Source: Fistulifera solaris (lineage: Eukaryota). From it: DNA of 64,000 nt. Of the stretch, positions 1 through 64,000 are shown one piece after another. The stretch is taken from assembly GCA_030295235.1 (NCBI GenBank), contig AP026123.1:2542001-2606000 (forward strand), given 5' to 3'. The number at the start of each line of letters is the position of its first letter. Positions within the stretch are counted from its first letter, which is position 1. The position numbers and the translations under genes are program-made. The notes under the pieces are model-generated. The model was not told the origin of the DNA, searched no databases, and saw nothing but the letters and a program-made list of their open reading frames with translations.

Positions 1-72
1 AATTTGATGGGCGAGTACGATGCCAACTGGGATGCCGAATTCCGTGTAGGACAGGTCCCCTCCTCAAGGTAA
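1..72 (+). CDS. 3' end of a gene entering from the left edge, product unknown
   Basis: Frame 1 is open (NLMGEYDANWDAEFRVGQVPSSR*) and is followed by an AT-rich 3'-UTR-like stretch. Confidence 0.4.
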   Translation, partial: NLMGEYDANWDAEFRVGQVPSSR

Positions 73-266
73 AAGAAAGGCATCTATTGCTGCGTCAAGA
101 CCTCTAAATAATGAAACGAAAGTACATGTAATAGCCCCCAACATTTATTATCAGTTCATTCTTTTAAACTGATAACCCGAGTCGGTGTATTCAATGCAAT
201 AAGTAATAGTTGAAAACGTTTTGGCTTTAGGCTGACCTGCAATGTGCGCAACTCTTTATTTCTTCG

Positions 267-548
267 TTACTTCTTGCTCGACCGCGGCAGCGATTCTTTC
301 GCTCGAACATGCTTGGACGAGTAGATAGTACCACTACCGCCGCTACCACCTCGATCCTGTTGTCGCTTATCTATCTTGCTTCCCGAAGTTGCTGCAAAAT
401 CATCATAATCATCGTATTCATCGGCCGCTTCGAAAAACTGCGTACTATCGACACTATTTTCACGCGCGGTCTCCTTTCCTGGAGCAATCTCACTAGGTAG
501 CGTACCGCCCTCCTCGTCTGTCGCTTGCTTCTTCGATTCAAAAGACAT
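267..548 (-). CDS. small hypothetical protein (acidic N-half, Gly/basic C-terminus)
   Basis: 93-aa ATG ORF with protein-like composition (EYDDYDDF...KIDKRQQDRGGSGGSGTIYSSKHVRAKE) and AT-rich flanks. Confidence 0.55.
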   Translation of the reverse strand: MSFESKKQATDEEGGTLPSEIAPGKETARENSVDSTQFFEAADEYDDYDDFAATSGSKIDKRQQDRGGSGGSGTIYSSKHVRAKESLPRSSKK

Positions 549-898
549 ATGTACCTGTATTTGGATTACTGAGCGGTCTGATACGAGATAATAACGACTT
601 CAGCACCTGTTTCTGCAAAATGATGAAAACTGCAACGGCTTTATTTTTTGCGGCTTCGTTTCTGGTGTCTTTCAAGTCGTATCGGGAACGCCAACGGTGT
701 CTTTTACGATTCATTCCGCATTCCCGAGTCCCGAAATCTATGGACTGATGTTCTTTTCGTTTCTATTTCCCTTCGACTTCTCAATGGCCGTTCGTATCTT
801 CCAAGGCATATAGTATGCACACGCAATTCATAAAAACAACACCATTGCAAAATTGCAGCCATTTTTTGTGAGCTTCCTTCCGTCATCCACCACTGAAC

Positions 899-1340
899 AT
901 GACTCTTCAAACTATTTTCCGACATAGCACTAGATTGGCTCGACGTCGCTTAGCTTCGACCGCAGCAGTCCCCAAGCCTCCCGTTCCCGAGGCCATCTTG
1001 AAAAGAATGACTTCAAAACGAACTACCTTAGTGATCCGTCGACCTATCCGTTATTTGGGGGTCATGGCAGCGGCGGGGTGATTGTCGTCATCTTTACGGT
1101 CAATATGGTGAATTACAAGAACTGGAGTATCCTTCCTTCGTCGAAAAACGAGACTTTGGAAAAGATCCAACTCCGACCAAGAAGTCAATTACGGAGATTG
1201 TTTCGCGAGAACCGATTACGTTTCACCCGCAGGCCATGAAGGACACTCGAGCGGAAAAGAAAGGTCTTGGTGTCGAACATAAGGAAATGTTGAGCGCACC
1301 CGGGTCCATGAAGCCTTCGGATCAGTATGAAAAAATTTAA
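899..1340 (+). CDS. B12D/NDUFA4-like mitochondrial protein, paralog copy (frameshifted as assembled)
   Basis: Across frames it reads MTLQTIFRH...KNDFKTNYLSDPSTYPLFGVM...EIVSREPITFHPQAMKD..KGLGVEHKEML, colinear with 1430-1834. The shifts I could localise lie in A/G runs. Confidence 0.65.
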
Positions 1341-1429
1341 TGAATTATTCATAGTGTATAATATGTCGATGTTTTTTCTATTTAGATACATTCATGGTGA
1401 GAAGATTTTATAGATGTAACATTTGCTGT

Positions 1430-1834
1430 TTATCGTCCTTTGGATTTCAACCACTCTTCATGGTCAACTCCAAGTCCTTCTCGTCGAATATCCTTAAATC
1501 CTTGAGCGTGGAAACCTCTAGGCTCTCGGGTAATGATCTCGACGAGCGTGGTTCGGCGACCCGAATCTTGTGGCATCGTCTCGTGTTTCGCCGAAGGAGT
1601 GATTTTCACATTCTTATAACCAAGTCCATTGATGGACATGCCGACCATGAATGTCATGGCCGTTGTCATGATCACAATCAATGGATACGTCGAGGGGTCG
1701 CTCAAAAAAGTAGTCTTGAAATCTTTGTTCTTGGTAAGAGATGCCGGAATCGGTGGTTTGGGGGCGGTCGCAAGAGAAGCAAAGCGTCGGCTGGCCAAAG
1801 TGGCGTTGCGCTGCATGATGGTACGGAGACTCAT
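1430..1834 (-). CDS. B12D/NDUFA4 (MLRQ)-like mitochondrial membrane protein
   Basis: Arg/Ala/Ser-rich transit-like N-terminus, then FLSDPSTYPLIVIM plus a single TM helix, then a YKNVKITPSAKH segment typical of the B12D family. Confidence 0.7.
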   Translation of the reverse strand: MSLRTIMQRNATLASRRFASLATAPKPPIPASLTKNKDFKTTFLSDPSTYPLIVIMTTAMTFMVGMSINGLGYKNVKITPSAKHETMPQDSGRRTTLVEIITREPRGFHAQGFKDIRREGLGVDHEEWLKSKGR

Positions 1835-2052
1835 GGTTTAGATTTGCTAGAGCAAAGAAAGATATTTGAAAGTTTTTGTGAGATATTGGATTGTGAGAAG
1901 AGAATGTGTTAGTTTGAAACTGTTTTGACACGACGAAGATGCAAAGAATTTGCGAAGAATGCGAACCCGACGGGCCCCCAATGAGAATTTTTGACGCGAA
2001 ACGCGAACTGGCAGGGCTTGATAATAAGTACCGGTTTCCTACAAATCAGACC

Positions 2053-2327
2053 TACTGTAGGCCCAAAGAGTTGGTTCTAAGGTCAGCACGACTGTATTTC
2101 CAGTCACGAGTCAATTAATTGTGGCAGACTAGGACATTCAAATTTCGTTCATTCTGCTATTTCGATAAGCTACACTGGTCGTTATTACAACGAAACAATA
2201 TTCAGCTCCATAAACGTTGAGGAACTTTATAATATGATGACCAAAAGCTTTGCGAGTCGTTGTCATGCCCGAGTACTATAGGCCCAAAGTGTTGGTTTAC
2301 GGCAACACTGCATTATTTCAGTCACGA
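2053..2327 (+). repeat. dispersed ~220-bp repeat family, 2 core copies (2053-2109, 2274-2327)
   Basis: Core tactrtaggcccaaagwgttggtt...cagtcacga occurs twice, 221 bp apart. Confidence 0.85.
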
Positions 2328-2378
2328 TGCACTAAAAACTGAGTTCTAGGGTTGAATTTAAATGTTTAGTCTAAAAAT

Positions 2379-4304
2379 CTATAACCTACTTTGTATGATC
2401 TTTGATTCAACAACACAGTTGTACGAGTGAAATCCTTCTCCGTGAACAAAGACGTACTTCTGTGGTTGGCTTTCGTCATCGTCGACCAAAGTCGCCCGCG
2501 TCCACCAAGGACCGTCAAATGCGGTATTTTCTAGCGGGCTACCAAGAGAGAAAGGAGCAAGAAACCCGACCTGTAGACCAGATTGAGTTTTATCTTGCTT
2601 TGGCAATGCAAAGTCAAGGCTGGATGACTTGTAGCACGACCCGTCACTCAGGGTTCCGTGCCAATGTACATCTAAAACTTTTCCACTTGTTGTACATTGA
2701 GTGATGAGTACCTCGCTCACAGCGACAAGACCGCGGCCGCTTTTCGATCCTTGCCTTCCCAAACCCTTTCTTTTGATCGAATCAGAGTCTTGATTCACAA
2801 AATTAACGTCACCTGAATAACTTGTATCACAACTAAGAATCCACGCAGTTCTGTTGCAGCCATGAAGCGGTACAGCAATTGGATTCGGCATATCACCTTG
2901 TGGCTGATGACCGGTGCAAATAATAGCTAGTCCGGAGCGACGGAAGAAATCTCGTACCAACTTAACAAATACAGCATCCGTCGGATCATCGCTGTTTGGG
3001 AAAAACGACCGGGGCATTCCGTTCGTACACCACCGATTGTAAACGATAGTTGGGTTGCGTCGCCCCTCGGGTGGAATGGAGCCCATTCCGTACTGCATCA
3101 GCTGCGAGAAGCTTGATTGTTCATCAATCAAATAATATCCCCACGCACCCTCCGACCAAAAGGGCTTTCTCGGTACGTCGTTAAGCGCTTCCTCTTTCCA
3201 TGACGCCACTCTCTCCTTCGCAAAGTTATTCAAGCAAGCTATCCAGCCTTTGATCGACGAAACACCCATATCGGAAGCTTTTGTGTTGTTAGGTAGCCAT
3301 GGCATGGCAAACGTCAGGTCGTCCCAGAATTCGTCCGTGCTAGCTTTTCTACGAGTTACATCTTGCAGTGTATCACTTGTGAATGGCAAGGCTCCGTGAA
3401 CAAACAAAATTTCTCCAAGCTGAATGGCAAGGTTGCCATTCGACAAATATCTCCCCATTTCCCCTTCGGGATGTGTGCTGCGCTGATACGAAATCACGAC
3501 ATCCTCGTCTGTTACAGTGGAAGTAAAATTGTCAGTGCTTTGACCTTTCAGCTCTTTTAGCAATAGTTCTTCTTGCTCAAGTTCCCACTTTCGGTAATCA
3601 AATGCCCTCGGACTGCCCATCGTATTTCTCAAAATCCACTTTAATCGCTCCGAGGGAGACTGCGTGAGCAATTGTCGCTCATCCGGGTCTCCAGTTATTT
3701 TTCTACCTTTTAACCAGTAAACTCCATACGACTCCGGCAACAATCCTTGCTCATCTTGATGCATTTCCTGTAGTAGTCTCATTTTGTTGATATCCCGATT
3801 TCCCACTACAATGTATACATGTTCCGGATACCGTTCTTTCAAATCGAGCAATTGCCGAATAACGTACAAATCCGAGCCCCCTTGATCCCAAATGTCCCCT
3901 CCAAACACCAAATAGTCCCGAAACGGTCGTTGAAAGTCAATGCAATGTTGGTAGGGAAAGAAATTGGTTTCGAGACGAGGAGTACAGGGTCGGAAGCATA
4001 GAACTTTGGACTGTTTCACGTATCGTGTCAGATAGTCGCGGTCGCCTTCAATATCGGTTATGAACGTTATCCTTCGACTGTTAACCTCTGATTGAGAGGA
4101 AAAGACACTAGTTGCCATTTTGGAAGCAGACGATAGATGGTTCCTCCGAGGCAAGAAAGCGGAAATGGAAGTTCGATGGGAAGCAAGAAATATTCGAATC
4201 CAGGGAGATCTCCCTGTTCGAATCGACAGCATTCCTGTACTGCTCCGACCAAAGATCCAATAGAAAGTGAACGCGACTATTCTTTGGATCGTCCGTATTC
4301 TCAT
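2379..4304 (-). CDS. calcineurin-like metallophosphoesterase family protein
   Basis: Ordered motifs TDIEG, GGDIWDQG, VGNRDINK, FVHGA, TGHQPQG, CDTSYS in a 641-aa ORF. Confidence 0.8.
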   Translation of the reverse strand: MRIRTIQRIVAFTFYWIFGRSSTGMLSIRTGRSPWIRIFLASHRTSISAFLPRRNHLSSASKMATSVFSSQSEVNSRRITFITDIEGDRDYLTRYVKQSKVLCFRPCTPRLETNFFPYQHCIDFQRPFRDYLVFGGDIWDQGGSDLYVIRQLLDLKERYPEHVYIVVGNRDINKMRLLQEMHQDEQGLLPESYGVYWLKGRKITGDPDERQLLTQSPSERLKWILRNTMGSPRAFDYRKWELEQEELLLKELKGQSTDNFTSTVTDEDVVISYQRSTHPEGEMGRYLSNGNLAIQLGEILFVHGALPFTSDTLQDVTRRKASTDEFWDDLTFAMPWLPNNTKASDMGVSSIKGWIACLNNFAKERVASWKEEALNDVPRKPFWSEGAWGYYLIDEQSSFSQLMQYGMGSIPPEGRRNPTIVYNRWCTNGMPRSFFPNSDDPTDAVFVKLVRDFFRRSGLAIICTGHQPQGDMPNPIAVPLHGCNRTAWILSCDTSYSGDVNFVNQDSDSIKRKGLGRQGSKSGRGLVAVSEVLITQCTTSGKVLDVHWHGTLSDGSCYKSSSLDFALPKQDKTQSGLQVGFLAPFSLGSPLENTAFDGPWWTRATLVDDDESQPQKYVFVHGEGFHSYNCVVESKIIQSRL

Positions 4305-4487
4305 TACGGGTATTTAGAACAGAAAGCAATGATGAATGCTGATATGAATGATGATGATCTCCATTGCGCTTCGATGAAAACAGTTTCGTCTTTTTTTTTT
4401 GTTGTCGACCTCTTTCCTCTTTTCTCTTATGGGCGTACGACGGACGTGCCAAATAAACCTTAACCTTGGCATGCCGATTAAAATGAC

Positions 4488-5147
4488 CACTATAGTCCAA
4501 GCTTAGCTAGTCTACAATTCATTCATTCGTTCGCCCAATTTCTTGGGCCCCATGTGTCGACGTTGCATTCCAATAGTCCTTAGCAGCGTTTTCATTGCAC
4601 ACCATGATCTTTTCATGTAGTCTAGAAAAGCCTGCGAAACGTTGTCTGCCCTATTTTTACTATGGACCCAAAGTGTTGGTTAAGACAGACCACGACTGAG
4701 TTTCAGTCATGAATCAATATTTTTTCGAGAGACAGGCTTAGCTAGTCTACAATTCATTCGTTCGCCCAATTTCTTGAGCCCCATTTGTCGACGTTGCATT
4801 CCAATAGTCCTTAGCAGCGTTTTCATTGCACACCATGATCTTTTCATGTAGAAAAGCCTGCGAAACGTTGTCTGCCCTATTATTACTATGAACTCAAAGT
4901 GTTGGTTCAGACAGACCACGACTGAGTTTCAGTCACGAATAAACATTCTTTTCGAGCGACAATGCTACCTACAATTCATTCGTTCTCCCAATTTTTGAGC
5001 TCTGATTGTCTTGCTGCAATGCATTAGGCTAAGCAGCGTTTGCATGGCACGCCTTGATATTTTTACGTCGAAGTGCCTGCGAAACGTTCTCTGCCGTATT
5101 TTACTATAGACCAAAGTGTTCGTTGCGCAGACCACGACTGTCGCACT
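4488..5147 (+). repeat. dispersed repeat family, ~3 tandem units (cores at 4658, 4884, 5102; spacing 226 and 218 bp)
   Basis: 4501-4712 and 4736-4938 are near-identical, and the third copy is more diverged. Confidence 0.9.
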
Positions 5148-5389
5148 GGCGAGAATTTTCTCGTGTCTTTCATGCGCCGCCGAACCGCATTATTCACTGC
5201 GTTGAACTCGAAAATATTGCCTTCTGGTGTCAAGAGAAGCCTTATTTATCAATCTTATTGACGACGCCCGTCTCTTTGTTTACCAAACTTTGAACCTAAT
5301 CACGAGAGGGTGAAGGAAGGGGATCATTCGCCGGAATCGTAGCAATTAGCAAATAGCAGTGTCACTATTTCGTGTGAACACAACAACAA

Positions 5390-7541
5390 ATGAGCGTTTC
5401 CGCGAACGAATCTGATTCTCTGTTGCCGTCTAGGCATCATTCGTATGAACGAGAATCCGTCATTACATCCCGGTTTAAAACGATTCTTTTTCTAGTCATA
5501 CTCGTCTTTGCGGGGATCGCTTATCAGAGCGAAGTCAATCAACTACAGTTGTTACTTGAAACCCAGACGGAAAAGATCGATCATCTCGAGGCAGTATTGC
5601 AAATTCACAATGAAGTCATTAATCGATTTAATGCTTCCGTCACCAACTCGGATGTCGTTAAACGACTGGAGACGCTGGAAGATAATTTTGTGTTGACGCA
5701 GACGAAATTGAAAAAAGATCTCCAGAACGTTGAAGACAAGGTATCCGCCGAACTCGCGGATACGCTGCTGTCCCTCAATGCCACCGTCAGTCGAGCGGAG
5801 CGTGAAATTTCCGATGAAGTCGAAAAGGTCAAAAAAGATGTCGAGCACTACGTTGTGACCACGCAAGATCAGTTTAGCATGGAAAATTCGTTTATGGTCT
5901 ACCAACTCGCTGGAACGTTTACTCTGTTGAGTGGCTTGATTTCGATGTGGCACATGACGGCACATTTACGGCGCATGAATCAACCCGATGTCCAGCGCAA
6001 GATATTGGCGATTCTTTGGATGGTTCCCATATACGCCATCACGTCGTGGTTCAGCCTGGTGTTTCATTCGGCGGAAGGTTATTTGGCGATTCTGAAGGAT
6101 GGATACGAGGCCTATGTGATCTACCAATTTCTTTCGTTTTGCATCGCAGTTTTAGGGAAAGGTGATCGAAACGTTGTGATTGATTTACTCGCCAAGAGAG
6201 CCGATCACTTGACTCCGCCCTTCCGGCTCGTCGGTATTCTCGAAGTTTGTGGTTTGTGTCATCCGAAACAATACCCGAGCGACCGGGCTCTCGCTTCCGA
6301 TATCTTATTGCAGTGCCAATTTTTTGCCATGCAATTCGTTTTCTTTCGACCATTGACGACAACGGCTATGGTGGTCTTGAAGAAGATGGACTATTATGGC
6401 GCCGGTACGGGGCCGACGGACTTTCGCTCTCCTCAATTTTATATCACCATCATTCAAAACATTTCGATTTTCACCGCATTCACGGGGTTGTTGAAATTTT
6501 ACCACGCTGTGGATAAAGATCTGGCTTGGTGTCGACCTTTTGCCAAGTTCCTTTGCATCAAGTGCGTCGTGTTCATGACCTTCTGGCAGGGCCTGGCTAT
6601 TTCGATTCTGGCTTCGACCACGGATGTTGGCGGTCAGGATGCTACCGAGTGGGCGCAGTCAGCTCAGAACTTTTTGATTTGTCTGGAAATGTTACTTTTC
6701 TCCATCGCGCATTTCTACTGCTTTCCGACGGATGAATGGGAAGAAGGTTACCGAGTGAAGCATTCCGACGGAAAGTTTGGTGACAGCATTGCTCTGCGTG
6801 ATTTCTTCTCTGATGTGAAACTAATTCTGCGGTACGTTGCTTGTTCGTCCATTACAGCATTTACCATCGTTTTTGACACCTTTCCAGAGCCAATGCGCAG
6901 GACAAAGTTAAAAAGGTCGTTAGCGATTCTGCGATTCCCGAGGGCGATGAAGAAGAAGGTAGCCATGGGTCCAACAAAACCGAAAGCCCAAGTGTGGACG
7001 ACACAGATGTCGGTGCTTCAGTCGATTTAGAAAATAACGGATATCACACGCCCGCGATAGAACATCGATCGCTGCAAAAGAGGAGCAGCGATTAGCACTT
7101 GCTCTGGAAGAGTGTTTGGGACTCGCTGCTGACGACCCGGACATAGCAGAAGCCAAAGAAAGGTTACTGAAGAGTAACTTTCTATCACCAGATATGTTTG
7201 CGGCTTCAGATTCATTTGTTGACGACGATTCTATAGACAAGCAAATCGGAGCGTATTTGGGAGAAAATCTTGACGTTAGTGATGTTGCGGATGAGTCTGA
7301 AGTAGTTCCAGATGGCGATGCCGATGAAGAAATAGGCGATGCCGATTATTATCCGCAGGGAGGTATCTACAGCAACGTGAAATATGTCGAAGACGAGGAA
7401 GCAGCCAAAGAGACAACAAGTCTATTGTCTTCGCCAGACTACAAGCTACGGCCGAGCATCTTTACTACTGTCGCTTCGATAGCCGAACCTGAGCCGGAAA
7501 GTGATCAGAAAAATAAAGAGGAGGAAACATCATCAAATTAA
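5390..7541 (+). CDS. TMEM184: TMEM184 / OST-alpha family organic solute transporter with N-terminal TM plus coiled coil
   Basis: Motifs ILWMVPIYAITSW, YEAYVIYQF, PFAKFLCIKCVVFMTFWQG, QNFLICLEM. Probable intron 6832-6887 (GTACGT...TTCCAG). An apparent frameshift near 7052 joins the acidic tail ending at 7541. Confidence 0.9.
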
Positions 7542-7756
7542 GAAACGCAAGTCAAAATTAATGTTCTACTAGTATTGCAAAGAAATATCAACTGGTACCT
7601 TTGTGATTTGTAGGCGGAACCGCTCATAAAACAACCGATTCCCACAAATTAAGAAACGCAAGCCAAAATTAATGTTCCACTAGTATTACAAAGAAATATC
7701 AACTGGTACCTTTGTGATTTGTAGGCGGAACCGCTCATAAAACAACCGATTCCCAC
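7535..7756. repeat. 111-bp tandem duplication of the convergent intergenic region
   Basis: 7535-7645 versus 7646-7756, with 3 substitutions seen. Confidence 0.95.
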
Positions 7757-10700
7757 TCGCTCGCAGCAGCTTTTTCTGTCGCTCCGAGAGTAATTTGTCT
7801 AGCAATGAACATTGAAAGGTCCTTCTCTATCCAATACGAAGAGTGAGCAGCGAGTGCAGCTACATATTCGTTAGCACTTTCGATCTCCTTCTCTTGAAGC
7901 ATGTAATCGATGCGTCTGCCCTGATTGAGAGCGCCTGCTTTAACACCAGTGGAACTTGGATCATCCGAACTGAAGGCGGATTCCAAGTCGTCGTCTCCCT
8001 GTTGTGCCAATGAAGAATCCATCAAGCCCATACCGACTACTTTGGCTTCAAAAGCCGCCAAGAAATTTTGCTGCGTTTGCCAAGTAGAGTCGACAAACAT
8101 TCTCCATAAACGCTTGGTCTGGTATTGAACTCGCAGACCTCCATTCCAATGCGCCATAATCATGGGGTCATATTCAGAGTTCCTAGGGTCAATGCAGGGC
8201 TCAAGTCTGTACGCAACCGGGTCGTAGGGGTGAAAAATGTTGAAGACTCGATGACATCCTTTGAGATAGAAAGATTCGGTCAATGGCGCTCTCTGGTTTC
8301 GAATCATGAGAAACACCGCAACCGGTGATCCCAAAAGGAAAAAGTTATCGACACTAAAATCAAGTTGCGGATACGAATAGTCTACTGGTTCGTTGCTCGG
8401 CTCATACGATAATTCCGAGGTTTGGCTCATTTGCGAAAGGGGACTTCCATACTGAAGCAAGGAATCTAAGCTTTCACTTGATTCGTTTTTCTGTTCAACG
8501 AGCAAAGATTCGTCATTGACCTGAAGATGCTCACACCGTTGATTTGAAAGAATATCCCAGCTGATAATGGAGCCCAGGCTGTGACCTATGAGCGAAATTC
8601 CACCTTTGAAACCTGTTAACTCGCGAAACTTCTCAACAACAACATTCATCTCATTGGCTACGACGTCAACAATAATATCATGGTGCTCAGGACTCATAAA
8701 GTAAAGGACGTCCATAAGTGTATCATTTGCAAACTCTCTCATTTGAGGAATTGTCTTGAGTGAGATGTCATTGAGCATGACATTTTTTCTCGTCTTCCCT
8801 GAATCGGTAGCGGTTGCTGTAGATGCCGCCCTTCGTTGCGAAACGATTGAAAATGCTTCGTGCCATTCAATGGGCAGGTATTCAACTCGACCTTTTTTCT
8901 CCCCCTGCGTGAGAGAGAGAAGCTCGGACTTCTTCGATCTCCACGTGATTCTTTCTCAGAAAGCCACAGCAGTCAACAATGGACGAAAGGTTTGGAAGTG
9001 AGAGACCGAAAACATCCATCGATTGCATCATTTCACCGATACCATGAACAATGAGAACGAGGTGGTCCGTTTCTTGTGCCTTGTGGTCAACCAAGTTTTT
9101 CGCCATATCATTTTCATAGAGTCTCTTCGTTGGTACAGCGAGCGAAGCAAACGGGGATTCTTGGTTCGTTGTGAGAACAAAACCTGTTTCAGATTTTGAT
9201 GGCGGTGGAGCTAAAACGGATCGTATGGATACATCGGGTACCATCGTCTCGCCTAGCGTCCCGCTCTCTTCTACCGCCTGCAGTATTGATTCTGTAATAG
9301 ACCGCGGTGCACTCTCCGATAGTAACGTTCGGTCCTTTTCCAACCAAGCACCACGGTACACCCTCCGCTTGAACATTGCAATAGCCGCGCCCAACCCTTT
9401 CTGAATCACTGTTGCGTACGTCAGGGAGCTAAACTGAACCAGAACCGTCCCTTCGCCCAGATTTGGTACTTCCACTGTGAGAAGAGCCCCATCAATTTCC
9501 ATGTTGTGATCAAAGGCGCGTCGCAAATTCATCCAGTTCAAAAACAAATAGGCATCTTCCAATAACGCTTGGGCCTCATCCCCAAACGGTTGTAGTCCAC
9601 GAGCTGTGTCGAGAAACCAGTTGGAGCGCCGCACTTCGTCACCCGGTCCATAGAATCGCCAAAGCGTCGGTCGCATAATCATCGTCAAGGGAGGAGGCGC
9701 AAATGCCGCCATGGGACCCGTTTTATCTTGTTCTTGTTCACAGCATGTCGGACAAAGATCACCTAATTGCCTTGGTGCCATAATTTGCTCGGGTAATTCC
9801 TTCCGACACAAGGGGCAGCACAGTCGAAACGAGACAGCGTGGCGATTTTGATCCACCAAAACGTCCGACAATGGATCTGGTTCGTACCATTTTGCTATCG
9901 TCGAGTATTTGGTATCATCCAGTCCTCCGCCGTCATTATTATTTCTGCGTGGATGATACGAATGCCGAATTCTTCCTTCCCGGACTATTTCTCTGTAACG
10001 TTGTTCTAAATCTTTTTGTTCTTGATTGCGACAACAGATCCACGCAGCATCCTTCCCAGGATGTCTGCCGTTGATATAAGGAAGTCGAAACCATAAAGGA
10101 GAGATTTCCGACCCGCCGGTGACTTCGTCTAAATCATACGTATCCCCCGAACCCACCAAAAACGGATCTTCCAATGCGCGATAGTTGGGGTACGGACACA
10201 ACCATTCGTCATCTTCCGTCAAGGACGACCCCCGTTGTTTTAAAACTCCCGTCAATACCAGGTCATCGTACAAGGGACGATTGTGAAAGCGAATGTGCGC
10301 CGCCAGTTCGTACCGGGCGACCGGATCATTGAGACTGAAATACCGATCACAAATGTGATCAATGACATCTTTCTTAATCATACTATCGAGTGTGGCGTAC
10401 GGACCACTCCCCAGCACTTTCCACTGCGTATGCGATAACGTGCGCGTAATGTTGGCGTCGGCGCGTTTGATGTAAAGACACAATTCTCGAAACATGGTCG
10501 AAAGGGCCCATTTGGTTCCATTGAGGGCAAAGTCGACGGTATCCCGGACTTTTTGACGGGACGGAATGGGATATTGCGCAATTTCCCAACTGCGCTGCAC
10601 AAATCCTACCGTGAAACATAGGGCCGGCACGAGAAAGTTTTCTCCAACGAACGGTACTTGTTTCGCCAGATCGAGTGTTTGGACGCCCAAATGAATCGCT

Positions 10701-11115
10701 CCATCACTTTGAAAAAAGCCAATCACCCCCAAAGCCACGTGCTCGGCTCCAAAAAAGGCTGGCAAAATAATCCAATCACGAACGGGTAAAAGAAACCGTG
10801 TTCGATCTTGCCGGTCCCATCTTTCGTGGCATTGTAAATGCCGCGGGCCGATTTCAAACAAGCGACCGACAATCCTCGGAGAGCTGTGTAAGCGGCTTCC
10901 CATTGATCGACGGCCGACAAGGCGGCTTCGATCGAAGCATCATTCGAATCCCACACCACTTGCTTGGTGGTCATGGCGGCGTGTCGTCCGACACGTTGCA
11001 CGCGCAACAACGGATGCGTCGATTTTTTCTTCTTGTGCAGATAGCGATACGGAACAAAGGGAGAAATAATGGCGTCGTCGCGCGGGGAAGTAGGAGGTTT
11101 CGGGGGATGATTCAT
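7735..11115 (-). CDS. DDHD-domain phospholipase A1 (PA-PLA1/SEC23IP-like)
   Basis: Motifs DHLVLIVHGIG, RVEYLPIEWH, lipase GHSLG, FLLGSP, NIFHPYDPVAYRLEP, RIDY, HSSYW. Three ORFs are joined by apparent frameshifts near 10790 and 8895. Confidence 0.9.
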
Positions 11116-11815
11116 TTGTGAGTTGTTTCGGATGCAAAGGAGAGTCTATGTGACAAGATAACCGAGCCAGAGAAGTTATGATAGAGGTCCGGCATTTAAA
11201 CTTTTCGTGCATTGCGTGTCAATGCCGTCGTCGCTTGGTTCAAACGAGTGTATTGTTTTCCGTCTCGCCTCTACACTATGCACCATAATGGCAAATGCTG
11301 CATCGAAGAAACAGCTCCGTCACAGTCTCTCCGGCATTGAACAATACCCATGGAACCTGACTATAGATCTAGAGAGTGTTCTCGGGTGTGCCGGACGGAG
11401 GACGACGGAGGAAAAAAGTCTTTCCGGCATTGAACAATTTATTTCTTACTAAACCTTCTACGGAGTAAGACCTATAATCATTGGGGATTGGGGCCCTTTT
11501 TGGGGGATTCAAATTGCTAGAAACCGTTATAGTAAAATTCACAACAAATGTGAGTGATTATTGAACGCTACGTAACTCCTCTAAAAACTGCTGCTTCTAT
11601 AAACAATTAACAGGAAATAGACCTCAAGTGACACTGAAAGAGGATGTTTGACGGTTGATTGTTGCTTTGGTGGCTGTTAAAGAGAAAACGAAGCAGAATC
11701 ACCTGTTAATTGATTTCATTTAATATAGTAGGACGAACAAAGGATGGTAGTGAAGCCGACATTGCTTTGTTGTGATGTCAATGGCGACGTTTTGTTTTTG
11801 TGAAAGGCAGTGATT

Positions 11816-13616
11816 CATGACTACTGTACAATCCAGTCTTGGATCGAGTAAACCCACACTCTGTTTCATAGTAAAAAATTCATTGTGTCGTTCCTCAGAT
11901 TTCGACGTGAAAATAGAAGAAATTCTTGACAAGTAGTTTAAAATTATCATTGTTGAGACTTAATATACTCATAATGATAAATATATTCGCAGTTGAATGA
12001 AAATGGACAAAAGCGAGAGACACCAAACGGACTCTTTTGTTGTTCGGTTCATGACTCATTACTACTGTACAAACCAGTCTTGGCTGGCGTAAACCAACAC
12101 TACGTTGCATAGTAAAAAATACAAGGTGTCGTTCCTCAGATTTTCGACGTGGAAATAAAAGAAATTCTTGACAAGTAGTTTAGAATCATCATTGTTGCCA
12201 CTTTTTTACCCATAATAGAATTAAATTCGCAGTTAAATGACAATGGACGGATTCGAAAGACACCAAACGGAATCTTTTGTTGTTCGGTTCATGACTCATG
12301 ACTCATGACTACTGTACAATCCAGTCTTGGCTGGCGTACACCAACACTACGTTGGACAGTAAAAAATACAAGGTGTCGATCCATGGATTTTCGACGTGGA
12401 AATAAAAGAAATTCTTGACTCTTGACAAGTGGTTTATAATTATCATTGTTGAGACTTAATATAGATACTCATAATGATAAATATATTCGCAGTTGAATGA
12501 AAATGGACAAAAGCGAGAGACACCAAACGGACTCTTTTCATCACTCATGACAACTGTACAATCCAGTCTTGGCTGGCGTAAACCAACACTACGTCGCATA
12601 GTAAAAAATACAAGGTGTCGATCCATGGATTTTCGACGTGGAAATAAAAGAAATTCTTGACAAGTAGTTTAGAATCATCATTGTTGCCACTTTGTTTACC
12701 CATAATTATATTTAAATTCGCAATTGAATGACAATGGACGGATTCGAAAGACACCAAACGGAATCTTTTGTCGTTCGGTTCATGACTCATGACTCATGAC
12801 TAATGTACAATCCAGTCTTGGATCGAGTAAACCCACACTCTGTTTCATAGTAAAAAATTCATTGTGTCGTTCCTCAGATTTCGACGTGAAAATAGAAGAA
12901 ATTCTTGACAAGTAGTTTAAAATTATCATTGTTGAGACTTAATATACTCATAATGATAAATATATTCGCAGTTGAATGAAAATGGACAAAAGCGAGAGAC
13001 ACCAAACGGACTCTTTTGTTGTTCGGTTCATGACTCATTACTACTGTACAAACCAGTCTTGGCTGGCGTAAACCAACACTACGTTGCATAGTAAAAAATA
13101 CAAGGTGTCGTTCCTCAGATTTTCGACGTGGAAATAAAAGAAATTCTTGACAAGTAGTTTAGAATCATCATTGTTGCCACTTTTTTACCCATAATAGAAT
13201 TAAATTCGCAGTTAAATGACAATGGACGGATTCGAAAGACACCAAACGGAATCTTTTGTCGTTCGGTTCATGACTCATGACTCATGACTACTGTACAATC
13301 CAGTCTTGGCTGGCGTACACCAACACTACGTTGGACAGTAAAAAATTCATTGTGTCGTTCCTCAGATTTCGACGTGAAAATAGAAGAAATTCTTGACAAG
13401 TAGTTTAAAATTATCATTGTTGAGACTTAATATACTCATAATGATAAATATATTCGCAGTTGAATGAAAATGGACAAAAGCGAGAGACACCAAACGGACT
13501 CTTTTGTTGTTCGGTTCATGACTCATTACTACTGTACAAACCAGTCTTGGCTGGCGTAAACCAACACTCCGTTGCATAGTAAAAAATACAAGGTGTCGTT
13601 CCTCAGATTTTCGACC
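11816..13616. repeat. satellite array, ~7.4 monomers of 241-249 bp alternating A/B (dimeric ~488-bp higher-order repeat)
   Basis: An actactgtaca-type marker recurs at 11820, 12061, 12308, 12550, 12799, 13040, 13287 and 13528. A units carry tgttgagacttaatat and B units carry tgttgccacttt. Confidence 0.97.
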
Positions 13617-13646
13617 TCCAGGAAGAGCCGAGGCATGCAGAACTTT

Positions 13647-13668
13647 GGGGGGGGGGGGGGGGGGGGGG
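13647..13668 (+). repeat. G22 homopolymer
   Basis: Direct count, located 30 bp after the array end. Confidence 0.9.
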
Positions 13669-14281
13669 TTTACCGAAGTCGAGAACCCCGGCAGAGGCCA
13701 CTCTGCCCTTCCCGCTTGCTCATTGCTATAGTACTTAATCTAGACTACTGTTATCGTCTTCCTCAGGTTGCGGGTCTCTATCCCACCACTTCCGATAGTG
13801 ACTGCTTCCTGGCAACCGGGTGGCTGCTTTACATAGCTCCATGATGGGTCTAGTGGGGTATATTTTGCACAGTGAAAACAGGATTCTCTACAATCTCGTA
13901 TCACAGAAGTCTGCTGTTTTTTGGGGTTTGATTACAAAGGCATAATAAATTTCGTCTTTGTACGTTGAAATCCATTTGATAGTAAAACTTTTCCGCCATA
14001 CAGGCGTCAGCCACAATTTTCAAGGATGATACAAGTACAAGTACATTCGCGAATAAATTGCTAGACTAGACAACGTCGTGTACCGGACAGAGGACAGTAG
14101 TCAGTGTCGGCGTGCGTGCATTTGCGAAAGCCTTCCACAGCCCTTCAATCGTAACCGGCTTTTTGCACGTCAAAGAAAGAAAGGAGGTGCCAAGCGACGA
14201 GCGACGAGATCCACACTTCCCGTCGACCTATCCTCTCCGTACTATTGCTCATCTTCTTCTCTTCTTCATTACCCTAACAGT

Positions 14282-15303
14282 ATGACATCCAAAGACGTCG
14301 ATAAATGCCACTGTTCTTGGTCCGACTGTAGTTGGTTCAGTGAACAGATGGAGAAGCACGCCCCAAAAGGACACGTTTGGTTGGGAAATCGTCACCGCTG
14401 GAAGCAAGTGCGCTTATCCAAGAGGACCATGTTTGAACGGATGCTCTTTTTGGCGGCCATGTGTCAACATGTTCCCGGCATTGAAGAAGCCTTTCAAGAT
14501 GGCGGTCGAGGATCGAATCGCAAAGAAATTGTCCTCGCGCGACATCATTTTCCCATCGTCGTGTACGACTTTCTCGGTGCCCGGCGAATTACCACCTTGG
14601 TGAAAGAAGGACAAATGGATTTTTTGGTCGAACGCGACGGCAGTACTCGTTTGGCGGCCGAAGACAATCGCGTGCGGAGTTTGGCAGACTTGTTGACCAC
14701 GAAATTATTGCCGGACGGTGCACTGCGGAACGAATTTCTCGCGCGCGAACAGGAATTGGTCGGTAGTAAGGGGAAACTCTTTCTATGTGCACCCGTCGCG
14801 TCACGAGAAGAAATTTTGGCAGTCCTCCAAGAAATGAAGCGCCACCAGAACGATCCTGCGGACGAGACGCCACTTGAGCCCACACCATTGGTGTCACCCG
14901 ATGAATCCTCGTTACTGCTGTTGGGCCTGGCCGCGGAATTGCCCGACGCGACCATCGAACAATCGCCCGTCATGGTTCCGTCTCTAGAAGAATGTGTGCA
15001 GAAAATTCAATCCAAAGTCCGGACGTTGGGACTGGAACAGGCGTGTCGCTCTCCGAATTTTCGTGTGGCGATTCGATTGTTGCGATTCTTTACACCTATC
15101 ACAACGCCATTCCACTGGAAGATGACAATCATGTCAGTGCAGGATATTTACATCCTTGTCGAAACGAGGATGCGAACGACAAGTCTTGTGCTACCTACGA
15201 GATTGCGAGTACAATAGCGAGCGAAGGAATGTACTGCTCGCCGTGTCAAATGTCGATATCGATCAAGAAGGAAGAAACCCACCTTGAGAATATATATGAA
15301 TAA
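14282..15303 (+). CDS. hypothetical protein with a THAP-like N-terminal motif and a C-terminal Cys cluster; possible transposase remnant
   Basis: CHCSWSDC...W...LARHHFP, then after an apparent frameshift near 15050-15100 HPCR..KSC..MYCSPCQ. No DDE domain is seen. Confidence 0.45.
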
Positions 15304-15375
15304 TGGCTATCAACTATAGCATCGAATATAATATACTCAAAAAAGATTAAAAGGTGTATTTACATGATACAACGA

Positions 15376-16732
15376 TTACTCTTGAAGCTTTCGCTTCTTG
15401 GAAATCAGATCGCGATCGTGCGGTAGTTCCAACAACTTTGTAAAGTCATTCCCCCGTGGTACCACCGAATAAATATTCAACTGAGGATGCGATGTGTAGT
15501 AATGCGCTTTGATCTGTTCCATATTGATCGTTGCCTTGACTCCCGGCATTTGATAAATTTCTCGCAAGTAATTCAAAATGGACGGGGTATAGGTCACCAT
15601 GCGTGTATTCGTCTTGAAATAAACAACATATACTTCGTCGAATCGCAACAGCGTCACAAACAATCGAACATCGGCCTCGGTGAACTCATCTCCGGCAATA
15701 TACCGTTGATTCTGCAGAATCTGGTCAATGCGATCAAAGGATTCGGTCAATTCGGTAATCGCTGCATCGTAAGCACTCTGTGTTTTGGCAAACCCACATC
15801 GGTACACGCCATTGTTGATCGTCGGATACACCCAATCATTGACTGCATCAATGGCGTCTCTCAAATGTTCCGGATACAGATCCAAGTCTTTGTATTTGGC
15901 GAATTCATTGAACTCGGAGTTCAGCATACGAATGATTTCTGACGATTCGTTGCTCACAATCGTATGGAGTTTCTTGTCCCATAGAATAGGAACACTGTAC
16001 TTTCCGTCGGTATCACCGGCCTTTTCGTAGATGCCTCGGATGTTCTTGGCCCCACAGAATGGATCGGGCTCATTGTCGGGGTACGCCGGTGGAAACGGCC
16101 CGCCGTTGCCGTCTTTGTTGCGCAACGGTTTGCCATTGGGATCACCAAAGACCCATCCGGCATGCTCATCTTCTTCCGGACGGGTTCTTTGCCAAGTGGG
16201 ATGGACGATGGTAATACTAATCACATCTTCCAGTCCTTTCAATGCCCGTACCAAGACCGTACGATGGGCCCATGGACAAGCGTGTGCGACGTAGCTGTAA
16301 TTTATTAAAAGAATTATCAAAAAGGAAGTGTCAGATTTGTGATTGCACAGGGTTTCACGTTTTGAAAAAAAACTAAACAACAACTTACAGGTGATATCTT
16401 CCTTTCTCTGGAGCAAACTTGGCACCCGGCGCTGTAAAAAACAAAAGGGTGAATGAGAATCAATCAACATAAATTGCCACATAGTCAAAAATGAGAGGAA
16501 ACGTACCTCGACTAACCCAATTGCGCCAGGAGGCGTCTTTCCTTACAAACTCGCCCTTCAAACCGTGCTCGTCCAGAGCTGTTCGAACCGTAAATGGTTT
16601 GGATGCCGTGATAGCTGTTTTGCGTTTGACCGACGGGGAGCGCAAAAACGCGGAAGATGAAGCGGCGAGGAACATTGTGAGTACGTTCAGTAAATAAATG
16701 AGCTTGACGAGCAGATTGCTGCACTCACTCAT
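15376..16732 (-). CDS. ECM4: glutathionyl-hydroquinone reductase (GST Xi class, ECM4/YqjG-like), probably plastid-targeted
   Basis: Motifs RYHLYVAHACPWAHR, SVPILWDKK, NESSEI, NNGVYRCGFA. Introns ~16432-16506 and 16295-16388 (GT-AG). N-terminal hydrophobic signal followed by SSAF. Confidence 0.92.
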
Positions 16733-17802
16733 TTCAAAAAAATCAAGTGAATCGGATCGCTGTTTGTATAACGATCGTTTCGAATCGAACTTATAATTGT
16801 GAGGAAAGAACGGATGGTGGATGGTTTGATGAAGCTTCCCAGTTTTTTCGGTTCGCTTTCGATGTGCTTCCTTTTCTTCGACAAGACACACCAAGAACAC
16901 AGGTGAGCTGCAAACACCAAACACATAAATAAATAAGAAATCACAGCTTCAAAATAACTTGCTTCACGCTTCACCGCAGTTATCCATTCGGTGTGAGCTG
17001 GTTTATGTAGGTTGGACGTTCGTGTTCGTGGTGTCGACTAAAGCCCCACACAGCAAAAAGTGGCGCCGGCGGCGACATGGCGGCGTTCTATGTTCCATGA
17101 GACGAGCGGATTGCTTCTCATTATGACCCCGCAATGTACTTCTGGAACCATAGCGGAGAAGGTCGGCGAAGCGGAAACCTCCGCACTTCAAAGTGAAATA
17201 TCATCATGGAACAAAAAAAATGCTCGAGCTCGCGGCGGAAATCGTCGTACACAAATGTATCATCACATCGCCGCCGAATTTACATTCTTCCGTCGAGCTC
17301 TTCAACATTGTCTGCAATATATCAACGATGACAGAAATGAGTATGGGATTGTATGTCATTAGTTTCTGACAGCTTGTTTTGCTGTCGGAAACCGACTCAA
17401 AAATCGTTCTTTGATTACACTCTACTTCACACTACTTGGAAAAATTGTCGTGTCCCATGTCCCATGTCCCACGTCCCACAGATCGTGGTTTGTGAATCGT
17501 GCATATCAGAATTATGCCTTCTTTCTTTGGCTTACGTCATAGAACACGTCATTTTTATTCCATGGAACGTGGAACACGTTGAATGCTAAAGCAACTGCTG
17601 GAGTCCCGTTAGCGAATGAGGTCGACCGGACGGCGTACAGAGCGTCTGCCTGTGTCCTGTGTTGCGTCGGTGATGAGTGATGAGTGATGATGGCGCACCT
17701 CTTGTATTGATGGGCAACTGGGCAACTTACTTGTCAATCAAAGTCATCCGCTTTATAGAATACATCCATTGTACAAGTACGCAAACTGTATTAAACAAGC
17801 CC

Positions 17803-18114
17803 ATGACACGAGCCGTAGGGATGCAGCAAATACACAGAGCGACCACAGCCATCGCTCGAGGGAACCAGCGGCTCGCCCATCGGAATATTCAACACCATTT
17901 GCCAGGGATGCAATGCCTTCAATGGAGTAGTAGCAACACTCGAATTATGTTCTCTACCAATGTTTCCTGTGGAGGATTTTCTCCGTCACTCTTTCAGACC
18001 CTGCCCAACTTCCGCACTTCTTCAACCACGACGGCTTGCCCCACTGCTCCAGTATCTCTGCGGTTATCTCTCAATGTTCTTTGCCATTTGAATGAAGAGG
18101 ATGACGGCGGGTAA
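17803..18114 (+). CDS. small putative mitochondrial protein ending LNEEDDGG
   Basis: 103-aa ORF, basic/hydroxylated N-terminus, acidic C-terminal motif shared with 18765-18992. Confidence 0.5.
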   Translation: MTRAVGMQQIHRATTAIARGNQRLAHRNIQHHLPGMQCLQWSSSNTRIMFSTNVSCGGFSPSLFQTLPNFRTSSTTTACPTAPVSLRLSLNVLCHLNEEDDGG

Positions 18115-18764
18115 CATCTGCTAGAAACAAAGATATCGGAACGAGTGTCGTTTGTACAGCGTTATGGAATAACATAAGATCCGAGATTACCAGGTACACT
18201 TCTAGAAAAATAGAAATACAATTTTCTCTGAAATATGCTTAAATCGTTATTGAGAGAGTGCGTCATGTTTGCGAAGATTACTTTGCCATGAAACCCTACA
18301 TATAAGAGAAGCATTTAAAAATGAGTCACATTGTCATTTTGTAAATGCACTGGAAGATACTTGGCGCCAGTCACCCCTGTGTCCCTCAGAAGGAAGTCAG
18401 CAGATACGAGAATGTATCGACATGTATTCGTTCCGCAAACAAATGTAGTTATGATCGCGATATCCTCATAGGAATCAGGGGTGCTGAACTTGTTTTAAAA
18501 CAGGTTGCGGCTGGCTTACCTTTTTTTAAACAGGGGAGGTTTCGAGACAAAATAATGACTGATTGGTTTGACATGATTGGATTTGAATTTTCATTATCTG
18601 CAGAAGGATGAAGAAAAAGTCGATCGGATCGAATTCGTCAACTTTTAGTAATGAAAAGAAGTGCAAATGTGAATCACAGCAAAAAAGAAACAAATTGAAT
18701 CCAAACAAGAATCCGACGGCTCTACGCAGAAAACAACAACCACAACACACGATAAATAAAGTCC

Positions 18765-18992
18765 TTACGTTCCGTCATCCTCTTCTGCCAAATCAAACAA
18801 TTCCAAAGCAATTGATGGTGCCGATGAAACACTCCATTGTTGCTGAATGGTATCTACGGATTGAATGGCCAGGGTTCGCACGGCGAGCGAACGATGCCGT
18901 CGTTCGAGTCCGACCATACGCTGTTCGAGGCGTCGCGATAGTCCTTGACTTCGCCAGGATGCAAATGCTCTTCGCATGGTTTGTGTCCGCAT
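18765..18992 (-). CDS. small putative mitochondrial protein ending LAEEDDGT
   Basis: 75-aa ORF, Arg-rich amphipathic N-terminus (MRRAFASWRSQGLSRR), same C-terminal motif as 17803-18114. Confidence 0.5.
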   Translation of the reverse strand: MRTQTMRRAFASWRSQGLSRRLEQRMVGLERRHRSLAVRTLAIQSVDTIQQQWSVSSAPSIALELFDLAEEDDGT

Positions 18993-19442
18993 ATTGTTTT
19001 ATATTTTGTAATGATGACAAGAAGAGCAGAATGGCCAGATTAGTATTGGTCGCAATGATGCTCTGTTGCGAGGGTTGCGAGTGAGTTGACGATGTGAGTT
19101 TTGCGAGAGATGACGATGATGCGCGGACGAGAATAAATCCGCAAGAACGTGCGAAAGTCAGACCGCGTGACTGCGTCCAGAGTTTCTGTATGATTGAAAT
19201 AAAACTGGTCCTGAATTCTGACCCTGCCCCAGATTTTCTGTAGGAGGCGCGTGACTGAAAGATCTTCTCAAAAATAGTCTACGTCGTCCATAAACTCCAT
19301 ACGTTGCTGAAAATCCATGTGAATTGCTGAGCCTCCATTTTATATATTTACGTTGAACAGTGTCGAAGTTATTTTTCCGCAGCATATGAATGGCACGCAT
19401 TGATTTGATACCGAAAAGCTTGGAAGGCTATATCCGTCGCAT

Positions 19443-19715
19443 TAGTGTATCGGCCAAAGTGTAGGCGACCTTTTCCACGACTGAAGCTCAGTCATGAATA
19501 TAAACTGCTTTGAGTCAGACCAATACCCAACCTTTGTTTTTCTGCAACCATTTTAACCTACATTTACTTTTGATCGAAGCCTACTTACTGCTATCCGTTT
19601 TTTCCGTGCACGCATCGATGGACGATGTCGATAAGCGTGGAGAACGTTGTCATTATTTATTACTATAGATCAAAGTGTTGGTTTACGCCTATCCACGACT
19701 ACTATTCAGTCATGA
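19443..19715 (+). repeat. dispersed repeat family, 2 cores (19443-19497, 19661-19715)
   Basis: ggccaaagtgtagg..ttttccacgactgaagctcagtcatga and tactatagatcaaagtgttggtttacg..cacgact..cagtcatga, ~218 bp apart. Confidence 0.85.
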
Positions 19716-19784
19716 GTCATGAGACAACAAAGATGAAAAAATGACACAAGCTGACAACTAATTTTTTTAAAAAAATGTTCTCGT

Positions 19785-20135
19785 CCCCAGATGATTTGCT
19801 GGGAATGGAAAGACTCCATGTGCGCAGATTTTCTATGTAGGTGACAACACCGCGTGTCAAGATTTACTTGGGACGTGAAAAACCCCTCCCCACATTTTCT
19901 GAATAAATGAAAATACCGCACTCCCAGATTTTCTGGACACGTGAAAATATTACCCGCCCACTTTTTCTGAAGACGATAAAATATCGCACTACCACATTTT
20001 CTGGAGAGGGAAAAAACCACACCCCCACATTTTCTGGAGACGTTAAAAAAAAACCAAGGAAAAACCACACTCCAACATTTTCTGGAGACGTGGATAATCA
20101 CTCTCCCACATTTTCTGGAGATGTGAAGCACCACG
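19785..20135. repeat. ~33-34-bp minisatellite, about 10 degenerate copies
   Basis: Recurrent ccacattttctggagacgtgaaaa. Confidence 0.85.
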
Positions 20136-20312
20136 TCCTTGCAATTTTGCCCGTTATTTTTGTTTACCTGGTCCACCGTCCACCATTGATTGCCTTGTCG
20201 ATCATTTTAAGAACATTACGTAGTATTAATGTAACAAATTCAGCGCTCCACAGCTACGCTGAACGATCGCTTTTCTCCTTGCTGACACGACGAAGAATAT
20301 CGAAGGACAGAA

Positions 20313-21860
20313 ATGATATCACAAGAATACTTTGATGAGATTTATCTCGAAAATGTCGAAGCCTTTGATTTGTCTCCCGAAGAAGCGATAGAAGAGACAA
20401 TACAGCAATTACAGAAACAACAATCTGTCAGCTTGTTACAGCATTTGACATTGACGCCCGTCGATAGTGAAGTTGGCAAGGAAATACGACAAAAGCGCGC
20501 CGCGTTCTTGCAAGCCGTCGAGGAGTCTTCAATGCCGTTTTCGTTTATGCGATCCTGTTTGAATGAGAAGGAAAATCAACCAGAAACAATCGAAATGTTT
20601 CGAAATTTAATGATACGCGTGCAACCCGGACTCGCTACTCTATTACTGCACATCTTCGAGGATCCTGACGCCAAGGCACTCGAGTTCGTTGTGATCGATC
20701 TTTTGCAACTTCCATCGTTGTATCCGGGTGTTTTACCGTCCTCTGCGAACGGCTTTTTGTCGGAATTGCGAAACGCGATTTCACCTCTATTTGTGTCGTC
20801 CTATTTGAATGAAGTGAATCGAATCCAAGAGAATGGTGACGACCATTGTTTGGAGCACTTGGTGACGCTGGGTTATTGGTCATGTCGGCATTGTGAAAGC
20901 AACAAACAAACGTGGATAAATACTTCCATTGCGGACGGAGAAGAAACAAGGAAAGCAAGAACTCTAGCGCCATTGTTAGTCGCTATTCTGCAGAAACCCA
21001 ATGTTTCGGAACAACTCATTGCGGCAGTGGGGAATTGGATCATTTTACTCTGTACATTTGATGAATTCCGCTCATCGTCGTCATCCGATGGACCCGCCGT
21101 ACAAGCATCGCATCATAATGTGGGTCGATTGGCGGAAAACGGGGCCATTGTTGCATTGTACCAACACATCTCCTCCGGCAACGCTGCTATTTTGTTCTCG
21201 GCACTCCGGGCCATGGCCATTCAAGATGATACGGTGCAAACCATGGTCGCCATGGGCATTGTGGCATCGGCAGTGGAAGCCTGGAGGCAATGTACCGATC
21301 ATACGACCTTGGCGACTGCATTGATGGGTCTTTTTCGAAATTTATGTGCCAATGATGATTTGAAAACGTCGCTTTGTCGTGGGACCGATTGGGCCATTGT
21401 GAATGGTCCTCTGCCGACTACTCTCTTACGGCAATCGGCACTATTGGCGGAACACTTGTGTGGGACAGTAGCTGCCATGGCTTTGCGGCAACCGGAAAAT
21501 GGACATCATTTAGTCAAAGCCGAATGGCACAAAAGTGTCGTGGAAGCTATGGAACATTACAAAGAACGAGGGTCATTGCAACGTCAGGGAGCGTTGGCGA
21601 TACGAAATCTAGTAAGTCGATCGAAAGAATTGATTGCACCCATTTTACAAGCAGGGGCAGAAGCCGTGCTGTACAAGGCGGCGGCCAATCACGTGAATTG
21701 TCAAGATGAAATCTATGCAGCATTACGGGATTTGGACTTGGTCCAACCGGGCAGCATGCGTAAATACGAAGTAGTGGAAGGAAAGGTAGTGGCACAAGAA
21801 AACAGCCAGTTGGTGTTTGGCGAGCGGAATCCCAATTTTCGGCCGATATTCGATGATTGA
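20313..21860 (+). CDS. ARMC6: armadillo repeat-containing protein 6
   Basis: N-terminus ISQEYFDEIYLENVEAFDLSPEEAIEETIQQL, ARM-like repeats, LAIRNLVSR and C-terminal AALRDL match the ARMC6 pattern. Confidence 0.85.
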   Translation: MISQEYFDEIYLENVEAFDLSPEEAIEETIQQLQKQQSVSLLQHLTLTPVDSEVGKEIRQKRAAFLQAVEESSMPFSFMRSCLNEKENQPETIEMFRNLMIRVQPGLATLLLHIFEDPDAKALEFVVIDLLQLPSLYPGVLPSSANGFLSELRNAISPLFVSSYLNEVNRIQENGDDHCLEHLVTLGYWSCRHCESNKQTWINTSIADGEETRKARTLAPLLVAILQKPNVSEQLIAAVGNWIILLCTFDEFRSSSSSDGPAVQASHHNVGRLAENGAIVALYQHISSGNAAILFSALRAMAIQDDTVQTMVAMGIVASAVEAWRQCTDHTTLATALMGLFRNLCANDDLKTSLCRGTDWAIVNGPLPTTLLRQSALLAEHLCGTVAAMALRQPENGHHLVKAEWHKSVVEAMEHYKERGSLQRQGALAIRNLVSRSKELIAPILQAGAEAVLYKAAANHVNCQDEIYAALRDLDLVQPGSMRKYEVVEGKVVAQENSQLVFGERNPNFRPIFDD

Positions 21861-21945
21861 AAAGTAACCGATTTCTTTATAATCAAGGTAGAAAATATGG
21901 TAAAAGATATGCTTGGATTACAAGACGTGAACTCGTCGCACGTAG

Positions 21946-24900
21946 CTAGTCGGACTCTATTAACACGGGTTCACAGAGCCAATCGATGAGTTCAGCTCCC
22001 GACATTTGGCGCGGATCACCTTTGCCCCACGATCCAGGCCTTCCAGAGGCTGCGTCCGCAATTTTAGAATAGGCGACAGCAAACTCACGACGAATGCGGT
22101 GATAATAACCTCCTCGGAGAACGTGAGCGACGTCGTAAAATGTTTCAAAAGGGTCTTCGATTGTGAGTGCGGCACTGTAGTTCCTCCATCCGTCAAATTC
22201 AGCTTTAACTTCACGTTCGACAACTCCACGGCATGCAGTTGAATGTAAACTGACAACATGCCGTTTGTAGTTGAACTCGTAAGCAAAATAACGAAAGAAC
22301 GAAGCCAAAAGAATACCGAGGGAAAGGTCTTGGCCTGAAAACTGTATCTGGAGGTATGCTCTCTGTTCCTGTTTTACTGGTCGACTAAAGTATGTATTGA
22401 CCACCTTGTCCTCCACCAGTGGGTGTTTGATCATGTTTCGAGGAAGAGCAGGAACTTCGGTGTAAGGTGTACCAGGAGGAGAACCAAGCCATCGAGGATC
22501 CATCCAATGAAAATTTGGGAGAAGGGGAGTGGGACCAGGCTCCTGTTGACGTCGAATGGCAGCGTTTCCTTCAACTGGGGCCACTGGAGAAACTAAACCG
22601 TTCCCTGTTCGTTTGTGATAGGTCAAAAAATGAAGCAGCATGATAATGTATCCGTAGCTGCTCAATGTGTGTTTCGCTGGGTTGTTAATGTCGCGCGCTT
22701 TGGCCCATCGCTTAATGATAGCTGCAAGTACACGGGTAATAGGTGTAATCTCCGCATAGCAGCGAAGATACGATGTATTAAGAACTGCCAGCGGATTTTG
22801 CATAGACAAGTCACAGTCAATTAGATCTTCTGCATCACCCGTCAATGGATTTGGGCATTGAAACATGAGAATAGGTATCCGAGCCGTTAGGCGACATGTG
22901 TCCACACCTTTCATGCCGGATTCTTCCAGCTTTGTCGCAAGCTTCGCCATTGCCTCGGCACCAGATATGTCGTCTTCGTTTAACTTGCTACCCTCCGGTA
23001 GCTGCAGGCACATATCGATGTCTGACTTGGGAGAGCCAAAGCCGTTGGCTGAGGAACCAAAAATAACAACTCTGGAGTTAGCAGGGAATGCGCCACTCTC
23101 ACAAACAAGTTGTTCAACGCGCAACCTTATGAGCTCTCTCTTCCGGACGATGGAATCTTCGTCTGCAAATAGTTCGTGGTAATAACTCCCCATAGCTGCC
23201 GATAAACCATTGAAGAGAGAGACTGCCCTTGGATCCATGGAACGCTGCTCCGGTGCATTATTCTTGCGTGGGAAAAGGACGTCGTCCATGCCCATGGTAT
23301 TCGGTTCAAAGCTTAGTGTCCTTTGTTGCATCTTGATTCGTGCTTGCCGGTACGCTGCAAAGTCCTCTGCTGTAATAGGATTCGGTAAATCGCGCATGGC
23401 CTCATACCAAAGCGTGCCACTATTCTCGGATCCTGCAGATCCTGGTATCGCAAATTCTTCCGACAAGGGACACCACAATTCAAACTCAATTCTCATCTTG
23501 ATCATGAGATCTCGACGCAACAAACTGGGCATTGTCGGGTTGGTCACTACCGCGCGTAAAATGCTAGCAAACGCTAGTTGCGAATCTCTCCATTTGCGCT
23601 CACACGAAGCTTTCCCGCTCATTAATGTTTTGGTTTTTTCACGAAGCTCGGTGGCCATTTCCGACTCAATCGCGCCTCCATCGGTCGAGTGGAGTTCGGA
23701 ACCCACTGACAGGGCTTGGGATTTGCTATCTTGCTCGTCATCTTCATCCTCCACTTGTAACTTGAGTTGTTCGACGGCAGTTTCGAGTTCGGACATTTTC
23801 TGATTCGTTTTCGTGTATTCACTAAAACACGCATCAATGACTTTCCGCGCTTCCTGAATGCACCCCCACGTCGCCCGCGCCGACGAATCATTCGGCCGCA
23901 CCAACGGCGTCTCCAGCACCAATGCCAAGGACAGCAAAGACGAAAGTGACGTTGGATTGCTCTTTTTCGCTTTAAAATTGCTCAAAATGAACCGAATCGT
24001 GGATTCGTAATCTTCTTCGCGGACCCGCACGTGTAAACTGGGCCCGGTCGCCCAGGTATACAACGGCTCCCCCTCGTTGTGCATGCGAAAGACGACATGT
24101 CCCGGAGTCCGGGGCGAATAAAAGGGCACACGGCCGCATACCATATTCCCTTCCTTCCAATAATCGTACGACCGATGTTCATCCCCTAACACTGGTTTGG
24201 AAATAATGGACGCTTGCGATCCATTTTCGGTACAGCCCGTCGGAATAAGCCAATGGTACATTGTTTCAGGGCCTGTTCGAGATTATTAGACGATGATTGT
24301 TGTTGCAAAAACGCCAGTGGCAACGACCAATGCGCCGACAATTCTTGTCGGGGCGCCAATGTTAAAACTGTACTCGTATCGTGTCCCGAAATTCCTTGGA
24401 CGCGCAAAATTCCGGGTTGTTCTTCGACCTTTGTCCACAATCGTTTGGGAGGAGGAACATCTTTTTTGGTGTTCGTCGCCGGCGTCGGAGGGATACTGTT
24501 GTTGTTATTGGTTTGTGGTGTCACCGGGAGAGTCGTGGATCGGGACGGAGTCGATGGTAACGGAGGGGCATTGGGTGTAGACCAAGTGGGAGTGTTATTA
24601 TGCTCCGTCGCAAAGGGATTGGATGATGGTTGATGATTATTTAATTGTGGTGTCCGTGGCGGTGTAGTAGCCGCATGGGTGGAAGACGTTGTAGCACGAG
24701 GCGGTTCTGAAATCGTCGCGGAATTATTAATGTTGTGACTGTAAGGATGATTGGATGTCCACGGATTCTTCGGTTCGACAGTAGGAGTTGCACTAGTTGT
24801 CGGTGAAGAACTTTCTTCTGGTGGTTCGGAGAGAAACACCCTCGCTTGTTGCAAAAGAGTTGTTCATCCTTGTGATGATTTAAATACAATTCATGTATCT

Positions 24901-25292
24901 GCAAGGCTTGTGCATTTCCACTCTTTAGATAGGGCAAAAAGCAATTAGAACGTCCTGCGCGCACGAAAGAGAGTGAAGAAGGACATGTCAGTGAACTAAT
25001 TGATGCATAAAAAGAAAAGCCGATTCGAAAACTCTTACTTCATCTTTCATTTGTGTTGCCGCATTCGCAGAAGCCGCACTATTGTTGTTTCTATGACTCG
25101 AAGTCGTGGCATCGTCCTGCCGTCTTCGAGGAGCATTGCTTTTCCTACCTCGTCCACTGTTGTTACTTCTTCCGCCACGAGGAGTCGAAGAACTGTTGCT
25201 ATTGTTTGGATTCGATTCCGGCGAAGCAGGATGTCGTCCTCCGCCGCGTCCGGATGGACCCCTCGTCCTCCTCCTCGTCGACGACCGGACAT
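21946..25292 (-). CDS. Cid1/TUTase-type non-canonical poly(A)/poly(U) polymerase with a long N-terminal extension
   Basis: Nucleotidyltransferase motif FGSSANGFGSPKSDIDMCL, DCDLSMQN, KRWAKARDIN, LSSYGY, PAP-associated IEDPFE. The 5' part (RGG-rich start at 25292, intron near 24957-25038, frameshifts near 25260, 24852 and 24242) is inferred. Confidence 0.88.
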
Positions 25293-25715
25293 GTTGATGT
25301 ATTTCTTATGCCTTGCTGGCTTCTCTCTTTCGAACTCTCACTTAAAACTGATACTCCTGGTGAATGAGCTGATATAGAAAGGATGTCAATGCTTGGATCG
25401 CTTTCGTTCCTTTTTGTGAATAATAAGAGACATTGGCATCCTCGCCCACAATGCGAGAGTGTGTCGAAGGAAAAAGAAGGAGATGTCTTTTTTCGCGAGA
25501 CTTCTGGTTACCGCATGGTCGGACGGACCTTGGTCGTAGTAAAATCGAGAGGGCACACACTGGCTAGGAATGTTTTCCATGAACGAACAGACAACGATGA
25601 GCAAGATCATTCGACGTCTAGAATGACATCATACAGTAGCACAAATAGCTGTAGCCTACCAGTAATGAGCAAAACAATTGCAAATTGAAGCAGTTCGCAT
25701 CGATTGAATCCTGAT

Positions 25716-26177
25716 TCATGACGGAAATGCAGTCGTGGTCAAATCCGGGCAACACTCTGGTCCATAGTAACTTTCCGAAGACAACGTTTCGCAAGAATCA
25801 TTCACGACAAATAGCCGAGTGAGCAGTTCATGCTGCTTCCCGTTCAAGCACAGTGATGGAAGCGTGTCAAGCTAGCAATGGACGGACACGACGGAAGTGC
25901 AGTAGTGCTTTCGATAAAACAACATTCTCATGTTTTTTCTTGCTACTCTCAATTTTTATTTTATTTATTTTATTTGCTGCAAAAGCATTCAATCAGTTTT
26001 CAATACAATGTAGTGCAACTGATAAGCAAAAAGTGTTGTTGATTCATTCGCTTGCGACGCCGATTCTTTTCCTTCTTCCGTCGAGCGAGACGAGCGGAGG
26101 CTCGTTCGCAGTCTGGCTCCTTAGCTGAGTGACTGAAATGCAGTCGTGGAAAAAGTAATATACACAATGAGCTATAG
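25716..26177 (-). repeat. dispersed repeat family, 2 minus-strand cores (25716-25792, 26129-26177)
   Basis: Reverse complements read gcgaaacgttgt..ttactatggaccagagtgttg..accacgactgcatttccgtcatga and ctatagc..gtgtatattactttttccacgactgcatttcagtcac. Confidence 0.8.
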
Positions 26178-26441
26178 CTGGTTCCAAATTAGTCGCAGCG
26201 GTAAGCGCACTTAATTCGACCTTCGACCTTTGTTTACCTTTTCCCGTGTGCGCGCACCGCGCGCTCTAAAATTTCCCTCCGCAACAACAAACGCAATAAC
26301 GCAACAAACAACGCAACAAAAATAACCGCAAAGAAATAAAACCAACAACAACGTTCTATATTACATCATTGTCACTTTTACTCGACCCGGATCTCTCTTC
26401 TCAACAAGTTCGAATCAGAAAAGCATTAAACGGGAAACGCT

Positions 26442-27215
26442 ATGAACCGATCTTTTCTATTCTTCCGTTTTCTGTTGTTTACAACGACGACAGTTGCAGC
26501 CTTTCATGCTTCTCTTCTGCAGTCTCAAGTGTCGCGTCGACCGACCTTTGTCGCTACACAGTCTACTGACGCGGAAACACCCGAAGAACAACCGGAAGGT
26601 GAATTGACGCTCTTAAAACCTTATTTACCCGCCGTCGATCCAATGTACATGCATCGCGGACCCATCGGACAAGGCACCTTTGTGATTTCGCGCACGGGAG
26701 GACCCACACTGGAAGAATTGTCGAATGCGAACATGTTACAGATAGTCAAATGTCAATGTACCGACTTGGAAGTCAATACACTGGTCTGGAAGTGTTTGGG
26801 ATATCGTTACGATGAAAAGGAACAGTTATGGAACGACAATACGCTCGTTTTTCCCAATTGGCGCGAGAAATATCCGACGCCCCCGGATTTTCTCGGGATG
26901 CGTCGTGTGTACGAAAAAGAAGTCGATCAACCGTCGTTACGCGCCAATCAAGCCCTGGTCCGGTCGGTACCGGTGCATGCCAAACAAAGTTTGAAGACGG
27001 CTTTGAAACCCGAAGGCTGGAAAGGATATCAGTACAAAGAACTGACACCCAACAAGACACGACGCGCGCAATGTGCCAATTGGTTAATTTTTTATCGCAA
27101 TGAATTGTTTGGTTATACGTTGGAAGAATTGCGGGCGAGAAGGCAACAACAAAAAGAACAACATCAGCAAAATGAAGAGCCGACGTGGTCTCCGCCAGTA
27201 AAAGAAGTGTATTAA
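26442..27215 (+). CDS. plastid-targeted DUF1823-like protein
   Basis: Signal peptide plus VAAF motif. VWKCLGYRYD, WREKYPTPPDF, KQSLK, ELTPNKTRRAQCANWL resemble cyanobacterial DUF1823. Confidence 0.75.
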   Translation: MNRSFLFFRFLLFTTTTVAAFHASLLQSQVSRRPTFVATQSTDAETPEEQPEGELTLLKPYLPAVDPMYMHRGPIGQGTFVISRTGGPTLEELSNANMLQIVKCQCTDLEVNTLVWKCLGYRYDEKEQLWNDNTLVFPNWREKYPTPPDFLGMRRVYEKEVDQPSLRANQALVRSVPVHAKQSLKTALKPEGWKGYQYKELTPNKTRRAQCANWLIFYRNELFGYTLEELRARRQQQKEQHQQNEEPTWSPPVKEVY

Positions 27216-27599
27216 TAAATAGATAACATATTATGTATTATGTTTGAATGAATTTCGACACCGTCGATTTAGAAGTGTTATGAGACTTGATAATATTTTC
27301 GTGATTGAATTCAATCATAACATCGCCCTTCGTGATTTAAGAGCTGAGATCTGCGATAAATTGTAAAGGAAGGGTACTTAGTTTCATCGGGAAATCTCCT
27401 CCGGATTTACTATGGGCTGCGACGCATTAGAGAAGTGATCAGACGACTCGCTCGGTTTTTTCAGTCCCGAGCCACATTCCACGTGTCTGTTTTTTGCGAT
27501 AGATAATAGATAAGTGCACGCATTGCAGTTTTCTCGTTTGACCAGTTTTTTTTTTGCAATGAGCAACAACAAACAGCAATATATACAAAACGTAACAAT

Positions 27600-28900
27600 A
27601 TGAAAGGATTATCATCATTATCAAGAGCTGTGCGTCGCATTATCCTTCTCATTCTTGTGTGCATCGCACTGACATACGCCGCGACAGAACGAGCCGGGCA
27701 CATTGATTTGTTCGATGCCGATACATTGTCGTACTATTTACAATTCAATCAAAGCAACAACAAAGAGAACGACGCATCCGTAAAACATCCCTACGATGTC
27801 GTTGTCTTGTATTACGCCCAGTGGTGTCAAAATTGTCGTTCTTTGTCACCCATGTACATTCGCATTGCTGAAATATTAAAAGCCGGGGAAGCCAAATCGA
27901 ATATTATAATGGGTTATTTTGATTGTGAAGCGGATTATGAACACGCTGTGCTTTGCGAACAAGTCGGTATTACCCATTATCCGACCCTACAGTACATTTC
28001 GTTAGCACCGGATCATCGATTGCCGCACACACAAAAGAAACTACCACCCCATGTTACACAATTCCCCGGCAACTGGCAAGTGGGTGAATCCATTTTGGAT
28101 TGGATTCGGACCATGTCCTTTTAAGTCAATGGCATCGGGCGTCTTGGGGTAAAGCCTTGCGACAATTCTTGTTTGCGAAATCATCGTATCCGCAATCCTC
28201 CGTGTCTGAACTTCCCGTGGGATTGCCACCTCAAGTGGCGAATCAAAAACAATTGCAAGCCGCCGAACAAGCTCTCAACTCGTCTCAAGCCTTAGTGACA
28301 CGCACATCGTATTATGTCGATGCCCTCTTGGCACCCATGCCCTGCCGTGACAACCACTGCATGACCGAATCTGCCACCAATATCACATACATTGACGCGT
28401 ACGGGTATTTGGACCGCACCGCCGGATGGAGTTCCATGACACCGTCGGCACAAATTGTGCGCAGTTGTGTCTTGGAAGCGGTCCTCGATGTGTGTCAACG
28501 ATTGCAAGTGCAAATTGCGGAAGTGTGGTTGTCGCAACAGAAACCAATTCCGCAAGTGGAGTATTTGACACAGGAGCAGTTGGAACGATTCGAACCGGAA
28601 ACGCGGCAAATGATGGAAGAGCAAGAGCCGTATTGTTTGCAGATTGATCAGTGTATCATGAAACAATTGGAACCGGTGGAAGTGTGTTTGCCACCGACGT
28701 GTCCATTTCAAGAGACTTATAAGTGTCGGTATTTGACGACTTGCTTTGTGGATGCTGTGCAACGAGATTATGCGGACGCTCTCGGTGTCGAATGGAAGCC
28801 ACATGGTTCTATAAGTGAGCCAACGGCACAAAAGAAACAAGAAACGAAGCAACAAGGGGAGGAGCAGGCACCCAAGAAACAAAAGTGGGGTCTCTTTTAA
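27600..28900 (+). CDS. secretory-pathway thioredoxin-domain protein with a Cys-rich C-terminus
   Basis: Signal/TM segment, YYAQWCQNC, GITHYPTL. An apparent frameshift in a T-run near 28120 joins the second ORF. Confidence 0.75.
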
Positions 28901-29589
28901 GTTAAAAACAATAAAAACACGCGACTGTAGTCTACGTGGGCGACTCTACGTTTGAAGGCAAGTAGTCGTTTTCGCTACATTGTGCTGATGCCATTGTCCC
29001 GACACTCGTCGCAAGTATACGCGGTACATTCGCTACATTACTTTTTTTTATAATAAACAATACCGAAAGCCTGTCGCTTTTTATCTGCGCTTCTCATCAT
29101 TTGAACCGAATGATAGAAAAGCTAGGTACTAGTTAGTCTTGGGTCAAAGTGCAACGTATGAGAATGTAAATGGGAGCGGTTATCGACTTGTCTGTGGTCT
29201 GTGTAGTCTATCTAAAGTTAGACGAACTTTACGGGATTCGGGACTCAGACCACGACTGAAACAAGATGCGTCACTGACACCACGTATAGTATGACTTGAA
29301 GTGTTAGTTTACCCGAAACTGCGACATCAGGATTATTAATGCATTTCTGAAATTTGTACTATTTTCTAAGCACTTCAACGAACGTGAAGAAGAATGCCAT
29401 CAGCTTCTGCATTTTCTTCGTGCTCTTTTTTCCACCGACGAAACTGTTCCACGACGATGATAGCCATCAACTTTTTGTCGTGCACTTCGTAATAAGCAGA
29501 CAATTTCAAATTGGATTCGGAGGAGAACTATTCTCATTCAAAATCCAAATAATAGTCGACTGCCGATCATTAAAACTCAACGTACAACC

Positions 29590-30331
29590 ATGAATCGTTT
29601 GGCGCCCCTTCGTTCACTCCGCCGACTGGCTGCTTCTTCGGAAGCATCTTGGTCGAAGCAAATGTCCTTCGCATCGCCCGAATCGGATTTTGCCGCTGCT
29701 TCTCTTCCGTCTCCATCGCATACGACGGCAACTACGCGTGCGCTGTCGGCGTGGTCAGGACAGCTCACTTTCGCATCTGCCGAATCGGATTTCACTCAAT
29801 CGAACATGATGAAAGACATTTCTCCGTCACGATCCCTCAGCACATCATCACTTGGTCAGCTGTGGTCACAAACACTGTCGTTCGCTTCACCCGAGAGTGA
29901 TTTCACAACATCGTGGTTCCAATCGACTGAATCATCACCTCGATTGCCCCAAACGTTAGCAGAGGCTTTGATGGAAGAAAAGCGCGCTGTCGTGGTGACG
30001 ACCGCCGCGAGTCCGCACAAAATTGTTCATGTCAACGCGGCGTGGGAAGGCTTGTGTGGCTATTCACGATCGGAAGCGCTGGATCGCACTCTTTCCTTGA
30101 TTCAAGGACCCGATACAAACTCCCAATTGGCATCGAGCACCGTTCAGAAAGTTCTTTCACAACAGCAAGTTCACGATGCGTACCTAGTCAACTACGCCAA
30201 GGACGGTCGTCGTTTCATCAATCACCTTTCTATGGGACTCCTGTCGTTGGAAGGTGAAAACAATTCTCATGGTCGGTGTTTTAGAAGAAGTACAAGCGGA
30301 GGATGTTCCTTTGCGAATGGTGTCGTATTAA
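29590..30331 (+). CDS. PAS (LOV-like) domain protein with three N-terminal WS-x3-SFASPESDF repeats
   Basis: PAS signature IVHVNAAWEGLCGYSRSEAL...LIQGPDT...LVNYAKDGRRFINHL. An apparent frameshift near 30262 gives a MVGVLEEV...MVSY* end. Confidence 0.8.
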
Positions 30332-30519
30332 CTTTCGCAAGTTGCACCACATACGTCTTTAGAGTAATCCATACGCTTAGATGAAAATCATAATTCAAAC
30401 TAGGTTGTGGGGGTTGATGATAGTTGCGGAGTCCATTGTGGTTGAACCGCATTTTAAAACTTTGATTCCTTTCGAAAATCATTGCGTTCAAAGTTATGTC
30501 TTCCGAATGTTTCGTATGG

Positions 30520-30765
30520 ACTATAGGCCAAAGTGTAGATGACTTTTTTCACGACTGCAAGTCAGTCACGAGTCACGATTCTGCTGAGCCAGATTTCATC
30601 GCAAATATTCGGTTCGCTCTGTAATTTTGGTGAACTCCTTTTGTTCCTAGCATAGTCAATTTTACCATTTGAATGATTTTCAATGCACGGCTCAATATTT
30701 TGCTTCAAATTTGCTTCCGAGTCGCTGTCGACCTATACACTAGCACGACTGCAGTTCAGTCATGA
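30520..30765 (+). repeat. dispersed repeat family, 2 cores (30520-30571, 30732-30765)
   Basis: ctataggccaaagtgtag..cacgactgcaagtcagtcacga, followed by cacgactgcagttcagtcatga. Confidence 0.8.
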
Positions 30766-31309
30766 ACCGTGGTTGGCAGAGCCGCAGACTTCGCAGCCTA
30801 ACGTTCTTGCAACTTACTAAGCCTTCAGCTCTATCGTGATTGCCTCATATCCATTTGTATTTCAAATCACACATATCTACCATTCACTTGTCCGCTTGCA
30901 ACGATTGGGAGGCATCTATGAGGTATTAGCTTTCCGATCTAGAAGAGGATTTTAGTCAATTGATGGCACCAAGCAGGAGCACCGGTTGTTTTTAATAAAC
31001 TAACACAGTTCATGAGAGTTTTTAGCTGCCTTTGCATTGAACCCTTCACCTGGCAATTGCAGTGACGCTCTGAGGATACCCGTTACATAATGATCAATGC
31101 AAATTGCACTTTATATCAAAGGCGTGATCTAAAACTGACTATTAGCAGAACCCGCTTATGACGCCGTTTCTTGCAAATTGATTCTGCTTTACATTTCTAT
31201 CAACGCATTACCTAAAAGCATCGAAATCGGATGTCGCGTTCCGTTAACGATTGTGTGTCGTGATACTCCGGAATACCTCGATGTAGAATTTCTAACTTTA
31301 CGTTTTTAA

Positions 31310-31684
31310 CTAGAATTGTTGCTGCGATGCAGCTTGCTGTTTCTTTGCAAGTCGTCCCATCATTAATTCGTTCGAATCGAGCCATTTATTCGTGATGGAA
31401 TAAATGCAAGCAACTTCCCTTCCGGAAAGTTTGGGGTCTTTGGTTGCGGATGTGACGCACTTTTCGAAGGACCGTTGCGTCAAATCGGTAATCACTGTTT
31501 GAATCAGCATTTGTTGTTGCAATGCCATGGAAAATTGTTGAAAATCGGACACACCACTACCGCCTCCTTGCATGGGAACGGTAGACGCAAAGTGATCGTC
31601 CGCACCGCCGTCCATGAACCCTTTTTCGGACGACCCCGTGTCTTCTTCTTTATTTCCGCCGCCACCTAAGCCGAACCAAGACAT
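31310..31684 (-). CDS. small Tim (Tim8/13/9/10, zf-Tim10_DDP-like) intermembrane-space chaperone
   Basis: QQQMLIQTVITDLTQRSFEKCV...KLSGREVACIYSITNKWLD fits the small-Tim helix-loop-helix pattern. Confidence 0.75.
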   Translation of the reverse strand: MSWFGLGGGGNKEEDTGSSEKGFMDGGADDHFASTVPMQGGGSGVSDFQQFSMALQQQMLIQTVITDLTQRSFEKCVTSATKDPKLSGREVACIYSITNKWLDSNELMMGRLAKKQQAASQQQF

Positions 31685-31835
31685 TGTTAAACTTAAAGAA
31701 CGTTATTCAAGAAGTAAGATACGGATTATTGATTTCAAAAGTGATGATGTATTTGACAGGTCAATGAACAAAACTCGGCTGATCTGGGCTCATCGCGTCA
31801 ACCGCAAAAAACAGGAAAGAAGGACGGACCGAATA

Positions 31836-33100
31836 TCAAAATTGCTGGACCAGTCACAAAGAAATTCTGGCTGACTAATCAGGGATTCCAAAATTTCTGG
31901 AATTTGCACCAATTGGCTGTCAGTCTCAAAACACTAGTTACCGTATATCAGGAATGTACACAGGAATTCCGTATGACCCAAAACACCAGTTCCAGAGTAC
32001 CTGGAACGTCCACGGTACAAGGATTAATCCTTGCCACGGTATGTCTGTTTTTGACTCGAACCAAGTGGTCCAGAATTTCTGGACCAATCACACAGAAATT
32101 CTGGCTGACACAAAACCACGAATTCCGGAATTTCTGGAACTTGCACAAATTGGCTGTCAGTCTCAAAACACTAGTTACCGTATATCAGGAATGTACACAG
32201 GAATTCCGTATCACCCAAAACACCAATTCCAGAGTATCTGGAACGTCCAAGCAATGTCTGTTTTTGAACCAAAACAAGTGGTCCAGAAGTTCTGGACCAA
32301 TCACACAGAAATTCTGGCTGACACAAAACCACGAATTCCGGAATTTCTGGAACTTGCACAAATTGGCTGTCAGTCTCAAAACACTAGTTACCGTATATCA
32401 GGAATGTACACAGGAATTCCGTATCACCCAAAACACCAATTCCAGATCCAGAGTATCTGGAACGTCCATGAAATGTCTGTTTTTGACTCGAAAACAACTG
32501 GTCCAGAAATTCTGGACCAATCACACAGAAATTCTGGCTGACACAAAACCACGGATTCCAGAATTTCTGGAACTTGCACAAATTGGCTGTCAGTCTCAAA
32601 ACACTAGTTACCGTATATCAGGAATGTACACAGGAGTTCCGCATGACCCAAAACACCAATTCCAGAGTATCTGGAACGTCCATGAAATGTCTGTTTTTGA
32701 CTCGAAAACAACTGGTCCAGAACTTCTGGACCAGTCACACAGATTTTCTGGCTGACACAAAACCACGAATTCCAGAATTTCTGGAATTTTCACAAACTGG
32801 CTGTTATTCTCAAAACGCTAGTTCCACAGCATTGCTGAATGACCACAAACACCGTTTTCAGAATATCTGGAACGGGCACAAAGTACCTGTGTGAAGCGAA
32901 ACAACTGGTCCAGAAATTCTGGACCAGACACACAGAAAGTCTGGCCGACACAAAACCATGTATTCCAGAATTTATGGAACTTGTACAAAAATCTCTGTGT
33001 GACGGAAAACAGCGATTTTGATAGTCTACGGATAATACACAGATTTTCTGTATGAAGCAAAACGCAAAACACGACGTCCAGAGTCCAGAGTATCGGGAAC
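31836..33100. repeat. tandem array of ~214-bp units, each built of four ~53-bp palindrome-containing subunits
   Basis: An aattggctgtcagtctc-type marker recurs at 31911, 32148, 32361, 32581 and 32795, followed by a degenerate tail. Confidence 0.95.
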
Positions 33101-33499
33101 TCAAGACAACAGCAAGGAGCAAGGACGTATACAAGTCGACGAATGACATAAAGTACTTAATGAATGTCCTACGTCCTCTTTCCTTTAGTGTCAGTCAAAG
33201 CAGTGTGTCCTAATTGGTTAGGCATATCTTCGTCGATGATGATTTATGATTTTTAGTTACACGTTTTTCTTTTGCGTACGCGTGACTTCTACTTTGTAGA
33301 TGAGTGCTAAATGGAATGACGCGTTACTCCGCCGTAGGGGGAGGCCCAATTCGTCCTCATCGCGAAGCCCAACAACAAACCTTGGCAAACGGCAAAAGTC
33401 AACAACAGGATGATTCTGTTGCTGTCGCTGTGTCTCCAGTAAAGAATATCAAGAACAAACTAACGCTTTATCACAATAGTCAACAAACTTGGGTGCAGA

Positions 33500-35533
33500 A
33501 TGATAAGGAACAGTATATGGCTCGCATTTTGGTGGCTGCAATGGCTGACGATGGGTGTAGTGCAAGGCCAATCGAGACTTCGCTTCGGAATGATCAGTGG
33601 AGCTTCGACTTATTACGAGGACATACGTGAGGGATGGGAAGCGGCCTGTGCGGTTCGCGGAGTCTATTGCGAATATATTACCTTAGAAGAGCAAGACAAT
33701 TGCGATGCCGAACAAGAAATTTTAGATTTGTGGAAAGAAGAAGGGTTCGATGGCGTTGCCCTCAAATCCTGCGAAGCTTCCGACGACACACTCATTATCG
33801 ACCACTTCACCGAACAAGGATTACCGATTGTGACGTTTGACAGAGATGTATCCAATTCAACGAGACTATCGTACGTTGGCACTCGACAAGGCTTTGTGGG
33901 CGAGACCATGGCACGAATTCTTCGTCAGATGAGACCCGATGGAGGTACCTTCGGAGTGGTTTGCAAGCAGCCCGTACGGTACGAAAGCTTCGTAAGAGCA
34001 ATTACCAAGTACAACAACGTCAATAATAGAGGCCATTGGTTTGAAATTCCTCAGCCGTATGATCAAGAGGAAGGGGATTTGGATCGAGCACCTTTCTTTA
34101 TGCAGTTGATGGAACGGTTTGTGGAGTTACAACCCTCGGCGCTGCTTTTCATGTGTCAATTGCCCATGGAGGACGAAAACTGGACCGTTTTTGTGGACAA
34201 GTATCGTGACAGGAATATTACCCTGATTGGTGTGGACGGCGCGGATTTTCAGCTCGAATACTTGAATAAGCGGTATGTAGACGGTTTAGTGAGTCAGATA
34301 CCCTTTGAAATCGGTTCCCGGTCTCTGGAAGTGCTCCATGACTTTACAGCCTACAACGTACGACCCAAGGATGTCGTAGGCTTAGACCTGGTCGCTTACA
34401 ATCTGATTCCAATTGAGCTGCCTCCATTGACGGTTGACAACAACCGGATAGGGAATCTCAAGTACCTCGGATACACGGCATTTGGTGCAGTCGCACTTTG
34501 TGCGCTCTTTTGCATCGCGTGGACTATTCGCTACAGACAAAACCTTGTTGTGAAAGCAGCACAGCCCTTCTTCTTGCTCATGATCACGGGCGGAGTGCTG
34601 GTTCTGGCCAGCAGTTTGATACCGCTCTCCATGGATGACGGCGGTGACGACAGTACCAAGAGCACGACGTATCGTGTGGGTGTTTGCATGAGTGTTCCGT
34701 GGCTAGCATTTATAGGCTTTACCGTCACATTCTCTGCGTTATTCAGCAAGACCTGGAGAGTGAACCGAATCATTCAAGCCAAGGCGACCCTCTCGCGAAT
34801 AAAAGTCGAAACGAAGGATGTGCTGGGGCCGTTCTTTTGTTGTTGACGTGTAATATTCTTGTGTTAACGCTGTGGACGGTGTTGGATCCACTAACGTACA
34901 CTCGGAACAAAAAATGAAGGAACGGATTACTGGAATCGTGTCATTTCGACGCACGGGTCGTGCGAGTCCGACAAGGCACATGCGTTCTTGGCCCCGCTGG
35001 CGGGGATCAACTGGAGCGTGATAGTCATTGCTTGTTACCAAGCATATGAAGCACGATCCATCAAATCTGAATTTTCAGAAGCAAAATACATCGGCCTTGC
35101 TCTGTTCTCCCTTTTCCAGGCATTCATTACCGGCATTCCGGTGTTGGTGATAGTTCGTGACAGCCCACAAGCGTATTACATTTCACTTTCACTGATGATT
35201 ACCTTGCTATCGCTTGCCGTCCTGGTGTTAATCTTTGTGCCCAAGATTATGATGCAACGACAGTACGCGGGATTGTCGGAAGCTGAGCAGAGACGAAAAT
35301 TGCAGAGCAGCGTAGTTCGATCCTCGAACGATCGCAGCAGCTCACAGTTTGCGAACAACCTGCACCTTGAACGCATCAGCCGGAATGTCAGTACAAGTTC
35401 GTTTCGAAAATCGGCTGATGCAATGCCCGGTCGCAGTTCTGATTTCAAGTCTACGCACGAAACGGCCACAGCGATCGGGGTTGTTGTCGAAGAGGTACCA
35501 AACCAGGCCTTGGTCCGTCGGCACTCGCTGTAA
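33500..35533 (+). CDS. class C (GABA-B-like, 7tm_3) GPCR with a periplasmic sugar-binding-protein-like ectodomain
   Basis: Signal peptide; GLPIVTFDRD, LIGVDG, DGLVSQIPFEIG (PBP fold); VKAAQPFFL, FSALFSKTWRVNRI, EFSEAKYI, LIFVPK (7tm_3). Apparent frameshifts near 34840 and 34912. Confidence 0.88.
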
Positions 35534-35796
35534 CTTCGGGTTGCGTACTTGTTCCACGCGCTTACATGGAGTGGTCGACTTACAAAAGCAGGCTGGATAG
35601 AGCATGTTCGGCGCCGGTGCTTCCGTGACGCAACGACTTCGTCTTTGGTTCACCTACATATTGTAATCCAAAAGTGCACGCAGATTGTCACCCAATTCGA
35701 AAATATCGACGTGTGCACCTTCAGATCCTACACGAATATCTAGCGTTAATGTAATAGTACTATTTATGTCTTTAGTTCGACTTATCTTTCGAAGTT

Positions 35797-36242
35797 TCAT
35801 CGAACAAAGTCAAGGCAGAATGCAGTGACTCGTTCGATGATGGCCTTCATTTGCTCTCTCGACTGCTGTCGTGGCTGCTGTAACGTTATGCCCAAAATCA
35901 AATTCGATCGAGGCAAGGCCGCTAGAATTTGACGGGCATACACCGCATATATGGGCTCGTCGTGGCCCAAAAGCGTGGAAGTATTGTATTCCAATGTTTG
36001 GCCTTCGGGGCCTTGCAAGGAAGAGCAACTCAAAAGGTCCCAATTCTCCCCGACATTTGACTGATGCACACCATGACGGTATCTTCAAAGTATTGTACGA
36101 AAAAATCGGTTTCAATAGTATCGATAACTTCCGTATTGGAAGCTGTCCGCGGCAAAGAACTGGGCTCGGGTGATAGAGACGAATTTGATTCCGTATTCGA
36201 AATGGAGAGTGTTTCGAGGGATTCTTGTATATTACTTGTCAT
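35797..36242 (-). CDS. PSMG3: proteasome assembly chaperone 3-like
   Basis: TDFFVQYFEDTVMVCISQMSGRIGT...TLLG..EPIYAVYARQI..LILGITL, with an apparent frameshift near 36033. Confidence 0.7.
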
Positions 36243-36726
36243 TTTGAAGCTGGTTGCTGCTTACGAGAGAGACAAATAAGTAACTGCTTTAATATGTTAC
36301 GATACTATCGACTTTGTGAAGTAAAGGGCTCCTCATTAACAAAGAAATGGATGCGAGCTCGCATCATCGTCGTCGTCGGCGCAAAAAAAAAAAAACAGCG
36401 GGGTGCAAAATGCGGGCAGAGGTGCAAGAACCGCACCAAGTACAGACGTAGATCAGTTTCCGCGATCCCTTGTGACATGCGACTATCGCTATGAATGTAG
36501 TCTCGTGTCCAGCTCTTCCCATAGTATGGATATTCATTATCCGATAGATTGTACTAAAATCCAGAATTCAAATAACAAACGAAAATGTGAGCGATCGCTA
36601 CATTTTCGCCGATCTGGGCCGTCACAAAGAAAATACAATCGATCATTTGCACCAAAGGCGATCACTTGCCAGCTTCATTTTCATTCCAGCTTTACTCCAT
36701 TTCCCCCCTCACTCACGGCATCAACA

Positions 36727-37874
36727 ATGGTGATCCCCAAAGGTGGTCTTTTCTCCCCAAAATCTCCGCGTTATTACTACAGGCGGTCCGAAGATGATGC
36801 TTCGACCGTCAAGACGGGCAGCTCGGTGATTTCGCTGAACAAGGGCAGAGATCGTAGTTACAGCAGAGGAAGATCACGTCTCGATGACACGCACGACGAA
36901 TACGACACCATCTCTCCTGTAGATTCTTCACTGGACCGACAGGTATTCTTTCCATCCAACACACGGTCAAAAAGTCGCAGTAGACTCCATCTATCCAGTT
37001 CGGATATTTTAGCCACTCGATCTCGAGACGAAAGCGTGGCATCACCCGACGAGCGTCAGAGTCGAAGTAGATCCAAGTCCAGGTCACGATTGGCGCCATC
37101 GTCATCCATGATGTCGGAATCATCATCCATGACTTCCCGGGTGACATCCAAACTCAACAAACTGGCGGCTTCCATCCGAACACGAGATAGTCCCAAAGCC
37201 GCTGCGAAACGCGATCATCTGCAAGACGAAAAGAAAATACTGAAACTCATTACGGATGGTCTCTGGAGCCACGACCCCAACGTCATCGAAGACGTTCTCA
37301 ACAAACTCAGCAATCTCATGTTCACCGTCGACGAAGAACTCAAGACTTTTCGGAGGGACGCCATTTTCCAGTCGGGAGGACACTTGGCCATTGTACAAGC
37401 CATGCGACGCAATAGTAAGCATAAAGGAATTGCCACACAAGGTTGTCGAGCTCTCGCCAATTCGACTTGGGAAACCTCGGATTTCATGACAGCCATCGCG
37501 GCCGTCGGAGGAATTGGTGTTATTTTGGAATGTATGGAACAGTTTCCACACGATGAGTTGGTGCAAATCTGTGCCGTATGTGCTCTGCGCAATCTCAGCT
37601 CCATGAAACGGATCGCGAGCATCATCCTAGAACGAGATGGTCTCAAAACAGTGCTTACGGCGATGCAAACATTTCAAATGAATAGCAACATCCAAGAATG
37701 TTGCTGCTGGACCATTGCTCATCTTTGCCTGGATAAAGACAACAAATCGTACATTGAAAAGGGAAATGCCTGCAGTGGATCGGAGCAGCCGTTGATAATC
37801 ATCCGAACGAAACGGACGTTTTGGCTTCTGCCAAGCAAGCCAGTAAACGTATCTGGGAGATTATTCTGGCCTAA
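36727..37874 (+). CDS. armadillo-repeat protein, paralog 1 (Ser/Arg-rich N-terminus)
   Basis: GGHLAIVQAM, GCRALAN, GGIGVILECM, VQICAVCALRNL, IQECCCWTIAHL. An apparent frameshift near 37763 restores homology to paralog 2. Confidence 0.8.
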
Positions 37875-38524
37875 AACTTGGTCCAGAAATTCGGGCTACT
37901 GCAAATAGAACAAATAGTATACGTACTTTTCATAATGATTGTTTTACGCCACACTGTAAGTGCAAATAAGGTGTTGTCAATTGCTTTTGAAAAAGCACCT
38001 GTCCCCTATTGCCCTCATTATAATCCACGCTACCTATTAGGTGATCTTCTAATTCAAACTTGTTCTTAGCATCACTGAAGAACTGTGAACGTTTCTGATT
38101 AGCTTAAAAAACACGATGCGAATCTATCACGTCTTGTAATTCATTTCATTTTCAGGCTTAAATCGTCGAGACTCTTCCTGGTAATGCAAAATGAACTAGT
38201 AAGCATGGAGCATGATGGGTATCTTATGATTTCATGATGAACAGATGTCCGCAGGACGTAGAATTGCCATGAATGCGAACGTCTTAGATTATTTTCGGGA
38301 CTGAATATCAATCGAGTCCGAAGCCATCACCTTTACATCTTACGCGATAGTGCATATCCTTGTTTAATGAAATTTTGTAAAACGATCTGACCGGTACACA
38401 ACGGAAACCTGTCTATCGCCAAAAGAATTTGATTCTGCACCACAAATCGCCAATCAAGCCATTACTACCATTCATCGTATTTCATTAACAACGAAGCAAA
38501 CGATACAATACAAAAGCGTCGACC

Positions 38525-39548
38525 ATGATGAGATTCGGGCGTAGCAAACCTTTTCGTGAACGTGATGAAGAAGTTGTTCTTCGCTTGAATCTCAACGGAG
38601 TCAGAGATCGGCGGAAACATCAGCAACAGAATGACGAACAGAGCAAAAAGACTTCGAAACATCATCGCGACGAAAGAAGACAAGATGATCATTCAACCAT
38701 AGCATCAAGATGGTCACGCGCTTCTCCTCATCATCCTCCGAGACACCGAAACGAAAGCATGATGAGTGACGCCGAGAACCGAGAGCTGCAATCACCGGCA
38801 AGCCTCTCGACAAGCTCCGAACACCATAGCCTGAATAGCAACTTCACAGGAAACAAAAACAGAAAGAATGGCGAAGAGAATGTTATCCAACGGCTGATCA
38901 TCGACGATCTTTGGAGTGACAATCCGGCGATCGTAGAAAAGGGCTTGAAGAAGCTTTCGGGTATTGTGGGCACGAAGAAAACGGAGAATGATGAAAAGTC
39001 AAGTCGTGAAATTATTTTTTCGCGCGGGTGGACATCTTGCGATCGTCCAGGCGATGAAGAAACACAAAACGTCGGAGGCGGTCCAGAAAGAAGGGTGCAG
39101 GGCGCTTGGGATCGCTGCCGAAGAGATTATTGACACGACATCGCATGATAACGCGATCGCCACGGTAGGGGGGATCGACGCAATTCTATCAGCCATGCGG
39201 CACTTTCGCAACAATGAGCAGGTACAAGATTTTGGATGTGGAGCACTACAGAATCTAACTGGTGCGAAAGAGAATTCCAAGCTCATGATTGAAAAGGAGG
39301 GTTTGGCGATCCTTCTTACGTCCATGAAAACTTTTCCGAAAAGTGTAAATGTGCAAGAAAGTGCATGTTGGACTATCGTCAACCTTTGCCTTCGGAAAGA
39401 GAACAGGTCGAAGCTAGAAAAAGCTAAGTGTCTGAGTACTGTTGCTTCTGTCATCGACAATCATCCAAAGAGTCCCCAACTCAAGGTAGCAGCCCAAGAG
39501 GCACTTCAACACTTACTCTCGCTTTTAATTTCAGAGCGTGATGAGTGA
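38525..39548 (+). CDS. armadillo-repeat protein, paralog 2
   Basis: DLWSDNP..VEKGLKKLS, GGHLAIVQAM, GGIDAILSAM, VQESACWTIVNL. Apparent frameshift in the T-run near 39015. Confidence 0.8.
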
Positions 39549-39621
39549 TATTTAAAACGTGGAGATGATTGACTTCTACATTTATACGTAACATTGCAAC
39601 TAGAGGAGCTGTTACTTATTA

Positions 39622-42600
39622 TTAACTTCTTTCTTGAGCATCGGAGGATCCGTCAGCGATAGAGACGCTTCCAGTGTGGCTGTTCGACTTCAACAGGAAA
39701 GGAAACGCCGCAAGCTGAACAACCTTCGCCTTTGCTCCCCATTTCTCGTAGGTTCTGCGCGAAAGTATGAGACTGTCGATGGCCTCGTCGTCTCTGCCGC
39801 ATCCTCTTAGGAAGTAACTTTTATGCTCCGCAATGAGGGCGCGATGCAACAAAGAATCCCCTTGCTCGCAACAAACAGCTGCCTCATCAAAAGCTGCTAG
39901 CGCTCGATCCTTCTTCGCCTCAACTGCATACAAAAGCGCTTCTAAGAAATGAACCTGGTGATTGTGGTCTTCTGGAACCATTTCCGCTCTTTTCCGTACG
40001 AGCTTTATACATTTCTTAGCTTGCCTTATTCTTCGCCATCTTCCTGTTAGTGAACTATGAGCTAAAATCAATTTACTTGCCCCGCCAAAGAATAAAACAC
40101 AACATCTCGAAAACTTTGAATGGACGTATGGGATTGATTGACAGAAATCAAAGATGCGCTCCGCCCGTGCGTAATCATTCATCGTGAAGGCGACAATAAT
40201 ACTGCATATGCATAATACGCTTTGTGCGGCTCGATTCCCTTGTTGTTCGGCCACTTTCTCAGTTTCCTTTTGGTTGAGAAACGATCCGGTGAGATCCACT
40301 GGGTCCGCTGTTCGACCAAGAAGATTTTCCATAGCTTGTAGGACTATATTGAAAAGAATAAGGACATTGTCATGCCGAAAGGCATTGAACACCTTCCGAT
40401 AATCGATTCCAAACTTAATGAGTTCATCGATTGACTCCGACCCCAGGAACCGAAATAAAGTAGCGAAATAGAGACAACCTGTAGAACTGGTTGTGTCACC
40501 ACTAACTAAGCCAGCTCTATATCCTTCCATGAGAGGTTCGATGACTTTTCGAACAGACATTGTCTCAATAAAAGTCAAACCATAGACCAAGGCATAAACT
40601 CGACTAACCCATGCTTTGGTGTCATACTTCCGCATGATATCCAACGTGAGTCGACCATACTGCTGTGCAAGTTCAATATTTGACATCATCGCCATTATCA
40701 CGGAAAACATAGCAAACGCACTGACGCTCTCTGCATTCATACCATACTCTAGCCGTCAATCGAATCATAGCCATCGATAATGGTACCTGGTACGGCGACT
40801 TGGAGAGAAATGCGCTAGTGAGTGTATGTGCGAGAATCTCCATTGCAGCCTGCGACTCGCGGCACGTCATGACAGGGAGGGAAAGAATATCGGCTGTGCG
40901 AAATTTCGTCAGTTTGCTTTTTGTTTTCAACACTTCAATAGCAATTTGTAGCTTGCCGGCTCTACTGGGAATACGAATACTGAGTTTTCGTAGCAGCTGT
41001 AATCCTAGTTGAATAGACTCCTCGAACAGTAGTTGAGAGGAATAGGAACTGATAGTCACTGTGTGAGCTACGACTGAATCAAGAAATAATCGAGCATTTT
41101 CGATGACTTCTCTAGCAAGTCTTTCGGCATTGTCACAGTGTCCCACAACGTGCTCAACCTCGGCTGATGCCGTGAATATACTAAGAGAAAGATTGTAATG
41201 ATCTCTCCAGTGTCTCCGCGGCAGAAGCTCACGAGCATCATGAAACTTGTAAGCGGCTGCGTTGAACCTTGTTGACTTCAAAAGCACTTTCCAGCTAAAA
41301 AGAAGATTTCAGCAAATTTCACTTTCTCGGCTGAACTGTTCACGAGATGAAGACTTTGTCGTAGTAGACGTGAAATGATAGCAGCATTTTCTTCGGACGC
41401 CCATTGTTCCATCTAGCTTGTCGACAAGAGTTCGAGCAGCACCAAGGCAGAGTTGGGAGTTTTCCATCTCAGTTAGAAGGGTAGAACACGCATGTTGAAC
41501 TTTTGTCATGATAGAATTCATAGTATGCAGTGTGACAAACTTGCCGAACAATCCTTGGCAAACTGTTGATTTCGGTAGAACTCAGAAAGTACTGATCATC
41601 TTGATCTAAGGCCAAAGAAACAAGTCTTGAATCGAACCTTGTTCCCATGAATGAAGCGAGGGCCAGTGCTCTCTGCGTTTCGAGGGATAGCTTTTGCAGT
41701 TTCAAGGTAATGACATCGTTGACGGCCCCTCGCGAAAGAGTGTTTCTCGATTTGTTCAATATCTCCAAGTCGCAATGTAGAGTGCCATCCTTCTTAGAAA
41801 CAGCCCCCATTGATTTTAGAGTGCGAAACAATTCCAGCGTGTAAAACAGGTTCCCTTCAGTTTGTTGATATATCATCATGCAGAACTGCTGGCATTGCGA
41901 CTTTGACAAGCCGGAAGAATGTGAAACAAAATCACACACCTCCTCAATATCCAGCTCTCGAAGGTAAAGATCTTTGATACATAGTCCCTCATCCTCCAAC
42001 TCACGTAACAAGATAGATAAAGCGGAGTCCACTGACACCTCCTCGCTGCGGCAAGCTGCAATGACCTGTAGTCCATTAATTTGCTTCCTCAGTATTGCCG
42101 ATAGCATGGCCAAGCAGCCAGGCTCAGCCCATTGCAGATCGTCCAAAAACAGTAAAACCGTCTCCTTCCTCTCGTGACAAACAAATTCCAAAAAGCGAGT
42201 CACGACATGTCGCAAGCGGATTAGTAGCTCTATCCCTTGATAGGAGGACACGTTCGGTACATCTTGCTTCGGTAACACGCTTGACAAAGGCGGAATTGCT
42301 GTCATCAGAAGTCCGATTTCTCCGTCCACAGCTTTCGGTAAGGTCTCTTTTAGTTTGCTTAGCTCATCGGCGTCAAGGCTCGCCAACAGTTGCTCCGTAA
42401 GGTCCGAAAGAGCTGCACCAAACGGCATGTAGGTGGCAAAACACATTTGATCGAACTTTCCTCGACAAAAATAAGCAAAACGATTACTAAACCGGAGAGC
42501 CAAGCTGGTTTTGCCGGAGCCGCTGCTTCCGGTTATAAGAATCAGCGAAGGCTTGGAATTTATTATATTTTGAAGTTCTTGTTCCTCGCGAAGGCGACAT

Positions 42601-42755
42601 TTCCACGGCTCCGTCTCTTGCAAAAGCTGAGGCGGCATCGCCTCTTCATCCAACATCACGTCGATTGATGAGTTCGTCGCGGCAGATCGAAGGAGAGGCT
42701 TTGATACGTCTTCTTCGGAAGGTGAAATAGGACTAGAGTCGTCGGAGATTTTCAT
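39622..42755 (-). CDS. AAA_16/STAND-type P-loop ATPase plus helical (TPR-like) region, paralog 1 (about 4 frameshifts as assembled)
   Basis: GSSGSGKT, RGKFDQ, LFLDDLQWAE, TEGNLFY, FYHDKVQ, C-terminal YEKWGAKAKV. Colinear with 44051-47154. Confidence 0.85.
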
Positions 42756-44050
42756 GGACAATAAAAGGTAAGGAGAACAACGACGCGCTGTGCACTATTG
42801 ATCGCTTGAACTTGCAATGAAACAACGAAAATAAAGAGAGGAGCGAGGTTGTAATTTTTGCAGTTGCGACCCATAGTTTTGAGCACGAAGCACGCGAAGC
42901 TTGGAAAACGGAAACGGGATGATGGATGATGGTGCATGCGGGATGCGGGATGCGGGTGCATGGTGCATGGTACTTGTTCTTCGTTCTTTGATGACCGACG
43001 ATGATGACTCCTCGTGTACTACTTACGAAAAAGCAGAAAATTGCTGTAAGGAATGCGTTGAGCTTAGGATTTTGTGCATTAAGCACGTGTTGCCAAGTGC
43101 AGCTTAACCCTATAGTCTTTGACCAATAGCTCAGGGCTTAAGTAAAGCTAAAGGAGCATTCCAGCATTCACCTACGTACCAGGTAGTAAGTCGTACAATC
43201 TACTATCAACTCCGATCTCCGAGCAACAAATTCCTTCCTGGCGACTTTACTTCAAAGCTATAGTTTTCCGACTTCCGACTTCCGACACTACTGTATGTAC
43301 TCAGCGATGACGTGGACGTGGACTGACATGACCTTGAACTTCGTATTGCATACGAAGACCTATGCCGGTAAGACGTCCGGGCGTTGGAGCGACAAAAAGC
43401 AAAAGGCAATAAAACAAACAACAAACATAAAACATCAAACAAACGACGCGATAACAAAGACGAGCTTCACATTGAAAGAATAGAACCATTAGCTTCAACA
43501 CTCCTTCGTCAGTCTTGACAGGCACTGTCAAAAGCCCTTACCAATCTTCTTGGCGGTCCTACAATCGCTTCCTTGCTGCATTTGGCCCGGACGATTGTAA
43601 GATGTACGATGCACGTTTTCCCTTCTCGCAAAATCAACCTGAATGCATTTTATATACAAGGCTTTTTTACGGTCAGCAGCCATCGCCGGAGTTATGTACA
43701 AGGAAGAGATCTTAAAAAGCAGAATAAAAACGAGATAGCTACCGTTGGAAATGTTCATTTATCGATGTTGAGCGGTAAACGAGCCCGCCTGCTTTCCTTT
43801 GTACAAGTAGCCTGCGCATAAAGGTAAAAATCTCTTCAGTTGCGGCTGCGGAACAATGCGGAACGAATTTTAAGTAGGCTCAGCAAAGGTTTGGCACGTT
43901 TGTAATGGGCAATTGTCGCCTAGAATTTGAAGAAAGATTGCTGCATATCGCTCGCTCACAGGAAAGACGCTTCTACGGTTGACTATGGTTGCATGTTCTC
44001 AAAATCATTCAAAATGGTTTAACGCATACAAGATTCAGGGAGCTGAAAAG

Positions 44051-47000
44051 CTAATTAGTTTCGACAACGGTGACGCTTCCAGTGTGGCTGTTCGATTTCA
44101 GCACTAAAGGATAGGACGCAAGCTGATCAGTCTTCGCCTTAGCCCCCATTTCTCATACACTCTGCGTGCCGTTAGGAGCGTATCGATGGCCTCGTCGCCT
44201 CTATCACATTCTCTCAGCAATTTACTTTTGTGCTCGGCAATAAGGGCTTGATGCAAGAGAGAATTACCTCGGTCGCTGCAAAGAGATGCCCCATCAAAAG
44301 CTGCTAGCGCTCGTTCCTTCTTCGCCTCAACGACGAACAGAAGCGCTTTTAAGAAATGCACTTGGTGACCGTGGTCTTCCGGAACCATTTCCGCTCTTTT
44401 CCGTACGAGCTTGAGACATCTCTTCGCTTGCCTTATCCTCCGCCATCTTCCTGCCGGTGAACCGTGAGCTAAGATCAGTTTACTCGCCCCACCAAAGAAT
44501 AGCACACAACATCTCGAGAACTTTGATTGAACAGAAGGGAATGACTGATAGAAATCGAAAATACGCTCCGCGCGTGCGTAGTCGTTCATCGTGAAAGCGA
44601 CAATGATGCCACACATACATAACACGCTCTGTGCGGCTCGATTTCCCTGTCGTTCTGCGAGCTCTTCGGTTTCCTTTTGGTTGAGGAATGATCCCGTCAA
44701 TTCCACAGGGTCCGCTGTTCGACCAAGAAGATTTTCCATGGCTTGCAAAACGATATTGAAAAGAATCAGCATATTGTCATGTCGAAAAGAATTGAATACT
44801 TTACGGTATTCCTCTCCAAGCTGCACCAATTCACTGATAGATTCAGAACCCAGAAAACGAAAAAGTGTGGCGAGATAAATCGACCCTGTGGAACTAGTTG
44901 TATCACCACTAGCCAGTCCAGCTCTGTAACCTTCCATAAGAGGTTCGACGACCGTCCGAACAGACATTGTCTCTGTAAATGTCAAACCATATACCAGGGT
45001 GTAAACCCGGCTTACCCACGCCTTGGCATCAAGCTTCCGTATGATATCCAACGTGAGTTGACCGTACTGCTGTGCGAGTTCGGTATTTGACATCATAGCC
45101 ATTATCACGGAAAACATAGCAAACGCACTGACACTTTCTTCGTTCATACCAAAATCCAGTGTCAATCGGATCATAGCCATCGATAACGGTACTTGATACG
45201 GTGACCTGGAAAGAAATGCACTAGTGAACGTCTTGTCAAGAATTTCCATGGCGGCCTGCGTCTCGCGGCATGTCATGACAGGTAACGAGAGAATATCAGA
45301 TGGCTGAAGCTTCTTCAGTTTGCGTTTCGTTCTCAAAACTTCAACAGCAATCTGCAGCTTGCCGGCTCTTTTCGGAATGGGTATTTTGAGTTGTCTCAGC
45401 AGGTGCAATCCTAACTGAACGGATTCCTCAAAACGTAATTGGGAGGAGTATGAGCTGATAGTCACCGTATGCGCTAACACGGAATCAAAGAAGGACCTAG
45501 CGTTCTCGATAACCTCGCTGGCAAGTCTCTCGGCGTTGTCACAATTCCCTAGGACGTGCTCAACCTCGGCTGACGCCGTGAATATACTGAGGGAAAGGTC
45601 ATATTGATCTCTCCAATGTCGTGGCGGAAGCAATGCCCGAGCAACTTGAAATTTGTTAACGGCTGCAGTAAAGCAAGATGACCTTAACAGACTTTTCGCT
45701 GCGAAATAGAACAGCTCGGCGTATTTCACTCTCTCCGATTCATCGCTTACGAGTTGCAAGCTCTGGCTTAGCAGATGTGCCAAGAGAATGGAATTCTCTT
45801 CCAGGGCACTTGTTCCACCTAGCTTGTCCACAAGAGTTCGAGCTGAATCAAGGAAGAATTTAGGTTTTTCCATCTCAGGAAGAAGGTCATAACACGCTTG
45901 CTGAACTTTATCATGACGGAATTCAAAGTAGGCAGTCTGATTTTGTTGCCTGACAAGCCTCGACGATTTATTTATTTCAATTGAGTTCAAGAAATGCTGC
46001 TCATCTTGATTTAAGGCTAAAGACACGAGTCTTGAGTCGAATCTTGTTCCCATGAAGGATGCAAGGGCAAGCGATCTCTGCGTCTCGATGGAAAGCTCCC
46101 GCAATTTCAACGTAATAACATCGGTGATGGCTCCTCCCGAAAGTGGATTGCGAAACGAATTTAGTATCTCCAAATCACAACGTAGATGCCCGCCCTTCTC
46201 AGAAACAGCCCCCATGGATTTTAGAGTGCGAAACAGTTCCAGAGTGTAAAACAAATTTCCTTGAGTTTGTTGATGCAAAATCTCGGAGAACTTTTGGCAT
46301 TGCGACGTTGCTAACCCCGACGACTTTGAAATAAGTTCACATACCTCAGAAATGTTCAGCTCACGTAAGTGAAGATCTTCAATACGAAGTCCTTCAGTTT
46401 CCAGCTGACGTAAAGAGACGGATAGATCAGAATCCACCGACACCTCGTCGCTACGACAAGCTGCGATGATTTGTAGCCCAGGAATTTGTTTCCTTAGTAT
46501 CGCCGACAGCATGTCCAAAGATTCGGGCTCCGCCCATTGTAGGTCATCCAAAAGCAAAAGGACCGACTGCTCTGTTTCACGACAAACTGATTCGAGAAAG
46601 CATGTCACTATGTGCCGTAGGCGAACTATTCGCTCTATACCCTGATAGGTAGCCTTGTTCTGAACGTCTTGTTTCGGTAGTATTTTCGATAAAGCAGGTA
46701 TCGCTGCGGCTAAAAGACCGATTTCTCCATTGACAGCTTCCGGTAAAGTCTCTCGCAGCCTCTGAAGTTGCTCTGCATCCAGTTTCGTCAGCAATTGCTC
46801 CGTTAGGTCTGAAAGCGCAGCACTAAAAGGCAAATACGTTGCGGGGCACATTTGATCGAACTTTCCGCTACAAAAATAATCAAATTGTTCGCCGTACTGA
46901 AGAGCCAAATAAGTCTTGCCCGATCCGCTAGGACCTGTTATAAGGATAAGCGACGGCTTGGAACTGATGAGTTCCTGAAGTTCTTGTTCTTCGCGACGGC

Positions 47001-47154
47001 GCCATTTCCACGGCGCTTTCCCTGGAAGGAAGTGGGTCAGTTGCTGCGCTTGCATGTCGTCGAAAGAGGTAGTCTTTAGGGTAGTCACCGCAGATCGAAG
47101 CAGAGGCTCTGCTGCTTCCCCTTGGAAAGACGAATCACAGACGGAACTTGTCAT
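44051..47154 (-). CDS. AAA_16/STAND-type P-loop ATPase plus helical (TPR-like) region, paralog 2
   Basis: GPSGSGKT, SGKFDQ, LLLDDLQWAE, TQGNLFY, FRHDKVQQACY. One apparent frameshift near 44145 restores the shared LKSNSHTGSV tail. Confidence 0.88.
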
Positions 47155-47751
47155 CGTATTGACTATGTCCGATTTTAACTTTTCGGAAAAGAACAAATGC
47201 AAGGAATCAAAAGGAAAGAGAGCGTCGTGCTGTATAAGGTTTATAGCGAGGCCAAGCAGTTCAAAGACAGCTCGTGCGAAAAACGAAGAATACATCGGCC
47301 TTTGTCGCCTTGGTTAGTGGTGCGAAATTCGTTCGATATCACTATGAATCAATCTGTAAACTAATTCGCTGATCGACAAGAAATCTTACGCATGGACTAC
47401 GTGAACGTGATGTCTTGTATGACCGATGACAACGTCACTGTTGGTACCACGTGTTACTATAAGATGATGTGTGGCAATTGAGAGCCGGCTGGCGGACATG
47501 TGACATTGCTTACTACTGCTTCTTAGAGACATGGGGTCTCACTGGTAAGTTGTGAAATGTCTTGTTGACGAAGAAGCGCAGTAACAATCAAGCCTACAAT
47601 GTTTTCTATACAAAGTGTACCGTATAGTATACCGCTGCGACTGATGAAAGCGGCGAAGAGACGAAAACGAGAAGCGACGACAGCACAAAAGCAAGGCACA
47701 ATGAACTCACAACACCGCATCATGATAACTAAAATACATTGATAAATAGTT

Positions 47752-48453
47752 ATGAAAGCAACAGTTAGGCCATTTCTCATTTCGATACCATTTATTGATG
47801 TGTCAGCCTTACTTATAAGTGATCTCGCGACCCCTTGCTTACTTATCGATGTTGGCTTCCTTCAGAAACAACAAGCGTCGGAAATTGAACCATTTCCTCT
47901 TCCCCGATTGCAAGTCGGTTCATATTCACTTGATCCCAAAGTGTTACAATGTTCAGATCGGTACACCGAGGGAACAGAATTCCTAGCAAAACATGATGCC
48001 TTGACACCGGGCGTATGCTATCTTCACACGAGCGTTGTGGTACCAACCAATGAAGAAATAAGCGACACTCGGAATTTAGCAGAACTGGATCTACCGGCGA
48101 ATTCTTCATGCAAGGCGCATTTAGTGTTAGGATTGAATAATCATCACGTGATATCGTACTACTGGGCTAGATCTGCCGGCGCGGGAAGTTCCATGGAGGC
48201 ACCCGGCATCGAGCTCGTCTCGAACAAGTTGCGATGGCTCTCTGACGATTGGAAGGAATGTAATTCAAATGATGGCAAGCGCAGCGAGTGGGTCGCCTTC
48301 TTGAGACCCAAAGACACGGTACAGCTTCTACCAGACGAAGATTGGCGATCATGGGAGCTGCCAGTCTGGGGAGTGAGTTCTCGTGGGCGACCGCTGGGAA
48401 GTGAACCGGCTGTAATTTGCGAATGGAATACAATAATCGACTTGACAGAGTAA
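47752..48453 (+). CDS. hypothetical secretory/plastid-type protein with a DLATPCLLID motif
   Basis: 233-aa ORF with a hydrophobic N-terminus and protein-like composition. Confidence 0.65.
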   Translation: MKATVRPFLISIPFIDVSALLISDLATPCLLIDVGFLQKQQASEIEPFPLPRLQVGSYSLDPKVLQCSDRYTEGTEFLAKHDALTPGVCYLHTSVVVPTNEEISDTRNLAELDLPANSSCKAHLVLGLNNHHVISYYWARSAGAGSSMEAPGIELVSNKLRWLSDDWKECNSNDGKRSEWVAFLRPKDTVQLLPDEDWRSWELPVWGVSSRGRPLGSEPAVICEWNTIIDLTE

Positions 48454-49219
48454 TTGGCCGATACTACATGCGCCTTGCGCTTTCGATAACAGTCGAAGAG
48501 TTCTACTTAGAGTCGTTCACACAAAACAAAGAGACCGATTATAGGAAATGAACTATCAGCTTGCTATCTTAAGCCAACATCTGAAGAGACTCATATATAA
48601 ACATATGGCAATCTTCTTTAATGAATTATGACGTTTTTATCGAAATGGCTCTTGGAGAAGTGAGCAGTCCATGGGTGAAGCAGTCGCCGTGGCATGTGTT
48701 GCTTTGAGAAGTTCCTCGACATGAGTAAATCCTATTAGCTTTGTATCTCCTTTTCATGAAAAGCAGCTGGAGACAGGGGGGCACTGCTTTTTCTCAGCGA
48801 CGCCCTAGAGCGAAGGTTTCAGTCAATTCGTCCCTTCATTTCGACTAAGAGAGCAAAGCGCCAGGGACTCCCATACCAAGCTGATAAGTAAAGTGGAAAG
48901 CAACAATCAATTTTTGAAAAAATTCTTGGCCTTTTGAAATGAAGGCCCATTTTAAATTTACTTAGAATGACGGAATTGTCAAGTGTCAAGCATTCGTACG
49001 CAAGCTGGTACGCATACATAGAAGACAAAACGTGGAACATAACTTTTTCAAAGTAGTTAGGTTTAATCTTGCATAACAAGAAATGGCTATCGAACCAGTT
49101 CCCAGTTCCCACTTTTCGTCTCCTTTCTTGCTTTCTAAATCCTGTCGTCATTTTCTATACTGTACTCTCTACCTTTTCCCTCGCTTTACACAAAAGTGAT
49201 GAGAAAGCTAGAATCCTAG

Positions 49220-49419
49220 ATCCTAGCGAATGCTCCTGACTACTACTTATTATATTACCTTGAGATCTGGGTGTTGATGAGTCAGGTGTGAGTAAAATGG
49301 CGGCGTTTTGTTAGTCAAAACTAAAATCCTAGCGAATGCTAGACTACTTATTACTTTACCTTAGGATCTGGGAGTTGGTGAGTCAGGTGTGAGTAAACTG
49401 GCGGAGTTTTTGTTAGTCA
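49220..49419. repeat. ~106-bp diverged tandem duplication
   Basis: atcctagcgaatgct...tgagtcaggtgtgagtaaa...tgttagtca starts at 49220 and 49326. Confidence 0.9.
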
Positions 49420-50320
49420 GTCGTTTATTAATTTTGGTGGTAGTTGCTTAAGCCCTACGCAACACAATAGCGGATAAAATGACGATTCCGATCTTCCAGT
49501 TAGGTGTTACAGTTACAGTAGGTATCTTGGTGTCTGTAAATAATTTTAGAAATTCGATTTCCCCGTACTTTACTCTATTGCCTGGCAACTGTGAAGTGTC
49601 AGCTCCAAGATCGCCGCTCGCCGCACTCCGGTCAACAAATACGTATAAAGTTTGTCGGGCGAAATTTTTTTATTATAAAAGATATCTATCGTTCCAAATT
49701 CTACATGCCAAATGCAAGTTGTGGTCTACAGGACAAAAGGCAAAAGACTAAAAGCCTAAAGATCCCCCAGACTGTTGACTCTTGACTCTTGACTCTTGCG
49801 TCGTGTAGATTGTTGGAAATTAGCAATTCACCATTCACCTTAAATTTCGGCAAGCGCTTTATTCACTTGTTAAAGCATACGGAGTATGTTTTGGCTCTGG
49901 CTGCTATAGTAGGGCTCCAAGGTAGACTTAGAGACCCTGTCCGATCATAGTACAAATCTAATACTAATTTCAACAAAATTTCTGACAGCAACTTGAAAAA
50001 CAGAACATGAGAAATGAGAACTCGAGCGAACGAACAACGAACACATAATAGCCTCCAACAACTTTATCATCGGACCTTTACATTATTTGCGCAAGATTAG
50101 CAGTTCGTGATCAGTCAATCAGTCAAACGCGAAACCCACTTGGCAACAACCCGCGTGTCTTTTGTCCATGTCCAGAACTCCCTCAACTCCTCCTCCTGGG
50201 CAGAGAGTTATAATTTTGATTTTGAGACCTTCAAGAATGTTGGGGTGCCAAGTGACAACTCAAACCATTTCCTATCACAAAAGGCATTTGGACGGCCCCG
50301 CGATACAAGTTTGGAGGACC

Positions 50321-51283
50321 ATGACGGATAACAGAGCAGCTGAAAGCCCCAAAGAGAAAAATTTTGACGAAAGCGGCGGCAAGAGCTTTGTCCAAAAACT
50401 CTACACCATTTTGCAAGATCCTGGTAATGAAGAGAGCGATTCTCGCTCTCTTTGGTGGACGCCCGATGGGAAAGGTATCCTTGTCTCTCCAAAGAAGTTC
50501 GAAGAAAACGAATCGAAGAAATACTTCCAGGGTACACGGTATTTCGGTTTTTCTCGACGCTTGATGAGAAACTACTTTGATCGAGTCAGCGACTCCGAAA
50601 CCCAGGGTATGCATGAATATCGACACCGAGACGGTCTTTTCCAAAGAGACCATCCACATCTGCTCAATAAAATAAAGTTCAACAACAAGCGTCCTTATCG
50701 CAAGGAAGCTGAGAGTGACTCTCCCTCGGCAAAGCCTCCAGCTCGAGCATTGAAGGCATCCCCTCCTCAGCAGGCCGCTATCGCTCAACCCACGGAGCCG
50801 GAAATAGAAAGCAGCGCTGTGTCAACTCCCTCAAGAGCATCACTGCTATCGCTCCCTTTCGCGTCGGACCTGCCTTCCTTTCAAGCAAGATCCAGCACTC
50901 CGTCACATATTTCGCAGCAACTCATAAACTTATCGCAGTCTTCCTTTCTACAGCACCAAGCTTTGCGACAGGCTGAGGAAGAAAGACGCGAGCTACTCAA
51001 TGCCCTCGAGTCTCAGAGAAACATCATGAATGCCGGCCAGTCTTTGGACCGGTTCGTCCTGTACCAGTTGCTACAAGAAGAGGCACAGCAGCAGCGCCTT
51101 CAGAACTCGCTTCTTCAAATTGCTCCGCAGCTAACCTTGTCTATGAATCGAAGTGCTCGTCCATCTGTCAATCTTGCTCCAGTAGCGGCGCAATTGAGCG
51201 AGCAAAGTCAAACCAGCACGGAAGATGAGGCATTGGCTCGTTACATTCGTGAACTTTTGCGATTTCGACGCGGCGGGCCGTAG
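50321..51283 (+). CDS. HSF-type DNA-binding domain protein (divergent)
   Basis: SFVQKLYTIL, LWWTPDGKGILV, KYFQGTRYFGFSRRL, EYRH..FQRDHPHLLNKI, followed by a Gln/Ser-rich C-terminus. Confidence 0.8.
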   Translation: MTDNRAAESPKEKNFDESGGKSFVQKLYTILQDPGNEESDSRSLWWTPDGKGILVSPKKFEENESKKYFQGTRYFGFSRRLMRNYFDRVSDSETQGMHEYRHRDGLFQRDHPHLLNKIKFNNKRPYRKEAESDSPSAKPPARALKASPPQQAAIAQPTEPEIESSAVSTPSRASLLSLPFASDLPSFQARSSTPSHISQQLINLSQSSFLQHQALRQAEEERRELLNALESQRNIMNAGQSLDRFVLYQLLQEEAQQQRLQNSLLQIAPQLTLSMNRSARPSVNLAPVAAQLSEQSQTSTEDEALARYIRELLRFRRGGP

Positions 51284-51713
51284 AAATGATACTTTGAAAC
51301 AATTTTTAAATTTAGATTAAGTTATTATTAGCCAATTTTGAATAGCATTTGTAGTCCTCTCTTTATACCAGGTAGGAAGGGAAAAAGCAACAGTGATGGC
51401 GTTCGACCATCTGTGACTCATGACTTAAGTCCAGTCGTGATGAAACAGGATGCACACATTTTATTGGACAATGGTGAAAGTCTTCATGGCGGATAGCTCG
51501 ATGTAGAAAACTACCAGTATACAAGTAGCGCATAGTCGTTTTTCTCTTGCAGTATGACTCAGAGCTATAGAAGTACAGCGACTTTGTTGTGTTCATCGAT
51601 GTTGCCGTCGATTTCTTGAGGACGTAAAATAAAGAATTCACGTGCGCGCAATTACGCCGATCGAAGAGAGTAAGCATAGGAAATTCTTGTCATTTATGTT
51701 CTACTTTCACAAC

Positions 51714-52769
51714 TTATCTTATATTTGTTGCGCTTGATAATGGTTTGGTGTTACTGTTGCTTTCCGCCCACTTTTTCAAATCCTGAATCCACCACGCCAT
51801 GACGAGAGGCGTAACTACCACGCCCATAAAAGCCGCAGTACTGAGAGCAATGGTGGTCGATGAGGAACCTGCACTCCCTGTCGACGTTTGGTGACCCAAC
51901 CACGTCCACAACACCGTAAAGGTTCCGCCATGAATCAACGTAGCCGCAGCAAACATCCACCATTGTATGACAGGCAACAAACTGGAGCCAAAGTTTTTAA
52001 TCATTTCCGGAAAGCAGCTAAATTTCATGAGAAAAGCAGTCAAGAGCGGAGAATGTGGATGCAGCGTGGTTGTTTTTGATTTGAAGGGAGAATGCGAGCT
52101 TGTCGTGACAATGGACGGAGCCGACCCAGACGAAGACGCCCGATTGATGAGCTGGAAAATCTCATTATGCTGCAGTTGTGTGGCGACGTGTTGATACAAC
52201 CAACATCGCCCGATACCGAATGCCAACATTGCCCCCGTAAACTTTCCCAGCAAACTAGCACCGACAGCTTTCCAGCCCAACACCATCCCTGCCGCAGTTT
52301 CCACCGGAATCGTAGATAATCCACAAAATTCCCATAGCGCTAAACCGCAACTATAATAGAGCCAACCGAGTCGATTCGATTGCAATGGTTCCAGCAACTC
52401 TAAGGTGCGCTGTAAGATCAAGTCTTTGTTGATGAGAGGTAACCAGAAAGAGCGTTGTTGAAACAGTACCAGCGATAAAGCGGCTAAGCTCCCAATCGTC
52501 CAGAGAGAACGTCTCGTAGCACCTGCTTTCGTTGTACGAATGGTTGTTGTTTTTGCTGTCGTCGTCGTTGTTGTCGTTATGATGGCGTCTTTCGTCGTGG
52601 TATTGTGCGCAGCTTTCTGGCTCACCGGCGGAGCGTTTACTGCGCCTCCACGAAAGTGATACAGCGGAACGACGGAAGATCGATGCACCCGAAAGGCCTG
52701 TACGAATGGACTGCAGGAATGATATCTTCCAAGAATGAGAAAAAGACCGAGCCGCAGAATCATCATTTT
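51714..52769 (-). CDS. SNARE-associated/VTT (DedA, TVP38/TMEM64-like) membrane protein
   Basis: TIPVETAAGMVLG..GKFTGAMLAFGIGR, FSCFPEMIKNFG, multiple TM segments and an N-terminal presequence. Confidence 0.75.
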   Translation of the reverse strand, partial: KMMILRLGLFLILGRYHSCSPFVQAFRVHRSSVVPLYHFRGGAVNAPPVSQKAAHNTTTKDAIITTTTTTTAKTTTIRTTKAGATRRSLWTIGSLAALSLVLFQQRSFWLPLINKDLILQRTLELLEPLQSNRLGWLYYSCGLALWEFCGLSTIPVETAAGMVLGWKAVGASLLGKFTGAMLAFGIGRCWLYQHVATQLQHNEIFQLINRASSSGSAPSIVTTSSHSPFKSKTTTLHPHSPLLTAFLMKFSCFPEMIKNFGSSLLPVIQWWMFAAATLIHGGTFTVLWTWLGHQTSTGSAGSSSTTIALSTAAFMGVVVTPLVMAWWIQDLKKWAESNSNTKPLSSATNIR

Positions 52770-53155
52770 TGTTGTGTGCAAAGGTATCTCTTTTGACATT
52801 GTTATAAAGGAAAGAGAACACACGTTTGCAACAAAAGGAATTGAAATATTCCTGAAGATTCATTCATGCTCATCATCGTCATTTCGATCATCGCATTTTG
52901 CATCGGCGGGTGAAAAAAGCCGTTGATAATTTGATCGTACCACCACTCGTGATCCATGTAAACGATGCCGTAGCGACTTTCACGCTCCGGCCGATGGGCT
53001 CTCCAAGCATCTCTGATTCATTCACTCTCATGATCGTAGACGGCTATGAACCTCCGTTATCATTATTCTGCTAACATGATTAGCTAGCTAGTCTATGCTT
53101 GTCATTCGCCTTGAAGTTACTCTGAAATTTTTACGTATCAACGGGTTTCTGGTGA

Positions 53156-53209
53156 ACTATAGGTCTAAAATGTATATTACCTTTTTCCACGACTGCAGAT
53201 CAGTCATGA
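53156..53209 (+). repeat. dispersed repeat family, single core
   Basis: actataggtctaaaatgtatattacctttttccacgactgcagatcagtcatga. Confidence 0.8.
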
Positions 53210-53810
53210 GTTGAACCGGACTACGGAGTATTATGGTTACCTAGCTAGACCCTATAACTAACTTCATTCGTCTTTTAAAAAAAAAAAGATCGACAAATCC
53301 TTGATGATTCTTTCCTGTATAGTCATTGCGGATGTTAGTCTTTCGATTATACTAAATCAAATTATCCTTTCAATGAATCATTCAAAGCACGCAGTACGGA
53401 AAAATGGGCTCGAATTCGAGAAAAAAAAATAAGAACTATTTTATTGGATGGAGAGCTAGTCGCTTTAGGGTCACCTACTGTATCCATAGGATGCCATGGC
53501 AGAATATTTTTGTTCCAGATGCTATTCATGAATCGCAAATTTGTGTAGTTTTGCATTTGACTTTTGACGAACAATGTGAACTGCCACCTGCTTCCATGAT
53601 TGGAATAGCACTTTTGCCTTTCAGGCGTCCACAAAGCTGGCTCTGCTAAATTTACAAGATACAGTACACGTCTTGTCGACCATCGCCTACCCAAGCTCCG
53701 TTGACACACTTTATCGATTTGAAGGAATCAACCCATGACTAACTTTCAAGCCAGGTGGAATATACTCTTGTCGAGCCTGTTCCTGTTTCGTCAATGCGCC
53801 ACCAGTACTG

Positions 53811-55188
53811 CTACTGCTCTCCGAGTCGAACGGAGCGCAATTTGCGCTCGGAATAAAATTCGTTCAGCCGAACGAACGCTAACATCAACAACAAAAACGC
53901 GACAGCACCGAATGCCAACAGCAACCATCCCCACCATTCAATAGTTTCAATTCCCCGTGAACTCTCTTCTGTTTCAATACTCCGGGTGGGTATTGTGCTT
54001 CCGAAAGCTGATGGCGCGGAAGTTCGAATCAAAGTCGCTGATACTGTGGGTTCCAACGTTGGAGTCTTGGTTGCCGTGGTGGGTGGTGCCGTCACAGAAG
54101 GCATCATTGATATGCTTACAGAGGGACGGATGGTTGAGACACCTATAGTGGGAGCAGGAGTTGGTGGAAAAGGCATTCTAGTCGGCACCGATAGAGCGGT
54201 AGGTTCACTCGTTGTGACCGTTGGTGGCGTGGGCATCATCATAGTTGGTGAGGCTGTTGTAGATGTCGGCAGGGTCGGTGCTGGGGAGATTGTCGGCGAA
54301 GGTTCAGATCCAGTAGAAGGCTCCGCAGTCTCCACAATGCGTGTTGGATACAATGTACTTGAGGGTGGACGAGGTATAGGAGGCGGCATAGGAACATCAA
54401 TGGTATCTTCGTACAGGCTGGGCACCAGATCGAACAAGTCAGTGCCTATGTAATCCACTTTTTGAATGACGGGCGTTGTCAAATTTCCGATATTCGATTG
54501 CACTCTCGATAACACCCGCTGCGTTACAATGCGTTCATTTGATCCTACTGCATGAACACCCAAGAATCCTTGTACAACAAAGCAATCTAGATTTTGGATC
54601 GTCAGCTCGGGGTCACACGTTACTAATGGATAAAGATGAAGATTGACACGTGAGTTATCGCGAATCAAACAAATGCAGCAATTTTCACATCAATTACTTA
54701 CAGCCCGACTCGACCAGCAGATCCACAGGGTGCCAATCTATGGCTTGAATGGTCGTCAATGGAGATCCCTTCTCACAATCGAAAAAGTCTGGCAACAGAC
54801 TGGAAGTCAATTTCTCATCCATAGCAGGCAGTATCAGTACACGCAAAGCGCTCGGTCGTGTATCAGGAAGCACATGAACCTGGTAAAGAAATTCGATATG
54901 GTAAATGTCCCCTCGCTGGGTTCCATAATATCCTTCCTCGTTGAATTCGCACTCGAAAGATGGTTCTAAATGAAAATCCCTCGGATGGAAAAGGTCTTTC
55001 AAAGGATCTTGAACATTCGGCAGGACTTCATTAGGCGTTCTTTCTTGATAAGTCGAAGTATGTCGCCGTCGAAGTTTGACAAGGTCACTATCGGTGTCTT
55101 TCAACTGTTGTTCAATGATTTTGTTGGCGTTCGACGATGAGAGCGAAAGAAAAAGTAACATCAGTTGTATCCACTGACGTATTCTCAT
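53811..55188 (-). CDS. type I membrane / cell-surface protein with a Pro/Thr-rich stalk
   Basis: Signal peptide; a GT-AG intron at 54623-54701 joins the two ORFs in frame; PT/APT-rich region; TM WWGWLLLAFGAVAFLLLMLAFV; short basic tail. Confidence 0.8.
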
Positions 55189-57286
55189 GGTATTAGCTTT
55201 ATGAATTATGAAGACGAGCTTTATGAAGATATGAATGAAGGAATGATTTAGAACACTAGCTTGGAATGCTTTTTACCAGATACCATCACGTTTGTCCATT
55301 GCGTTTGTTTTGTCGTGGTTTTGTGGTTGTTGCTTATGGAAGGACGCCCGGTGAAATGCCGCCCATCATCTCAACGGCTTTCTTATTTACGACAAATCGG
55401 CGAAGGGTATGCCGTTGACAAGTCACGTACTATATAGGCAGAGTACGTTTCTACTACTATTTATAGTCGTATCGTACATTTAGATATTAGCGGTACTCAA
55501 ATAATCTAAGTATCCTTGACACAGAATCCCGAACGCTATTGTAATTTGTAATGCGCCCTAATGCACCTCTTTTCATCGATGCCTTGCATCCATTCTATCA
55601 TCTATAACGTGCCAATACTGGTAAAGCTATCGTCGCCGTTGTTGTATGGCGAGTTTTTTCTCCAAGCGACAAGCTTCACGTGTCTAAGTCCTTCAAATAA
55701 TCTTTCGATGCTAGAGTCATTGTCGCCAGTTTATATATAGCATTATAAATCAAAGATGACTAGCTAATGTGGACGAAAAAGAAGCCGTCCACATCGTGTC
55801 AGCTGTCAATTTCGCTTTATCAGCATCTGGTAACTCTCATTACAAATTGAATAATTAAGCCCGATTAAGGAAAGCTGCTCAGGCAGAAGGCTCTCATCAT
55901 CTCTACCATAAGAATGCTTCATGAGAAGTCAAAAGAGCCAATGATCTCAACGGCCCAGCCAAAGTTCGTGTTTGTTCTCTTTTCAGGCAAATGTCTATAT
56001 CGAGTTCATGCAGCAAATTATTAGAAACCCGTCATTCGTTTACAAATTCTTCAATTTCGACAGTAAGCGCGCTTCCCCAGGAGCCCAGGAGGGGAACAAA
56101 ATAAAATGAAAATACCTTAGTACTGAATGGGTAGTATTGCCATGATTATTCGAGTTCTGGGTGAGGGCTGTTGCTGTCGCTATCGGCTATGGCATCTGAA
56201 CCAATGTTGCATGTTGCCTTGGTTTGTTTCTGTTGCAAAGTGCCAAGTTCCATCTTCCAGGCTTAAGGCTCCTACGATTTGGCGCTTACCTTGCGGCATG
56301 GCATAGGACTTAGCGTGGCGAAAGGAGAGTGTCCCAAGTCAACGTCAGCTTAGCTGACTTCATGGCTTAGCTGCCAGCTGTCTCCAAATTTCGAATCCAA
56401 TGTCTAATAATACTAAAAACTAGAAGCCGATGACGTGACAGGTGACAGTGACCTCTGTTTTTCATAAATCTTCAATGCATTAAGCCCTTCGATCTACTCT
56501 TTGCATAATACCAGAACTCGAATTCCGGGCATACGCGAATTCATTCGAGAATTCGCGCCGAATGCGATAATGACGCGTCACTCTTGAAGTTACCGATAGA
56601 TGATAGATCATACATAGCCGGTTGAAGAGAGTGCACAGTGCAGAGTGCAGAGAGTGGAGAGTGGAGAGCAGTGACCAGTGACCAGGGACCAGGGACATAA
56701 TCGAAACGTAAAAGACACGCTGGGAAAAGGCCCTTCCGTATTCCGTACGTTTTGCACCAGTTTGGAGTTGGAGATTCGAGATGATGATTCGAGTTCGAGT
56801 ATCTCATTCTCAAGTCTAAAGATTCTCACGGTACACACTACTGTAGACTTCGTACTCGTATCCTTTACCTTTTTTATGTGAAATAAAGTAGAAAGTAAAA
56901 ATCTGGAGAGCTAGAGAGAGGGTCTATGTCTCTCTTCATGTCTCTCTACTTTCTATTCTCTCGAGTGTACTCCTACTCCCTATGTCTATGTCTGTCTAGA
57001 TTTGACAATTGAGCACTTATCTTGGAAATACGTTCCTCATTCCATTATTTGTTCTTTAACTGTACCGATAGACATTCTATTACACCAACTTCGTGTAGTT
57101 TTCCCAATTTCACGAGCACCACGGCCAACTTCTTCCGCGGCGGCGAGAAAGGAAGCAGGTTTGTAGAACAAACCTCAACTGAAACCTACCACATTCCGGA
57201 ATAAATTTTGGAATTCAACCTGCCGATCGCTGGAAGAAGGCTTGGAAACGAATTGGGGAGAAGCAACATCGAAAACATAAAACAAG

Positions 57287-57556
57287 ATGATCCATCCAAA
57301 TCGCCCATCCATCGAATGCAATCGAGCACCGAATGCAGTCAGTGATAGCTTGGCCGATGCTTTGCAGTATCACGTCCTTCATCGATCGGCAACTTCCACT
57401 CATCCGGATCGCACGCCGAATCGATCTGTGCGTGCCACGAGGGTCATGAAGATTTTACAAGAAGCCCTCGAGCTGATTGACTCTTTTGAGATCGAATCAA
57501 ATCAAGGCATCGACAACGAAGATTCGCCAGGTCCTTCCAACACGGAACGTCGTTGA
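57287..57556 (+). CDS. small hypothetical protein with an ILQEALEL motif
   Basis: 89-aa ATG ORF after an A-rich leader; motif shared with 59430-59633. Confidence 0.45.
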   Translation: MIHPNRPSIECNRAPNAVSDSLADALQYHVLHRSATSTHPDRTPNRSVRATRVMKILQEALELIDSFEIESNQGIDNEDSPGPSNTERR

Positions 57557-57614
57557 TTCTTTCGTTAAAACCAGTTTTATAGACAATTTTGGTTATTCTT
57601 GTCCTTTTATCTCT

Positions 57615-58717
57615 TTAATGCACCAAGTAAGTGTGTATCCATCGCTCAAAGTCTTCCATACTGAATCGCAAATGATCTCCTGGAAAGGTTTCGAAATAAT
57701 TTTTTCCTTGCGATTGTGCCGTAGCCAGGCCAAAACTATCACGCGTGTACCATTCCGTTTCCTCCATCGGTAGAACTCGTTCAAACGGATCGTCAGGATC
57801 AGGAGCACCCCATTGCTCTCCCTCTTTGGGCCATACCATCGCATCTTCGTCGGCCATGATCCAAACAAACTGCTGGGTCTTCAAATAATTCTCTATCCAT
57901 GTCGTATTACTCTGATAATGCGGACCTTCTTGATTCCATCGTGCCAGTTGACTGTACTCGTAGTACAAAGGCATCGCAAAAGTCGAGGATCGCGCCAATA
58001 ATTGGCTTGAAAGGAATGCTGTTGAGACCACTGGGTGTACGCCCGATGCGATGCTTGTTCCATCAATAAATCGCACATGCTAAATCCGGTTTGAAACAAC
58101 GAAGAAAACGAAGGACGACAGTAGGGTACCGCTCCTTCGCCCGCGTTGACCCCGTTGATCGACAAAAAGGTGTGTACGGCTGGTGTATTGTAACGCGTCA
58201 TGTACCCACGAATGACATTATTCCCTTGCGAAAATCCAATCGCATGAAATCCATTTTGTAGCTGATCATTTTGTTGAATGGCTTCCGCAAAGACATCCAC
58301 CGAGGCATCCATATTCAAGAAATACCCATTCTTGGTGTCTTCCTGTTGATTCTTTCCAGTCGGAATACAAACCGTGTACACTCCACCCAGCAATTGCGAG
58401 ACATGTTGTGTCAAATGCTGCATTCCCTTGTTGAAACACGAATCTCCCATGCCGTGGGCGAGAACGACGGGAAGTTGCGAAGCATCGAGTTGACGTGATT
58501 TTGCGCTGACTTTTGTGATCGTCATTTCCTTATCCAATGCTGTTGTTCCTTCGGTTCGAAAATCGACTAACAAATGGTGTTGACGCGCCCATTCGTTCAT
58601 CTCTTGCGCAATTCGATTCGTATCTTTTTCCTCTAACCAACGACAAAGAACCGGATGCAATCGTCGTTCTTCTTCGTGGCAATAAGACAATGTCGTAGCC
58701 GGAAGAAGACAAGCCAT
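57615..58717 (-). CDS. PPT1: palmitoyl-protein thioesterase 1
   Basis: PVVLAHGMGDSC, nucleophile motif IGFSQG, QANYWRDP, DAMVWPKEGEQWG, GDHLRF. Apparent frameshift near 57980. Confidence 0.92.
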
Positions 58718-58912
58718 GAACAGTAAAAGGGTCGATGCATCATAATTAGATGGACGCTCGAATGCTTATCTATCGACTGATGCACCGCGAAATGAGATCT
58801 TTTGCTTCATTCGTATCCGCTGTTGAAAACAATGCAATCGTATCGAAGCAAAGGATCGCGATAAGGAGAGCGTTTTTGCGAGCTGCGAGCGGCGGACGAG
58901 TTTTCGCATAAC

Positions 58913-58970
58913 TCATGACTGAATCCAGTCGGAGAAAACTAGGCTACCCGCTACACTTCGGCTTACAGTA
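58913..58970 (-). repeat. dispersed repeat family, single minus-strand core
   Basis: Reverse complement reads tactgtaagccgaagtgtag...ttttctccgactggattcagtcatga. Confidence 0.7.
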
Positions 58971-59429
58971 CCGTGACATAGGCCGTCAACGTCAGAGACC
59001 AGAAATCATGCCAGAAACGAAGCAAAGTATACATTCTTGTATCAAACCGACGTATTCGTACGTACTTCTAAATCAACACTTCTGAACTCACAGGTCCAAG
59101 GTCCAAGTCATTGCGGTCATTTGTCATTCGGATTACACCGCGTTCCAACTTCGCAGATCAGCATCACTTTATCGTTCGATGTTGATGCGTGGCTCCCGAT
59201 CGAGGGGGGATGATGAATAGAGTAGATTCAAGACGACAGATCGGCGTTCGGATGCATAATTCGAAACAGGATGAATCAGAAAAATTCGCATTTGCAACCA
59301 GCTTTCGGCATTACGTCTCCGTGCAGGCATTAAATTCGCCCAAGAACTCATCGGAATTCCGATCATTAGCTACCAACTTCCGAAACTTTAGCCACCCGTC
59401 GCCATTATTTTGTCACCGCCTCGAAAAAC

Positions 59430-59633
59430 ATGGATAAGCAAGTAACATCTCCCTCACCCAATTCGTTGCGATCCACCTTGCACGATACGGAGCGAATGAA
59501 TCATCGTGATCGTCGTCACTTCCGGAATACTGTGGGGCATGCCGAGCTGATTGCGATCCTCGAAGAAGCCTTGGGGATGTTTCATACGGACGATTTCAAC
59601 GATTTGGAAGATGATGTTCAAAGCAATGCTTGA
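59430..59633 (+). CDS. small hypothetical protein with an ILEEALGM motif
   Basis: 67-aa ATG ORF (aaaaacATG context); motif shared with 57287-57556. Confidence 0.45.
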   Translation: MDKQVTSPSPNSLRSTLHDTERMNHRDRRHFRNTVGHAELIAILEEALGMFHTDDFNDLEDDVQSNA

Positions 59634-60039
59634 GTGATGTAAATATGCTATGCGTTTTTGTGATGCTATTCCAGCGGTGAAGAAGGAGAGCCGCAAATCC
59701 TTTAATGTAGCGCATTAATATCAACATAGACACGAGTCAAGAAACGCAAAGCTTATTGTATAGCTAGGAGTTGATTTCGACGTCTATAGAAAACAGGAGC
59801 AGCTGCTGATCTTTGAATTATCATCATTCAATTTATTTGGTGAGATCCGAAGACAATCGTTCTGAACTCATCATCGTTCCTTAACGTAACTCCTTGTCTT
59901 CATTTGGCATCGTTAAACGCACCTGTTAACACATTCACAAATAAAGTTCATGCATAAAATGAATACGTTATCTTTATCGGAATCTTACTCTAATAATCGA
60001 TTCCGCCGTTTATGCCTCTTAAAGAGCAGCACTGGTCGC

Positions 60040-61789
60040 TCAGGCGGCCTCTTCCATTCCATCTTCCACGTACTTGAGAATGTTCTGCAAGAAGCGATCC
60101 ACGACGCGCGTCTGATTGACAACATCCGTCCGGTTCATCTGTTCCAAAGGCTTTTCCGACAGTTCACTCAAATGCTCCGTGAACTTCTCCAACATCTCTT
60201 GATGATACTCAAATCGATCACGCGTCAAACTGTTCGCAGGTTCGTGCTCGAAAGCATAATAAGCATACACATACGTGTACTTCAAAACACGACGGCATTC
60301 AACCAACAACTCGTTGGCGACTTTCAAAAACTCGACATCGCTCCACTTGGCAGTTACTTTCGATGAGGACAATTCCTGCCATTGAATCATGCGCTGTTCC
60401 GTTTCTCGCAACTGCTTGAGCGCGAATTTCTGCCCCTCCTCGTGTGCGTGGTAGCGTTTGTAGTAATGCAAGTAACGATTGAGTTGACGGCGGGCCGCGT
60501 CTGTGTCACTAGATCCACCTTCCTGAGAAGCGTCGTACTTGTTGCACTTGTAATAGCCTCCCGTGTTGGCATCATGTTCACGCCAGTCTCCCATACAAAT
60601 CCAGCAGAACTCGTGTCGACATTTCTGACAAGTCATGTGGTTGCATCCATTGTTCTTTTCGATGCGGGTGACACAACTGGGACATTCTTTGGTGTTGGCA
60701 AGTATCCAGTTGGCCGTTTCACTTTCGTCACGACACTTGTCGTGCCATACCTGCAGACTGCGACAGGGCACGGGACGGTGAGGTTCATTGTGTCCACACA
60801 TCATGCAAAAGCGCGTGTCACAATGATCACAGTGCGCCAATCCAATAGCAGCATCCATCGCCGACGCTGTCGGTGCCCAAGCGATGCGCTCGCAACCCGG
60901 ACCCGGGCACCACCGAGTCAATGTATTCGCTTCCACAAATGCTTTGAGTTGAAACTGTTGGTATTTATTCCACAAATTCGGATGCGACTGCTCCAAGGCC
61001 GGCTGGATTTCATCTTGTGTGACCACTTCCGGACATCCTGCATGAGGACAGGTGCTCGACGCACGTCCTTCGTGTTGCACGAGATTCACAGCAAAATCTG
61101 TCCAACAATCTCCACAAAAAGCGTGTCCACACGGCATGGCTTTCAAGGGTGATGTGGGCGAAGCATCTTCCATACAAATGGGACACATGTCGGCGGCCGA
61201 TGCTTCCGGATTTTGATTTCCCGAACAACGATGATAAACTCCTGCTCGTTTCCAGATCGTTTCCGGATCATCATTCGTATAACTCTCCATCAATCGTTCT
61301 TTCGAGAATTGATAGGACTGCAACAATGCCATGGCGGTAGCCTGCGAAACACCGAGCATTTCCGTGACTTCATCGCAACGCTGCTGCAATGTCGGCCACA
61401 ATTCGGATGTTTTCATCATGCGAATCGTCGCAGTCGTCGGTGAGGAAGGTACTGCTGCTGTGAAAGGTTGTAAGAATGGTTTGTGAGTGATTACTTGTTC
61501 CAAGAACATGAGTTGCTGCGGACTGTGTGCTCTTCTCGCCAGCCCGTGCGCTCTTACTTCCCTCTCTTCAATCAATCGAAAACAGTTTTTGAGTCAAAAG
61601 AAACGTACCCGTGTAAAAAGAAGACTGTACCGGAGCCGCATTGGGATTTTCGAGTGCCATGGCTTCCTTCTCGTCCGGATCCAGCGAAGTATCGTCGTCT
61701 TCGTCATCGTCATTTTGACTCATAAAGACATCATTGTCATCTTCATCCGACGAATAGGCATAATATTCATTCTCGTCTGACATGCTCAT
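60040..61789 (-). CDS. ARIH1: Ariadne-family RBR E3 ubiquitin ligase
   Basis: Acidic N-terminus, RING1 CPIC..CGHAFCGDCW, IBR WCPGPGC, RING2 TKECPSC..IEKNNGCNHMTC..C.HEFCWICM, Ariadne domain RYLHYYKRY. Probable intron ~61457-61608. Confidence 0.93.
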
Positions 61790-63832
61790 GTTTGAAATAT
61801 GTTATTCGATGAAAAGGAATCAAAGAAACTGGAATTAAGGCAAGCTGCTCGTACGATTCCGGGTCGCTTCTCACTATCTTTCTTGTGTATGACACGTCTG
61901 TTGTTAGCGCTTGCCTTCTCTGCGTTCTTCTTTTTTCTATCTTTTCACGAAAAATGAATCACTTGAATGACAAGACCAGCAAGAAAGGAAGTTGTATTTG
62001 TATAACAGAAACCTTTCGTTGCGTCGAATAAGATAAGTGTCATCGTTCGTTTGGTCGCAAAAAAAGCGCAGCGCGGCGCCGAGCAGCGGCGAGAACATCC
62101 CTCCAAAGAACAAGAGACAAGTCACAGTGCGACTTTAACCATGCTAACTATTTAGCTGTCTACATATATTCTGTAAAAGTACCAATGATCACACCACTTT
62201 ATTTTGAGGTCTATGGTCTATGGGGGAACCCCTAAGGACGTCCTTAGGAACCCCATCGTGAGACGTGAGAATCAGAAGTAGCGTAGAATTTCTACGTTCT
62301 TTTCGTACCGAAATTCCGGGTTATTTTTGCTTACAACGTTCAAATCACCACTTTACGCTCACAAACTATTGATAACGAAAAGGACAGATTAAAGCCATAA
62401 CAAAGTCAACAAAGTAAAAAAATCCTTTACATCAGTTACCGCTTAGTTGTTTAGATCACGGTGCTAAACAGGAATTTTACTGGGAACCTTTGTGCGAGCC
62501 AAGCATCAGCAAGATAACATCTACCACCGTTTCACGAGGCACATGCCCTCGTTCAGAGCAAAACTGAATTATCACTAGCGTTTGCGCACACCGACTGCTT
62601 GTGCAATAACATTTTTCAAAATCTCAAAAGGTGTATGATTGTAGCATATTGTTTCTTTCTCATGGGAGTCTCTACCGTGCAATGGCGACAGAAGTGGCGA
62701 TTCAGGTCTATGGGCACAGGAGGCCGTAGTTTGACGCTTCGTAGTGCATCATAAGTTTTGTAACTGCTCTTTCATCGAACTTCTGCTTCTGCGACTTGTC
62801 GAGTAATAAGATTCAACTTGCACATTATGACCCCATTGCCTCGCCAATGCAAACAGAATGACTTGAGTTCTGCTGATGAAAGCAGTTAGGTCTCAACCAC
62901 TTCGAAGCAGCAGTGTATTGTAAAAATGATCTTTTTCCTCTATACCGTCTATTCTTTCCAAGACAGCCTATCGTATTCAACAGCATTAACAGTTGCTCTC
63001 TTGACTGACTTGCCGAGCTTTTCATCCGGGTATCAGTATCGAGAGTTCTTTGCAAGTGAAGGCATTTGCGTAAATTTCCCAATGACGACTGCGAAAATAC
63101 GATACGCGCGTCAACACCCTCTTTGCTTGACCAGTTTATTGTAGAGGTGAATGGAGAAACAGTACATCAACAACCACGTCCTGCATATTATCGAGAACAA
63201 CGCCGTCACAGCCTCGTAAGCTGTCATGACGTCGGAGCCTTTGCGGTGCATCTACGCTAAGTGATCGACTTAATTTGTGATCGCTCGCTAAGCAAAGAGA
63301 ATATTTTCGTGGATTGCGGGCGTAATAACTGTTAACATTAGCAATGATCTTTGAATGCAACAACATGGTGAAATTGTGGTGAATTCAAATGGCAGTTTGA
63401 TTTTTGAAGCCGACGCAAGGCTTTTGTCTATTTCAAAAACGTGTTACTACACATTTCGTCATAGTTAAAGTTTTGTACCAGTGCTACGGCCGAGGCTACG
63501 GCACTTCTGATTTTTCACCATGGGGTTCCCCCATTGCCCATTGTGCACCAATGCCAATGTCGTCTTCTCTGACATGGACAATTCGTACCATTTAAGGATA
63601 ATCGACATCGAGTTAACAGCAATACGTGAAAATACTAAACTAATGCAACGCCTCGAATGTTTACGTAAAATTCACGTAGCGCTTTTACTGGTATGAACAT
63701 TTGGACAAAAATGATACTCCGGAGTAGAAATGTATGCACAGTATTTATTTTTAACTTTCAAGGCTTTAAGGGGTTACAGGTCTCATTTGAAACGCAACAA
63801 AATCGAAAAGCTTTCAGATCGTCGACTGGATC

Positions 63833-63883
63833 ACTATAGGATCAATGTGTTGGTTCTAGGCGACCGCGACTGAATTCCAGTCA
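63833..63883 (+). repeat. dispersed repeat family, single core
   Basis: actataggatcaatgtgttggttctaggcgaccgcgactgaattccagtca. Confidence 0.75.
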
Positions 63884-64000
63884 GGCTCCAGGCTCCAAAA
63901 GGGAGTGGCGATCAGCTATGCCACAAATGATCGTACAACGGGTATAATAATCAATGCTAAGAATTTTATGGGTGTCAAAGTAGATTACTTCTGTCATTTG

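Follow-up and report, generated by a model that had tools for sequence, protein, structure and literature searches.

An intergenic repeat of Fistulifera solaris with a conserved palindromic core appears to be of satellite type and neither a folded RNA nor a rolling-circle transposon

In Fistulifera solaris, the short palindrome GACTG-N5-CAGTC recurs between genes as part of a longer repeat. What kind of repeat is it, and in what form is the palindrome conserved? The copies were surveyed in one 64-kb window of an F. solaris contig; the window is the whole stretch of 64,000 nucleotides that was analysed. The motif GACTG-N(4-6)-CAGTC occurs there 10 times against 0.15 expected, and none of 100 shuffles reaches 10. 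For the upstream box TACTATAGRCCAAAGTGT, allowing up to 3 mismatches, the window has 5 matches where 0.08 would be expected. Using a core profile (nhmmer), we found 23 copies at 10 intergenic loci, and the matches add up by hand to 3,041 of the 64,000 bases. The profile is not circular: a version built from the first three loci only (7 copies) recovered all 16 remaining copies (E < 0.01), and the full core profile gave no matches in 10 shuffled windows. The motif count and the cross-validating profile indicate that the unannotated intergenic repeat system proposed in a preliminary description of this DNA is real. The conserved core of about 95 bp lies within a monomer of about 220 bp and consists of three boxes: box 1, (TCGAAAAG)..GCGAAACGTTGTC; box 2, ACTATAGGCCAAAGTGTTGG; and box 3, CCACGACTG-N5-CAGTCAYGA followed by one to three GTCAYGA heptads. 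The palindrome belongs to box 3.

The preliminary description put the system at about 9 loci, which understated its extent. A copy was found at all 14 positions that it listed, and 13 of them are full cores (nhmmer E <= 2e-11). At 30732 the copy is only partial: box 3 is kept and box 2 is absent. The list lacked 8 related minus-strand cores (11790-13620), a weak partial copy (51395-51460, minus strand) and, at about 4487-4510, a truncated unit. Its "degenerate traces" (11360 and 29246-29310) had to be abandoned; they give no profile match even at E <= 10, and only single boxes are visible by eye. It turned out that none of the copies overlaps the 23 ORFs of at least 250 aa, as expected from the claim that the cores lie outside coding sequence. 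Scans of metagenome and viral sequences for the repeat gave chance-level matches only. The copies in the window are the following.

2028..2150, plus strand: locus A, unit 1 core (nhmmer E 3.5e-14, pattern match; palindrome 2090-2105, 6-nt loop)
2229..2356, plus strand: locus A, unit 2 core (nhmmer E 2.8e-16, sequence; left arm mutated to CACTG...)
4487..4510, plus strand: locus B, truncated first unit (by eye, no profile match; box 2 (ACTATAGTCCAAG) fused to the post-core box)
4604..4763, plus strand: locus B, unit 1 core (nhmmer E 1e-31; palindrome 4694-4708)
4835..4984, plus strand: locus B, unit 2 core (nhmmer E 1.4e-30; palindrome 4920-4934)
5053..5155, plus strand: locus B, unit 3 core (nhmmer E 3e-21; right arm decayed to CTGGC)
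11790..13620, minus strand: array T1, made up of 8 related monomers, each 241-249 bp long (8 profile matches, E 1e-24 to 6e-31; TRF 7.4 copies; unit alignment; depth)
19404..19536, plus strand: locus C, unit 1 core, T-run subtype (nhmmer E 7e-20; palindrome 19479-19493)
19624..19750, plus strand: locus C, unit 2 core (nhmmer E 1.5e-23; left arm GACTA; two GTCATGA heptads)
25668..25801, minus strand: locus D, downstream unit core (nhmmer E 5.3e-24; right arm CCGTC)
26090..26223, minus strand: locus D, upstream unit core, T-run subtype (nhmmer E 2.4e-13; palindrome 26131-26145)
30470..30614, plus strand: locus E, unit 1 core, T-run subtype (nhmmer E 1.8e-20; palindrome 30553-30567; two GTCACGA heptads)
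30741..30787, plus strand: locus E, unit 2 partial core, box 3 only (nhmmer E 2.5e-6; palindrome 30747-30761)
51395..51460, minus strand: weak partial copy, box 3, with AAGTC as right arm (nhmmer E 4e-8; between two convergent gene ends)
53110..53251, plus strand: locus F, solo monomer, T-run subtype (nhmmer E 4.4e-16; palindrome 53191-53205; post-core box TAGCTAG on either side)
58892..58992, minus strand: locus G, solo core (nhmmer E 3e-9; palindrome 58917-58930, 4-nt loop; 183 bp upstream of the start of a palmitoyl-thioesterase ORF)
63801..63913, plus strand: locus H, solo core (nhmmer E 9.9e-19; palindrome 63868-63882)

The monomers stand head to tail in short intergenic arrays of 1 to 8 units. 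Neighbouring cores are separated by 218, 226, 215, 218, 194 and 411 bp, and by 241-249 bp in T1; the unit pairs at loci A, C and E are 194-226 bp apart. The three units and the truncated one at locus B are 82-98% alike. In T1, a higher-order period of 488 bp runs over the 8 monomers, and the core is a variant of the form CCAAGACTG-N(7-11)-(C)AGT(A)GTCATGA, with one to three GTCATGA heptads after it. In the alignment of the T1 units, variable positions are not depleted within the core.

Comparison between loci bore out the claim that the arms are conserved and the loop is free: identity is 0.81 and 0.77 in the arm blocks (CCACGACTG and CAGTCATGA, respectively) versus 0.41 in the loop. The other core blocks have an inter-locus identity of 0.73 (CAAAGTGTTGG), 0.65 (ACTATGGAC) and 0.46 (box 1), and outside the core it is 0.37 in the post-core part and 0.33 in the spacer. 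In about half of the copies, TGA(G/A)TCA lies 3' of the right arm. The monomers of loci A and B align over 276 bp with a score of 124 (shuffle maximum 38), and those of C and E over 217-237 bp with a score of 84 (shuffle maximum 31). The DNA between the cores had been described as only weakly homologous between loci. Weak homology does hold, over whole monomers, but this DNA cannot be treated as unrelated. Therefore, the unit is a diverged monomer and not a core joined to foreign DNA. Outside the core, monomers of different loci have diverged almost to saturation.

We then considered the palindrome as a folded structure. The 5-bp stem pairs in 89.5% of 95 cells, which is matched by 500 of 500 shuffles, and no pair is altered on both sides, as a compensatory change would be. 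Single arm changes disrupt the pairing in c2274, c19661, c25716 and c5102. The consensus fold energy (alifold) is -0.25 kcal/mol, or -0.2 kcal/mol for the minus strand, and a DNA hairpin of the palindrome would have only -3.5 to -4.2 kcal/mol. Without compensatory changes and a consensus fold, it is the DNA sequence that is conserved and not the pairing. Thus, the palindrome is kept as DNA sequence rather than as a base-paired stem, and the suggestion of a hairpin under selection is not supported. Rfam gave no match at gathering scores in the whole window and none at E <= 10 for loci B and C. A tRNA or tRNA-like part of the repeat was looked for and not found. The features of a ribozyme were also looked for and not found.

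A longer stem can be drawn if the copies are read as a family of small non-coding RNA genes on the minus strand (relative to the orientation of the preliminary description). Box 3 would then fold into a hairpin of 9 bp, two of them G.U pairs (UCAUGACUG-loop-CAGUCGUGG). We regard this reading as improbable. On the minus strand, 82.9% of 170 cells in the extended stem are paired, compared with 68.4% on the plus strand, which is a weak hint, but the paired fraction is reached by 420 of 500 shuffles and there are no compensatory pairs in the 9-bp stem either. One stem pair is A-U in 11 copies and G.U in 5, and at two further pairs 12-14 of 19 copies have U.G; these variants speak for such a stem. 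For one B unit, the minus-strand RNA has a better fold than 200 of 200 shuffles (z -3.5), whereas no advantage over shuffles was seen in two other copies (z 0.14 and -1.5). Tandem units of about 220 bp are a common layout of small RNA genes, which also counts in favour. The minus-strand consensus energy and the Rfam results given above count against it, and neither a consistent T-run terminator nor an upstream promoter box was seen.

The repeat is not confined to the window. Copy number was estimated indirectly, from summed contig depth in two DNA runs; both the homoeologous subgenome and matches between units inflate it. The depth is 160-206 at 4670-5336, 1090-1420 over T1 (12007-12673) and 67-78 at 19344-20000, with about 12-45 in the other bins (baseline for T1, about 13-25). 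Depth this far above the baseline over the repeats means that there are further copies elsewhere in the genome. Contigs that match from 4690 rightwards but diverge upstream number 24 in X1 and 12 in X2. Contig joints connect B-like cores with C-like downstream DNA, and an additional genomic copy, seen in the letters between a joint, keeps GACTG-N5-CAGTC with yet another loop.

Such copies could be parts of a transposon: a non-autonomous rolling-circle element (Helitron/Helentron, HINE-like) or another DNA-transposon carrier, with the arrays as internal tandem repeats and the palindrome as the 3' stem-loop. To this we assign a low probability. Tandem multimers are known for Helitron/Helentron elements, and their short palindrome potentially forming a stem-loop has a likeness here. 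But no conserved terminus follows the palindrome of the diatom repeat (CTRR lies within 20 nt after the right arm in only 3 of 22 copies), the copies have no common 5' or 3' ends, and the stem is only 5 bp, not GC-rich, with a free loop. The nine arrays have no common flanks (0 of 36 pairs above shuffles on either side) and no subterminal inverted repeats (0 of 9), and transposase, Rep or helicase domains were found in none of the 19 long ORFs scanned in the window. The label "Helitron/Helentron-like" is thus not sustained. A 19-nt inverted repeat surrounds one B core, but it is absent from all 7 other loci scanned. Two DNA contigs from other parts of the genome have a CACATTTTCTGG minisatellite within 15-20 nt after the core, which hints at a composite element; this minisatellite is also present downstream of locus C, at a distance of 150 bp. 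The solo copies argue the other way, since their core is contiguous and not divided between two element ends.

The dispersed arrays of 1-8 monomers resemble short satellite-like arrays scattered through gene-rich DNA, for example the Cg_HINE arrays of the Pacific oyster (PMC7492417). The oyster monomers of 140-250 bp also stand head to tail, mostly 2-5 per array, and the arrays are scattered in both orientations; divergent monomer groups have in common only short segments or motifs of low variability, and one family also has longer homogeneous arrays (PMC7492417). However, the oyster arrays belong to a defined element that inserts at TT; its left and right flanks are conserved, and it has subterminal inverted repeats of 11-12 bp, a microsatellite and a 3' palindrome (PMC7492417). 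In the diatom, the nine arrays are without common flanks or subterminal repeats, and the palindrome lies within every monomer. MITEs and tRNA-derived SINEs are likewise small, non-coding, intergenic and multi-copy. A MITE was rejected, as no terminal inverted repeats are common to different loci, and so was a tRNA-derived SINE, as a tRNA-like part and an A-rich or simple-repeat tail are lacking and the units stand in tandem.

A core conserved beside saturated monomer bodies would also be predicted by host-level selection in place. It is possible, though unlikely, that the repeat is a co-opted cis-regulatory or chromatin module. Host selection would then preserve a composite binding site at each locus, and this site would act on the neighbouring promoters as an enhancer, an insulator or a nucleosome-phasing array. 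It would combine the palindromic dimer site with TGA(G/A)TCA sites, which we take to be AP-1/GCN4-like, and an (A/T)CAAAG-like box; the TGA(G/A)TCA after the right arm in about half of the copies fits this composition. Eight of the 10 loci adjoin the 5' end of at least one ORF, and 5 of these lie between two divergent starts; one further locus adjoins a 3' end only, with the window end on the other side. However, in a compact genome three quarters of the intergenic regions contain a promoter anyway, and therefore 8 of 10 is no enrichment. A transcript with very high coverage has its 5' end about 140-450 bp downstream of locus A, but over the loci the orientation to the nearest gene start is mixed, the distances vary between 183 and more than 2,000 bp, and one copy (51395-51460) is flanked by 3' ends on both sides. 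Other intergenic arrays in the window also consist of palindromic factor-like motifs, which supports a regulatory role (TTCnnGAA is present at 8.1 per kb in T2 versus 0.48 per kb elsewhere). On the other side, the homogeneous high-copy T1 and the depth excess suggest amplification dynamics and not site-by-site selection.

The organism itself offers another comparison. In putative centromeres of F. solaris, Maeda et al. (bioRxiv 10.1101/2021.11.10.468027) report three MEME motifs, which are found again at intervals along 43 of 44 chromosomes and show a correlation with the maintenance of episomes. Our loci might be akin to these, as sequence-defined replication-origin (ARS-like) or centromere-associated modules, but we consider this very improbable. 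Both sets are intergenic, and the published motifs are conserved blocks of 40-50 nt, clustered narrowly and recurring along chromosomes; two of them contain ATTCGACTG and its complement CAGTCGAAT, with CGACTG and CAGTCG resembling our CGACTG / CAGTC half-sites (10.1101/2021.11.10.468027). However, as far as the motifs are spelled out there, they differ from the repeat beyond the hexamer and are absent from the window, where a 31-nt and a 22-nt part of them have no match with up to 3 mismatches. The common letters amount to 6-10 bases and may be due to chance. About one locus per 6 kb, intergenic and with short sites in tandem, would suit origins. A low-GC trough is typical of diatom centromeres, and the window has none except for 0.39 over T1.

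The explanation that we favour, at evenly balanced confidence, is that the copies form a lineage-specific, satellite-like monomer family whose core would be a protein-recognition platform. CENP-B-box-like satellites have a short conserved box in monomers that otherwise diverge freely. That box is a proposed site for a transposase-derived protein, possibly promoting the rearrangement and spread of arrays. The diatom monomers have such a conserved part too, but it is unrelated in sequence and far longer (three boxes, about 95 bp), and the arrays that contain it are short and euchromatic, in a compact genome. Judged from its sequence, box 3 may be recognised by a putative DNA-binding protein. The box has two inverted half-sites of 5 bp, separated by one helical turn and kept in sequence without covariation. 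They would suit a dimer, in line with the earlier suggestion of a dimeric protein-binding site, and the flanking GTCA/TGA(G/A)TCA repeats would suit extra half-sites. Counted against this explanation are the T1 core, which is not depleted in variable positions, and the half-site argument, in which the sites are something that we infer.

In such a protein-recognised satellite, the arrays would grow, shrink and homogenise locally through unequal exchange; this fits both the full-length likeness of 82-98% within a locus and the 488-bp period of T1. New loci might be reached by excised circles that reinsert or by an unrecognised carrier. Selection for recognition would keep the core while the rest of the monomer drifts, and it might serve the spread and rearrangement of the repeat itself or a use that the host acquired later.

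The pattern GACTG-N(4-6)-CAGTC occurs 10 times in the window versus 0.15 expected, and a count of 10 was reached in 0 of 100 shuffles. The upstream box occurs 5 times, with 0.08 expected. A first profile was built from 13 cores, and its hits in the window fall into three tiers. The first tier contains 13 hits (E <= 2e-11). The second contains 10 hits (E from 4.5e-6 to 1.3e-3): eight on the minus strand inside the array at 11.8-13.6 kb, together with a partial copy at 30740 and a weak copy at 51411-51460 on the minus strand. The third tier is a single row with E 9.6. The full profile gave no hits in 10 shuffled windows. In the cross-validation, a profile of 7 copies from the first three loci recovered all of the 16 other copies at E < 0.01. 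A wider profile of 170 columns became stable within three rounds at 23 copies in 10 loci, and the profile matches total 3,041 bases (a hand sum), or about 5% of the window. Thus, the intergenic repeat system reported in the preliminary description is a real and locally abundant family, with these 23 copies in 64 kb. The "degenerate traces" reported at 11360 and 29246-29310 were not recovered by the profile even at E <= 10.

Loci of the repeat family in the window
2028-2356, plus strand: locus A
4487-5155, plus strand: locus B
11790-13620, minus strand: tandem array T1
19404-19750, plus strand: locus C
25668-26223, minus strand: locus D
30470-30787, plus strand: locus E
51395-51460, minus strand: weak partial copy
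53110-53251, plus strand: solo copy F
58892-58992, minus strand: solo copy G
63801-63913, plus strand: solo copy H

The aligned copies share three conserved boxes across about 95 bp.

Conserved boxes of the aligned copies
Box 1: GCGAAACGTTGTC, often with TCGAAAAG before it
Box 2: ACTATAGGCCAAAGTGTTGG
Box 3: CCACGACTG-N5-CAGTCAYGA, then one to three GTCAYGA heptads
Weaker post-core box, after box 3: ..CAATTCATTCGTTC..

Two subtypes can be distinguished. The first reads GTGTTGGTT...GACCACGACTG, and the second reads GTGTAGAT.. with a T-run immediately 5' of CCACGACTG. The two occur side by side at loci C and D, with the T-run subtype on the upstream side. A TRIM or solo-LTR was rejected on this difference between adjacent cores, and no primer-binding-site-like sequence was seen by eye. 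Among the 10 exact matches to the palindrome, the loop is 5 nt long in eight, 4 nt in one and 6 nt in one; the T1 core variant has a longer loop. As in a satellite, units of constant length stand head to tail: eight in T1, three at locus B and pairs at loci A, C and E. The core-to-core spacing is 218 bp at A, 226 and 215 bp at B, 218 bp at C, 194 bp at E, 411 bp at D and 241-249 bp in T1. Tandem Repeats Finder describes T1 as 7.4 copies with a higher-order period of 488 bp.

BLAST alignments between loci are limited to 27-95 bp round the core. Local alignment of A with B extends over 276 bp with a score of 124 (the shuffle maximum is 38), and that of C with E over 217-237 bp with a score of 84 (shuffles, 31). 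This homology covers the whole monomer; therefore, the unit is a diverged monomer of about 220 bp rather than a core amid unrelated DNA. Locus B starts with a truncated unit and ends with a decayed one, and solo copy F retains post-core boxes on both sides, which is the picture expected for old arrays eroding at their edges. A 19-nt inverted repeat (4616-4634 and 4733-4751, 84% complementary) brackets exactly one locus B core, because the unit start CTAGTCTACA recurs inverted within the unit. A scan of 8 loci for inverted repeats did not find this pair at the other loci. A MITE was rejected, since terminal inverted repeats are not common to the copies: the 19-nt pair brackets one B core only, and the flanks show no complementarity.

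We compared the conservation of the parts of the core between loci.

Mean inter-locus identity
CCACGACTG: 0.81
CAGTCATGA: 0.77
CAAAGTGTTGG: 0.73
ACTATGGAC: 0.65
Box 1: 0.46
Loop: 0.41
Post-core: 0.37
Spacer between box 2 and box 3: 0.33

Within the window the arms are conserved and the loop is free, as had been described: the two arm blocks have the highest values in the table, versus 0.41 for the loop. The refuting condition set in the preliminary description, arms conserved no better than the loop, therefore does not hold in the window. The inverted half-sites stand at a fixed spacing and are better conserved than the DNA between them, as is found at sites of dimeric transcription factors or recombinases. 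Box 3 is a candidate recognition site at the DNA level, in which two inverted 5-bp half-sites would lie one helical turn apart, and putative iterated half-sites of the GTCA type adjoin the palindrome. The arms are kept no better than the adjoining unpaired letters. In the 5-bp stem of 19 copies, 89.5% of 95 cells pair, a value matched in 500 of 500 shuffles, and no pair has a change on both sides. Single arm changes break the pairing in four copies. The RNAalifold consensus energy on the originally described strand is -0.25 kcal/mol, and as single-stranded DNA the hairpin reaches only -3.5 to -4.2 kcal/mol. Folds of 101-103-nt cores on the plus strand are no better than shuffles (z -0.23, 0.50 and -0.11). 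Thus, the proposal of a hairpin under selection is not supported.

On the opposite strand the stem could reach 9 bp via two G.U pairs. In this extended stem 82.9% of 170 cells pair, versus 68.4% on the originally described strand, and one of its pairs alternates between A-U (11 copies) and G.U (5 copies). The opposite-strand fold of one locus B unit beats 200 of 200 shuffles (z -3.5). These observations favour, as a minor alternative to protein recognition, a reading in which box 3 acts as an RNA hairpin. However, the folds of two other copies are not better than shuffles (z 0.14 and -1.5), the opposite-strand stem contains no compensatory change, and its consensus energy is -0.2 kcal/mol. A long-range stem round the core was also rejected. 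Complementary hexamers were seen by eye in two to three copies (GTTGTC/GACAAC in one C unit, GACACC/GGTGTC in T1), and elsewhere they are not equivalent in position or nested. Two small sequencing runs (X3 and X4) resemble poly(A) RNA: their joints are spliced, with CT..AC ends, and one loose end is poly-T. Their zero coverage over 4003-5336, 11340-14007 and 19344-20000 is no evidence on expression; libraries of this type would also lose small RNAs.

A search of the whole window against Rfam gave no hit at gathering score, including no match to tRNA, 7SL or 5S, and at E <= 10 loci B and C gave chance-level hits only. A structured RNA or a self-cleaving ribozyme satellite was rejected on this blank result and on the lack of covariation on either strand. 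The presence of CGAAAC, GTC and a ...TGA box in the element had raised the possibility of a hammerhead, which was rejected as well: CUGAUGA is absent, the order and spacing of the boxes are wrong by eye, and Rfam is blank. ARAGORN found no tRNA genes. A tRNA-derived SINE was rejected on this, on the Rfam result and on the aligned copies, in which no A-rich tail is seen.

The preliminary description had also suggested a Helitron- or Helentron-like element. Of the 22 copies that could be anchored (one of the 23 could not), 3 have CTRR within 20 nt 3' of the right arm. Among 9 arrays, none of the 36 upstream and none of the 36 downstream pairs shares flanks above shuffles, and complementarity between upstream and downstream sequence, which would indicate subterminal inverted repeats, was found in none of the 9. 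The 19 long ORFs scanned carry no Rep, helicase or transposase domain. With a stem of only 5 bp in addition, a Helitron-like origin is unsupported. Among published systems, the oyster Cg_HINE elements come closest to such short, dispersed, satellite-like arrays. Their flanks are conserved and carry subterminal inverted repeats, and they also have a microsatellite and a palindrome at the 3' end (PMC7492417). These features are absent from the F. solaris arrays. Downstream of locus C, at a distance of 150 bp, there is a 34-bp CCCACATTTTCTGG minisatellite, which in two contigs from elsewhere in the genome follows a core within 15-20 nt. This pairing hints at a composite element. The minisatellite is located at 19872-20160 on the plus strand, between locus C and the ORF that starts at 20313; it has a 34-bp unit with about 5-8 copies of CCCACATTTTCTGGAGACGTGAAAA, and 7 of the 11 matches to its motif in the window fall here.

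F. solaris is an allodiploid, oil-producing pennate diatom. We compared contigs of two DNA-like sequencing runs (X1 and X2), which span the whole 20-kb stretch, with window positions 1-20000. Many contigs are only 90-95% alike to it (369 of 612 in X1, 332 of 600 in X2), and RNA-like contigs differ from the window by 25-36 letters per 350-590 bases. Such differences are expected if the runs contain the second, homoeologous subgenome of the allodiploid.

Summed contig depth (inflated by the second subgenome and by cross-matching of units; it indicates more copies, not a number)
4670-5336: 160-206
12007-12673: 1090-1420
19344-20000: 67-78
Other bins: about 12-45

In both DNA runs the repeat is covered at 3 to about 70 times baseline depth, and for dozens of contigs the match is limited to part of a unit. 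One group of contigs (24 in X1, 12 in X2) agrees with the window from 4690 rightwards and departs from it upstream; its consensus is similar to the T-run subtype of box 2. Several joints link B-like cores to DNA like that downstream of locus C. Between one joint a further genomic copy can be read, with GACTG-N5-CAGTC kept and a different loop. Contig depth is thus indirect evidence for many genomic copies, as in a satellite. A scan of metagenomes with a core pattern of 20 specified bases found 7 loci, all of them chance hits, because their GC content is 52-70% and the profile match is limited to the pattern itself. A scan of viral contigs found 10 loci, also chance hits; the profile hit one of the 10 (E 1e-4), covering just the pattern.

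The long ORFs of the window are eukaryotic and include OST-alpha, DDHD, a Cid1-type poly(A) polymerase, HSF, Ariadne and others. The Ariadne ORF shares 100% identity with a protein listed by NCBI under F. solaris. No copy of the repeat overlaps a long ORF in the window, so the observation that the core never falls inside a recognised CDS holds. Eight of the 10 loci adjoin at least one gene start, and five of these eight lie between two divergent starts; the divergent genes at 4304 and 5390 have an array between them. One of the remaining two lies between two 3' ends, and the other has a single 3' end and the window end. Thus, the reported position, mostly upstream of genes or in divergent intergenic regions, stands as a description; it is not an enrichment, because about three quarters of the intergenic regions in a compact genome contain a promoter. 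The copies show no uniform orientation towards the nearest start, which lies between 183 and more than 2,000 bp away. A core promoter with a TCAGTY-type initiator was rejected, because cores that lie 183 to more than 600 bp away from the start codon do not fit it. Other features were observed in the same intergenic and genic DNA.

Other features of the window
1430-1834, minus strand: 134-aa ORF adjoining locus A, in a stretch (1359-1894) covered at depth 2640-2880 by the two small RNA-like runs, with a poly-T loose end at 1359 and contig ends at 1888-1894; it resembles a short gene with very high expression
7534-7756, plus strand: perfect-looking 111-bp tandem duplication (2.0 copies, 97% matches) adjoining the 3' end of the DDHD-domain ORF
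16294-16392 and 16614-16729, minus strand: CT..AC joints in the RNA-like runs, marking introns of 97 and 114 bp in or adjoining a GST-like gene
31822-33063, plus strand: T2, a separate, different tandem array (213-bp period, 3.6 copies, 92% matches, 55-bp sub-period), about 450 bp upstream of a receptor-like ORF at 33500
39664-42726 and 44072-47134, minus strand: 4.4-kb tandem duplication, 74-84% identical, with paralogous AAA_16/STAND-type NTPase genes
49242-49410, plus strand: pair of 68-nt direct repeats (88% alike, separated by 101 bp), about 750 bp upstream of the HSF gene

T2 is dense in palindromes, CCAGAAATTCTGG and TTCTGGAA among them. The density of TTCnnGAA is 8.1 per kb in T2 versus 0.48 per kb elsewhere, and the array looks heat-shock-element-like. 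The window that bears T2 also encodes HSF (50168-51283). The 260-aa ORF through T2 is probably spurious.

Searches of the literature on F. solaris repeats and on diatom tandem repeats, promoters and palindromes gave no description of the family. A search for the core strings together returned no relevant paper, the one match being rapeseed markers. According to a preprint by Maeda et al. on the chromosome-scale assembly of F. solaris, putative centromeres contain three conserved motifs, which are repeated along 43 of the 44 chromosomes and show a correlation with the maintenance of episomes; two of the three contain ATTCGACTG and its complement (10.1101/2021.11.10.468027). We searched the window for parts of motifs 1 and 3 with up to 3 mismatches and found no matches, so a relationship to the repeat core is only a lead.

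With moderate confidence, we regard the repeat as a lineage-specific satellite-like monomer family in short dispersed intergenic arrays, whose core is conserved in sequence most likely for protein recognition. Such recognition may serve the repeat's own spread or a host function. A further reading, which we consider improbable, is that the core is a diatom chromosomal module. Its roughly 95 bp would serve as a platform for a putative dimeric protein, possibly transposase-derived or lineage-specific, and would be iterated between genes at nucleosome-scale spacing. It would act as a replication origin (ARS) or as a boundary and phasing element, with a possible kinship to the CGACTG-containing episome-maintenance motifs, and host selection would keep the copies while the rest of the monomer drifts.

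F. solaris produces oil, is under engineering and has short intergenic DNA. A family that occupies this share of the window beside many gene starts affects promoter definition, comparison of homoeologues, repeat assembly and guide design. With divergent monomers that keep a three-box core, it is a clear example of a "conserved box" satellite in a protist whose genome is compact. Here, selection for the repeat's own spread and selection for a host function can be told apart simply by comparing the two subgenomes. If the core binds a specific protein or supports replication, diatom episomes and synthetic promoters would gain a useful component. If it proves to be a host chromosomal module, the finding would matter far more.
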